Positions 1 through 64,000 of a DNA stretch of 64,000 nt are shown here, piece after piece. The stretch comes from Stegostoma tigrinum (taxonomy: Eukaryota), in NCBI RefSeq assembly GCF_030684315.1, contig NC_081356.1:20795197-20859196 (forward strand), given 5' to 3'. The position numbers were made by a program, and so were the translations under genes. Each line of letters begins with the position of its first letter. Position 1 is the first letter of the stretch. The notes beneath the pieces are model-generated. The model did no database searches and had not been told where the DNA came from. It saw nothing but the letters and a program-made list of their open reading frames with translations.

Positions 1-299
1 AAAATAGTCAAAAATCAAGGAGTACAATGGGCTATTTTCTATTTACTGGAAAAAGACATACATTGGAAACAAAAAGATGACAGAAAGTTTTTAAAAGAGA
101 GATAAGTGATTATTTTTAATGCATTAATGGCTGGACAAACAAAATCCAAGGGAAAATTGTCACAATGTAGGAGGCACGTTTATGAGACAGGGCTGGGGGG
201 TTCTGCAGTTCACTGCCTGAAACAAAAGATATTCCTACAGCTTGGGCTTCCAGAAACTATGTCATTTCACTAACAAAAATTGCAAACAACCTTAGCAAC

Positions 300-1095
300 A
301 GCCTCTGTAATTTTGTTTCCTGTTTTGCCACAGGCTTAGTATTTGGAAAAAGACCTCCAAGCTGGAAATGGAAATTCTGTCTCTCCTGAGAAGTGAGAGT
401 TGGCTTTTGCTGAAGAAGTACCTGCAAGGATGTTAGTTCTTTCTGTTTTCCTGTGATTTAAAAAAATCACAGCTGAAGAAATAGCTGAGTGAAAGACTCT
501 CTGGAAATCAAACGAAGTTCCAGCAGTCAGTATCTCAGGTCTTTTAATTGACTTCAAAAGCTGAACTAATAACTCAATCCAAGGACATCGGTCTAACTGA
601 TTTTCCACTCAAACTGAAGGCTTTCATCTCTTTGTGACCAATTGCAACCAAATCATATTCAAAGGAATTCAAAGCAACTGTGTGAAGCCAACCTATTCAG
701 TCTTCTGCATTTACACTCTTTATCCACAAGAGGGTTATTCCTTTCTTTGTCTACTTTCCCAAATCCGTAATTGGCTGCAGAGGTGTGTTGTCCTATATTG
801 TCTATATATGAATGTGTGGATTCAGGAAAAGGATGATATAGTTTAGACTGCATCGTAGCTTATTTGATAACCAGTTTGGCAGTGTGTTTAAAGCATATGT
901 TTGTTTCTAATTAAATAGTTAATTATGAGTTTAGTGACAAAGCCTGGTAAACAAAATACTCTTTTCTTAAGGTAATATAAATAAAGAAATATAAATTGAT
1001 GATTTTGGAGATTAAAGGAGGCATTTGCATCTTTGCTGTGGATTTTGGTGCACCAGGCTTTGAGTTTCAGTGCACGCCTCCTCTCAGAAATTGAG
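300..1095 (+). mobile_element. LTR-like repeat (possible solo LTR), degenerate
   Basis: Non-coding, with AATAAA/T-rich U5-like layout similar to other LTR-like blocks here; termini not clearly seen. Confidence 0.3.
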
Positions 1096-1154
1096 AAAGA
1101 AAGCTATGATTTGACTCTGCCAAAACATCCCTGGCCAACCTCTCACATTCAATC

Positions 1155-1510
1155 CTTTGTGAACTTAAAGTCATTCAAAACTCTGCTGCCCATATCTTTC
1201 ATTTATAGTTAGTTCCATTTTCTCATTTCCCTAATGCTCACTGACCTACATTGGCTTTTTAGCCAAGTGTTTCCTCAATTTTAAAGTCACACTGATTTTA
1301 AATCTCTCCATAGCTTTAGTCCTTTCCATCTTGATCATTTCCTCCAACATCACAACACTCCAAGGGATCTGGTTCTGACCTCTTAAGTGTTCTCAAATAT
1401 AATCTCTCGTCATAACTGGCTGCACCATCAATTATCTAAGCCCCACACTCTGGAATTCCTTACTTGAACCTTACTGTCTCTATTCCACTTTTCCCTCCTT
1501 TTAAAACCTT
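1155..1510 (+). mobile_element. L2-type LINE, decayed 3' ORF2 fragment
   Basis: Translates to LKVIQNSAAHI...MLTDLHWL...FKSLH, typical of the L2 ORF2 C-terminus; probable 3' continuation at ~2750-2900. Confidence 0.6.
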
Positions 1511-1524
1511 TGCTGATTTTTCAT

Positions 1525-1905
1525 AATTGTTTGGAGCTGTGTGCTATCTACATGATACACTGCAGAAATTCAGCAAAGACCTTCAGACATTGCCTTCCAA
1601 ATCCATGACCACTTCCATGTAGAAGGACAAGGGCAGCAAATATATGGGAATGTCGCCACATTCAAATACCACCCCCCACAAGCCACTCACCTTCCACATT
1701 TGGAAATATGTCACCATTCTTTCACTGTTGCTGGATTAAAATCCTGGAATTCCCTCCCTAATGGCATTGTGAATCAATCTACAGCAGGTGGGCTGCAGTC
1801 GTTCAAGGAGGCAGCTATCCACCACATTCTCAAGGGCAGGTAGGGTTGGCCAATAAATACTGGCCAGGCTTGTAATGCCCATAACCCACAAATGAATAAA
1901 TAAAA
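1525..1905 (+). mobile_element. Non-LTR retrotransposon 3' end (same family as 35200-36990; clade uncertain)
   Basis: Matches the reverse complement of 35200-35830; ends in aatgaataaataaa tail. Confidence 0.65.
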
Positions 1906-1909
1906 CAAA

Positions 1910-2720
1910 GCTGCGAGCTGGAAATTGCAGTTGGGCTATGGGCAGCAGCTTGTGTCAAAAAGATAAACAAACGAGGTAATACTATTTTTGAGGCTAGGTC
2001 TGAAAGTTAATTGCATGTCAATTCTTAATCAAAGAGTTCCACAGATGTTTTGACTCCAGTGAAAGCTAGAGGTTTAACTAGATAGTAGATATTTGGCAAT
2101 TGACAAGATCAGCATCTGGGAATTGGTGCAGCAGGTTTGGAAGGGGGGATAAAATTGTCAAACAGAGCAGGAGCTTGTTTGAGCAAAGTATGAAAATTTA
2201 AAAGCTCCCTGTCTAATCTCCCATCATCAGCTATTGGAAGCTCAAAGAATAGAAACTAAGCTGTAAATATTACTGAAACTTCCTGAGGGAAGAACTGGAT
2301 ATGTGGGCCTGATTGATGTGTTCAGAAAATCAACCAGAAACATTCATATATGCCTTAGGAACAACATTTCATATAAATGGCTTAAATTATTTGACCAGTT
2401 TTTTTTATTTTGTTTTAATTTCTTAACTGCATTTGTCTATCTGTCTTTTGTGTGAGTGGCCCTGAAAGCAAAGCTTATTGGGTTTAGATCATGAATATTA
2501 ATTAGTTCACTTTTATATTTAATTTAGCTCTACTGAAGTTATTAAAGAAGAGTTATTCATAACTTGTTAGACATTTTGTTTAAATTGCAAATCTCATGTT
2601 CAGAATGAATTACTAACAAAGTCTGAGATTCATTATTCAAAAAAAGTATGGTTCGGAATCACTGGGCTCAACTTTGAGAGTCTTTGAAAGTTTTAGTTCT
2701 ACTGTCTTGCTAATACAAAG
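1910..2720 (+). mobile_element. LTR-like repeat, degenerate
   Basis: Sits between two parts of the L2 remnant; LTR-like composition. Confidence 0.3.
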
Positions 2721-3566
2721 GTAGAGTATCTATCTCTGTGTTGTCATATTCCTTTAAGCGAGCCCTTAAAATCAGCCTCATTAACTAAGATTTTGATCAC
2801 CATACCTAGTATTACTTTATTAATCTCACTGTCAAACTTAGTGTGATAATGGCCCTGTAAAGATTTGAGGCTTGATATTATATTAAATTTGTCACATCGT
2901 TTATATTTCCACTTCAGCTATTCTAAAGATATCCTTGTTATTGCCTTTCACATAGCTCAGACTGCTACTATTCATGTCAAAATGGTGCTATTGGCAAAAC
3001 CCAGATGTGCTCAAGTATATTCTCTGAGGCCATGAACAGCTCCCTTCACTGAAAGGCAGTAACATATTTTTATTTATTTCTGATACATGAGCATCACTGG
3101 TAAGACCAGCATGTGTTAACTATCTCTCAGTGCAAGAACCTTCCACAAAACATAATTCAGCCGCAACATTCCACCGTAAGTGCCACTAGGACAATCAGAG
3201 GCATATGGAAGATAAGCAGTAAATGAATACACAAATGTGATTATGATTGAATTTGGATGCAATACATCATGATCTCCTTTATAAAATTGACATTTACTCA
3301 AGCATTGTGATCAGGTACACAATGTGACAGATGGAAGCTAATGTGTAGGATTGCTGACAAATGGAGAATTGGGGTTGTGATTACCAGTATTGCAATCAAA
3401 TCAGTTCTTAGTGGTCAGTCAAGCTGAAAGGGGTTGTCTAGTTTTCCTCTTATCTTCCTCTGACCCCTCTTCAGCATCCACTTCTTCCCTTTCACTTGTT
3501 GCTCTAGCTTCTCAGCTTGTCACTTTATGGCCGGGGGCGAGGGCTCTCCCATCATAACACCGTGAA

Positions 3567-3960
3567 ATGTAAGAACATATGTGGGCCGTTCAGCCCATTG
3601 AGTTCCCTCTACCATTCAATGAGATCATGGTTCATCTGGCATTTATCAACTTCACTGCCCTTCCATTTCTTCATAATCAATGATTTCCCCATTGTTTAAA
3701 ACTCCAGCATTCAAGAGATTAACAGAAGAAATTAACAGAAGATTGACAGAAGGAATCCCTCCTCATCTCTGTCTTAACTGGATGACCCCTTACTTGGAGA
3801 TTATGTTCTCTGATGTACAAGATGAAATAACCTCTTTGCATCTAGCCTGTAAAGCCCTCAAGAATATTTTTGTTTTTCAATAAGGTGTTCTCTTTCTTCT
3901 AACGTCAAATGAGTACAGACTCAACCTACTCAAACTCGCCTCAGATGAAAATTCCTTCCA
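3567..3960 (-). mobile_element. CR1 LINE 3' fragment
   Basis: aagaacat...ggccgttcagcccattgag CR1 3' UTR (reverse) plus decayed ORF2 end. Confidence 0.65.
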
Positions 3961-4944
3961 TGTCCACTAAAAGCAGGTGACAGTAATTGGGCATGAAGTG
4001 TTGAAAATGTGCCAGTCTTGTGGAAGTTGTCAAAGTTACTTCTTTTCACTAATATCCATCAATCTGTCAAATAAAGTTAACAAACACAACCAAACTAAAA
4101 GCTACAAAACTGCACTGAAGCTGAGTGAATACTGTCTCTTAAAAGAAATGCACAAGAGGTGTTGCTGACTGACCGCTTCCAGGATACTGAGCAATGATCT
4201 GCACAATTCTCTGCCTACAGTCACAAAATCAGCTGGATGTTGAGAGGATGCAGTCCCTTTCAGTTCTGCTACATGTGATGTGCATGTAGTAAATGGTACA
4301 CTGCAACATATGGAAACTTACAATCCAAGCTCAAAAGAGGAATAAAACGTAGTCAGTTTTCTTTAAATTGAGAACATAAGTAATTTCTTTTTATCAACAG
4401 TGGATGACAAATTGTGAGATGTTGCTAATATTTCCAGATTGAGTTTGGAAAAGAAAAATCAGTCAGTAAAGATTGACCATCACAATCTTCACAAACATTA
4501 GCAAAGCTCCCCTTTATCCACTCCGAGTTGTAGCTGCAGCATTTCGCATATTTCCTTATTGATGGATAAATAACTGTAACTCTCTGAGATTCAGCTTTAA
4601 GAATTATTGCCTGAATGGGGATAACGCACCCTCCTGTTAAAAGCCCGTCTTTCCTTCTTTCTCTATCTGATCGTAGTTTGTCTAGCCTCGTTTTATCTCT
4701 GCTCTTTCTCCCTGCTATCTAACAGGCCAAAGATGAATATGACTGCACTCATGTCTAGGAGCAAGTGAGAGTGGAAAATGTCATTTCTAGTCAAGGAACA
4801 TTTGTTGGAGCATGCATTCTTCAACAACTCTTCAAGTTGCCTGGCAAGCAACTGCAGAACTGGCAAGCAACAGAGAACTCCTGCCCTGAACCTTTTTCTT
4901 GTGGGTGAGATATTCAAAAGGATAGCATTGTAGGAGACTTAGAG

Positions 4945-5412
4945 ACAATGCAGCACAATAGATACCTTTCAGCCCATCAGGTCTGCACCAACCTATCTCC
5001 ACTCATCCCATTTTCCAGCAGCTCACACACAGCTTTGAATGTTACATTTCAAGTGCTCATTCAGGTATTATTTTAAACGTTGTGAGGTTTACTACCTCTA
5101 CTATCCTCCCAGGTAGTGCATTCCAGATTCCCATCACCCTCTGGGTGAAATTTGTTTGTGAAAAACTCCCTCTAATCCTCCTGCACTCCGCCTTAAAATT
5201 ATATCCCTCATTATTGACCTTTCAACCAAGGGGAATAGCTGCCTCCTACTCAGCCTATTCGTGCTCCTCGTAATTTTGTAAACTTCAGTCAGGTCAACCC
5301 TCAACTCTCTCTGGTCTAAAGAAAACATCCTGAGCTTGTCCAACCTCTCTTCACAGCTAAAATGTTCCAGCTCAGGCAACATCCTGGTGAATCTCCTCTA
5401 GTGCAATCACCT
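4945..5412 (-). mobile_element. CR1 LINE 3' fragment
   Basis: ORF 5134-5382 MLPELEHFSCEERLDKLRMFSLDQRELRVDLTEVYKI is the CR1 ORF2 C-terminus. Confidence 0.85.
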
Positions 5413-6259
5413 CACTGCACATTATTAATTCGGACACCTTCCTTTGTCAGAATTTATTCACCTCTCCAGGGATTTTTTTAGCATGTAGTTAGGAATTGTT
5501 AATAATAAAATATATTTCCCTGAAGAGCCATTTTATGACAACCTTGCTAATAAGGTAAAAATAATTTGGAATGAAAAGACAAATAATAATGAGCCCACTA
5601 TTTTTATTCAGTAAATATAGACTTCTGGAGCCTATCACTTTGACTATAAGCCTTTATTTAGAATAATGTGATGTAGTTGATACACATGAAGGCACAAGAC
5701 TGTACCACAGAATTTTAACTGCTTTCTAGAAAGTGTTTATTATTTACAATTAAAAATTAACAGACACTCAGTTAGCTAGACTCAGTAAACTATATGCTTA
5801 TGAATTTGTTACTTTAACACAGAACAATAAATCACCATTTAGCTCTTTAAAACAACTAATAATGATTGTTACAGAGCATGCATATTGTGCAAGTTGGATA
5901 ACAGGCAACATTTCATTCATTGCAAACATTCATGTTATGATGGACATTGTGCAGATTCATCTTTGCACTGTACATTCCTCTTTGGAAATTCAACTCAACT
6001 CAAATTAGAGTGGAATTATATTTTATTTGTGTCATGTAAGATGAACAAGGAAAGAAGTATGGTACTCGCTCCATCCTGGGCTATAGAATACCCTTTGATA
6101 TTAAGGTCTCTCCAGGTCAGAGTTCTGTCTGCTCAGCAGTCATTAATATTGTTGGCTGCATTACGTCTGCATTGTGAGGGAGAGGACATGTCCCTGTTGA
6201 AGTGCACTCAAAGGGCCAGAGAGATTTTGTTTTATGTGCTGAGGTCAGGCAAGAAAGTC

Positions 6260-6622
6260 TAGGAGGCATCAGGGCCTTCAGAATGACCATTAACTCTGGA
6301 GGTTGATCTGTGGGAAAGTAAGACACCTTGGAAAATCACCAGAAGACTTCCTTGCTGTACCTGATGGAGTTTGACATGGCAAAAGGCTGTTCTGATACTG
6401 ATAAAGTGCCTGCAGGAACACAAAATGGCTGATAATAAGCATTTAATTATCTTAATTGGATTGTTTCTCCTCTGAGGGTGCCAAGCTGCTGCTCTTCTCG
6501 TCTTTCGCAATAGCATTTGGCAGTAGTAAGGCATCAGGATTCCTTCCAGAACCTTCTGCTTTCATTTAACCAGCCTCTCAACCTCCCAGCCCACCTCCAG
6601 GAATCAGATAGAATTTTGGCTA
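6260..6622. mobile_element. Possible non-autonomous DNA transposon remnant (Harbinger-type end)
   Basis: Ends in aattttggc, resembling the 27180-27527 end; no coding signal. Confidence 0.25.
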
Positions 6623-7496
6623 ATCTATTAGTTAAGTGTAAATGTTGTCACCAAGCACAAAGGTAATTTAAACCTTTTTTCATAATCCCTATCTTTAAGG
6701 GATGAAATAGGTCTAAAACCTCAAAATATTAATTTATTTTTCCAATAACAGTATGGTTTTCAATGTTTCTTGATACCTAGTAATGAACCTCAAATGTAAG
6801 AAAGAATGCCAATAGATTGATAAAACTATTCTTCGTTGCTATCCTGTTTAACCAACTGGACAAGTCACATGTGATTTTGCATCCAGCAGTAATGAAACAG
6901 TTAACTGAACTCTTGAAATTTCAAGTCCCACTCGAGACAGCATGACCAGAGCTGGATATGCAGACGGAGAACAATACTGTACCACAACATCTTTAAAAGA
7001 ATGTAATTATCATAATCTGTCCTGACCCATCACTGATTCAACATTTTTGCATTCACCTCAGATGCCTGTGCACATTGGAACAATGGAATTGGTTAACGTC
7101 AGAAGGAGAAAATCTGTGAATGTTGATGTGACTGATTTGGCCAGAGACATAGTTATGTCTTATTGGAAAAGGGATTTTGAGAAAGGCACACAGATTACAT
7201 GTTAAGGTTAGGAAGAATAGTCAGAGAATCAAGACAGATATTAAAAACATTCAGGAACATTTTTGGCGGGGTTCATATTACTTGACATCTTGATGTAGTT
7301 CTGTTAAGATATGATAATGTTGAAACACAATGCATGTTTATCACTCTATTTTGTTCTGAGCAGGCTTATTTGTTTCAATGTGTTAAATACTGTACTAATT
7401 TATTTACTGATGGTTATTCTGAACTTCATTTATTGATTATTGGTTTGCATATACCTGTACCACATAATGAAGTGATACATTTTACTTTGGACATGG

Positions 7497-8252
7497 TGTA
7501 GTGACTCAACTTCAGCATGAACCGAGGAGGTGAGAAATGTTCATCATACTAAAAATAACGAACAAAGAGGAAGGACAATGATATAATAGACTTCAGGACT
7601 TTAATAATTATTCATGGACTGAATGAATCAACAAGAGATAAACTATTACGCACAACAATAGCTCTATCTGGAATAAACTGTTAAGGAACGAAGACAAACA
7701 GAGGCTCAAGCAATTAGCCATGTCTTGGAAGATTAAATAAACAAAACTGCTTTGGTATATGATTGATAAACTGCACGCTTTATTGCGACTAGGACAACTG
7801 ATTGTCCTGCAGAAGAATTTAAGGAGTTAACTACAGGAAAGCTGTGTCTTCCAACAGACAGTCAATGTCAAATGTAACAAGAAACATATAAATTACTTTT
7901 GATAAGGAAGCCAGTTGCAGTAATTTGGAAGAAAGGATTTTTTTAAAAATCAGTAATATATCAGCTCAGAGGCCAAAGGATGAAAATCTGTGTTAGAGTT
8001 GAACACCAGGTCTCCACCCCAACACTGCAGAAGGACAGAACCCTGGTAACTTCCAGAGGCAGACCACAGTTAGTTGAAGCTATTGATTGGGTAATACCTA
8101 AAATGGATAGCAGGCTTATATTTGCTTACTTGTGGGTTCTTTTATTTGGCTGCTACATGTAACAAAATTTGAATTACTGTTTCAGTACTTGATTGTGCGA
8201 TTTCTTAATAACAGCTGAATTAAAGGTAACTTGTGATGATTTACTCACAACA
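7497..8252 (+). mobile_element. Putative solo LTR
   Basis: Begins tgtagtgac, ends cacaaca (TG...CA); non-coding. Confidence 0.4.
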
Positions 8253-8569
8253 CAGGAAAATAGAGTTAAGAATGCAATCAGACCAACCATGATCTTATCG
8301 ACTGATGGGGTAGGCATGAGGGGTTAAATGATTTTCCTCATATTATTGAAGCTTTTATTCTATACTGACAAAGATTTGTGGGCCATCTATACTGTAACAG
8401 GTAACACTGCATTTTTTGAAAAGCATGTGATCAGGTACCTGTGAATATATGTGAATTGTGCCACTGAAGTGAAGGAGCATGAACTCCATGCATGTTTTTT
8501 AAAGGCTGGTAGATTGAAAATTCTAAAATTAGAGAAAAATCTAATAGGGTAGAAGTTCATTCCATGCAA

Positions 8570-8720
8570 TTTACAACCCTAAAAATATTATGCCTGCCGG
8601 GGCTTAAGGCATCTCAAAGCATTTCAAAACAGTTAAGTAAAATCAGTGTGATATTACAGGGAAAACACAGCTGCAGGATTGCATTTGGCAAGTTCCAAAA
8701 ATATTGATAAGATAAATGGC
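8570..8720 (-). mobile_element. Deu-domain SINE fragment, old
   Basis: Weak reverse match to the 40170-40312 sequence. Confidence 0.35.
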
Positions 8721-8769
8721 CAAACAATGGGCTTCAGAATATCCCCAATGTCTCCAAATGTAGTTATGT

Positions 8770-9150
8770 CCATTTGACAAGTCTATACAAAGAAGTTCCT
8801 CTTCGTGTCAACTTCGGTTATGTTGCCAATCGTTTTAAATTAGTGTCTTCTGATTCTCAGCCATTTCTCCACACTTATGCTATATGGACTTCTCAAAGTT
8901 TTGAACACCTCTGCCACATCTTTTCTGAACCTTCTACACTCTTAAATAAAACTCCATCTTCTTCAAATTATCCATGAAACTGGTTCCTCAGGTCTGGAAA
9001 TTTTGTTATAAATCTTTTCCACACATTTGTAAAACATTAGCTACACCTCCCTCAAGGTGTGCTGCCCAGAATTGGACACAATGCTCATATTGAAGTTGAA
9101 CCATAACTTTAGAAAAGATCACAATCACATCCTTACTGCTGCATTCTGTA
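8770..9150 (-). mobile_element. CR1 LINE fragment, old
   Basis: ORF 9006-9191 VMVQLQYEHCVQFWAAHLEG resembles CR1 LVRPHLEYCVQFWSP. Confidence 0.7.
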
Positions 9151-10074
9151 GGCAGAGTCTTACAGAGTTCTGAGTGACATGGGTTATGCAAAGACTTATG
9201 GTGGAATTGGACAAGGGTCCGTCAAGGCCCATGTTGGGGTAATATCTCATCGCATCCATCATGTATTTGCCAAACAACAAGGTGAATTTCTCACTCGACA
9301 GCAAAGAAACACAGTTTATACAACTCCTAAGGCTGTTTGAGTGGAGACCATCCCTTCATCAACTGTTATGCAGGTTCAACAATGCCAACATTTGGTTTAT
9401 ATTGTGAGGATGAACTGAAGCTTCTATTGATTCTGTTTTGTGTTCCGTTTAGTTGACGACAGATAGAAAATCATTCTTAGAATTATCCGATTGTTTGCCT
9501 GTTTGTAATGTTCACCTGTTCGAAAATTATAAGTTGCATGTTTGGAGTGGGCATTCAAGATGGAATAACGATGATCTAGAGAGAGTGTTTAGATGGGATG
9601 GAGCTAAGAACAAGCGAAGTGTGTGGCCTCACGGTTAAACAATCTCTGTTGTGAGTGATCAGATTTAATGTGTTCATCCAGCTTCACGCTTTGTTATTAT
9701 GAGTGAATGGGGTTGTATGTGCAAGGGAGTGCAAACAATGTTGGTGAAGCAGCATAACCAGTGTGATTTTGCAGCTGCTGTGCCATTATGTTGCTGAATT
9801 CACAGCATCTTTTTAAAGATTCTTGTCTGCATGGCTTGCCAGTCTTTCAGCAGATATGTGGCCAATGGAGAATTGTTCTGGGGATGGGGTGTAGTAAGAT
9901 GGGAATAGAATCGGACATGAGAGGTGTCACAGGGACAGAATTGATAGTTAATCAGAGGTTTTTGTTAAGATGATAGGAGAGAACTTGTTGGGTCTGAAGG
10001 TGAGAATCCTTTCAAAAAATTTGACACAACTCATACATAGCCAAAAAAGCTAAGATTCTGCTTAACGTATCTTT

Positions 10075-10460
10075 ATTGTGTTATTCATACACGGGATATG
10101 GGTGTCACTGGCTAGGCCAAGTTTTATTACTTAGTTGCCCAGTAGGCATATAAGAGTCAACTATTTTGCTGTGGGCCTGGAGTCACATGCATGCCTGACC
10201 AAATGAGAATGGCAGATTTCCTTCCTGAAAAGACGTGAACAAACCAGATAGGATTTTCCAACAATCAATGGAAATTTCATGGTCATTGTTAGATTCTTTC
10301 TTCCAGACTTCTATTGAACCAGTTGGCTCATTGAACCAACATTGTGTAGTTGATTTTTCTATTGAATGAGAGCCATTAGTACCATTGATCAAATGTGTGT
10401 CATGGATGACTTTATGGGATCCTGATTTCCTGGGACCTGTATCCATCAATGCTCCACTGA
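10075..10460 (-). mobile_element. tRNA-derived SINE sharing its tail with the 35200 LINE family
   Basis: Same family as 11846, 18725, 23860 and 47745 copies (ggagtcacatg...ggcagatttccttcc). Confidence 0.7.
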
Positions 10461-10479
10461 AAACTGTTCACGTGATGGC

Positions 10480-11192
10480 AACTGTCCAGTGCAGACCAGA
10501 CTTAAAAAATTCCAAATGATCCATATCCACAACAGGAATGTTGCAACAGAAGCAGCAGCAATGCTGAACAGACCCTGGTTATTTTAACAAATGTTCCTCG
10601 ACCTTGTTAATTTTAATCTGTGGCCATCTGGAAGAAGACTCAAATATGCTCCACTTTCTTCAAATATTATTGAAAACAGCCGTCAGTTGAAGGAATGCAC
10701 TCCATTCCCAACTTTCTGTACTTCAATAATTTTGAAATTGTTTGATTTTTGCAATCCAAAGCCATTCCTGCTCTTGGCTCAGTTCCAAGCATGTACATTA
10801 ATAATAGCTAACGCTGTGGTAAGACATTGACACAAAGAAATTTCTTTTCATTCACTCATTCACTTACTCACTCACTCACTCCTGTGTTTCTTTATCTGTA
10901 CATGTGTTTATGTGTATATATTGGGGATTTTTAAGGGAATTAGCATTTTACTGAGTTGAGTTATATGCTTACAGTTCTTAATTATTTTACCTGTAGGTAA
11001 AGGCTAACTAATTGCAATCGATAGTAATCTCTGTTAAGTACCAGGAAAATTGGAGTGTGCTCTCTGTCAACCTGGTTCTGAAAGTAGCAACTTGGGGAAT
11101 CTTTGTGTAGTTTGTAATATTTTCAATTTAGTGATGACTTCTAGAAAGGCAGGGCTTAACTGCCTGTGTTACCCCACTGAGGTACTACAACA
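10480..11192 (+). mobile_element. LTR-like repeat containing (ACTC)n
   Basis: Ends ...gtactacaaca; ACTC repeat at ~10850-10881. Confidence 0.35.
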
Positions 11193-12132
11193 ATGCCAAC
11201 TGAATGCTATTTATGAGCAATACTTCATTATTACGCTGCAAAGGCCAAAATATCTTTTGCTTGCTTCGTGATGAATGTTAATACGCAAGAGAACACCGCT
11301 AGAGGAATTTTAGTGGGTGGATGAAATGTTGAAGGATGTTTCCTACAAAGGTTAGGGAAGCAGTTGCTTGGATTGGAATGCATGATTTTTTAATTCTGTT
11401 TCAAGCAAAGTCTCTGATCTTGCAACAATCTAAATTGGCCTGGCAATGATACCTCATCTTCATCTTTCTCCTGCTCCAGCAGGTTCTTCTAATCTGAAAA
11501 TTAGTGAAGTGAGCTCCTTAATTGTCTTTCATCTTCATCTTTCCCTGCTGCACGATATTGGTTCAGACATGTCTTATGCCCTTGACCTCTTCAACATTCT
11601 ACTTCTTTGCTTGATACCATCCCATGCATTTTTATAAACTGTTTTGGAGTACTCCTGTATCTTAATGAAGGTTTTATTTTGTTTTCACATATGCCAGCAG
11701 CTATTCTGAAGTGTACATCCCACATCTTCCAGAAACTAGTTTTTACGTTTGTTTCCTGCAATGTAAAGGCTTGAATTGTTCAATGTCCTCAGTATCAATG
11801 CATAATTCTGACTCTCAAGGAATCTAGTAAAGATCTCACCTTTTCTAATTCATTCACTGGATGTGGACGTTGCTGAGTAGGGCAATAGTTATGACTCACC
11901 CTTAACTGCCAAGAATGCAGTTAAGATTAAACTGTATTACTTTGGGTCTGGAGTCATATGTAGGCCAATTCAGGTAAAGACAGCAGATTCCTTCCCTAAA
12001 CTAATGTCAGTGTACCACTTGGTTTGTCCAACAATGGTTTCATGGTCATCATGAGATCCTTGCTTTCAGATTATTGTTGAATTCAAATTCTCTCTGCCAT
12101 GATGGGGTTCAAGCTGAGTCTCCAGAACATTA

Positions 12133-12361
12133 GAAGATAATAAAATGTGAGGCTGGATGAACACAGCAGGCCAAGCAGCATCTCAGGAGCACAAAAGCTG
12201 ACGTTTCGGGCCTAGACCCTTCATCAGAGAACTCTCTGATGAAGGGTCTAGGCCCGAAACGTCAGCTTTTGTGCTCCTGAGATGCTGCTTGGCCTGCTGT
12301 GTTCATCCAGCCTCACATTTTATTACCTTGGAATTCTCCAGCATCTGCAGTTCCCATTATC
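12133..12361 (+). mobile_element. Neptune-like PLE inverted mini-insertion (hairpin)
   Basis: Arms 12134-12230 and 12233-12329 are reverse complements with one mismatch; tail to 12361; TSD tctccagaacatta at 12119-12132 and 12362-12375. Confidence 0.92.
12233..12266 (+). ncRNA. Minimal type I hammerhead ribozyme motif (mirror copy on the minus strand in the left arm)
   Basis: CTGATGA(12236)-a-GGG tctagg CCC-GAAAC-GTC(12261-12263); palindromic acgt stem III as in dimeric PLE hammerheads. Confidence 0.8.
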
Positions 12362-12609
12362 TCTCCAGAACATTACTTGGGTTTCTGGATTAACTAGCCC
12401 AGCAATAATACCTTTGGACCATCACCTCCCCAATGAACACTTTTCTTGCAATTGCATACCACAGACAGGTTAATTGACACATACTTTTCACAGTCTGTAA
12501 GAGCTCCTGGTTGCTGAGGTGATTGATGCATTGTTGGCAACTTATATCCATCGGAACCCAGCCCCTGTAATTCTGCCTGTAGTTATCACAGGGAAAATAC
12601 ATATTATAT

Positions 12610-13115
12610 ATTTGCATTTCTGGAATTGACATCGAAGAAGGGATGTAATTGGAATTGAGAGGGTACAGAGGACACTTATTAGGATATTGCCTTGGTTAGG
12701 ATGTTGTTGTAATGCAAAGAAATGGAATAGAGTGGGCTATTTTCCTTGGAGCTGAGGATATTGAAGGGGGATAGGACTGATTTGTATAAAATTAAGAGGG
12801 GCATAGATAAGGTGGATAGGAAGGAAATTTTCCCTTTGCAGGAGGGATTAATGACTAAGGGACTTAGATATAAAGTAAGAACAAGGAGATTTAGAAGGGA
12901 TGTGAGGAAAGCCTCTTCACCCAGAGTTTGTTGGGAATTTGGAACTCATCTGCTTGTAATCGTTAAAGTATTTAGATGTGCACTTACAATGCAAAGGCAA
13001 ACAAGGCAATGGGCCAACGGCTAGAAAATCAAACAAGAATGGATAGGTGCTTACCTTTGATTGGCACAGGTTCAATGAGATGAAGGACTGTTTCCTGTGC
13101 TGTAGACATTTAAGG
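12610..13115 (+). mobile_element. CR1 LINE 3' fragment
   Basis: ORF 12746-13024 ELRILKGDRTDLYKIKRGIDKVD...; CR1 3' UTR ggactgtttcctgtgctgta. Confidence 0.85.
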
Positions 13116-13132
13116 CTCTGAAATAATAAAAC

Positions 13133-13340
13133 AGTGACCTGTCTTATGCCCTTTTTTGTCATTGACATGGAGACCTTAAGTGTCCTAACAATGGTATTTT
13201 GAAGGGCCCCAGAGATGAAAAATAAATTGAGTGCAGTAATTACATCTGCAGACATTGGTAATGCATGATTGTCAGGTCCAGCAGATGTCTGCCCTGAACC
13301 TGATGGGACAACCTCCCTGAGGTATCACTGCTATTCTAGA
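13133..13340 (-). pseudogene. PIF/Harbinger transposase remnant
   Basis: HALPMSADVITALNLFFISGALQ...KKGIRQVT matches the Harbinger transposase N-terminal motif (ALP...V..AL.F.A.GS.Q.....I..VT); truncated by CR1. Confidence 0.7.
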
Positions 13341-14904
13341 GGTTAAGGAGGCTGATGAATCGTCTTTAAATTTTGTGCCCCTAGATGGTACCCCTTGTGA
13401 CCTTGGTCTGTGCTCTGTATACCTCAATTCTGAACAGCTCCTTCCAATGCGTGCCCCTTCAGTGCATTTGGTGATCCTGTCAGAGTATATCACTTATATT
13501 GTGAAACAGTGATGCTCTTCTGTTTCTGAAGTTGATTAGAAATGGAACTTACTTGCTCAAATTTCTGAAAGAAATTCCTATTGCACAAGGAGAGGACCAA
13601 AACTTCTTCAAGGTGGGTATCCTGAGAAGAGACTTTGCAGTGTTGGTTTTCAGCGACTTGGAAACACAAAGATCTGTACTTCTGTATCCTGTACTTGCAA
13701 AGTAACTTGGATATTTGATTAAAAAAAAAGAAACTTTGCAAAATATTGCTTTCTAAGAGTTTGCAATTCATGGAAGCCTGCTGCATTACAAATGTCTGTG
13801 GAAATTGTAAAATATCCAAGTATTGGTAACTAAAAGAAATGATAACAAGAGCTTTTACTGAAAAAGAAGTGTAAAATGTCTCTCAAATGTGCAGTAAATG
13901 AACATCCATCAGGGAATCCTAGCGACCAGGCTTTGGGAAAAGCTGGAATTCTGCTGGAAACCCTGCATTACCTGAGCATGGTGATTGAAAGGATCAATCA
14001 CAGCAAAGCATATGAGCTGAGAAAAGAAAGTTGCATTCCCTATAGAAGTCTGAAATAATTGTTGGCAGCATACAAGCAACACTTGGAAACATTTCAAGCA
14101 GGACTAAATTTGATTGGGATTTAGCTAGTTCCTGTCAATTAGAGGCCAGGATTTTGTCAACAGCCTGTCATTCTGGATGTCCTGACTGGAACTGCATAGT
14201 ATTTACGATCTCTCTTTTTAGCCATTTCCATATGATTGCAATTAACATTCGCATTGCCAGCAGCAAGCATGGAAAACATATGTGATTCAGCATGCAGGGG
14301 AAGCTTTTCAGTGGTGAAACTTGCAGTCAGCTGACAATGGATTGTGTTGGCTGTTAAAGTGCCTCAGGGAGACTCTGCATCACAGCCATAATGGCCCTGT
14401 CCAACATTATTGCCATTAAAATAAGACTTGAGGGCACAAAGATTGCATGGGTGTTTTTCAAAACTATATTTCACTTGTAAAAAATTCACACTGCATTAAT
14501 TTCATGTTATTCATTTGTGCACCATCATTATTTGTTGGCCAGCTTAGTCAGAAAGTTAAATGTACCCACATCACTCCAAAAGGACACATTTGAACTTGGA
14601 GACTCAGCTGGATTTCCTTTTTATGCTTTGTGTAGTCTGCTTGTACCCGGTGTGGCTTCCTCGGTCACTGCCTCTGTCAGCCTGGATCCTTGAAATGTTG
14701 CAGGTGAGACCAAAAGCCTACAAAGTCTTGAGTAGCTGACAGTCTGAGATAGACGTACATTTAGATCATACTGACACTGCACTTCATTACTTCAACTGAC
14801 AGTCACACCACACCCAAAGTTCTCAGTCCTTTCTCCATGCCTCAATTCCAAACATGAGCCTTACTTGGGCCCTATTTTGAACTGTTGAAGTCCTCACTCC
14901 ATTT

Positions 14905-15212
14905 CACAGAATCCCTACTGTGTGGAAACAGACCCTTCAGCCCAACAAGTTCACACTGACCCTTGGAGCATCCCACCCAGACCCATGCCGCTATAACCCA
15001 GATACCCTTGAACACTACAAGCAATTTAGTATTGCCAATCCACCTCGCCTGCACATCTTTGGGCTGTGGTAGAAAAAGCTCCTGGAGGAAACCCAAGCAG
15101 ACATGAGAAGAATGTGCAAACTCCGCACAGACAGTTGCCCAAGGCTGGAATCGAACCTGGGTCCCTGGCACTGTGAGGCTGCAGTGCTAACCACAAAGCC
15201 ACCGTGCCACCC
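14905..15212 (-). mobile_element. HE1-type (V-domain) tRNA-derived SINE
   Basis: Reverse strand has tRNA-like head with GGTTCGATTCC B-box, V-domain ggagtttgcacattct...gggtttcctcc, and CR1-like tail. Confidence 0.88.
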
Positions 15213-15811
15213 TAGTCTCCAACAGCACTGACTTACACTTGTCAGCCCTCAGCCTCCATGCAAGTTGCATTTTCTTGTTCCACTTGTATTGCAAGGTTAA
15301 ACAAGGAAAACTACTAACTTAGCAAACTGCACAAACTGCCAACTGGTGCACAAAACTGCTAAAGGACTGGCTAACATTATTCTTGACCTCAGTCATTCCA
15401 AAGGTAGGAGGTAATTAAAACACTTTTTCATGTTCATGATTACTCTTCAAATGCAAATGTATTATGAGGACACACCCAAAGCAGACCAGGGTAAGGCTTG
15501 ACCACTTGCATCTCTGAAATTCAATATGCTATTTGGAAATAAAAGCTTTGCTTCCTGTCTAGTTAACTCACACCAATCATCCCATCTCCCAGTCTTGCAG
15601 GCTCCATAAGATGCTTCCCTTGAGTTCCTAACACATCCAATATGCATGTTAATCCATTCATTCTTCATACCTACATATTGACTGCATCGTTGGCCCCCAC
15701 CATATCGCCAACCATCATATCTCAATTCAAGTCAGAGATTTGAATCTTCACTTTAATTTTTCAATGAGCTCCAGTCACTCAGAATCATGAACAACTAATT
15801 TTGTTTCAAAG

Positions 15812-16034
15812 GTAACAAGGTGTAGAGCTGGATGAACACAGCAGGCCAAGCAGCATCAGAGGAGCAGGAAAGCTGACATTTCAGGTCTAGACTCTTCTTC
15901 AGAAATTTCTGAAGAAGGGTTCAGACCTGAAATGCCAGCTTTCCTGCTCCTATGATGCTACTTGGCCTGCTGCATTCATCCAGCTCTACACCTTGTTATC
16001 TCAGATTCTCCAGCGTCGTCAGTTCCTATTAACT
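15812..16034 (+). mobile_element. Neptune-like PLE inverted mini-insertion (older subfamily)
   Basis: Arms meet at agaaa|tttct (15905/15906); CTGAAGA core at 15909; TSD ctaattttgtttcaaag / ctacttttgttttaaag. Confidence 0.88.
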
Positions 16035-16199
16035 CTACTTTTGTTTTAAAGCTGTGCTTAAATAATTTCTTTATGTCTTCCATTGTTTAATACAAAGTAT
16101 CAGCTCCTTTACAAACAGTTTCAAGTTAAACACTTACTCCAGATGAGCCTGATGTGTCCTCCAGTTCAAAATCAAAATATCACCAATTCTGGAAATTGT

Positions 16200-16312
16200 A
16201 AACAAAAGCAGGTAAAGCTGGCGAAGCCCAATTCAACTCAGAATGTTAATTCTTACTCTTCATAGATGCTGCCAAAATTGCTGTGCTTCTCTAGTACTTT
16301 CCACTTTCTAGT
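16200..16312. mobile_element. Old PLE terminal remnant with inverted ends
   Basis: aaagcaggtaaagctggcgaa...gatgctgcc...ctagtactttc resembles PLE ends at 61445 and 62830. Confidence 0.45.
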
Positions 16313-16391
16313 TGCATGTTTACTCCGGTACATGTTTCAAGCTTTCTAATTCCTTCCATTAATTCTATTTTTCTCCATGAGTCCACAATAT

Positions 16392-16680
16392 TATCGGAGA
16401 AAGAAGCAGAAGAAGGCCATTCAGCCCATTGAGTACATTCTGTCTTTCAATGAGTCCATGGCTGATCTGATAATTCCCAACTCAACTCTCCTGTCTTTTC
16501 CCCAAAGCCTTTGATTCACTGACAAAGTAAACATCTACCTATCTATCTCAGCCTTGAACATATATGAGAACCCAACCCCTCCAGTCGTCTGTGGTAAATA
16601 ATTCCACAGATTTGCTATCCTCTGACAGAAGGCATTTCTCATTACCAATGACTGTCTTTGCTTTAAAACACAGATAATGT
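16392..16680 (-). mobile_element. CR1 LINE 3' fragment
   Basis: ggccattcagccc 3' UTR; ORF CQRIANLWNYLPQ...FKAEIDR. Confidence 0.8.
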
Positions 16681-18195
16681 AGCATTTTGAGGGAAAATCC
16701 AGCCAGTTCTCCAGGTTTCCCCAGCAGATGTTCATGCACTACATTTTTGAAGGATGATTAACATGCCATTCCCATCTGCTGCCAATATCTTTTCATATTA
16801 TAGAAAAATGACATAAAAGAATTGTAGCTTCCAAACACAACAGAAAACTTTCACAAGCTGCGATTGTTTCAAACAAAGGAAAAAGTTGCATGAAGTTTTA
16901 ATACCTAGGCATAATTCTTGAGCTTTTTTTTAATGGTTAAATTAAATGGAAAAAGAAAATTGAGCTTTATAAAGCATATTATTTGGGATCAGCACATATC
17001 GTTTTCAAGACTTTGAGCGTGCTATTCTTTGTTACAATTCATTTGAAATGGTATTGAGTACTTCCCTGTTGTCAATCATTTAAGTACCAGCTTTATAAAA
17101 GTGTGTTCTTGAAGAGGCATGTACAAGGAAATTAATTCAAGCTGTAACTTTCAATTGCTTTAATTGGGGACTATTGACAAAAGCAGCAGGTCAGCGGAGA
17201 GGAAATGTAATGTTCAATTTTTCTGACCTAAAACTGTGAAAAGCAACATAAAATATGATAATATGTACAGGTAAAATCAATTGAGCAGAGGTCACCAGAG
17301 AATAATTTATAGAGATTACAACGTGGCAGTAAGGATATTTCTTGACGCATCTACCTGCTTTTAGATCTAATAGGAGAGCATTCATCTGAGCACAAGGAAC
17401 ACATGGAAATCAATTTGATATTCACTGCTAAATGACAACTGGTAGTAGATTGTATGATGAAACATGTGGTGGAGTTTCACTAGTACCTGTGCGAACAATT
17501 TCTCTGGGGAAATGCAAACAGAAAGCATAACGTGATGTAAGTTTTATTTTTAACAATATCAAGAAATCCCCAGGAAAGAAAAAAACTCATGAAACACCAA
17601 AGCATATTGTCAATATAATAGTGTTCCATTGTCATTTATCTGTGTAAGATAAAACTGCCAGAGCTGTATAAATATCAAGATAAATAAAGTGATGTGGTTT
17701 CAAACTCATTATAAAGTGATCAGTTTGCAGATGCCAGCAAACTAGAAAGAACAATAGCGAAAATTACAGATACAATAGGGAAAGAAAACAGTAAAAAAAA
17801 AGCAACCGTGTTGCTTGGAAATTAATGTACTTGTTGTACAGGAGCTTTGTTTTGAAGTATATAAGATAATGCAGTCCAGTTTGTCTCATTTACAAATATC
17901 ACTCATTTTTCCTCTGAATGAGGCAAGCTGTACAAGAGAGAAGAGAGTGGAGAATGGACTATAAGCTACATGGCCTCAGTGAGCCAGGGTGGGAAATGGA
18001 GATTGCTGGTAAAATCGCAGGGAGCCATGTCAGATTAACACTCTGATGCGTCATAATTTTCAGGATTTTCTCAACAATGGGACTGGAAGCAGAGCAGCCA
18101 AAAGGAAACATGTAGCCAATTTCCATAACTGAAGATCCAATGAAGGGCCATTTCACAGCTTTGTAAGCATAACTACTGGTAGTGTCGTGAGTCCT

Positions 18196-18391
18196 GCAAT
18201 TTAACATGACCAGTTCACCTAACCTACACATATATGAACTGGGGGAAGAAATTGGAGCAACTGGAGGAAACCTGCCCAAACAAGGGGAAAGTGTGTGAAC
18301 TCCACCGACACAGTTGAAGGAGAGTGGAATTGTACCCATATCTCTGGCACTATGAAGCAGCAGTGCTAACCATTGAGCCATTGTACTACCC
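18196..18391 (-). mobile_element. HE1-type SINE, partial
   Basis: Similar to 14905-15212 head and V-domain. Confidence 0.75.
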
Positions 18392-18415
18392 ACGAAAGGA
18401 GGGAAAGGAGTGCCA

Positions 18416-18486
18416 TGCATTGGCTGGCATACAAATCCAGACCTCTTACTTTGCAGGCAAGAATGCTACCACTGAACCACCAATGC
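18416..18486 (-). pseudogene. tRNA-Gly-derived pseudogene, anticodon GCC changed to GCA
   Basis: Reverse strand GCATTGGTGGTTCAGTGGTAGCATTCTTGCCTGCAAAGTAAGAGGTCTGGATTTGTATGCCAGCCAATGCA, 71 nt, colinear with vertebrate tRNA-Gly-GCC; acceptor stem intact, T-loop/B-box mutated. Confidence 0.85.
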
Positions 18487-18574
18487 AACCACCAGCAGTA
18501 GGAAGAAAATGGAGGAGGTACAGTGGATCAATGCAAGAGATTGTGGGTAGGGTAGATAATCCTTGCACCCCATT

Positions 18575-18722
18575 TGGGTAAGTTTATGAATAGGAATGTT
18601 TTGGAGGGATATGAGCCAAGTGCAGGCAGGTGGGAATAGTTTAGTTTGGGAACATGGTTGGTATGAATTAGTTGGACCAAAGGGTCTGTTTCCATGCTGT
18701 ATTGCGCTGACTGTATTACTCT
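18575..18722 (+). mobile_element. CR1 LINE extreme 3' end
   Basis: gagggatatgagccaagtgcagg...gggtctgtttccatgctgtat. Confidence 0.75.
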
Positions 18723-18724
18723 GT

Positions 18725-19450
18725 CATTTTAGGACTTTAAGGAATGGCATTTTACTACACATCCCTAATTGCCCAGAGAGCAGTTAAGAGTCAATCACTT
18801 TACTATGAGTATGGAGTCTCATGCAGCCAGATAGAACAAGAATAGCAAGTTTCCATACTTGGGAGGCATTAGTAAACTCAATGAATTTCTACAAAACTCT
18901 AATTAAGTAGTTATGTAGTGTATAGGATGGGCTGAAGGGTTAAACTTGTTGAAGATATTCACAGCTGCATGACCTTGAATAAGTCCTGTGAATATTCCTG
19001 TCTGTGCTGAAGCCAGTGCAATCAATACGTTTTTCTGTGGCTGTTTCTCTGTGCCTGGCTGTTTGGTACACTGTATAAGAGAGAGAGAGGGATTCATTCC
19101 AAGTCGCTGGAGTTCATTTTGGACCGGGATCGCGAACAGTGCCAGGAACAATATCAGCCTCCAGAACAGTTGTTGATCAAAGGGTCCCCCAAGGGCAGAA
19201 GGGTGTGAGGCTTGTTGTTGTTTTCCTCTCTTTCTCATTCTTTCACCTAATAAATGTTCCTTCTTTTGTCTTTTTACTCAATAAATGTTCATATTTAAGC
19301 AAGCTACATGTAACTGAATCCAAAAGGAACCCATTGGACAAACCCTGTGATCCAGGACATGTAGTCACCATTCAGCTTGCTTTTTGTTTCAAAATTTTAT
19401 TTAATTCAAATTTCATCATCTGCCACAGTGAATTATTACCATACCATCTC
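18725..19450 (-). mobile_element. tRNA-derived SINE split by a solo LTR
   Basis: SINE family sequence at 18725-18914 and 19360-19450. Confidence 0.6.
18915..19359 (+). mobile_element. Putative solo LTR
   Basis: tgtagtg...ccaggaca (TG...CA), TATA-like tataag, two AATAAA signals; interrupts a SINE. Confidence 0.6.
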
Positions 19451-19759
19451 TTCCTCTACAGGAAATTTCTGTGTCTGTAAAAGAGGAGTCAATACAATAA
19501 ATATATACGCATAATGCACAACCAAATTTGGCTCTCCTCTGCCAAGTCTGATCACTTTCCCAGAACAATCTTGGAACAGAAAGATAACCCCAGTTAACAA
19601 ATCATCCTCTTAACTCCTTTGGCATATTTTAGAGAAGGGTCATTTCCACCAAGTTTCATGTTGATTGTTTCCTTGTCAGGGCTAGCAGGTTTTTTTTTGT
19701 GTGATTTACCTAAACTTATTTCATTAACAACTTACCAAATGGATCCTTTCATCTGATGC

Positions 19760-21740
19760 TAGCCTGATTTTTCCCACTTGTCATGGACAGCAGTACTTGC
19801 ATTTACCAGGATCCACGGTAAAGGTGCCATTTTAAAAGGCTGGAGCATATCAAGAGAGGTCTGGATTCCTGAGGCTCAACAGCAACCAGCTCGATAGAAG
19901 ATGAGGGGAATTGAATACTCTGTTCTGCCAGCAGAGACTCGTGATCCTGATGGACAGGTTGATACAGAGAAGGGCTGTCCTCTTCCTGATGACTGCGAGA
20001 GGAGACCATGCTACTAGATGTTGCAAGTTGGGTGAGTGCGGTGATGAAGGCCTAGAGAAATACCCAAAAAGGTCAATAATCTGTAACATTGCAAGTACTG
20101 AAACCATCTGTCCTCATCCCTACATGGTGAAGTGAGCAGCTCCTGTGTCATATACAGACAATGGGTAAATCACAGGTGTCTGCAACTTTGGCAACTGTGG
20201 TCTATCTTCCTCAGTGCACAACTATTGTAATTGTATCACTGCCATAAGTTGTGTTCATTATTATCTAGCATGAAATGTTCAGGGGTGCTTAGTGTGAGGA
20301 GTTGGACTGTAGATAGTAAGCTAATGGTTCCCAAGAAATGCAGTGCTCATAGATATATTTCATCATCAATGTATGGACATATGCCTGATATGGTTACCCT
20401 TTAAAGGGCCTTACATTGTTCAAACATGCAGACACTTCTCTCACAGAACAAAGTATTTGGGCATGGTTGCAACAAATTTAATTTCCGTCACAACTTTTGT
20501 GATTTTTACAGGATTTTGGAAGTTAACAGCAGACACTCTTTAGTCAGTGAGTTCCACAGTCCTTCCATAAATGAAAGAGAACCCCTACTTATTAACATCC
20601 TCTTTTTGGCAGCCCTCCCCATCAACACCGCATTCATATGGCATGAGTATCCTGGTAATCCCTAGCTGACATTGAGGGACTCTGGCCCACCACCTTAAGC
20701 AAGTTAGTTGGACAGCCTCAAATGATGACAGACCAGATCTCAGACGGGTATCTAGACAATTCCTCATGAGCTGCCTTCCCGTGACTCATAAGTCTGGCTG
20801 CTGAGTTGATGGTGATAATATTGTTGAGTTGTGAACCTTCCATTGGGACCTCCCAGCCAAATGCCTGGCTGTGTCCAAGCCCATGGGCTGACATTGTATG
20901 ATGCCATTAACCTACCGTATCAGGGCTACCTATCTGATTGATACTTTCCTAGACTTCATAGAAGTCTACTAACCTTTGACTTTCAGAGATGGCCATTTTA
21001 TTCGATGGCCAGCAGTGTATTAACGGCATAAGCTTCTGGGGTGCAGCAGAAGTTTGAGAATGATGTCGCAATGAGCTATATAGCAAGATGTCCACCCCCT
21101 CCTTGACTGATCATTACTGACAACCACGTCAAGCTTCTTAGTTTTGCATTGCCATGAAAAAGCAAATCCATACAAAAGTATTGTGTGCCTGTTAGCTTTA
21201 GCTGAGGGGCAAAGTGCTAAAAGGCAAGGCAGGGATGCTGTAGACATCCAGGTAGCTGCTAAGTGAATGTGTGCTAAGGAGCAAGCTCTGAGATGCTGTG
21301 AGAAGCCATGAGCTGGGGGCCTGCCCAAGTGTGCAAAATGTCCTTGTGGCATCATTCCAATTATAGTTGCTGGTCTATCCATAGTGAAGCATAACACTGC
21401 AAAAAATGTATTCGCAGTGGATCGGATGCCAGCATCCATAGACAGAGAGTGTGTGCAACCCCTGACCAAGGAACTTTCCCTCAGATGGTAGTTTCAGATG
21501 CCGAGGATGACAGTCTGGAGGGGCAGGTGATGAGCTAGAGTTGACAGACATCTGCTCTGATTGACACATCAGGAATTCTCATTGCGTCGTTTCTATCAGG
21601 TGGGTGGTAGAAATTCCACTCACATACGTATGAGTTGAGATTTTGCAATAATGAGTGTGATCATGAATGACAATCCCTGTTAATTATTCTCTGACTGCTC
21701 ACTGGTGAGAATCTTGTGTCAGCCCTGGGAAATCTGTTAA
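19760..21740. mobile_element. Decayed PIF/Harbinger element (Myb/SANT ORF on +, possible transposase on -)
   Basis: 19911-20090 LVILMDRLIQRRAVLF...VASWVSAV is Myb/SANT-like; weak transposase-like traces at 21000-21500 (-). Confidence 0.5.
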
Positions 21741-22039
21741 CAATTATGTCTTGTTCCCCCAGAGTTAAGAAAAGCCTCATTGGACTTTTCATGTGGCTGT
21801 CTCAGATTTCTTAAAAGAGCCCACAGTAATCATGACTTGGGACGTTTCTACTCAATGTTTCTGACACCTCTTAGCTATACCTTAGCAAAAAATGTGAAGA
21901 GTTCATGGGTTTCATTATTGTTAGCATTGAGACCTTCTGCTATTACCCTCCTTTCCCTTCGGCCACCAAGGTAAAATTTCCATACGTTTTCCCACTATCC
22001 TGCTGAACCCCTGAGCTCTTGTCTTTCACTAGCTTCTCT

Positions 22040-22240
22040 CTGAGTCATTCATTCCACTCAGAACTCATTTTAACCATGAAAACCTCCTTCTCTGTCTTTT
22101 TCTATATTGCCAGGAAACTATTGACCACCCAATTTTTCCTTTCCTTCGCCCCACATCTACTGATATTGTTGACCACTCTTTCTCTTCAGATACTGTCCCC
22201 CGCTGCAGCACATGCGCCATCATCACTACATCCTTCTCAA
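22040..22240 (+). mobile_element. Very old PLE RT/linker remnant
   Basis: SELILTMKTSF resembles Neptune RT AELVLTLNNFSF; downstream CPRCSTC-like stretch. Confidence 0.3.
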
Positions 22241-22260
22241 AAATCAACCTTTTGACCCTG

Positions 22261-22486
22261 AGATAGTGAGAACTGCTGATACTAGAGTCTGAGATAACAC
22301 CGCGCGGAGCTGGATGAACGCAGCAGGCCAGGCAGCATCAGTGGAATAGGAAAGCTGATGTTTCAGATTGGGACACTTCTTCAGAAAAAAGTTTTCTGAA
22401 GAAGGGTCCTGACCTGAAAGGTCAGCTTTGCTGCTCCTCTGATGCTGCCTGGCCTGCTGCGTTCATCCAGCTCAACACTGTGCTAT
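22261..22486 (-). mobile_element. Neptune-like PLE inverted mini-insertion
   Basis: Tail on the left; arms meet at tcagaaaaaagttttctga; TSD cttttgaccctg / cttttgaccttg. Confidence 0.88.
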
Positions 22487-23599
22487 CTTTTGACCTTGTG
22501 TCCTTGCAAGCAACTATCCTACCCGATCCAATGTACTTAAGATGTCATAAATGTGTGAGAAATGGCTTACTAGTTTATATTTGACTTTAGCATTAAATAC
22601 ATTAGATTGAAAGTTTGCCCATAAAATGAAACATTATTTATAAACTAGCATAATGCCTACACAATGTGATAAGATTCAGGTGATTGTCATGTATTCGACT
22701 GTGGTCCAAGCCCTTCAGAATACATTTTGTTCCAAACATTTCAAAACAGTCAAGTGGTATGCAGGGTCCTGGGCACTTAAAGGCCAATGAATAAATGATG
22801 CTCATTGAAGCCTGGAAACCTATTCAAAAGTAACTGTTTCTTTTAGTGCGGTTAAAATGCCTAAGCAAAGAATGTAGCTGGTAAGGCATTGCAAAAATCA
22901 CTATTCATCCAATACATGTATGTAAATCAGATGGCTTGAGGTGTTTGAAGCCATTCTCATCCCTGACATGACATAGATGCAATTGTGCAACATTATCACA
23001 ATAAAGGTAGATTTTTTTTAGAGAAAAAGAAGTCCTTAGCACAATTGCATTGCAAGAGCATAACTGTGCAGAAAATGATAACCCAGATAGATATCCCTGT
23101 CAATAATGACACTTTCACATTAAAGAGATAACCAAAAAGCAGCTTGCCCAGGGATTCTAAAAAAAAGCAAAATACTGAAGCCTTTCCACACCTTTCAACA
23201 AAGGAAATTAGTTTATATTGAAATGGATTTAGAAAATCATCATAGGAAAGCTTTGTGCACCAGTTGGTATGTTCCAAATCTATTCTACCTTTTCATCACT
23301 ATTGAAGCAGTTAACATGTAAAAGCTCAATGCTTTGACACAGAGAACATTGGTTTTCTACACCATTATTCTCAAAGGTAACAGTCACTTGGAAAATGAAA
23401 TGCATTTGAACGTTTGCCTTCTGCTCTTTTCACAAATTATGGTGCAGGGACCAGAATAGAAAATGTTACCATCACAGTGACAATCATCATTTACGTTAGC
23501 CATCATTATTTATGTTCCTGTATTAATAAATACGAAGCATGAGGAGGAAATATTGTATATTATCTAGTTTGAAGATAAGGAATTAGTGCAAAAGCATCT

Positions 23600-23730
23600 T
23601 ATATTTGCATAACACAATTCATGATCTCAAATATCACCAAATACTTTTCAGCCAATTACTTATTTCTTCTGTGCAGTTACTGTGTAATACAGAAAATGAG
23701 CAAGGCAATTTAGGCTCAGCAGTTTCTTGA
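23600..23730 (-). mobile_element. Deu-domain SINE fragment
   Basis: Reverse match to the Deu domain and tail seen at 40170. Confidence 0.45.
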
Positions 23731-23859
23731 AATCCTAATGAAAAAGAAAGCACATTTAGAAATTTACTTTGAAAAAAGATAACTGCTGCTTTAACAATAT
23801 AATCAAAGCATCAATCAGTTCCCAGTCATAAGTTTTGGAGCCCTTCCTAAAATCCATAA

Positions 23860-24240
23860 TGGCATGTGAGTGGCATAGTGATAATATCATCAGACTAGTA
23901 ATGCAGAGACTAGCCTAATTTTTTTGGAAATGAGTTTGAGCCCCACCATAACAGATGGTGAAATTTGAATTCATTTATCAAGATGTGGAATTAACATTTG
24001 TTAATAGTGACAAGTGTCACCCCTAAGATTGTCCTTTGTGATTTACTATTGTCCTTCTGTGAAATAAATCTGCCACTTTTGTGTGATCTATCTGAGGGTC
24101 CAGACTCTCAGAAATGTAGTTGACTATTGTCTGCTTTCTGAATAGCTCAATATACTGTTCAGTTCAAAGTTAATTAAGGATGAGAAGAAAATATTAGCCT
24201 TTCCAGTAACGCCTGCATGCCATGCAAGAATGAAAAGAGA
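23860..24240 (+). mobile_element. tRNA-derived SINE (full length, old)
   Basis: Head gtggcatagtg...gagtttgagcccc; tail matches the LINE 3' end. Confidence 0.7.
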
Positions 24241-24994
24241 TATGGACAAACTGATATTGGGCATCTGTTGTGTTGGATACAATTGTCATATGGCCTCATT
24301 ATAAATGCTTGCTGAATTCCAAGACTCACAATTGGATTACCTCAGCAAAGATCTGTTTACATAGTTGTTGTCCATGCTTTGGACACTTAGGCCAGTTTAT
24401 GTATTAAATAAACACTTTACCCAAGTGCTTTTGTCAGTGAGGTGGGACATAGAATTAGGTTTTCAGATCAACTCAATTTTATAAACAAAGTACTCCCCGT
24501 TCAAAAACATCATGTGAAGATTTCCCAAATTCTCACAATATTTATTCTCTTTCTCGCTCTATCCGTTTGAGAAAGGAAATTATCCACAATGATCCATGTG
24601 TTTGAGCTGGGCCGTTAGAATCTTCTTCCTTTCTGGCGTAGGGCTGGCTCTCGTCTATAGAGGTGGATTTCACAGGTCACGGTAGATACTTCCCTGGGCC
24701 TCCTCGAGTTGTTGCATGGTTTTCTGTCACCTATTTTGCTGCAAATCTTCCCTATAAGCCTTTACCAAATCTTCACTGAGCCTTCACTAGGGGAATGGGC
24801 ATCAGGTGTGTGTTCATATCCCTCTCAGCTTCCAAAATGTTCTGTGGTCTTTGTCCAGTTGTGTTGTGGGCTGAGTTCAAATCAACCAATCGGGTTGCCC
24901 TTCCCTATTGCCATGCAGGGTCGTGTAATGTGCACATATTCAGGCAATCAAGATGCCAAAACATCTGATCAATACTTTTCTTATACACAATTCT

Positions 24995-26965
24995 CAGGCT
25001 GGGTGTAACTGGTTCCACTTGAATCGTTGTAATCTCTTGCATCTTAGTTTCCACTATTCTCTGCTGCCTATCGCAGCTAGCTGCTGTTTAATTTAGCCTG
25101 GCCAATTTTCTGTCAGGCCTGATTTGTCTGGCTGTGGGTCAATTTAGAATGCTCAGTTTTTGGTCTCTGGTCATTTGACTACATTAGCCAGAGTGGGGCA
25201 TTAACTTTGATTGATTGATATTTTTTACGAGACTGTAAGAACTTATCATTAAACTCAATGTCTGTATGTTATTTGGGCAAGAATAAATGGTATGAATTTC
25301 ATCAGAGTTTTTCTTTTCTAAAGCTATGTGCTGGGCCCACACTGTTTATACGGTTGTAAGAACAGTAATATTTTCAAGGCAGATTTTGAATGAGTGTTTT
25401 ATTTTCACAAGCATTTCAAGATTCATCATTGTTATTACACATCTCATTGGTTCAATTTATAAAGTGCATCAGGTGAATGAGCATGGAGAATGCAAGGTGG
25501 CATGGAGGGTCACAGGAGCTATGCAAGGGCATTGAATAGAATATTGAGAATATTGATGGGGCGCAGAAAATTTGAGAGCCTGGGGCATTGAGTGAATCTA
25601 GGGTTAAGAGAACCCTTGAAGATATGAGTGGCCTGGAAAATATGAGAAATCACAAGCGATATGAGTAGACATATAGATATGTCATGGGGACGTGGAGGAC
25701 TCTGAATGGGGAGTTAGTTGGTGTGAAAGAGTGTGACAACAAAAGGTTCTAATGTTATTTAATGGAATTGGATGAAAGCTCCAGAGTATTGAGTTTTCTA
25801 ATCAATGTACCTTGGCACTCACCCTCCTCTGTGGCCATCTTTAAACTCTTTCCAGTGTTTTCAGGCTAGACTCCACTCCACAACTGCTTCCCTGGGGTGA
25901 AAATCATGCTTGCAGGGCTATATACGTGGAGACATGTCTGTCAAGTCAGGCATTTTTCCAAGTCAAACTTCCTAGCCTAAGAATACCAATATTTGCACTG
26001 AAGTGATCAATTTTGTAGAAAACAATGTAAGCCTGTTGTAGGGTCTATTGTGGCGCAGTGGTAATGTTCCTACATGTGTTGCAGGAGGCTTAGGTTCAAA
26101 TCCCACCTGCTCCAGGGGTGTATAATAACATCATCAGACTGTTTGATGAGGATAGTATCTACAACCCTGTTGTATTGGAGGATTAACTTCTGTAGGCTGC
26201 ACAGCACTTAGCGACAGGCAGGCAACACTCAATCAGTGTGAAATGTAGCCAAGTGCTTCCCGTTGGAAAGCAATTAACTTTATTCACAAATGGCACTTGC
26301 GTCTTAAAGTGTAGCAATGAACAAAATAGTTAACAAGGGCTACTTTCCAGCATGCAAACACTATCCCTGAATTCCTTTCTCTCCAACTGTACTGTATCCC
26401 TGGCCTCCCTGCCTGGGAATCCTCCCTCCAGGCTTTGGACATTGCTTGCCCCTCGTAAATGTGTTTTCAGTAGGTGAGCATTTGATACCATCGAACCAAT
26501 GAGATGTATAGTAACAATGATGGGCCTTGAAATGCTTGCGAAAATAAAACACTCATTCAAAAGCTGCTTTGAAAATATTGTTGTTCTTGTAACCATATAA
26601 ACATTGTTGGCCAAAAACATAGCTTTAAAAAAGAGAAACTCTGACAAAATTCATACATTTTATTCTTGCCCAAATAACATTCAGATTTTGAATTTAATGA
26701 ATAAAAAGTAGAAGTTCTTACAGTCTCGTAAAAATATCAATCAATCGAAGTTAATGCCCCACTCTGGCTAATACAGTCAAATGACCAGGGACCAAAAATT
26801 GGACATTCTAAATTGACCCACAGCCAGAGAAATCAGGCCTGACAGAAAATTGGCCAAACTAAATTAATCAGCAGCTAGCTGCGATCAGCTGCAGAGAATA
26901 GTGGAAATTAAGATGCAAGAGGTTATAAAGATTCAAATGGAACCAGTTACAACCAGGCTGGGTGT
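24995..26965. repeat. Long inverted repeat: arms ~24995-25456 and ~26490-26960
   Basis: Clear reverse-complement alignment, about 12 mismatches in the outer ~145 nt by hand count; caggctgggtgt occurs as a direct repeat at both outer edges. Confidence 0.9.
26041..26165 (+). mobile_element. Short tRNA-derived SINE
   Basis: A-box TGGCGCAGTGG, B-box GGTTCAAATCC, TSD cctgttgta at 26032-26040 and 26166-26174. Confidence 0.8.
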
Positions 26966-27179
26966 CACGTTCACACCCACTCCTCAGTTCAACGTCACAA
27001 TACAGGGATGGGCGTGTGTCAAAATTGGTAGACCATCAATCATATGTCAAAAATAATTAAGATTCAATTCAGCTTGTTAATATCTCTATGAACTGTGACA
27101 TCACATCACCCTCCCCAAAGATTACAAAATACCTTCCCTTTGTTCTCATCGACCTGGTCTGCAATATTTTCTTACCCTT

Positions 27180-27527
27180 TTCTTCAAATTTTCTAAATCC
27201 TCCCTCACTCACTTGCCCAGATTTACCTTTGACCAAGTTCCAATGGGGCTTCTTGTGGGCATGCAGTGGAAAGCAATTAGCTCACAGTGCTGCTTGTACT
27301 GCTGGAGCCGCTGGCCAATCAAAATGGCTGGCAGTTTCCAAAGGCAGGACTTTCAACACGGTGGAAGGCAGGAGACCCAATATTAAGCAATCTAGCTGGT
27401 CCACAGTATGCTATGACTGTGAGGCTAGCTTCCAAGTGTTGAGTCGAATTCCGGATCATTTTGTTGCTGGGTGTTCTGATGTTATGCAGTCAGTTTTCCC
27501 ATCTCCCACCCTGTAATTTACAGCCCT
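27180..27527. mobile_element. Probable non-autonomous DNA transposon remnant (related to 59620-59880)
   Basis: Shared ggccaatc..attggctggcag...cc motif; ends aatttacagccc. Confidence 0.35.
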
Positions 27528-27568
27528 GAGCATTATGGCATTCATAATGTCATCAAACAGGTTGATTA

Positions 27569-27674
27569 CAGCAAGTTTTGAGAAGATTCGTCAGAGGCTC
27601 ACTGATGATGTTACCTAGAATGGTGACGAAACGTCTGAAAATGAACGTTCCAGCTCAGTGAGCAAACTCACATC
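27569..27674 (+). mobile_element. Poseidon-like PLE micro-insertion (106 bp)
   Basis: Exact TSD caggttgatta at 27558-27568 and 27675-27685; terminus matches 34357 and 39131 elements. Confidence 0.85.
27599..27638 (+). ncRNA. Minimal type I hammerhead ribozyme motif
   Basis: tca-CTGATGA-t-GTTACC tagaat GGTGAC-GAAAC-GTC-tga; 6-bp stem II, 3-bp stem I. Confidence 0.85.
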
Positions 27675-29299
27675 CAGGTTGATTATCTTTAAAAATGTTC
27701 AATGTATCAATGGCAAGCAATAAGAACAGGAGAATCTCCTGATAAGTTGTTCTTGATGCAGACTGATGTTTCTCAAGCTACTGTCTTTCACTTCAGACAA
27801 ATGACCCGTTCCAAAAAAGAACATAAGCTATGTAACCATTTTTTTCTGGCTCATGCATCTCTGGACAAGAGGAAGTGTTTGAAGTGATATTTTCTAAGCT
27901 TGGAGTCATTCCTAAATACATTTAATTGCATTTAAGGAATTCTTGGGGCCTTGCCTTACCTTGGTTATTCTGATATTTTACATAATATTTTAAAAACTGT
28001 TTTCCTAAAGTAGAAAAAGAGCTCTTGAAAACCTATGGGTTATATATTTTCCTTCCTCACTCTGTGTCTAATTAGATAATAAAGCTTCGCAGCAATATGG
28101 ATTAGATCATCAATGATGATGATGAATAATCAATCCTGCTGTTCAACTGCCTTCATTATTCTACTGAACACTTTGCAGATGTCTGGTCTGAATACTGACG
28201 GCAGGTTTTAATGCAACTTCTGGTTTACTCTCTGCTAATGAATGTATGATGGGAAAGATGGGGAGAGGAGCAGCTGAGTAGTATGAGATTTTGCTCCTGA
28301 TTTAACTTTTATTTTGACCATAATCCTAAACCATTTTCTGTTTTGCAGTTTTCCATTGTTCCTCTTCGACTTACGAACCTCCATTTAGTCATTTTCAAAC
28401 CCTGTATTGAATTGTAAGCCTTTATTTGTATCTTACCCAAATTTTATCATTTAATGATCTCCTGTATCTATACCCTTCACAGGTTAGAAATCCAGGAACA
28501 TCATCACAGGAGCATTTCTGATGCTTAAGTTGCAAAGCCTGAAATGTTCAAAATTGGGCTTTAATCCTCAATGTTGCTGGTATTACACAACCATGCATCA
28601 GGTAAATGAAAACAGGGCCATTGTTAGTCCTCATTGAAAGCTTGGGGGAGGAATCGGAGACCAGAGAGCGAGACAGACCAGAAGCCAGGGGAAGTTGATT
28701 GGAGTCTGATGAGGCAGAGGAAAGAGGTAATGATAAGAAATGAAGCAAATGGGGCTGGGAAAGTGGTGTTATTTGCAAGGACCCCATTATTTTGGCACCC
28801 TTTCTTTAAATACAGGTTCAAGAAGCTCTCCCAGCTAATCTTATTGCATCTCAGCATTAACTTTACATACAGCTACCAACATTGTTGTAAAAGCTTTAAA
28901 TCAAATTCAGAAAAAATGCATTGCAGAAACTTCCCCTGCTGATAACAGAGGAAGTGTTAAGATTTACATGTACAGAAATTGACTGTGCATTGGATGTTAG
29001 TTTAAAGGCAAAACAATTTTGCAGTGGGACTGAAAGAATAGATTTATGGGCCCATACCTTTAGCCTAGTAGCACTTGGGCAACAATTCTTTCTTTCTTTC
29101 CCATCATACCTGGAGTTACAATTTCTTGGAAATATATGCACATTTCCTGCTGACCACATTGCGTAGTTAGTGCCCCCCAAAAAAATCCAAGTGCTACCTA
29201 GGCTGAAGGTACGGGCCAATAAATCTATTCTTTCTATAAGTTTTTTCATGTATTTTTTTTTATTTCTCTTCTGCCCCTATTCTGTTCACTTTAAAATGT

Positions 29300-29405
29300 T
29301 GTTCAACTCTGCAGAAAAATTAACTGTGTTGTGTTTTCTTGACAGATGTTTATTGACGTGCTGAATGTCTCCTGCAGCTTCTGTTTTTGTTTTCTCATTT
29401 AGCAT
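29300..29405 (+). mobile_element. Old PLE 3' terminal remnant
   Basis: ttaactgtg...cagatg...tgctgaatgtctcc...cttctgtttttg resembles 62830-62930. Confidence 0.4.
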
Positions 29406-30287
29406 ACTGGCTGGAGTATTCCAGGGTGACCAAAAACATGTCCTTCCTATATTTCCTTTTCTTCATCTCACCTTTCTCATTTATAAACTGCTCTAAATTC
29501 ATTCAGCTGTCTTTTACAGTCATTCCTCATAAATCACTTTCCCCTACTGTTAAAATCTTTTGAGGAACACTGGCTCAAGCTTCCATGCCTCAAGGAAATA
29601 TAGGCTGATGTTTTACCATTACAATTTGTGGCCTTTTCTGCATCTCTTCTAGACATTTTCGGATCCTGGTTTTTCGATTACTCTTTGGCTAAACTATCAT
29701 ATGTATCTATTGAGCAAAAGATAACTAAATAAGTCACCCTAACATATGTCTTTCATATTGGTATTAAAATTTACAAAATCTATTGCCTCAAAAGCAAAAT
29801 AGTGAAAAGCTGCAGGCTATACCAGCTTATCATTTCTTTTATTAATATTTTGTCGACACAACTATTTTTTTCATCACTAGAGAAGCTGACTGGTCTATCA
29901 TAACTTATGATCGTTATAAGCAGGATCTTTCAGCTCTATTTCATTCAGCACATTTCAGCCTATTTAACAGCTCAGGTGTATAAATATATTTGAGCAAGAT
30001 ATGTGGACTTCAGTTGGATAAAAGAAAACTGATGATTATTCACGTAACACAACACTTCTTTTTAATGATAATAAAGTGTGAAGCTGGATGAACACAGCAG
30101 CCCAAGCAACATCTCAGGAGCACAAAAGCTGACGTTTCGGGCCTAGACCCTTCATCAGAGAGGGGGGATAGGGTGAGGGTGAGGGGGGGAGGTGGACCGA
30201 AGATGGACAGAAAAGAAGGGAGGTGGAGAGGAGAGTATAGGTGGGGAGGTAGGGAGGGGATAGGTCAGTCCAGGGAAGACGGACAGG

Positions 30288-31613
30288 TCAAGGAAGTGGG
30301 ATGAGGTTAGTAGGTAGGAAATGGAGGTGCGGCTTGGGGTGGGAGGAATGTATGGGTGAGAGGAAGAACAGGTTAGGGAGGCAGAGACAGGCTGGGCTGG
30401 TTTTGGGATGCAGTGGGGGGAGGGGAAGAGCTGGGCTGGTTGTGTGGTGCAGTGGGGGAGGGGATGAACTGGGCTGATTTTGGGATGCGGTGGGGCAAGG
30501 GGAAATTTTGAAGCTGGTGAAGTCCACATTGATACCATTGGGCTGCAGGGTTCCAAAGCGGAATATGAGTTGCTGTTCTTGCAACCTTCGGGTGGCATCA
30601 TTGTGGCACTGCAGGAGGCCCAAGAAGGGCATGTCATCTAAGGAATGGGAGGGGGAGTTGAAATGGTTCACGACTGGGAGGTGCAGTTGTTTATTGCGAA
30701 CGGAGTGGAGGTGTCCTGCAAAGCGGTCCCCAAGCCTCTGCTTGGTTTCCCCAATGTAGAGGAAGCCACACCGGGTATTTTGGATACAGTATAGCACATT
30801 GGCAGATGTGCAGGTGAACCTCTGCTTAATATGAAAAGTCATCTTGGGGCCTGGTATAGGGGTGAGGGAGGAGATGTGGAGGCAAGTGTAGCATTTCCTG
30901 CGGTTGCAGCGGAAGGTGCCGGGTGTGGTGGGGTTGGAGGGCAGTGCGGAGCGAACAAGGGAGTCACGGGGAGAGTGGTCTCTCCGGAAGGCAGACAAGG
31001 GTGGGGATGGAAAAATGTCTTGGGTGGTGGGGTCGGATTGTAGATGACGGAAGTGTCGGAGGATGATGCGTTGTATCTGGAGGTTGGTGGGGTGGTGTGT
31101 GAGAACGAGGGGGATCCTCTTTGGGCGGTTGTGGCGGGGGCGGGGTGTGAGGGATGTGTTGCAGGAAATATGGGAGACGCGGTCAAGGGCATTCTCGATC
31201 ACTGTGTGGGGAAAGTTGCGGTCCTTGAAGAACTTGGACATCTGGGATGTGCGGGAGTGGAATGCCTCGTCATGGGAGCAGATGCAGCAGAGGCAGAGGG
31301 ATTGGGAATAAAGATGGAATTTTTGCAGGAGGGTGGGTGGGAGGAGGTGTTTCAAGGTAGCTGTGGGAGTCGGTGTGCTTGAAATGGACATCAGTTACAA
31401 GCTGGTTGCCTGAGATGGAGACTGAGAGGTCCAGGAAGGTGAGGGATGTGCTGGAGATGGCCCAGGTGAACTGAAGGTTGGGGTGGAAGGTGTTGGTAAA
31501 GTGAATGAACTGTTCGAACTCCTCTGGGGAGCAAGAGGCGGCACCGATACAGTCATCAATGTAATGGAGGAAGAGGTGGGGTTTGGGACCTGTGTAGGTG
31601 AGGAAGAGGGACT
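30288..31613 (-). pseudogene. PLE reverse transcriptase C-terminus, Cys linker and GIY-YIG endonuclease (frameshifted)
   Basis: FLHYIDDCIG (RT active site), DVHFKHTDSHSYL, CNRRKCYTC linker (Neptune clade), NVLYCIQ...LYIGETKQRLGDRFAGH; frameshifts near 31310-31350. Confidence 0.92.
30385..30500. repeat. Three ~40-45 bp tandem units inside the PLE 3' region (also 48220-48335 and 50595-50700)
   Basis: Repeated ctgggctggtt(t)tgggatgcagtggggg. Confidence 0.8.
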
Positions 31614-31665
31614 GTCCGCCTCCCCCTCCCTCCCTATTTATTCCAGAACCCTCACCCCATCCCCC

Positions 31666-31699
31666 TCTCTGATGAAGGGTCAAGGCCCGAAACGTCAGC
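31666..31699 (+). ncRNA. Minimal hammerhead ribozyme motif
   Basis: CTGATGA(31669)-aGGGtcaaggCCC-GAAAC-GTC. Confidence 0.78.
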
Positions 31700-32034
31700 T
31701 TTTGTGCTCCTGAGATGCTGCTTGACCTGCTGTGTTCATCCAGCTTCACACTTTATTATCTTGGATTCTCCAGCATCTGCAGTTCCCATTATCACTTCTT
31801 TTTAATGAGTTGCTTCCTTTCTTCAGGCGAAAAATTCAAACTGCAGTTGGAAGAGTTATCGTTGTAATTGATAAATTGGTTTTAATGATGATGACTGACT
31901 TTGAATCTGAAATTATTTATTATTTCAGATTTACCCAGCATGTTGACTCAACATTACACTTCAAAAGATTTATAGAATTGGTTTTCTTAATCTCTTTTGT
32001 CCTTAGACTGTAGCAGCAATCAGTTAAGAGATAG

Positions 32035-32160
32035 ATAACATAGAACATAGAACAGTTCAGCACAGTGCAGGCCCTTCAATCCATGATGTTGTGCCGACCT
32101 ATTATCCTAGTTTAAGATCAAACTACCCTGCATACCATACATTTTACTTTCATCCATAAA
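32035..32160 (-). mobile_element. CR1 LINE extreme 3' end
   Basis: (catagaa)n tail followed by ggcccttc...gatgttgtgccga. Confidence 0.75.
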
Positions 32161-32729
32161 ACTGAGATTAAAAGTAAACCATGTATCCTGGAACCTCATG
32201 CACATGCAGACAAGATCAGATTGAAATGATAGATGGCAACCTGGAGAGACAGAAGCAAACTCATTGGGTTATACAACACTCCGACATCAAACATAGTTAT
32301 CATGATATCAGGTCACAAATTACTAGATTTATTACATTCAGCTTCTCAATTTACCATGCTGGGATTTCAATTTGCAATCTCTGGCCTGTTACTACCGATA
32401 ACAAACAGAAGTGTTTGGGTACAGCATTTGAAATGAAATGTCTATTAATATGATGGTTAAGATCATAAACTGGCAATTAAGAGGCTCAGAATCAAATTCT
32501 ATTGAGCACAAGCTAAGGAACTGAATCCAATAATGCCACTAATCTGTGAATGGCAACAAAGATAAACTCTTTCTGGAAATCAGGTTTTCAAAGGAGACCA
32601 CACCATATTTTTATTTAGTTGCCAGACGCAATGATCTTGAATGATCTTTCACGGTTCAATGTCAATATAAAAATTCCTAACGGAAGCATTTGTTGTGCCT
32701 TTGTAGCACTTCCATTGACAGTTATGAAA

Positions 32730-33000
32730 GTGCATATCAGAATCACAAGTATGAAATGGGGAGGGTTTCTTTTCATTCAAAGTGTGTGAATCTTTGGATT
32801 TCTCCACTCCTAGCGGCTGCGGTAGCTGAGTTATTGAGCAGGCTAGAAACAGAACTTGCTGAATTTCTGTAGACCAATGACATTACGAGATATAGAGATA
32901 GTGTAAACAACTGGCATTAAAGAGATGACCAGTCATGATCAGCCTGTGAGGCAGGCTCGATGCGCAGAATGGCCACATCCTGCTCTGATGTTCTACTCTG
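32730..33000 (+). mobile_element. CR1 LINE 3' fragment, old
   Basis: ORF SKCVNLWISP...RLETELAEFL; 3' UTR gaatggcc. Confidence 0.7.
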
Positions 33001-33004
33001 TTCT

Positions 33005-33260
33005 AGAAAATGAATAAGGTTGGTCAAACAAGAATTTCCTTTTGAATCCATGCTGTCTATTCATTATTTTCCTTCTTATTTAGAGATGTTTTTGTCTCCT
33101 TCCATACTTTTCCTACCATTGATCTTAGACTGACCGTTCTATGATTTCTTAGACATTTTCTGATCCCTTCCTGAATGTAGGATACATATTCACAATCTGT
33201 CAGTCTGTTGGTGCTACAGCCTTTCCTAATAAATGATTGACCTAATAATACTGAGAGCAT
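33005..33260 (-). mobile_element. CR1 LINE RT fragment
   Basis: NHRTVSLRSMVGKVW resembles NYRPVSLTSVVGK. Confidence 0.65.
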
Positions 33261-33263
33261 TGA

Positions 33264-33433
33264 TGTTGCTCAGAACATTTATGTTTAAGCCAGCTCTAAG
33301 AGTGAGCAGAATCTCTGAGAGTCCTATTTATATCTGTCAGCCAGAGCTCTCTGATTGGACCATATTAACAACCCAAATCAGGGAACTCATATTCTATGAA
33401 GTCCACCTGGTTGACCTCATTACAATCACGACA
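33264..33433 (-). mobile_element. Gypsy LTR fragment (same family as 57214-57652)
   Basis: Aligns with 57524-57652 (tctgtcag...tgattggac...tcagggaac...gacctcatta..atca..aca). Confidence 0.75.
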
Positions 33434-33704
33434 TCAAGTGGTTGGGGTGGGGACTATTTAATATATTGGGCGATAGTCTGGTCAGATCAATGTGTTAGTC
33501 AGGAAGTTGAGAAGAAGTAGGGTTGATTTGCAAGGCTTGTTGGATGGTTCTTTCAGGTTAATGTTCTTCTCAGAAACAAACCTTGTTGAGTTTCAGAAGT
33601 TTGAAAAATATGATCATGTAACTTGTGGGAAAGTTAATAAGTGAAACACATTGCTCAAGAAACAATCCTGGGGTCATGGTTACTAGCCAGAATAATGATT
33701 TCAT

Positions 33705-33940
33705 GATCAAACACAGGAAATGTTGGTGAAACATAGCAGATCAAGAAGCAGCTGTACAGAGAGAATTCAAATTAACATTTTGAGGCCAGTATGACTCTTC
33801 CTCAAAAATGAAAGGTGTTGGAGAATGGTGATTTTATACTTTAGTTAGAGGGAATGGAGGGGTCAGGGGAACATATGATGTCGATGCCCAGTGCAAAAGT
33901 CAAAGTAGTTGTTAATTTAGAAACTGAGATGTAAAATGGA
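33705..33940 (-). mobile_element. Old Neptune-like PLE terminal fragment
   Basis: aaacacaggaaatgttggtgaaac...ttaacattttgag...gactcttcctca is a reversed degenerate PLE end and hammerhead. Confidence 0.55.
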
Positions 33941-33959
33941 TATTTTATTTCTTTTATTT

Positions 33960-34110
33960 CTTTATTTTTCATTTTTTTCCCGAAAAATGTGCTGTGAAGA
34001 ATCTGTACATAGGTACCTTGTACCTAATATGGCACCATAAGTGGTAACTTCTAAATTTTTCACTATACTCATTTGAGTACATGCAATTATAAATTTAAGT
34101 CAATTCACTT
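33960..34110 (+). mobile_element. Rex1/Babar-type LINE 3' tail
   Basis: aaatttttcactatactc...gagtacatg.aat..aa resembles the 41864-41930 tail. Confidence 0.5.
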
Positions 34111-34356
34111 CAAGTCCTTATGCTTGCATTGTGCTTTGTTGGTGGTCTGTTGAATTATATGTTATGATTCTAAGATATTCTGACAAATATGTGTGGATTT
34201 TTAATCCAGGCACAAAGTTCACACATAGTGAGCATCTTTTTAAATCTTTGATCATGCAACTTGGGATTTTTGGAGTACTATGATTAATTCTAGGTTGGAT
34301 TGATCTTGCATTAGAAACTGTAAAATTTGCAGATTTGTTTCTGATATAATTCTACG

Positions 34357-34575
34357 TGAGGTTGTTGACTTGCTCATCGAGCTGTCTTGTTTTCGTTCAG
34401 ATATTTCGCCACCATGCTAAGTAACATCATCAGCAAGACCTCTGATGAAGCAACGATATTCTGCTCCACTTGGAATGTAGACTGTTTGGTCCATTACGGT
34501 GAGTAGTGTCATTTCCCATTTTGATGTGTATGGATTTGCATATGGACATCATATACAAATCCGGAAATGGCAGAT
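34357..34575 (-). mobile_element. Poseidon-like PLE 3' fragment with hammerhead motif
   Basis: Reverse strand CTGATGA-tgttacttagcatggtggc-GAAA-tatc at ~34400-34433. Confidence 0.75.
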
Positions 34576-34789
34576 ATAGTTTAGGAAAGATGCTAAAAAC
34601 AGAATTCTTGGACAGAAACAACGTTAATCTAAATTGCTGCAGACTTCTTGTGCTGAAGGAGAAAAACAGCTTCATTTATTGCCCAAAATGTAAATATAAG
34701 CAGGTGATGAAAGTGTTCGGCAGAAATCCAGTTTATATTCAGAACTAAAAGAGAAAGTGTAAAAAAACTGAACCTTAGGGACTTTTGGC

Positions 34790-35165
34790 TAATTGCAAGT
34801 TGCATCTAGTTTCGTGGACTGATTCTTGCCATGAGGATGAGCGAGATTTTCTTGCCAATTCTAACCAACTCATCATTCTAAATATTGTGCCCACCTATGG
34901 GATGTTTTATGTCCAAATTTCAGCTCATCTTACCAGACATCGGTCGCAGGCAAGCTCACTCCTCACCCTTAGACCCTTGCTCTGTACCATCCTTGAAGGT
35001 CTGCTGCCCACCTGGATAAGCACTAGTATCTGACAGCTGTCCAGCTTGTTCATACAAGCATTGAGCGGAGATGGCAGAGGAAAAGAGGTTGACACCACTT
35101 ATCTCAGAGAAGGATCTAGAGATCTTGGTAGATGACGTGGTGCAGCAAAGAGATAGTACAGATGT
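34790..35165 (+). mobile_element. Harbinger element fragment with Myb/SANT ORF start
   Basis: MAEEKRLTPLISEKDLEILVDDVVQQRD (35071) is a Myb/SANT-like N-terminus; similar to 19911 region. Confidence 0.6.
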
Positions 35166-35494
35166 AGAAAGCCAAACCAATTGGCTACAATTTTTCTCAT
35201 TCATTGTTTATTTATTTTTATTCACTCATGGGAGTTGGAGATGCCAGCTATTGCAACATTTATTGCTCATCCCTAGTTGCTCTTGATAAGGTGGCAGCGA
35301 ACTGCATTCTTGAACCGATGTAGTTCATCTGCTTTAGGTTGATCCAGAATGACCTCAGGGATGGAATTGCAGAAATTCTGACCCAGTGACAGGGAAGGAT
35401 TGGCAATATATTTTTAAGTCAGAATGAGAATCACTTGGAGGGGAACTTGCCCCCTTTGGTCTTCCAGATGGAAGTGGTCACAGGTTTGTGTGGT

Positions 35495-35723
35495 AAGATA
35501 ACAAAGTGTGGAGCTGGATGAACACAACAGGCCAAGCAGCATCTCAGGAGCACAAAAGCTGACATTTCGGGCCTAGACCCTTCATCAGAGAGGGTCTCTG
35601 ATGAAGGGTCTAGGCCCCAAACGTCAGCTTCTGTGCTCCTGAGGTGCTGTTTGGCCTGCTGTGTTCATCCAGCTCCACAAATTGTTATCTTGGATTCTCC
35701 AGCATCTGCAGTTCCCATTATTG
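35495..35723 (+). mobile_element. Neptune-like PLE inverted mini-insertion (hairpin)
   Basis: Arms meet at tcagagagggtctctga; exact TSD caggtttgtgtggt at 35481-35494 and 35724-35737. Confidence 0.92.
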
Positions 35724-36012
35724 CAGGTTTGTGTGGTGCTGTCTAAGGATCTTTGGTGAATTTTTACAGTGTATCTTGTAGATAGTACACATGACTGCTA
35801 CTGAGTGTCGGTGGTGGAAGGAATGAATGCTTGTGGATGTGGTGCTAATCAAGTGGGCTGCTTTGCCCTGAATGTTGTCAGACTTTGAGAGTGCAATTGG
35901 ATCTGCACTCATCCTGGCAAGTATTCCATCACAGTCCAAACTTGAATCTTGTATGATGGATAATATTTGTGGAGTTAGGGAGTGAGTTATTTGTCCATAG
36001 TTTTCCTAGCTT

Positions 36013-36376
36013 AGAATAACATCATAGAATCCCTACAGTGTGGAAGCTGGCCATTCAGCTCATCAACGACATACTGACCCTCCAAGAAGCATCCCACCCA
36101 GACCCATCCCCCTACCCTATGCATGTACAACTGCATTTCCCATGGCTAATGCACTTTGCCTGCACACCTCTGGATGCTATGGGAAATTTAGCATAGTTAA
36201 TCCACCTAACCTGCACATCTTTTGGGTCCAGGGGTTTACTGGAACACCCAAAGGAAACCCATGCACACACTGGGACAATGTGCAAACTCCACATAGACAG
36301 TGGCCTGAGGGTGAAATAGAGCCCAGGTCCTTTGAGCTGTGAGGCAGCAGTGCTAACCAATGAGCCACCGTGCCAC
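36013..36376 (-). mobile_element. HE1-type SINE, full length
   Basis: Head gtggcacggtggctcattggttagc, V-domain, CR1-like tail. Confidence 0.88.
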
Positions 36377-36846
36377 TTCTGGCCTGCTCTTGTAGGTATT
36401 GTATTTATATAGGAAATCCAGCTGAGTTTCTGGCCAATGGTAACCTGCAGGATGTTGATAGTGGGGGATTTAGTGATGGTAACACCATTGACTGTCAAGG
36501 AGCAGTTGTTTGATTGTCTCTTATTGGAGATGATCATTACCTGGCTTTGTGTGACGTGAATTTTACTTGCCTCCATCAGCCCAAGATTGATATTGTCCAG
36601 ATCTTTTGTTGCATTTGAGCATGGACTGCTTGAATATCAGAGTTGGTGCTGAACACTGTGCAATCATCAGTGAGCATCTCCACTTCTGACATTATGATGA
36701 AGAGAACGTCATTGTTGTAGCAGCTGAAAACTTTTGGGCCTAGGACACTACCCTAAGAAACTGTTACAGAGATGGTCTGGACCTGAGATGAATGACCTCC
36801 AACAACCACAACCACGTTCCCGTGTACCAGGTATGACACACACCAG

Positions 36847-36940
36847 AAGAGTCTAGACCCAAAATGTCAGCTTTTGTGCTCCTAAGATGCTGCTTGGCCT
36901 GCTGTGTTCATCCAGCTTCACACTTTGTTATCTCAGATTT
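36847..36940 (+). mobile_element. Single-arm Neptune-like PLE terminus
   Basis: gaagagtctagacccaaaatgtcagc...gttatctcagatt. Confidence 0.8.
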
Positions 36941-37334
36941 TGCTGCCCTGATTCCCATTGATGATAGTTTTAATCGTGCTCCTTATTGCCACAATCAGTC
37001 AATTGCAGCCTTTGTGTCACTCTCACCTCACCAAAACTATGGGAAGTGTAATAAAAGCTCATCCTTAATTTTCTTTTTTGTTCTGCTAGGGTTATTCTTT
37101 TCTTTTTTTATTCCTCTTCCCATTGCCTCAAATTCAAGCCTCTTCATTTGCAGTGAATTTTAGCCATTTCCAATTATTCTGATTATGTTCTTGGCTATTC
37201 TAAATGTTGAGCTGTTGCTGCAATTATCTCCCCTTTCCTCACAGACACGGGCAATTCCAACATCAACTTGTTTGCCAATTCAGAATGTTTTTCCTTGCTC
37301 CTTTCTGTAAAACACTTAATGTGAGTTCTTCCAT

Positions 37335-38142
37335 GTCCAGGAAAATATTGGTACCCTGTTTAAACCAACTGACTACAACATCTAAAAAAAACCAACACTC
37401 AGCGCTCACTGCCTTTGAGTCTAATAATCCCAGACCAAACCTGGAAATAGAGATTTACATCCTGACAAGAACCCCCAATTTTTTATGGATCTGACCAAAC
37501 CCTTTTCAAATATATCAAGGAGACAGCCTAGACCCTGTGTTTTATCTTATTTAAAGGAAAGTGTAAGGAGCTGTGTTCCAGATGTAATTCAATGGGTTAC
37601 ATTATTTGGCTTCAAGCAAAGCTCACTTGATTCTTACCTAAACAGTTAAGAACAAGGAATAGAAACAAGAATTGGTATAACTTTAACCCTGTTGGAAAGC
37701 TTAACAGAATAATTGATTTTTAAACAATGAAACAGCAACTCTTCCAATATAATAACATCCCATAAACACACCCTTGACAAAGGTAAATTCTGTAAAATAG
37801 ATTGTCTCACATGCAGAGTTTCTTCAGTCCAGGAAGAAAGAACATCAAGAGAAAATTCTGGTAGCAAGACAGAGAGCTCCAGATTTTAATGTGGCCAAGA
37901 GAGATATAACAGCTTCCACAGCCAACATCAAAATTCTAACCACTACTGAAAGCTAAACTAAAACCCGAGTTCCGTGGGAGCCTGACTGCGCTCATTCATG
38001 CTGCTTCTATTTCTACAACTTTAAGGCCTCACAAACTGTTTACTTTATTGGTTTTTAATAAGGAGCTCGGCACATCTGTCTTTAAACTTCTGTTCAAAAG
38101 TAAAGGACAAAATTCACCTCTTAAAGTCATTGTATGGTCACA
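37335..38142 (-). mobile_element. Putative solo LTR
   Basis: Reverse strand begins tgtgaccatacaatg; non-coding LTR-like layout. Confidence 0.5.
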
Positions 38143-38574
38143 ATTTAAATTGCATCATTGTTCGAGTCCTCCATACTAATAATTGTAAACTACTTGAGGT
38201 GGAGTCCTGTCTGCTGAGTTTGTTTCACAGAGGTGGAATGTAACATATAAGGAGAAATTGGTCTGAGCACAGGAAGGCATGATGAAAATATATTGGTCAA
38301 GACACAAATTTGCTAAAGTCTGCAAAGTGATTCTTAAACTGTGCAAGAGCTGTGGAGGGAATTGTGGTCCCATTTTTTCTGTGCCTATGAACATACATCC
38401 TTCAGTCCTGCTTTGGAGATTGATAAGAAGTTAGAGATAAGATCACATACCCTTGCCTGTGTTTATTCAAGCATAGACTTGGAAGCAAGGCGCAGAGAAT
38501 ACAGCTTCAAACGGGGCAGTGATTTAACTTACAAACATAATTAAATAGGTCAGGAACAGCTATTACTGTAGAAC

Positions 38575-39130
38575 AATAGAACCAGAGATATATTACAGCA
38601 CAAAAAGAGGCCATTCAGCACAATGTGCCTGCACCAGTCGAACAAATTATCTGCCAATTCTATCCTCACTTTCCATCACCTGCAGATCCAGGTTCTTTTT
38701 TTTAATGAGTTGAGTATTTCTGCTTCAAACTTGGCAGCAAATTTCCGATCTCACTTTGCTGTAAGTGAAAATATTTTTCCTTAGGTCTGTCTTAATCCTT
38801 CAACCAAGCATTTTAAATCTGTACCCTCTACTATCAGACCTCTGCGCTAAGATAAACGTGTCTTTCCTGTCCACTATATCAAAGCATCCCATTATTTTGT
38901 AGACTTCAATTAAGTCACCTCTCAGCCTCTTCTGATCTAAGCAACTCATTAACCTAACCAATCATTCCTCAAACTTGCAATTTTTAAGCACGTGCATCAT
39001 TCTTGCAAATTTTTGTACTCTCTCAATAGCAATTATATTTTTCCTGTAATGTGATGACCCAAACTATAGACAAAACTCCAGATGTAATCTAACCAGTGTC
39101 TTACGAAGCTTGAGCATTACATTCAATACC
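38575..39130 (-). mobile_element. CR1 LINE 3' fragment, old
   Basis: ggccattcagc 3' UTR; decayed ...gacccaaactatagacaaaactccagatg (LEYCVQFW region). Confidence 0.75.
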
Positions 39131-39815
39131 TGAGGTTTATACTTGTTCCCTGAGCCAGTGTGTTTGGTTGTAGATGTTTTGTCACACTGCTAGGTAATGT
39201 CGCCAGTGCGCCTCCAGTGAAGCGTTGGTGTTCTGTCCCGCTTGTTATTTATATGCCTCAGTTTGTTTGGTACCACTTCCGGTTCTGTTTTTCAGTGGTT
39301 TGTATACAGGGTCTAATTTACTGCGCTTGTTGATGGAGTTCCAGTTAGATTACCAGGCGTCCAGGAATTCCCTGGCATGTTTCTGTTTGACTTGTGTGAT
39401 TGTGGACGTGTTGTACCAGTTGAATTTGTATCCCTTGTTGTCTGTGTGTAGTGATACAAATGAGATTTGGTCATGTCCCTTGGTGGCTGACTGGTATTCA
39501 TGTGTCCTTCGTTGTCAGTTTGCTTCCAGTTTGGCCTACACAGTGTTTCTCACAGTCCTTGTCCGGTATTTTGTATATTATGTTAGTTTTATTGGTTGAG
39601 GGTATGGGATCCTTAGCATTTGTCAGTAGCTGTCGCAGGGTGGCTGTCAGTTTTTGGGTTACCCTATACCTAGGGGTCTGAGTGGTCTTGTGGTTATTTC
39701 TGATATGTCCTTGATGTGTGGTAGGATGATTAGTGAGTCTGTTCATGTTCTGTCTTCCTTTTGTGGTCTGTCTTGGAGATAACGGTGGATTGTGCTTTTC
39801 GGGTGTATTCATTAC
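39131..39815 (-). mobile_element. Poseidon-like PLE 3' part with GIY-YIG endonuclease
   Basis: NAKDPIPSTNKTNIIYKIPDKDCEKHCVGQTGSKL, no Cys linker; degenerate hammerhead at ~39172-39206 (-). Confidence 0.88.
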
Positions 39816-40169
39816 CTCAGCCTATGAAGAAAAATATCTCATATGCCTTCTTTACCACCATATCTACATATCCTTTGACCACAGGGGGCCTGTGTACAGC
39901 AGTACAGTTAACACGCTGAAATAACTGGAATATGTTGGGAGTACAAAATTGGCATACAAAATTGGATCACAGTCAATGGGCACTGGTACATTGAGATTAC
40001 AACATTCAGTTTTGGAATTATCAGTGTTAATACCCCGATTCTCAAACAGACATCTAGCAATGTTCACACTATTCAAACAATTATTAAAATAATCATTATT
40101 TTGTTTACATTGTATTTCTGCCTCGATCATCATGGGTTACTTCTTTAGAAATTGACAGCATGAATTATA

Positions 40170-40312
40170 ACATTGCTGTTTGTGACAACATGCTGTGGGC
40201 AAATTGGCTGCTGTGTTTCCTTTATTTGGCAACACTTCAAAAGTGATTCATTCACTTTGAACCACTTTGGAACATCCTGGGGCCATGAAAGGCAATGAAT
40301 ACACGCGTGCTC
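40170..40312 (+). mobile_element. Deu-domain SINE fragment
   Basis: ttgctgtttgtg...tgctgtgggcaaattggctgctgtgtttcc...acacttcaaaagt...tttggaacatcctg...tgaaaggc is the Deu domain plus tail. Confidence 0.7.
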
Positions 40313-40449
40313 ATTTTGTTTCTGCTGTTTGGCTGCGGAATAAAATAAAATTTGCATTGTACGACTGATGTAAGTTTCAGATTGCTAACTGTTTTCGGGT
40401 GCAACGCTCTCTGAATCTGAACATTGATATCGAAGCACCACATTTAACT

Positions 40450-40731
40450 CAGATAATGGGAACTGCAGATGCTGGAGAATCCAAGATAATAAAGTGTGAA
40501 GCTGGATGAACACAGCAGGCCAAGTAGCATCTCAGGAGCACAAAAGCTGACGTTTCGGGCCTAGACCCTTCACAGAGAGGGGGATGGGGTGAGGGTTCTC
40601 TCTCCCTATTTATTCCAGAACCCTCACCCCATCCCCCTCTCTGATGAAGGGTCTAGGCCCGAAATGTCAGCTTTTGTGCTCCTGAGATGCTGCTTGGCCT
40701 GCTGTGTTCATCCAGCTTCACACTTTATTAT
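40450..40731 (-). mobile_element. Neptune-like PLE inverted mini-insertion
   Basis: Tail on left; junction ~40598; TSD caccacatttaact / cactacaattaact (12 of 14). Confidence 0.9.
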
Positions 40732-41863
40732 CACTACAATTAACTACTTGCTTCACTAAATACACAAAGTCCTTCCAGGTTCCGGGGTGGTGGTGGGGGG
40801 GAGGTGGGCAGCAGCAAAACAAATTCTAAATTGAGCACATGCAGAAAATGCCCAGTCTATCAGATTGTGATCTCAATAACAACATGATGTGAATGTGATG
40901 CATAGTGGTTGAAGGGAGTTTTCAGCACTGAGTGGAACCTTGGAAGCAAGAAGAGTGCTGACTATTTAATCCTCCAAAATAAAGCTTAAATCTAGTGAAA
41001 ATTAAGAAGGTTCTATCATATGAAAGCAATACGGATACATTAGATTTATCTGTAATCATTGTTGCTGATGCGTGGTATTCTCAGAAGGGTCCCTTGCTGC
41101 TATTCACGCGATGAGCAGTGGAAAAGGAACATCATTGGAATATCAGTGCTGGACTCTAAATGACCAGAAGAGTATTTTCTCCTATGCACCAGGTTTAATA
41201 TTTAAATTAAAAATCTTTAAACAAAAATGATAAGACTTAATACAGCACTGAAGTAGTAAACTTATTTGAGTTGTACATTCGTAACGTCTCATGGTTTTAG
41301 CTTCTGTCATGATGGTTGAATAAATTTAATCAAAATTCAGTATTTTTCCCTATTTTTTCAAAGATGATTAGTTCGTGAGAAATGCTCTCTCACAAATTTC
41401 ATCAATTTGCCATGTAAAATAATAAAGATCCTTTGAATTGGCTAATTAGAAGTGAAGAGTAAATTTACTTCCAGCAAAGATAAGCCATGCTGATTTGTTT
41501 TTTTAAAATGTCTAACCAAACAGCTTCTGAAAAGGGAAGCTAGCCAAATTGATTCGACTCTATGTAATACATCTTGGGAGCTGAAAAATAGCTGGGAGAA
41601 AGCATTTTTCAGTTGCAGTTGTTCTCATTAGCCATCTTGGTATTGGGAATCATTTGTTCAAGCATTTTCATCCCCATTTTGACCACAAGCCAAAAAGTAT
41701 CAACTTTTTTTAGACTCAAAGAGGGAAAAAAAGCAAAGCAAGGAAAAAGGAGTTTGATTGGCAAGACGGTGGTAAAGGCTTTTTTGAACAAAAAGCTGTT
41801 AATGAGTATGGAGCAGCAACATTTTGGACAATTTCAGCTAGGGCTTTTCTTGAGCAGGTAGTC

Positions 41864-43235
41864 GATTGATTGATTGATTGATTGATTGTCATGTGTTCCA
41901 AAATGCAGTGAAAAGCTTTGTTTACAAGTTGTACAGGCAGATCATAGTAAGCAAAGGATGTACAAATCAAAGAGACTTAGAGGCATACAGGTTCCATTTC
42001 ATTGGACGTGCTCTAGGTGAGATCCACATTAGAAAGATCAGTGTTATTTGACACTAGACAGTCCATTCATCAGACTGATAACAGAAGGGAAGAAACTGTT
42101 CCTGAACCTGCTTGTGTGAGTGTTCTGGCTTCTGTATCTTCTGCCTGATGGAAGAGGTTGTAGGAGGTCATTTCCAGAGTACAAAGGGTCTTTGATGTTG
42201 GCAGCCATTCCATGGCAGCGGGCCATATAAATGGAATCCATGGATGTAACATTGTCTTCTGTGACAGCCTGGGCTGTGCACACAACCTTCTGTAGTTTCT
42301 TTCAGTCTTGGACAAAGCAATTGCCATACCTGGCCGTTATGCACCCGAACAGTATGCTTTCAATGGTGCATCTTTAGAGGTGGGCATGCCAAATTTCCTG
42401 AGCTGCCTGAGGATGAAGAGGCATTGTTTTGCCTTCTTGACTGTTGCATCAACGTGGGCTATCTTGGACAGATTGTCAGTTATCGTCATTCCAAGGAACT
42501 TGATGCTCTCCACCCTCTCAAACTCGTTTCCATTGATGTAGATAGGAGCGTGTTCTCCTCCTTTCCTTCTCAAGTCAATGATCAGGTCTTTAGTTTTGCT
42601 AACATTGAGAGACAGATTGTTCTCATTGAACAACATCACCAAGCCTCTTATCTCCCTTCTACAGTTTGACTTGTCGTTGTTAGTTAACAGTCCTACTACA
42701 GTGGTGTCATCAGCGAACTTGTAGATAACATTCATTCAGAATTTGGCTACCGAGTCATACTGTAAAGGGAGTACAGTCGGGGCTGAGGATGCATCCTTGG
42801 GGGGCTCCAGTGTTGAGTGTTATTGTGGAAGAGGTGCAGTTACCTATCCGCACTGATTGTGGTCTGTGGTCAGATAGTTGAGGATGCAATTGCAGAGGGC
42901 AGAGTCGAGACCAAGGTCAAGCAGTTTTGAGATCAGTCTGAAGAGGAATAACAGTGTTGAAGATGGAGCTGGAGTCAACTAGCAGAAATCTAACTTAGGT
43001 GTCTTTGTTAACTAGATGTTCCAGGGATGAGTGCAAGGCTAGGGTTATGGCATCCTCTGTGCATCTGTTATGTCAGTAGACAGATTGTAGGGGATCGATG
43101 CAGGCTGGGAGACTGGAGTCGATGTGAGCCATGACCAGTCTTTCGAAGAACTTCACGATTATTGAAGTCAGAGCTACTGGACAGTAGTCATAAAGGCATG
43201 TTGCATGTGCTTTCTTGGTACTGGGTTGGTGGTTA
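41864..43235 (-). mobile_element. Rex1/Babar LINE, 5'-truncated, with (ATCA)n tail
   Basis: IYKFADDTTVVGLLTNND...NNLSLNVSKTKDLIIDLRR; DYCPVALTSIIVKFFERLVM; gatt repeat at 41865-41888. Confidence 0.92.
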
Positions 43236-43319
43236 CATGAGTTCATAAGCACCATTTCTATGATTAGTTTCATTTTTCAGTAGCTACAAGTGAGTTTATT
43301 TTCTGTAAGCATTAAGAGT

Positions 43320-44135
43320 ACGGAGCAGAATCTTGCAATTTGTTTTTGTCCAAATGTGGGTCCAAACATTGATGCAGTGAATCATGTTGTGAGGCCACCG
43401 CATGTTTATCAAACCCACCACTGTAATTTCCATTTGATTCCCTGTGGCAAGAATTACGGTCTATTTCCAACCCATTTTACCACACACCATTTCCAGCAGC
43501 ACTCACCACTCACTTGAGACTGGCTGAGGAGCAAAGCACAAAAAAGGCAAGACAAGGGAGCTACAAGCATCCAGGGTAGGCTCAGAGTGAGTGAGTTCCA
43601 TGAGAGCAAGTAAGGAGTCCACAGGTGCAGCCTGCTTCAGTCCATGAGTTGGGTGTGTCCTTGGACATAAAGCATTCTTGTTATAGCATTATCAGGTGGT
43701 TTTGAACGCGGACTGAAGTGAAGCACTGAATCACTGAAGCATCCTGTAAGTGAATTGGAGATGTACTATTATGTCACTGGCACATTGCAACTTCTTATGA
43801 TTATGGATATGGACATATTTGGCTGGTCTTCATGGAGTGAGCCCAAGATGCTAGCACCTGGCGTTCAATGTGAAGGATTTTTGGAGCAAGAGGTGAGTTG
43901 AACTCCCAAAGAACCATTCTGGTTACCAAGTTGAATTTTCCCAATGACTAGAATGTGTGATGAGTTTGGTATGATTGCAACATGTGATGTGGTTGGACAG
44001 TTAACCAACAATAAACAGCATCAAATGATAACCCGCTGCTTCCTAGCAAGAAATTTGTCATACACCTTGATCAAGCAGGAAAACTGCAGTGAGATGATAT
44101 TAACATTGCAATGACCATCTCATTCCATTCTAGCA
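43320..44135. mobile_element. Probable decayed Harbinger-type element
   Basis: Starts gagcagaatctt; subterminal similarity to 21570-21740; no intact ORF. Confidence 0.3.
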
Positions 44136-44394
44136 CATACCACACCATAACTCATATCTTTCAGAGCCTCAGGAAATTCCACTATAGAAACATTTGGAGC
44201 AGGAGTGCTGCTCTGCAATTCAATTACATTGTGGTTTAACCATACCTCAAATCCATTTTCCCACTTCTTACACCAAATTGCCCAAAGCATTTACTTACTT
44301 AAAATAGATGCTTATTCAATGAAACCTAGCTCTTCTTGGACAAGGAAAGACCTATAAAGAATTCAATGCAGGCTCAGTTAGAGTGGTGGTTGCC

Positions 44395-44645
44395 TTGTTG
44401 CCTAATAGCATTATAATTCCCCCTCCCCCAATTAAATACTTTCCCATACCGTCTGCTTCTAACCCTCTCCATGACTATAGTAAAAGTCAGGGCGTTGTGA
44501 TCACTATCAGCGAAATGATCTCCTGCCAAGAGAACTGATACCTGATCTGGTTCATTGCCAAGCACCAAATCCAACATGGCCTCCACTCTAGTCAGCCTAT
44601 CTGCATATTGAGTCAGAAATCCTTCCTGGGCACACTTGACAATCA
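44395..44645 (-). mobile_element. CR1 LINE AP-endonuclease fragment
   Basis: QEGFLTQYADRLTRVEAMLDLVLGNEPDQV...GDHFADSDHN. Confidence 0.9.
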
Positions 44646-44879
44646 TGTGCGATATTCAGGCTTCTGTGTTTTTTGTCTGATAGAAGAGATTGTCCATCAG
44701 CAGAGGACATTTTAAAATTCATTTGTGGATTGTGCACCTTCCTGGCAAAGAAACTTTTTATCATTTGCGTGGAAATAGAGCCAAGCTTAAGCCAAGATTT
44801 CTAAGAGCCATGATAGGGGAAAACAAAAATATATGAACACTAGAAAGCTACTTTGCAACAACATCATAATTTGGCTCAT

Positions 44880-45630
44880 TGTTGCCCTGGTCCAGTCTCA
44901 CACAAATATGGCGGACAATAAAGGTCAGATACTAACAGACAGGAGCAGAACATCATTAACGCAAAGATATTGAAGTTGAATGTGGAATTCCAAACTGACT
45001 CTATATTGGACCTTGAAGGTAATATATACCAGTACTCCCCAGGCCATTAAGGATACATTAAAGAATGGAGAATTACCATCAGCAATATCTTTGCAGGATC
45101 TTCTAGATCTGGAGATGTGAAAAGGTTCCAACAGCAGCATCCTTTCACGAGTTTAGAGAACCAGCATTGTGATGACTTTCCAACAAGCTCCACCAAGCAG
45201 GCCACCTTGTACATTAATCTGACATCATTCTCCCAAGGCAACTGTTCCACTCAGAACACAGTCATAGCAGGAATCCACCGGGAAGACAGCAGAAATGATT
45301 CAAGGATATCATCAAAGCATCTGAGGAGATCAAATATCTCAACTGATTCATGGAAGTCCTGGCTTGTGATGGGCCAAAATGAAACTGAAGAAGGATTATC
45401 CAGCAAGGAGTTAGACACATCAAGTGACTTCATCAGGAATGGTCAAAGGCAAAGATGAAGCATTGGAAAAAAAGTACTAATCCCTATGCTTCTCAACAAT
45501 GGATCCTTCGAGCCCTGTCTGTTCTGCATGAGACAGAGTTCGCCATTTCGAATAGGCAGTCAACTCAGAACTCATCAGACTAACGTGGAAACATTTCATC
45601 CTCAATCCCAAGGAAAGGGGTACTGCCTTG
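44880..45630 (+). mobile_element. RTE-type LINE 3' fragment
   Basis: GRQQK*FKDIIKAS..RSNISTDSWEVLACD..K motif of the RTE C-terminus. Confidence 0.7.
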
Positions 45631-46989
45631 GGCAAAGGAAAGTCACCTAAAAGCTTAGCCTTTGGAAAGGAAGTGCTCCTCATCAACTTGATAAATTGAC
45701 CTGAGAAAGTGACCTTTCTCCTTGTAAGATTCAATCAATGCAATTCCACTTGTCTCCAGCGGTTGCACAGTTCTACTTTTCATTGTTAACTGATTATGAG
45801 GAGTAAAATCATTTCAGCTTGATGCAGCCAACAAAAAGAAAAACTGATGTGGAATTGAGATCTCCAAATTCAGTGACAGTGAATAAAGCAGCAATTAAAC
45901 AGAACTATCTCAAGCAATGCAGTTTTGTTTTAATGTTACTCTACTGTTGTAAATCAGACATAAACTGATTTTGCTTCCTGTAAGTAGTTCCAGTTTAATT
46001 AATTGGTATGTAATTAATTCTGCAAGCAGAATGCTATGCCCAGCAATTAGGTCTGAATTAAGACATAGACCTGATGTCTTGCTTGCACCTCCTACCTTCT
46101 TCGCTACCGCCTCAGCTGCCAGCATTTCATAGTCTATCCAACTCCCCACGCTAACTTCCCACTTCAGCTACAACCCATGACCCCAGTTCACATTGTGTGT
46201 TCATAAAAGTGAAAGTCAATGCATCTTCTAGGGATAAACGTACATAAAATTAAAGAATAACACCCAGACTTACAGAAGTTGATAAAATTATTGAGATTGT
46301 TATATATTGTGGTTTGTATAATCGATGTCATTTTCCAAGTGCATGGCATCCCACCTTCAAACAAACAATATGATGTCGTTCCCTTTGAGTAAACCATTAC
46401 TACCAATATGGTATGGTCCGAGTGCTCATAAAGTTCTTCAACAATGCAGGCCACAGCGAGAAATTGTGGAAAATCAGATGAGATATCCAGTGAAAACCCT
46501 CCCAACAGTGAGGTCAAAAAGCCCCAGTTTCCCACTTCATCCAAGTCAGTCATGGCAGTGGGCCCTAGTGAATCTTGGGGATCAGCAAAGTGAGAGTCAA
46601 GGAAGGTTAGCAAGGGACACTGCTGTGGCAGGCAAATCAAGGTTGGTAATTGCAGATAGCAACTGATGATGCCAAGAAAACACGAATGGTGAAGGGGTGA
46701 AACTCAACCTCCAAGGGGAGGAGGCTATAGTGCATGGGAAGCTATGGGCTGCTTCAGGAGGGCAGGGGTTATGAGTGCACTCCTTGACAGGCAGTGTGAC
46801 ATGCATTATGATGGTGGGAAGGACTAACTGGTAGGTAGGGACTTAGGGAGTATGTGTGAGAGTTGCATTCATAATTCCAGATCATGACTCAGAATATGTA
46901 TTATATGGATACTAGTATTGATGGGATGCTTGGACAGTGCTACTTGCAAAGGAAAATGGAGCTTCAAGTTTCCTCTTGAGCCTGTAATC

Positions 46990-47745
46990 ATGTACAAAGA
47001 ATACATTCTGTGCCCCTGCCACCTTCAGTGTTTCTTTCAAGTGGTATTCAACTTGGAGGAGTACTGACTCATCAGCTGAGGCAGTGCTAGTGCTTGGCAA
47101 TTAGTAGGAGATTTTGTTGCTCATATTTGGTCTGATGCCATGGGACTTTGTGAGGTCTAGAGTCAATGTTGACTGTATACCACTGTGCTGCCACCTTTGT
47201 CTGTTCTGTCAATGAGTCAGGATATATTAGAGATGGTGACAGTGTTATCTGGGGCATTTTGTGTAACATAAGATTTTGTGAGCTATCAGAATTAACCTGA
47301 AAATCACTTCACCAACTAAGAACAGCCATGTCTGACCATTCATAGAATTGAGAAAGCGCTATCAGCCTGTCAATCTGTTCCCTGCCTGGGCCAAGTGAGG
47401 TTTGTCATGTTGAGCCAAATTACACTGCTGGTTCCACTCCTTGCTGTGCCCTTCTGTTAATTCCCTTAAGTTTCAGCTTTGCAACCTCTCTCCCTAAGGA
47501 GCCCGAAGACTTTGGTTTCTCAGCAGATGCTCAGCGGGTCATGGAAATAATACCTATGACTATGTCATGCTGTTGCTTGACTAATCTGTAAGACAACTCA
47601 CCCAATTCTTAGTAAGGAGTGCTTTTCAGGGCCTCCAGGGCAATTTTGCCATGGTTGTTCCTTGTGCCTTGTTAATTTCATGCGGTCTGACTGGATTCAT
47701 TCCTTTTTTGGGGGGCTTTGTTTTCAGTGGTTTATACAGCTGAGT
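46990..47745 (-). mobile_element. LINE endonuclease/5' fragments (probably the 35200 family)
   Basis: SADESVLLQVEYHLKETLKVAGAQNVFFVHDY resembles an APE ...VGDFN region. Confidence 0.6.
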
Positions 47746-48605
47746 TGATTGCTAGACCACTTCGGAGCGCAGTTAAAAGTCAATCACATTTTTGTGGGTC
47801 TGAAGTCATATTTTGACCTGACCAGGTAAGGACAGCAGTTTTCCTTCCCTAAAGGACATTTGTGAACCAGGTATGTTCTTATAGCAAGATAATAAAATGT
47901 GAGGCTGGATGAACACAGCAGGCCAAGCAGCATCTCAGGAGCACAAAAGCTGACGTTTCGGGCCTAGACCCTTCATCAGAGAGGGGGATGGGGAGAGGGA
48001 ACTGGAATAAATAGGGAGAGAGGGGGAGGCGGACCGAAGATGGAGAGTAAAGAAGATAGGTGGAGAGAGTATAGGTGGGGAGGTAGGGAGGGGATAGGTC
48101 AGTCCAGGGAAGACAGGCAGGTCAAGGAGGTGGGATGAGGTTAGTAGGTAGCTGGGGGTGCGGCTTTGGGTGGGAGGAAGGGATGGGTGAGAGGAAGAAC
48201 CGGTTAGGGAGGCAGAGACAGGTTGGACTGGTTTTGGGATGCAGTGGGTGGGGGGGAAAAGCTGGGCTGGTTGTGTGGTGCAGTGGGGGGAGGGGACGAA
48301 CTGGGCTGGTTTAGGGATGCAGTAGGGGAAGGGGAGAACATCCCCCTCTCTGATGAAGGGTCTAGGCCCGAAACGTCAGCTTTTGTGCTCCTGAGATGCT
48401 GCTTGGCCTGCTGTGTTCATCCAGCCTCACATTTTATTATCTTGGAATTCTCCAGCATCTGCAGTTCCCATTATCTCTGATACCATGTTCTTATAGCAGT
48501 AGTTTCATAGTCACCATAAGACTCTTAACTCCAGATCACCAGAACATTACTTCGGTTTCTGGATCACAAGTCCAGCAACATTACTGCTCCGCCTTCATTT
48601 CCCCT
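47745..48605 (-). mobile_element. tRNA-derived SINE, host of the PLE at 47887
   Basis: Family match on both sides of the insertion. Confidence 0.65.
47887..48484 (+). mobile_element. Neptune-like PLE inverted insertion (long antisense arm, short tailed arm)
   Basis: Junction ~48338; exact TSD atgttcttatagca at 47873-47886 and 48485-48498; intact hammerhead motifs in both arms. Confidence 0.93.
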
Positions 48606-50356
48606 TATCCATGTTTTTCATTTGCACTGCATTACAATCTTTCAGCTGTCAATTGATATCAACTTGACTGAAGAGAAATCACATGGCTATCATTTAACAT
48701 TTTAGATCATTATCAACTGGCACCATTGCCAATAATTGGCATACATACAATATTACAGCTCCCAAGCATTTGTAATTAACAACATTTGATTTCTTATCGG
48801 TGCTCCGAAGCTGACTGAATGAGAAACTCGGATAAAACTTGATTAAGTTTCACACATCAGTTTACATCAGCATGACATCAACCTTTTTTTTCATACCAAT
48901 TGTTGTTATGTACTGTGTTGACTATTTAACAGGCAGCGTACAGGCTATTTAATGGAGATACAAGCATATAGACCACCCTTTTATCTCTTCTGGTTCTTCT
49001 GGATAGGTATGAACATTGGACATTATAAAATCGAGCTCTGTTAAGACATCTATTATATTTACTTTCCCTTCAGCCTACCCTCCAAAGGCAACTTTACCTG
49101 GCCAAATGCACTGATAGCCTCCTAGTAGGAAATAAAATAGTTCGGACCTGTCATTGCACACGGTTCTTAATTTTTTTGAGTATAGCACACTGGGCATTAG
49201 CCCCTGCCATTCCGAGAATCAAAGATTTTTAAAAGAGATGTTTATGATTTTTTATAATTGTTTAAAATTGCCAAATTGGCCTCTGTTTTAGATGCACATT
49301 GACAGGAAGAACAAATCAGACCTCTTCTGCCGAAAAAAAATGTTATTTGTTACAGGCAGTTAGACTCACGCTACAGATTAACAATTATGAACCATTGGTG
49401 CTTAACTCTACTAATTACAGCTCAAATCCACTTATTAAGCTGCCTCTTACACACAGACACAGACAAGAGAAAAGTAAGTGTTATGGGTGGAGGGAAAACT
49501 GGGAAAGCATTTCATTGGTCTCTGTTTGAAGGATCTGCTGAGATGGTTCTTACACTGATTAGTCTACCTTTTTTAGATGTTTTCACAGATTTCAAGAGAT
49601 AGAGGGCAGCTGATTCACTTTGAAATAAAATCTTTGGCTGATTAATTAGGAGTCATTTCTTGTATCAGTTGTTGGAGGATAAATAAATCAGTTTTCTTCA
49701 GGTTAAAAGTAGTTTTCATTGCAGCGAACAAAGCGTTCCTAAATTCTGAATTCTTCTCACTGTCTTATTCAAAACTCTAAACTATCCAACATCCTGAAAA
49801 CCAGATAGTTGTTGGTGGGCAGAAAGCCTTTGCCATTAATGTCACCATACACCAATCAGCTTCATGTTGTCAACGAAAGTTGCAATTGTGGAGAAACCTT
49901 TGGCACCAGCTCAACTATAAATTACTCGAACAAGCAGCTTTATAAATTACGCTCACAATCAGGTCAGGTTACTTGCTTTGAAACATACAGCAATCCTCCA
50001 GCAATCCATAGTTTTAAAATAACTGTTTTCCATTTCAGCCTACAATTAAAAATACAGAAAATTAAAAGCCATGATCTATGAAAGTAGAATATTTTAAATC
50101 CCAATAGTGGCCACACCTAGTAATTCTCAATCACCCTTTCACAGGTAACTGTTTGGCATTCTCTCTCCTAATTACTCTCACTCAGGTAGACGCTCCAGCT
50201 TCTTCTGTAAGATGCATCTGAGGCTGCAGCCAAAACCAAAAATGCATCGAGCGCTTAAAGTGCAGACATGAAGTTTAGTGTGAAGACAATAGTGGCTCTT
50301 ACCTGGACTGGCAGTGAATACCAACTAAGTGAAAATCAAACACGTGGGTTAAGGTA

Positions 50357-51068
50357 ATAAAATGTGAGGCTGGATGAACACAGCAGGCCCAGCAGCATCT
50401 CAGGAGCACAAAAGCTGACATTTCAGGCCTAGACCCTTCATCAGAGATGGGGATGGGGTGAGGGTTCTGGAATAAATAGGGAGAGAGGGGGGGGTGGACC
50501 GAGGTTGCAGGAACAGCAACTCATATTCCGCTTGGGAACCCTGCAGCCCAATGGTATCAATGTGGACTTCACCAGTTTCAAAATCTCCCCTTCCCCCACC
50601 GCATCCCAAAACCAGTCCAGTTCGTCCCCTCCCCCCACTGCACCACACAACCAGCCCAGCTCTTCCCCTCCACCCACTGCATCCCAAAACCAGTCCAACC
50701 TGTCTCTGCCTCCCTAACCGGTTCTTCCTCTCACCCATCCCTTCCTCCCACCCCAAGCTGCACCTCCATCTCCTACCTACTAACCTCATCCCACCTCCTT
50801 GACCTGTCTGTCTTCCCTGGACTGACCTATCCCCTCCCTACCTCCCCACCTATACTCTCTCCACCTATCTTCTTTTCTCTCCATCTTCGGTCCGCCTCCC
50901 CCTCTCTCCCTATTTATTCCAGAACCCTCACCCCATCCCCCTCTCTGATGAAGGGTCTAGCCCCAAAACGTCAGCTTTTGTGCTCCTGAGATGCTGCTGG
51001 GTCTGCTGTGTTCATCCAGCCTCACATTTTATTATCTTGGATTCTCCAGCATCTGCAGTTCCCATTAT
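50357..51068 (+). mobile_element. Neptune-like PLE inverted insertion (short antisense arm, long tailed arm)
   Basis: Junction ~50500; sense arm encodes LQEQQLIFRLGTLQPNGINVDF (endonuclease end); TSD cacgtgggttaaggta / cacttgggttaaggta. Confidence 0.93.
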
Positions 51069-51174
51069 CACTTGGGTTAAGGTAGGCTGCTTTGGTAGGT
51101 ATTCATCCAAATGTATTTTAAATATTGTTAATTGAATTCAGGAAGAGTTGGCAAACTAGATACACAATTGACTT

Positions 51175-52240
51175 GATGGTCTGAAACAGAGAGTAATAGT
51201 GGAGGGATGTTTGTCAGACTGGAGGCCTGTAACTAGTGGTGTGCCTCAGTGATCAGTGCTGGGCCCATTACTGTTTGTCATCTACATCAATGATTTGGAA
51301 GACAATGTATAAGACATGATTAGTAAGTTTGCAGATGACACTAAAATAGGCAATACTGTGGACAGTAAGGAACGTTATAGAAATTGCGTCAGATCTTTGA
51401 TCAGCTGAGGAAGTGGGCAGAGAAATGACAAATGGAGTTTAATACAGATAAATGTGAGGTGTTGTAGTTTGGAAAGTCAAATCAAGGTAGGAATTTCATG
51501 GTAAAACATATGGCCGTAAGAAATGTAATGGAACAGAGGGACCTTGGAGTTCGGGTGCATAGTTCTCTGATAGTGAATTTATAGGCAGACAGGGCAGTGA
51601 AGAAGGCCTTTGGCACACTGGCCTTCATCAGTCTGGGCATTGAGTATTGAAGTTGGGAAGTTATGTTGCACTTGTACAGGACATTGCTGAGGCTGCACTT
51701 GGAGTATCATGTTCAGTTTTGGCCACTTTGCTATAGAAAGGATGTTATTAAACTGGAAGAGTGCAGAAGAAATTTACAAGGATGTTGCCAGGACTCAAGA
51801 GACTGAGTTATAGGGAAAGGTTGGACAAACTAGGTCTTTTTTCTTGGGAGTTTAGGACATTGAGGAGGGATCTTACAGAAGTGTATGAGATCATGAGAGG
51901 CATGGATAAGGTGAATACACTCTGTTTTTCCCCAGGGTTGGGGAATCAAGACTGAGAGGACGTCAGTTTAAGATAAGAGGGGAATGAATACATTCAGAAC
52001 CTGAGGAACAATTTGTTTTTACGCAGAGGGTGAAACACATATAGAATGAACAGCCAGTAGAAATGGTTGAGGTTGATACATTAACATTTAAAAAGCATTT
52101 GGATGAATACATGAACAGGAAGGTTGAGAAGGATATGGGCCAAGTGCAGGGAAATAGGTTTAGCGTGGATAGCCGTTTCGGTCAGCCTGGACCAGTTTGG
52201 GCAGAAGGTTCTATCTCTGTGCTGTGGGGCTCTTTAATGA
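51175..52240 (+). mobile_element. CR1 LINE 3' half
   Basis: VTSGVPQ*SVLGPLLFVIYINDL...ISKFADDTKI; QKKFTRMLPGL; stops present. Confidence 0.93.
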
Positions 52241-53038
52241 GGTGGACTGACTAGAAAAGCTGGAATACTGAAGTTACCTCCAAGAAGGTTCACAGAAGAA
52301 GAGCAAGAAGTCAACAGTGAAGGAAACAGACTGACAACAGAGACTGACTTAACTGAAACTCCAATGAGGTCTTCCACTGCTATGATGATCAGAAAGTTTA
52401 GAAGACCTTGGTGATCTTTAGCACGTGGGATGGTATTTAGACAACTACCACAATCATGAAACTGATCAAGTGACAGCCATCCTTTGCATCAATTTTTAAA
52501 AGAACCTTTATAATGTTTACATTGCATTATGTAGTTCTGTGAATGCAAAGCCAGGAAATTAGACTATTGTTCCTTTGAATTAGAAATAGAAACAACAACA
52601 GAATAAGAATTCAGGAAGAGGAAACATTATGCAAAACTGGGGAAAAAAGAACATACGGATGTATAATGCATTACCTGGAGCTGAATATTTGATCAGAATG
52701 CCCACCACCAGCCAGCTGATCGATCTCTGGCCCATCAGCACTCAAAATGACCCAGCACTGTCAACATAGCAGAAACCAACACAAAGGCTGATACCTCCAA
52801 ATTCTATCTCTGCCCACCTCAAATCCAGAAACTGACTTTTAATTAAACCTTATCTTTGAACATATCATGTCCTTCAGTTCCAACTATTTAATTTTGAAGC
52901 ACTGTCATAACTTTTTGATGGAGGCCTGAACCTTCTATAAAGAAATTTGAACTCCCAGTTATTAATTCAATTATGCCAAAATATCTGAAACTTGGTTAAA
53001 AATAATCCTTACTGCATGAGAAGTAATCAAAACGGGAA

Positions 53039-53042
<4 letters not shown>

Positions 53043-53077
<35 letters not shown>
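53043..53077. repeat. (TTA)n microsatellite
   Basis: Direct inspection. Confidence 0.95.
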
Positions 53078-53080
<3 letters not shown>

Positions 53081-53088
53081 TTAAGCTC

Positions 53089-53911
53089 ATCAATACAGTG
53101 TGGAGCTAGAGGAACACAACAGGCCAGGTAGCATCAGAGGAGTAGGACAGTCAACATTTCGGGATGGGACCCTTCATCATGGGGAGGGCAAAGGGAGCTG
53201 GGAAATAAATAGAGGGAGGGTGGGTGGGGCTGGGGAAGGTAGGTGGGATGGAAAGGGGTGGATGCAGGTAGGGTGGTGGGATTGGTCAGTGGGAAGGGTG
53301 GGGTGGATAGTTGGGAAAGAAGATGGACAGGTTGTGTCAGGTCAAGTTGGTGGGGATGAGGGGCTGGGTTGGGCATGGGATGCGGCCCCAAACAAACTTT
53401 ACATATCCGACAGGGATTCACCTGTATACCCTCCAACCTGGTCTACTGTATCTCTTGTTCCTGATTTGGCCTCCTCTAGATCAGTGAGACCAAGTGCAGA
53501 TTCGGTGACCAATTCGCAGAGCATCTGCGCTCTTTACACTATAATCAACAACACCTTCTGGTCGCCAACCATTTTAACTCCCCCGACCATCCCCTTGATG
53601 ATGTGTCCATCTTCCAGTGCCACAATGTTGCCACACACAAACAGGAGCAACAACACTGCATATTCTGCCTCAGGAGCCTGTGGCCCAATGCCTAAAAGTA
53701 GAATTTACGAGTTTCAAAATCTCTCCACCGCCAGCCTCACCTGCCCTCCCTCTATTCATTCCCAGCTCCCTTCCCCCTCCCCAGACCTGATGAAGGGCCC
53801 TGAGCTTAAACATCGAATTTCTTGCTCCTCTGATGCCACATGATCTGCTGAGTTTCTCCAGCTCCACACTGTATTAACTCTGATTCCTGAATCAACAGTT
53901 CTTGCTATCTC
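53089..53911 (+). mobile_element. Older Neptune-like PLE inverted insertion
   Basis: Antisense arm to ~53382; sense arm GPKQTLHIRQGFTC..NLVYCISCS...ISETKCRFGD (GIY-YIG); degenerate hammerhead at 53787; imperfect TSD ttattaatttaagct / ttactaatttcaact. Confidence 0.85.
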
Positions 53912-54489
53912 CTCTTACTAATTTCAACTACACTGTTCAATCCTAAAAATTTCAACAGAACTCTTTGTTCTCCTTTTATTTCCAACCAACAGTTTACTAA
54001 TTCTCCAGAGGATTTAGATGTTTCATTCACCTCTCCTGGGTTGAAACTGAGGTGTGCCACAGCTTTCAGTCATTCATCTGAATTCACAGGGTTCCTGCTA
54101 TTCTATGAGGAGTGATATTTCTTGAAATGATTCTGCAATTGGCCAGCCAAATCTCATTAAGTATCTCACCATTGTAGATTCCTCATTTGATTCATGGGCC
54201 TCTTACATTTTTGCTTCCTGATTTCACATCAGAAGAAGTCTTTGGTTCTGATAACTTTCTCCTCCTGACTTACACTTCGTGGCAGATTACCTGTCATTCT
54301 CTTTCTGTTTCCAAGCTGGTCTACCTCCATTCTTAAATTGACTGTTTCAAAGCTGCTGCCAGTCTGAGAAATCACGCAAATTAATCTAACCAAAGGAAAC
54401 TGTTCTGCAAACTATGTCAATTGCAACTTGGCAAAACTGTAATGTCCCAAATTGACATTTAACCAAAGTACATGTGTCACTAAACCTGT

Positions 54490-55058
54490 CATAGAGTCAG
54501 AGTTGTACAGCACAGAAACAACCCTGTGGACCAACTCACCCATGTTAATCAGATACCCTAAATTTATTTAGGCCCATATGCAAGTATTTGGCCCAGATTT
54601 CTCCAAACTCTTCCTATACATTCCAGATACATTTTAAATGTTGTAATTGTACCATCCTCCACCACTTCCTCCGGCAGTTCATTCCGTACACACACCATCA
54701 CCTGTGTGAAAAAGTTCCCCATCAGGTCCTTTTGAAATCTTTCCCCTCTCACCTTAAACCTATGCCCTCTAGTTTTGGACTCCACTAGCGTGTGGAAAAG
54801 ACCTTGACTTTTCACACTATCTGTGCTCCTCATGATTTCATGAAGTTCTATAAGGTCACTCCTCAGCCTCCAACACTCCAGGGAACATGGCCCCAGCCTA
54901 TTCAGCCTCTCCCTGTAGCTCACACTCTCCATCTCTGGTGATATCTTTGTAAATCCTTTCTCATCCCTTCCAATTTTCACAACATCTTTCCTATGGCAGG
55001 GAAACAGGAACTGAATGCAGTGTTCCAAAAGCAGCCTAACCCATGTCCTATATAGCCA
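54490..55058 (-). mobile_element. CR1 LINE 3' fragment
   Basis: ORF 54564-55028 EHCIQFLFPCHRKDVVK...TRGHRFKVRGERF. Confidence 0.92.
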
Positions 55059-55384
55059 TTCTATCGGAAAAGCATTTCAATAATTTTTGGCTCTTCACTG
55101 TCTACCAGTTACTTTTGATAATTTTATTCTGAGCAAATAATCAGAATAATATACAGCTCAAATAAAGCCAACTAGTCTTACCAGAATTCCTGGCTTCTTC
55201 TAAGCTGAGAGCTTTGTTAAGAGAGGACAATGGCATTTGTTTATTGTTTTAGTGTCTCTCAGTATGGCACTTTAAGTAAACATGGACTATCGATTGAATG
55301 CAATTTTCTTAGGCCTGTTTACCAGATTTTGAAACCAAATGCTTTCAACTGCCTCACATTCAAAAAAATTCAAACCATGAAATA

Positions 55385-55745
55385 AATGCTATGTTCCTCT
55401 AACACATTAATCATGAATTGACGTATTCCCAACGTTAAGTAAATGTAGCAGGCAATTTTCACAAAGCAAGGTCCTCAAGGAATAATATGATGACTGCTAT
55501 TCTGTTTGCAGGTTCTTGATAATGGATAATTAATTGCCAGGGTAGAGGAGATTCCAGCAGTTCTGCTGCTCCCATTTCTACAGTCAGATTGGACCCACTT
55601 CTCATTTCTCAACCAATCTCAACATTACTGAAAGCACAGCACTCCTTTACTACTGCAGGCAAATCTGAGCTTAGATCAGAAAATCAAATACTGTGGTAAG
55701 GCAAACTTCTGATCATCTGGTTTAGAGCTTAAAGTGCTCCAATGG
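55385..55745 (-). mobile_element. Deu-domain SINE, old
   Basis: gcaggcaattttcacaaagcaagg and cagcactcc...tactgca reverse matches to this SINE type. Confidence 0.45.
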
Positions 55746-57213
55746 TTCATTTTTAAAGAGCATCAATTATATTACATAGTCCTATCATCTCAATAATACT
55801 CCACAACTCTGTCAGGCCTTTTCAATCATCCTTTACTTCTTTCAAGCTTCGCCATTTTCGACTCATCTGGCTGGGGAATGTCTTGCCTGCCACCAGTTGA
55901 AATGACCTTTTTAAAGCTGAGGTCCTAAAGACTGCACTTTGTTCCTCTGAATTATGTGGTTTCTTAAAGGGACATATGATTACTAGAGAATCAGTATCCA
56001 CGTGTGCATGTGGTTGACACTCGCACTGACATAATATATTAAATTGAAATTAAAGCTATTAAATTCCTGCTTTGTGTGAGGACTGGCAAAAAATTGTGAT
56101 GAATTTCCTGCTGTTAATAATAAAAGTGAAAGTATCAATGTAAGGATAAACTTAGAGTTTGTAATCACCCTTTTTAAAATGCAGAGGACTATTCCTAAAC
56201 GTATTTTCATTCAATTCAAATGTTGAAATTATTAACTAATTTATATATTCAATAACTAATGGGCATTCATGGCAACACCAAATATTGAATGATTCACAAG
56301 ACAATGTCCTCAGGGAAACAGTAGTAAATAATATATTATATTTTACTGATAAAATTATCTTATTGTGTGTTTTTTTTTAAGTGCAGCTATTACTTAATTT
56401 GTGATCTCTGAAAGCATAAAAATTTGGACTTTTATTGTTATAGTTAATCTAGAAATTTCAAAATAAAATTGCATTCTTGCAAGAATTTTGGAGAGACATA
56501 CATTTGCTCCTCCCAAAAAGCAGGTCATCTATTAATTAGTGAACTGTACCACTTTTATTTCACATCATCAAGATATTTACTCTTCCATGCTCTCAACTAG
56601 AAAATAATATTTAGGTAGGGCATTCTTGTCTATTCTTTGCCTCTGTTGTAATTTTTGATACAGTGCCAGGACTGAGAAAAACATAGCAATTATTTCTATT
56701 GTAAAGGACTCTGATTACATTTAAGAAGCCATTAGTAAAACCAGATATTTCTGTCGTCTTAAATGCTAAATGATGTTCAGTATGATTAAAAGATCATTAG
56801 AAATCTAAAAATAACTTGAATCCATTAGCATTAAATGACTTTGATTGAGCACATCAAGAACAACCACATCTATTTCTGACATAATCACATTGCTCTTGCC
56901 AGACCTCTTGATGGGAAGTATTTTATTCTATTTTCACATTAAGCCAGAATTTTAAAATCAGCCTGTAATTGCCCACCAATCATAGATAAAATTTAAATCT
57001 TCATCAGGCTTTCATAATTACTTCACAAAAGCCCGTTTGCATGTAACTAGTAATAACACTTGTATATTCTATTTACAGGTCAATTGGTTTTATCAAGAAA
57101 GAATCTTTTCGTTGATACAGATCACCTAGATGGTCAGCTGATTGATGGTTTTCTAGTTGCCCTTAATATTGAAATGAAAAGCATAAGGGTATAGAAATTT
57201 AAAAAGTGCAATC

Positions 57214-58890
57214 TGTCCGCATACAGTGAAATAACTCCACAGAGGCTGGTATCTCATCACCATGTTGACCTTTATTTTCACATGAAGAATCTGTAATACT
57301 GATGCAACTCCCTCAGAACCAGCTACCTCAGAGTGTAGCAGGAGCTGCAGATGCTGGAGAATCTGAGGTAACAAGGTGTAGAGCTGGATGAACACTGCAG
57401 GCCAAGCAGCATCAGGGGAGCAGGAAGGCCTATTTTCTAGGCCCGAAACATCAGCCTGCTTGATCCTCTGATGCTGCTTGGCCTGCTGTGTTCATCCAGC
57501 TCTATACCTTGTTACCTCAGAGTCAGCAGGATTGCTGATGCTCCTGCTTAAATCTGTCAGGCAGGGCTCTGTGATTGGACAGATTATCTGCCCCAGTCAG
57601 GGAACACATATTCTACAACATCTACCTGGCTGACCTCATTATAATCATAACACCCCTCCCCCCTGAGTCTGAAGACTTGGGCTGGTTCTTTTTTTTGTAG
57701 CTAGTTCCTGGATTATGTTAGCATGGGATCATGTTCCCCCAACTTTGCCCCTGATATGGATGGCGTGTAACGCACAGTAGATTGCCTCTTGTGACTAGAA
57801 CATCTTGTAAGAAATTCATCCATGTGTCATTCTCAAATTCCAAGGTATCTTCGACACATGGCAGAGAGAGACAACCCATGGATGCCGGAGCAGTAAGAAA
57901 GGCTGTCAAGGAGCTGGGAATGTTTTACTCCCTCACCATTTGCATGTTTGCAGCTTTTATATGGTCCACATATTTGTTCAGGACCATCGCACCTACTGAA
58001 ACTTTTTAGGTCACTAGACCTGACCTCATGTGAATCATGCTTCTTACCCATGCAAGGCCATTCCCATGGTTCCTACAACAAACTTCATTCCCTGAAGTAA
58101 ATTGCTCCTGTTGCTTATCGGAGTCTTATGTCCAGCATTGGTGTTCCTAATGCTGTTTCACCCTCACCTTGCAGCCCACCCCCCACCCAGGTCCAGGAAG
58201 ATCAGATTTAATGTGGTGCCCAGTCTTTCACCCTCATTAGCAACTCTGCTGGAGTTATCACTGTGGTTGTATGTGGGGTGATCCTTTAAACAGGTGGGAG
58301 CCAGGACAGTTTGATATCTAGAGAAGCTGTAGGCTGTTTCATTAAGCCTGCCTTCCAAGACTGCCTGCATAGTCCATATGCAACCGAGTTCAAGGTTTAC
58401 CTGACCATTCCCACGAATGTAGGGAGCTGCTGGCAGTAATTTTTGTCATTGTTGGCACTCTGGGAACTGTCCCACAAATGTAGCTATGGCTGCATCCAGT
58501 TCTATCTACAAGACACAACCGTTCCCCAACATCTTTAGTTTGGAAACCCCTGGAAGACCTGAGTGGAGTTCAGCCAGTATCTATTAAAAATCGAGGCTCC
58601 ATAATTGCTTTCACTCGCCAGGAGTTTCCCAAGCTCAGTCAGACAGGTGAGGGTGTCCACTTCCATCAGAATTTCCTGCAAATTATACGTGGCAACTGCC
58701 AAATTTTCCACTGATAAAGCCAATGTTACTGCCTGTTTGAAGTCCAGTTGGACTCCACCTATAAAGTGCTTAGGCATGTTTACTTCATTAAACAAACGTT
58801 CTCTCAGAATCTCATTAAGGATCTTCTGGTCAATCTGTCTTTTGAGAATCAATGAGATAAGAGCACCCTTGTTGTCTTTGGAGTCTGGGA
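57214..58890 (-). mobile_element. Gypsy LTR retrotransposon remnant (gag and integrase pieces, PPT, 3' LTR 57214-57652)
   Basis: Integrase ECQQ*QKLLPAAPLHSWEWSGKP*TRLHMDYAG and TPHTTTVITPAELLM; gag-like LNEILRERL...LDFKQAVTLALS; PPT agggggagggg before the TGT LTR start. Confidence 0.88.
57335..57512 (-). mobile_element. Neptune-like PLE inverted mini-insertion inside the Gypsy LTR
   Basis: Tail on left; arms join inside the hammerhead; TSD tacctcagagt at 57324-57334 and 57513-57523. Confidence 0.88.
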
Positions 58891-59874
58891 GAAAAACAAG
58901 TTGAAATTCTGCTGTACAATGTTAGCATACACGAGTATTAGTAGATTAGTGAGAAATGTTTAATTTTATCGGCGATTTCAACATTGATTTCAGTCATCTT
59001 TTATTATTATAGAGATGATCAGTGACAGGGAATTTCAATTCAGATGAATTAGGATTTTCCAAGACTGAAAGGCAACAAGGTAACACGTATTTACACGACA
59101 GTCTGCGTAAAAAATGTGCCAATTAGAATATGTTGATTTTGTTTGAAAATATTAAACACTGTGCAACTTCTTTTGTCAGGCAAAACTTTTTATTTTCTTT
59201 TGACGGATTTTTGCAAAACAAACAAACCAACAAGTTTTCTTTCTGAATGCCACATTCCATCAAGAAATTTACAGTATCTCATTGACGTATTCGGGGCTGA
59301 AGAATCATGCAAAAATGCAACATGTCATCTGCACACCATCATAGTGCCTGTTTCTGACCCATTCCGCAATTTTTAAATTTACTGAAGGTGTTAGGTTAGC
59401 TGCCCATATACCTTGGGTCCTCTGAGGTCCTTGAATGCCACATTTTGCCCCACACTTCTGCTTTGCTGGAAATAGTGGAGTCCTATGCAAAGGAGTTAGC
59501 TTGATGGCTTTAAGTGCACAGCTTGAGATTAGTGTAAAAAGATATCTTCTATTCTCTGGTGTCTATTGGAAGCACTTCACCAAGATCGAATGCCATTTTA
59601 ACTTTCTTATCCTGAGCTGCCAACCCACCTCACCAACTCCCTTACTCCCCACACACATGGCTGCCATCTGGGCCATGCAGAACCTCCAGGGTTACCTAAA
59701 AGCAGCCTCCATTAGCTCATATTCTTTGGGAACTATCTTTTCACCAAGCAATGGTCACCATTTGAACTTGTCGCCACTGGGACCAAATAGTTGGTCCATC
59801 CAATTGGTTGGCAGCTCTCTAGGGTCAACTTTCTCCCTAGGTGGGGGCCGAAGAATTAGCCAGTTAACATGCCA

Positions 59875-60590
59875 ATAAATGACTGAGTATCAGTGAGCAG
59901 GTTATTGCTGAGCAGGTGCTGCTTAATAGCACTGTTGATGACACCTTCCATCACTTTACTGATCATCAAGAGTAGAATGATATGGCGGCAACTGATTGGG
60001 TTGGATTTGTTCTGCTATTTGCGTACTCGGTAATCCTAGGCAATTTTCCACTTGATGGGTAGATGCCGTTGTGATAGCTGTACTATAAAAGCTTAGCAAG
60101 ATATGCTGCAAATTCTCGAGCACTAGTTTTAAATACTATTTTCAGGGCCTATAGCCTGTGCACCATCCAATGTCTCCAATTGTTTCTGATATCTATGTGG
60201 AGTGAATCTAATTGCCTAAGGACAAGCATCTGTGATGCTGGGAACTTGTGGAAAAGGCCAAGATGGATCATCCATTTGGCACTTCTGGCTGAAGATTATT
60301 GTGAGGGCTTCAGTCTTAGTTTTTGCACTGATGTGCGTGGCACTGCCATCATTAGATATGTAGGTTTGTGTGAAGCCCCCACCTTCAGTGAGATATTTGA
60401 TTGCTCATTGCCATTCACAACTGAATATGGCAGAAATGCAGAGCTTAGATCTGCTCTGTTGGTTGTGGGCTTGCTTAGATCTGTGTATCTTCATGAGTTA
60501 GATTTACTCAAAGTCAGTCCCATTTAGCACAGTGATAATACCACATAACATCATGTAAGGCATTTGAATGTGAGGGCAGAACTTAGCCAA
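59875..60590 (-). mobile_element. LINE RT fragment (35200 family)
   Basis: Reverse strand ILLLMISKVMEGVINSAIKQHLLSNNLLTDTQ, an RT N-terminal motif. Confidence 0.8.
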
Positions 60591-61444
60591 GGAAGTTGAG
60601 GATCGGATAAAGTTGAAAGAAAAAAACCATGCAGTGCAGCAAAGATTTGTGCTAAGTCAGAGGACTGGGAAAAGTTTAAAACACACAAAAGATGGCCTAG
60701 ATGTAAATAAGAGGAAGAAAATGAACTTTCAGAGTAAACTAAATGTAATACAAAAATACAAGTAAGAGCTTTTTAAAATAAGTATTAAAAAATGCCAAGA
60801 CGAGTGTAGACCCTTTAGTGAATGAGGCTGGGGAAATAACAATAGAGAGCCAGGAAATGGTAGGGTAGTTGAAAACATGAATAGCATTTCAAAAATACAA
60901 AATAATCAAGGCCAAAATGAGGTGCAAATAAACACAATAGCTATCACGAGAGAAAAAGTACAAGCAAAACTTAATAGGCTAAAGGCTGATACATCTCCCG
61001 GATATAATGTGCTGCATTCTACGAGATAAATAAAACGTAGCCACAGAGATAGTGGATACATTGGAGGTAATCTTCCAGGAATCCATTGATTCTGGAAAAG
61101 TCCTATAGGATTGATATCTACTAATGTAAATCTTTATTCAAGAAAGGGTGTGAATAAAAACAAATCGGCCAGTTTGCTTCTTTACCAGAGTGGTAATTAA
61201 TGAGCAAGGAAGCCATACACTGCAGGAGGATGTCAGCAGGGCAGAGCAAAGGCAAACGGAATTGATTGCAGAAAAGTGTGAGGTAATGTATTTGCTGAAA
61301 GCCAACATAGCCAAGGATTACACAATGAATTGTAGGATCCTGGAAAGTATTGAAGATCAAAAGACCTTGGTGGGCCTATCCACAGATGCCGAAAGGTATC
61401 AGAGTAGGAAGATAAGGTAGTTAAGAAGGCATATTGGATGCTTG

Positions 61445-62936
61445 GAAGAAAACAGAAGTTTCCAGAAAAGCTCAGCAGGTCTGACAGCATCTGTGCAGAA
61501 AAAAATCTCAGAGAGCTCAATATGAATAAAATTTCAATTCTTTTTGCTGCTTTCTCAGTTCCAAAGAATAAAGAACAAAGGACACGGGAACAGGCCCTTC
61601 GGCCCTCTAAGCCTGCGCCAATCCAGAACCTCAATCAAAAACCTGTTGCGTATTTTCCAAGGATCTGTATCCCTCTGCTCCCTGCCCATTCATGTATCTG
61701 TCTAGATACATTTTAAATGACACTATCGTGCCCCCCTCTAAAACTTCTGCTGGCACCCACCACCCTCTGCAGAAAGAACTTTTCATGCATTTCTCCCTCA
61801 AACCTTTCCCCTCTCGTCTTGAAATCATGACTCCTAGTAAATGAGTCCCCCCGCTCTGGAAAAAGCTTCTTGCTATCCACTCTGTCTAGACCTCTCATGA
61901 TTTTGTAGGCCTCAATCAGGTTCCCCCTCAACCTCCGTCTTTCCAATGTAAATAGTCCTAATCTGTTCAATCTGTCTTCATAGCTAGTGCCCTCCATACC
62001 AGGCAACATCCTGGTGAACCTCCTCTGCACTGTCTCCAAAGCATCCACATCCTTTTGGCAATGTGGTGACCAGAACTGCACACAATATTCTAAATGTGGT
62101 TGAACCAAAGTCCTATACAACTGTAACATGACCTGTCAGCTCTTGTACTCAATACCCCGTCCGATGAATGAAAGCATGCCGTATGCCTTCTTGACCACTC
62201 TATCAACCTGAGTTGCCACTTTCAGGGTGCAATGAACCTGAACATCCAGATCTCTCTGTGCATCAATTTTCCCCATTTACCACATAGTTTGCTCTTGAAT
62301 TGGATCTTCCAAAATGCATCACCTCGCAGTTGCCTGGATTGAACTCCATCTGCCATTTCTCCGCCCAACTTTCCAACCTATCTGCAGCATTCTCTGACAG
62401 TCCCCCTCATTATCCGCTACTCCACCAGTCTTAGTGTCATCCCTTGAGGTAAAAGATTGGTGAAAGCACTTGTTGCAAGGCACTTATGTTTAGAGTTTTA
62501 AGATGTTCACCGTGACAGAGAACATCACAAAAAATGGCCTAAACTCTCCCATATCTCAACCCACTACACCACACACCAAGCCTTGTTATCACATAGCCTG
62601 CCATTACATACTCCCTTTGTTACTCACTAACAGTCCCAATAACAGCTATGCACCTTCCTGGCTAGGTCGTTACCAACTGCTTTGTCTATCCAACTGCTCT
62701 CCTCTCTCTTTGGGCTCTATTCTTTATTCTATTGTTTGCTCCCTATCCCATCCCCTTCCCTATTTTCTACACGTAAACTGATGTTTTCCCAGCTGCAAAG
62801 AGTTCCGAGGAAGGGTCACCAGACCCAAAACGTTAACTCTGATTTTTCTTTCCAGATGCTGCCAGACTTGTTGAACTTTTCCAGCAACTTCTGTCTTTGT
62901 TCCTGATTTACAACATCCGCAGTTCTTTCAGTTTTA
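61445..62936 (+). mobile_element. Old Neptune-like PLE inverted insertion (arms 61445-61510 and 62540-62936) with filler DNA
   Basis: Left arm is the reverse complement of 62840-62900; degenerate hammerhead ccgaggaagggtcaccagacccaaaacgtt at ~62805; weak TSD atattggatgctt / atgtaggatacct. Confidence 0.7.
61563..62441 (-). mobile_element. Younger CR1 LINE 3' part
   Basis: ORF 61713-62129 LQLYRTLVQPHLEYCVQFWSPHCQKDV...; (aaagaac)n tail. Confidence 0.93.
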
Positions 62937-63757
62937 TGTAGGATACCTTTGTTAGCACAGGAATAAATTTCAAGAACACGGGGGTTGTAATGGCACTGTT
63001 TAAAATGCTATTCCAGCTGCACCTAGAGTATTTTATGCAGTTCTGGTCACCACATTGTAGGAAGAACGTGATCAGACTAGGAAAGATAAAGAGAAAGCTA
63101 ATCACGATGCTGCCTGAAGTGGAGGGTCTGACAAATGAGGAAAGATGAGATAGCAGGGGTTTGTTTTCTTTGGAACAATGTTGAACCTGATAAAGGTATA
63201 TAGATTATGAGAACCATAGATGGTGTAGATAGGAAGGCACATCTTCCATAAATAGAAGGGCCAATATTAAGGTTGCATCGTTTTAAAGTAAGACGTAAAA
63301 GGCTAAGAGGGGATTTTGAGATTATTTTCATTCAGAGGTAGTGGGATTAAGGAACTCACTGCCTGAAAATGTGGCTGAGTCAGAAAATTTCATAAAATTC
63401 AAGCAGCGTTTAATACTCATTTGGCTTCATTTACGTTGCCTTAGCATCAGAGGATATAGCCCAAAGCTGGAAATTGTTACCTAGTGATAGGCAAGAAAGG
63501 GTCAGGCCTAAGGCTTTGGTGAATAAGTCACCAGATATATGGAATAAGGCCTTGTCCTACCAAGCAACGTCAAGTTGCTTTTTTACAAGGCAGCATTGAA
63601 GTACATTATGATGAAGAGGTAAATTTCTTATTACCATGTTTAAATCTGGCTTCCAGGATGTTGTTGCAAAACATTTTGAGAGCTTGGTATTGTTAGCTAC
63701 TGCACAGATTTCCTAGATGGGAAATAAGTAAAATTGAGAGGTTACTATCCAGTTGGT

Positions 63758-63912
63758 AAAAACTCAGGAAGCTCTGTATGAATAACAGTTTGATTTGTTT
63801 CGATACTTTTTCGGTTCCCTTGAAGTTGCAATTTGGTGGGAGCACTTGTTGCAAGAGACTTATGTTGACAGTTTTTAGATGTTCACATGACAGAGAACAT
63901 CACAAAAATGGC
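63758..63912 (+). repeat. ~155-bp segment duplicated at 61501-61562 plus 62442-62538
   Basis: Shared agcacttgttgcaag..acttatgtt...agatgttcac..tgacagagaacatcacaaaaa(a)tggc. Confidence 0.85.
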
Positions 63913-64000
63913 ATGTGGCAGCTTCTACTTTAACTTGAGATGAAGAAACAGTCAAGCATCAACAATAGGAAAGGTTTACTTTGGAGGTAGCTATTGGTAA

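Follow-up and report, generated by a model that had tools for sequence, protein, structure and literature searches.

The question raised by this locus is how a retrotransposon comes to be inserted repeatedly as two arms whose 3' ends face outwards, one with a tail and one without, inside a TSD. The initial annotation of the window (the whole stretch of 64,000 nucleotides of Stegostoma tigrinum DNA that was analysed) had described eleven loci with one layout. Nine of these are TSD-bounded, two-armed and of one family, and carry the confirmed layout of two outward-facing arms, one tailed and one tailless, within a TSD; however, the locus at 53089 has a weak TSD, and that at 61445 belongs to a second family, with no TSD found. 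TSDs were called with a score cut-off of 8.5, which was reached by 2 of 300 mismatched flank pairs. The features of the window are as follows.

12119..12375, young two-armed insertion; TSD 12119-12132 / 12362-12375, 14 nt, exact
12200..12227, reverse strand, minimal hammerhead motif of the tailless arm, by sequence and min-HHR pattern match
12236..12263, forward strand, minimal hammerhead motif of the tailed arm, with core, bulged base, 4-bp stem II and palindromic stem III
12328..12364, forward strand, tail, made up of the opening bases of the following tandem unit and lying between end sites A (12327) and B
15795..16051, two-armed insertion of an old subfamily; TSD 17 nt with 2 mismatches; tail on the forward strand
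22249..22495, old two-armed insertion; TSD 9 nt, exact; tail on the reverse strand
30053..31808, two-armed insertion; TSD 16 nt, exact
30288..31752, reverse strand, disrupted 3' portion of the RT-EN ORF, split over two frames, with RT YIDD and thumb, Cx4CxxC linker and GIY-YIG
35481..35737, two-armed insertion; TSD 14 nt, exact; tail on the forward strand
36846..36960, forward strand, solo arm (arm proper 36846-36939) with a decayed tail
40436..40745, two-armed insertion; 14-nt repeat with 2 mismatches; tail on the reverse strand
47873..48498, young two-armed insertion; TSD 14 nt, exact; tailed end at +41
50341..51084, two-armed insertion; TSD 16 nt with 1 mismatch
50911..50917, forward strand, TATTTAT, a TATA-like box and putative promoter, 34 nt upstream of the hammerhead core
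53073..53924, old two-armed copy, ~72% identity; weak TSD
57324..57523, old two-armed insertion; TSD 11 nt, exact, overlapping element sequence; tail on the reverse strand
61444..62940, outward arms of a second PLE-like family (61444-61503 and 62843-62903) with a LINE 3' fragment between them

At 12119..12375 the tailless arm lies on the reverse strand and the tailed arm on the forward strand, with 5' ends at -94/-95 relative to site A, and the insertion at 30053..31808 pairs a long tailless arm on the reverse strand (to -1561) with a short tailed arm on the forward strand (to -146). Either arm can be the longer one, as had been noted from the start: it is the tailless arm at 47873..48498 (-449 versus -102) and the tailed arm at 50341..51084 (-531 versus -157). 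The homology 'accga' reported at ~50498 is imperfect, the exact overlap being 1 nt, or CCGA when an A is left out. The repeat at 40436-40745 scores 7, under the cut-off, in a layout like that of the other loci, and at 53089 both arms are there, with a best TSD of 10 nt with 1 mismatch that adjoins a (TTA)n run. No TSD was found at the solo arm at 36846..36960, which is absent from the initial annotation; a further arm fragment at 9669-9700 was also overlooked there. The arms at 61444..62940 are of a different family and gave no BLAST match to the main arm, and the TSD search there found none (best score 4.5); the 3' ends of this second family are likewise bimodal, ~35 nt apart. Blind samples covering 1.23 Mb contained 38-50 two-armed insertions per Mb. 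The high density claimed for the window is thus seen by count (8-10 per 64 kb, 3-4 times the average), whereas by bases the window is ordinary (7.9% versus 7.5%).

Judged from their sequence, the insertions in the window are truncated copies of a very abundant Neptune-type Penelope-like retrotransposon (PLE). The broken ORF pieces at 30288..31752 gave no Pfam match at 1e-3; genomic relatives that are 95% identical to this stretch have frames of 855-894 aa which match RVT_1 and GIY-YIG. The 855-aa (L093) and 894-aa (L091) frames do so with E values of 9e-5 and 5e-5 for RVT_1 and 0.0035 for GIY-YIG, all under the Pfam curated cut-offs. The hallmark of EN+ PLEs is present, namely a single ORF with a PLE-type RT (DKG motif) along with a GIY-YIG endonuclease at the C-terminal end, and the L093 frame has DKG at 218, YIDD at 459 and VY...YIG at 716-730. 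The CCHH motif is also present, with CxxC within the VY...YIG core and histidines at 743 and 759; in EN+ PLEs the two cysteines of this motif sit between GIY and YIG (PMC8557442, available text). A Cx4CxxC linker lies between RT and EN at 678-686 of the same frame. The CX2-5CxxC zinc-finger-like RT-EN linker is described in the available text of PMC8557442 as found in Neptune and Nematis and absent from Penelope/Poseidon, so the latter clade was rejected and the Neptune-type identity first assigned is supported. The Neptune placement would follow from this linker together with the vertebrate clades reported, which are Neptune and Poseidon.

Within a 16-nt TSD, L093 consists of an inverted arm, a partial copy, a 3658-nt unit and a tail. 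The partial tandem forms pLTRs and the tail is the start of the next unit; in many copies the tail continues into the leader, and in full-length copies into the 5' leader and the ORF start, which lies at +73, past the tail. Short tandem non-autonomous units with one hammerhead apiece were also found in this family.

The 3' ends of the arms fall into two discrete classes. The tailless end lies at -4 to +4 in 51 of 59 insertions and the tailed end at +35 to +37 in 40 of 59 (full span +32 to +51), and the two fixed RNA sites ~35 nt apart that had been proposed are therefore borne out as sites, although as windows several bases wide. One arm tailed and the other tailless, as first described, is the state of 63 of 65 unselected TSD-bounded pairs, none of which has two tails, and of 41 of 42 pairs in the selected sets. 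The inverted, 5'-truncated copy with a one-sided 30-40-bp tail, a trait of EN+ PLEs, is present in the same 63/65 pairs. L077, one of the two tailless pairs, resembles a tail fused by internal deletion; L180 is a TSD-bounded two-tailed copy, and the contiguous blind pairs without a TSD call include one two-tailed and two tailless. One-armed TSD-bounded copies are common (of 38 blind arms tested, 6 were tailed and 6 tailless copies of this kind), so the two-armed layout, at first taken as the rule, is a common form but one outcome among several.

The ~14-nt staggered cut proposed earlier agrees with the TSD lengths, which have their mode at 14 nt. The TSD lies within a dyad-symmetric AAAn(c)aRnn site, whose mirror-symmetric half-sites stand outside it. 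Across 86 insertions, A is found at target positions -23/-22/-21 in 45/50/51, a purine at -17 in 67, a pyrimidine at +2 in 68 and T at +6/+7/+8 in 56/48/38. When a matrix was trained on one half, the other half scored positive only at spacings of 14-15 (+0.68 and +0.67 bits; background -1.68), and dyad symmetry was r = 0.80 at 14, 0.74 at 15 and at most 0.40 elsewhere. Both half-sites are enriched in the unselected, selected, young and old subsets, in a motif that is loose (best columns 57-62% A). The overlap of TSD edges with element sequence, noted at several of the loci, is real and above chance: target homology of at least 2 nt occurs at 32 of 59 ends on each side versus 16-17% by chance (~3x), and at 22 of 44 when only exact TSDs are taken; among unselected insertions with exact TSDs, just 9 of 23 tailless ends have it. 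Empty paralogous sites carry a single TSD copy, not both, in 11 of 13 cases, and all six paralogous host-repeat sites for 12119..12375 carry one copy. Contigs of four public sequencing runs aligned to 46500-58500 were dominated by the repeat, and among the pieces listed none spanned a site of insertion.

These insertions were probably made by twin target-primed reverse transcription (TPRT), in which a likely dimeric RT-EN would make symmetric nicks ~14 nt apart and copy one RNA twice. Two endonuclease domains would nick a loosely symmetric site to give two 3' overhangs; synthesis from one 3'-OH would begin at site B, where the tail ends near +36, and synthesis from the second at site A, near 0, both on the same pLTR copy of one RNA and each aided by 1-4 nt of pairing. 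If the 5' pLTR copy were used, both cDNAs would run off the RNA 5' end at about -95, producing the common ~230-bp hairpins, and use of the 3' pLTR copy would leave both arms long. Host end-joining would link the cDNA ends via short homology, blunt joints or filler, and loss of one cDNA would result in a one-armed copy. All of these steps are deduced from finished insertions. The joining of cDNAs by microhomology, as originally suggested, applies to 11 of 27 inner junctions, whereas nine have inserted bases and five are blunt. None of the three outcomes that the initial annotation had named as fatal to its proposal was observed.

The lengths of the two arms are coupled, with 43 short-short, 15 long-long and 5 mixed among 63 pairs (Fisher p 1e-10), so that both arms are of the same class in 58. 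Among long-long pairs, 8 of 34 stop within 30 nt of each other versus 1.3 on shuffling; long-long arm lengths overall are without rank correlation (Spearman -0.19, n 15). The youngest arm pairs differ at 0/1499, 2/1500 and 3/1338 sites. For only 12 of 19 long pairs is an arm's nearest neighbour its own partner, so the data do not distinguish a single RNA molecule from a single source family, or from conversion of one arm by the other at a later time. The two arms of a pair carry matching subfamily markers in 64 of 84 cases versus 31 on shuffling, for which successive activity waves suffice, so this was not counted as support for a shared RNA.

A rather unlikely alternative is that twin priming is the work of an asymmetric complex, or proceeds in two steps one after the other, on two separate RNAs or with one enzyme used again, the first nick always using one site and the second the other. 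It accounts equally for the one-tail pairing, the TSD and the finding that either arm can be longer, and the count of 12/19 is in its favour. The two ends are moreover not equivalent, as TSD length varies mainly on the tailed side and the 16-mers have a purine at -1 in 17 of 18. Two independent RNAs, however, do not predict the same arm class in 58/63 pairs or the 8/34 long pairs with neighbouring stops. Sequential use of one RNA by one enzyme still fits the arm-length coupling.

Under symmetric twin priming on one RNA, the 5' ends of the arms may record the end of the template. Of 235 such ends, 67 fall in -98 to -91 (8.4 per nt) versus 0.31 per nt just upstream, and this short-arm cliff at about -95 sits ~30 nt past a conserved TATTTAT. 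This box, or one much like it, is found 32-37 nt upstream of the core of the hammerhead in 175 of 187 long arms and would be the promoter. Among sequencing runs listed as containing the sequence there was no RNA run, which has no bearing on expression. The cluster at -92 persists with 141 long natural copies as references, by which a single-reference artefact was rejected. Among 29 internal pLTR copies running into the body, 7 start at -92 to -98 and 13 at -163 to -221, and because of the latter -95 is not the sole template start. L037 and L002 had hinted that full-length copies begin at a fixed point within the tail, an idea that was rejected as upstream ends vary. An intact minimal hammerhead motif is present in 50 of 175 arms spanning the region; the Rfam search gave no hammerhead match at the gathering score. 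The predicted hammerhead cut (-63) has 13 5' ends in 5 nt versus 8.1 expected (p 0.07), and the AGCT there is a joining-prone palindrome.

It is unlikely that twin priming holds and the -95 cliff instead marks an RT stall just after the hammerhead fold. The cliff is directly 5' of the hammerhead core and internal pLTR copies often start further upstream, as such a stall would have it, but stalling arm by arm would give many mixed short-long pairs, which were seen in 5/63, and the TATA-like box stands at the usual distance in the 175/187 long arms across subfamilies. A G-quadruplex stall at -95 was set aside by reasoning, the sense RNA being C-rich there and G-runs in the cDNA being expected only further upstream. 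The target dyad motif, the arm-length coupling and the -95 cliff are all absent from the initial annotation.

A single TPRT followed by fold-back, in which the cDNA or an antisense RNA self-primes (PMC3846280, available text) and the EN resolves the far end at site A (PMC8557442, available text), is distinctly unlikely, published proposals notwithstanding. Near-perfect hairpins are frequent among the short copies, some with a palindrome at their centre (AGCT at -63/-63 repeatedly), and the arms are nearly identical with coupled lengths. Fold-back of a cDNA nevertheless needs the second arm to lie inside the first, and in 9 of 46 pairs the tailless arm outreaches the tailed one by over 30 nt; L074 and L140 pair a tailless arm with a tail-only arm of 10-18 nt, that of L074 being an 18-nt arm opposite a tailless arm of 1.2 kb. 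Because of these longer tailless arms and tail-only arms, neither arm contains the other, and pure cDNA fold-back as the sole route was rejected by such non-nested pairs. One-armed tailless copies with a TSD show that site A serves as a start independently, and target homology at the tailless end equals that of the tailed end.

That the ~230-bp hairpins are a pre-formed non-autonomous MITE- or SINE-like element moving as a unit is very improbable: short hairpins are the majority (43/63), their junctions cluster near -95 and one inner junction was seen twice in 27, but a continuous size series with the same ends and TSD extends up to full-length copies, public contigs hold many different hairpin joints, and the shared internal junction expected of such an element is rejected for this sample by 26 distinct junctions of 27.

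Twin priming, as preferred here, has a counterpart in L1. In L1 twin priming the internal position at which the second cDNA is primed varies, and each of the two cDNAs represents a different part of the RNA. The present arms differ in that they overlap in sequence over 40-2500 nt and start in two windows ~35 nt apart, so that the same stretch is copied and the L1-type form was rejected; the two-armed form is, in addition, a major outcome. The likeness lies in the use of the target's second 3'-OH as primer for another cDNA, which results in an inverted and truncated insertion flanked by a TSD. Going by the sequences, integration works like twin priming, yet not in the L1 form (for L1 twin priming, see PMC2837659).

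In the available text of PMC11167929, the Poseidon element PAc of Anolis carolinensis, a predicted dimer (Frangieh et al. 2024), cut and extended both strands in vitro from two RT starts that bracket the tail. The core of the original proposal, that both 3'-OH ends prime at two RNA sites, is therefore supported but not new. PAc resembles the present family in its RT with C-terminal GIY-YIG, its hammerhead upstream of the starts and its preferred start, a window of ~8 nt. The Neptune-type family differs in having the Cx4CxxC linker, which Poseidon is without, and an ORF that starts at +73 after the tail, whereas that of PAc starts in hammerhead stem II. The target of the family, a dyad whose halves are spaced by 14 nt, contrasts with the ATT of PAc, and the family shows short target homology at the starts, which for PAc are reported as non-homologous. 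The strict pairing of one A with one B also contrasts with PAc, for which the same text gives start sites alike on both strands and reports no strand difference.

The layout was published earlier as complex insertions of endonuclease-bearing PLEs (PMC3846280, PMC8557442, available passages), and the architecture itself is known already. Pen2a_Av and Pen2 of Adineta vaga share the head-to-head arms, a one-sided tail of 31-40 bp, a short TSD that is single at the empty allele, partial tandems that form pLTRs and a hammerhead in the pLTR; the TSD is ~14 nt here versus 8-10 in A. vaga. In those passages the tail is described as optional or as frequently one-sided, the proposals made are self-priming from an antisense template or resolution by the EN, and no pairing count, target motif or arm-length coupling was found in them. 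The extra base before stem II, the G-C closing pair and the palindromic stem III are as in metazoan PLE minimal hammerheads (PMC4209133, available text), and the short tandem non-autonomous units with one hammerhead each recall PLE-derived non-LTR retrozymes (bioRxiv 10.64898/2026.07.22.740005, available text). Unlike in either of these, the two motifs of the two-armed insertions here are on opposite strands, which implies one active-sense copy per transcript.

No published statement of the pairing, target, homology and arm-length rules was found, although Arkhipova 2006 and Evgen'ev and Arkhipova 2005 may state some of them; the text supplements of PMC11167929 gave no match, and its supplementary figures may bear on target motif and strand pairing. 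The origin of PLE inverted ends and of the one-sided tail is named as an open question in the available text of PMC8557442, and steps after first-strand synthesis were left unvalidated by the in vitro study (PMC11167929, available text).

It is quite possible, and tentatively put forward here, that PLEs integrate by a symmetric reaction which a dimer drives and which is unlike the TPRT of LINEs. A pair of GIY-YIG domains would read the palindrome AAAn(c)aRnn-N14-nnYt(g)nTTT and make nicks spaced by 14 nt, two RTs would start at sites ~35 nt apart on a single RNA, the tail being the spacing of the RTs, and both would run to the RNA end, leaving ~100,000 hairpins that record the transcript 5' end. 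The family supplies numbers that can be tested at the bench: a nick spacing of 14, symmetric half-sites, one A and one B start per event, pairing over 1-4 nt and a template end common to both arms. It also accounts for roughly 120,000-160,000 insertions of hairpin shape in this genome (38-50 per Mb scaled up to 3.2 Gb), which repeat annotation could misfile as MITEs.

The main-family insertions are a real feature of the window, and represent a known class with a known architecture: the two-armed layout of Penelope-like elements (PLEs), with its tail and target site duplication (TSD), is already described in the accessible parts of PMC3846280 and PMC8557442. Repeat searches and BLAST within the window recovered outward-facing inverted arms at all ten of the main-family positions named in the initial annotation (10/10), and two further pieces, a solo arm at 36846 and a fragment at 9669. 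That annotation had given TSDs to eleven loci; eight passed the TSD test, with duplications of 9-17 nt, but not all eleven did (an equal score was reached by 2/300 mismatched flank pairs). Locus 40450 has a 14-nt repeat carrying two mismatches, and 53089 a weak 10-nt repeat adjoining a microsatellite. The locus at 61445 is not one more TSD-bounded insertion of this family as had been proposed: it is a member of a second family with a LINE 3' fragment between its arms, and no TSD could be detected in the flanks tested. Other features of the window are as follows.

18416-18486, minus strand: tRNA-like sequence (44.3 bits), probably the head of a tRNA-derived SINE
24995-26960: separate element, likely a non-autonomous DNA transposon, in which ~470-bp inverted arms (87% complementary) flank a 1-kb middle
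47136-47422, minus strand: degenerate 18S rRNA fragment (65.5 bits), which could be a pseudogene or a repeat derived from rRNA
53034-53089: (TTA)n microsatellite directly adjoining the old 53089 copy at its tailless end; either the target site or the end of the element may have given rise to it
61502-61560 and 63758-63816; 62440-62510 and 63816-63886: local duplications around 61445, suggesting rearrangement that postdates the insertion
62790-62945: second PLE-like family (86 matches in the unselected samples), with 3' ends likewise bimodal, ~35 nt apart

The unselected set comprised the window, the adjoining 200 kb and 123 blind 10-kb stretches of large contigs. The first 83 blind stretches were used for the TSD test, the single-arm check (the repeat of which reused the same set) and the nested-arm comparison (46 pairs), and all 123 for later analyses. 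The selected set consisted of the 29 best matches to a tailed arm (the window's own locus being dropped), 20 loci with long ORFs and 26 with a 5' leader, L154 (a duplicate of locus L093) and three overlapping loci having been dropped from the last group. The blind set held 245 arms, or 199 per Mb, with two-armed insertions at 38-50 per Mb; by count they are 3-4 times as frequent in the window as on average, but by bases the window is ordinary (7.9% vs 7.5%). Across the 3.2-Gb genome, a search with an 89-aa reverse transcriptase piece of the window produced 68,969 first-look candidates, whose open frames reached 894 aa.

Bounded by a 16-nt TSD, locus L093 combines an inverted arm and a partial copy with a unit of 3658 nt and the tail. 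Its frame matches RVT_1 and GIY-YIG, both under Pfam's curated cut-offs, and has DKG and YIDD motifs, a Cx4CxxC linker and a CxxC within the GIY-YIG core; such a linker is characteristic of Neptune and Nematis but lacking in Poseidon, according to the accessible part of PMC8557442. A 39-nt minisatellite of three copies directly follows the endonuclease coding region (L093 5960-6090; window 50586-50714) and is partly read into the ORF at its C-terminus. Positions are given relative to site A, the final nucleotide at the tailless 3' end (position 0); site B, the tail end, is at about +36. The tail is the beginning of the next tandem unit and continues into the leader, with the ORF starting at +73. 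A minimal hammerhead occupies about -91 to -64; of the 175 arms spanning this region, 50 retain it intact, and it was not detected by Rfam. Hammerheads of this kind were defined in PMC4209133, the accessible part of which reports them in fish Neptune elements. Loci L006, L158, L171 and L172 (also L016 and L180) carry head-to-tail tandems of short units with internal deletions, with periods of ~301, 415, 422 and 358 nt. Each unit joins the end of the pLTR (the repeat arising from partial tandems) to the leader's first 140-320 nt and has one hammerhead, and the upstream ends are grouped between -163 and -221. These units resemble non-LTR retrozymes.

The arms fall into two 3' end groups, near 0 and near +36, and the proposal of one tail per insertion was borne out in 63/65 unselected TSD-bounded pairs; none was two-tailed and 2/65 were tailless, one of which looks like a tail fused by deletion. 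Among 15 more unselected contiguous pairs without a TSD call, 12 were one-tailed, two tailless and one two-tailed, and the selected sets gave 41/42 one-tailed pairs and one two-tailed copy. The two end sites had been described as fixed; two classes exist, but each is a window several bases wide. In young insertions (n=59, two rows without an anchor being dropped) 40 had the tailed end at +35 to +37 (range +32 to +51), and in 51 the tailless end was at -4 to +4. TSD-bounded pairs account for 33/74 young blind arms, and the two-armed copy is not the sole product. A TSD was found for 17 of 38 unpaired blind arms tested (null 0/150): six were one-armed tailed, six one-armed tailless, three had a second arm of just 10-18 nt and two were complex.

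Arm 5' ends are concentrated at -98 to -91 (67/235, or 8.4 per nt), beyond which their density drops to 0.31 per nt. This cliff is preceded by about 30 nt by a TATA-like TATTTAT, which 175/187 long arms carry 32-37 nt upstream of the hammerhead core; in contrast, the accessible part of PMC2377424 describes a TATA-less internal promoter for Drosophila Penelope. An excess of 5' ends at the predicted hammerhead cut was non-significant (p 0.07). Internal pLTR copies (n=29) start at -92 to -98 in seven cases and at -163 to -221 in 13, most of these 13 belonging to short tandem units. Neither arm went past the cliff in 43 pairs and both did in 15, with five mixed (Fisher p 1e-10). Long pairs showed no overall rank correlation in length, and 8/34 had arms ending at most 30 nt apart, against 1.3 on shuffling. 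The youngest pairs were 99.8-100% identical, and an arm's own partner was its nearest relative in just 12/19 cases.

At the outer junctions, element and TSD overlapped by at least 2 nt at 32/59 ends on each side, where simulation gave 16-17%; the tailed-side figure is somewhat inflated, as the best of six natural continuations was used. With exact TSDs only, the figure was 22/44 on each side (unselected subset: tailless 9/23, tailed 12/23). The inner junctions, which had been expected to differ between loci, were of 26 distinct forms among 27 young pairs. Joining by microhomology, as initially proposed, fits 11 of these (2-4 nt; null 16%) but not the remaining 16, of which two had 1 nt of homology, five were blunt and nine had inserted bases. 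The inner junctions follow no strict microhomology rule; such a mixture is what host end-joining should give.

The TSD was 14 nt in 27/70 young pairs and 13-17 nt in 61/70, varying chiefly on the tailed side. Thirteen of 107 insertions lie in host repeats with paralogues in the sample, and the empty paralogous sites held a single TSD copy in 11/13 cases (6/6 for locus 12133), as had been anticipated. Alignment of 86 sites on the tailless edge gave AAA at -23 to -21 and a purine at -17 in one half-site; the other has a pyrimidine at +2 followed by TTT at +6 to +8, the two mirroring each other about a 14-nt core. A matrix trained on one half scored the other positively only at spacings of 14-15, and the symmetry correlation peaked at 0.80 for 14. 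The motif is loose; by a simple score picked after the alignment had been seen, both halves were enriched whether the subset was unselected or selected, young or old. Young copies are nested in main-family copies at L024 (1404-1629), L021, L104 and L106; A-rich words resembling the half-site occur in the 3' UTR and might draw such insertions in.

Two equivalent nicks are suggested by the symmetry of the target, and one template region by the coupled arm lengths. The simplest account, and in our judgement a reasonably probable one, is that a dimer would nick the target strands 14 nt apart, one cDNA would begin at A and the other at B on a single RNA, and short hairpins would result from run-off at its 5' end. 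For PAc, a Poseidon element studied in vitro, the accessible part of PMC11167929 reports that both strands are cut and extended, that two starts bracket the tail and that a dimer is predicted; there, however, start sites did not differ between strands and no homology was seen at the start. An asymmetric or sequential version of two-end priming could also be accommodated by the genomic data. Fold-back of one cDNA needs nested arms, and fails for the pairs in which the tailless arm is more than 30 nt longer (9/46), and also at L074, where a 1.2-kb tailless arm is paired with an 18-nt tail-only arm; in these non-nested pairs both ends must have been primed on sense RNA. Free choice of start site, which predicts one tail in half of pairs, is ruled out by the 63/65 count.

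Searches of mostly non-subscription literature, including the accessible parts of PMC12910113 and bioRxiv 10.64898/2026.07.22.740005, revealed neither a count of one-tail pairing nor a palindromic PLE target nor any coupling of arm lengths. The abundance of this family provides sharp, testable rules for the mechanism of PLE insertion.
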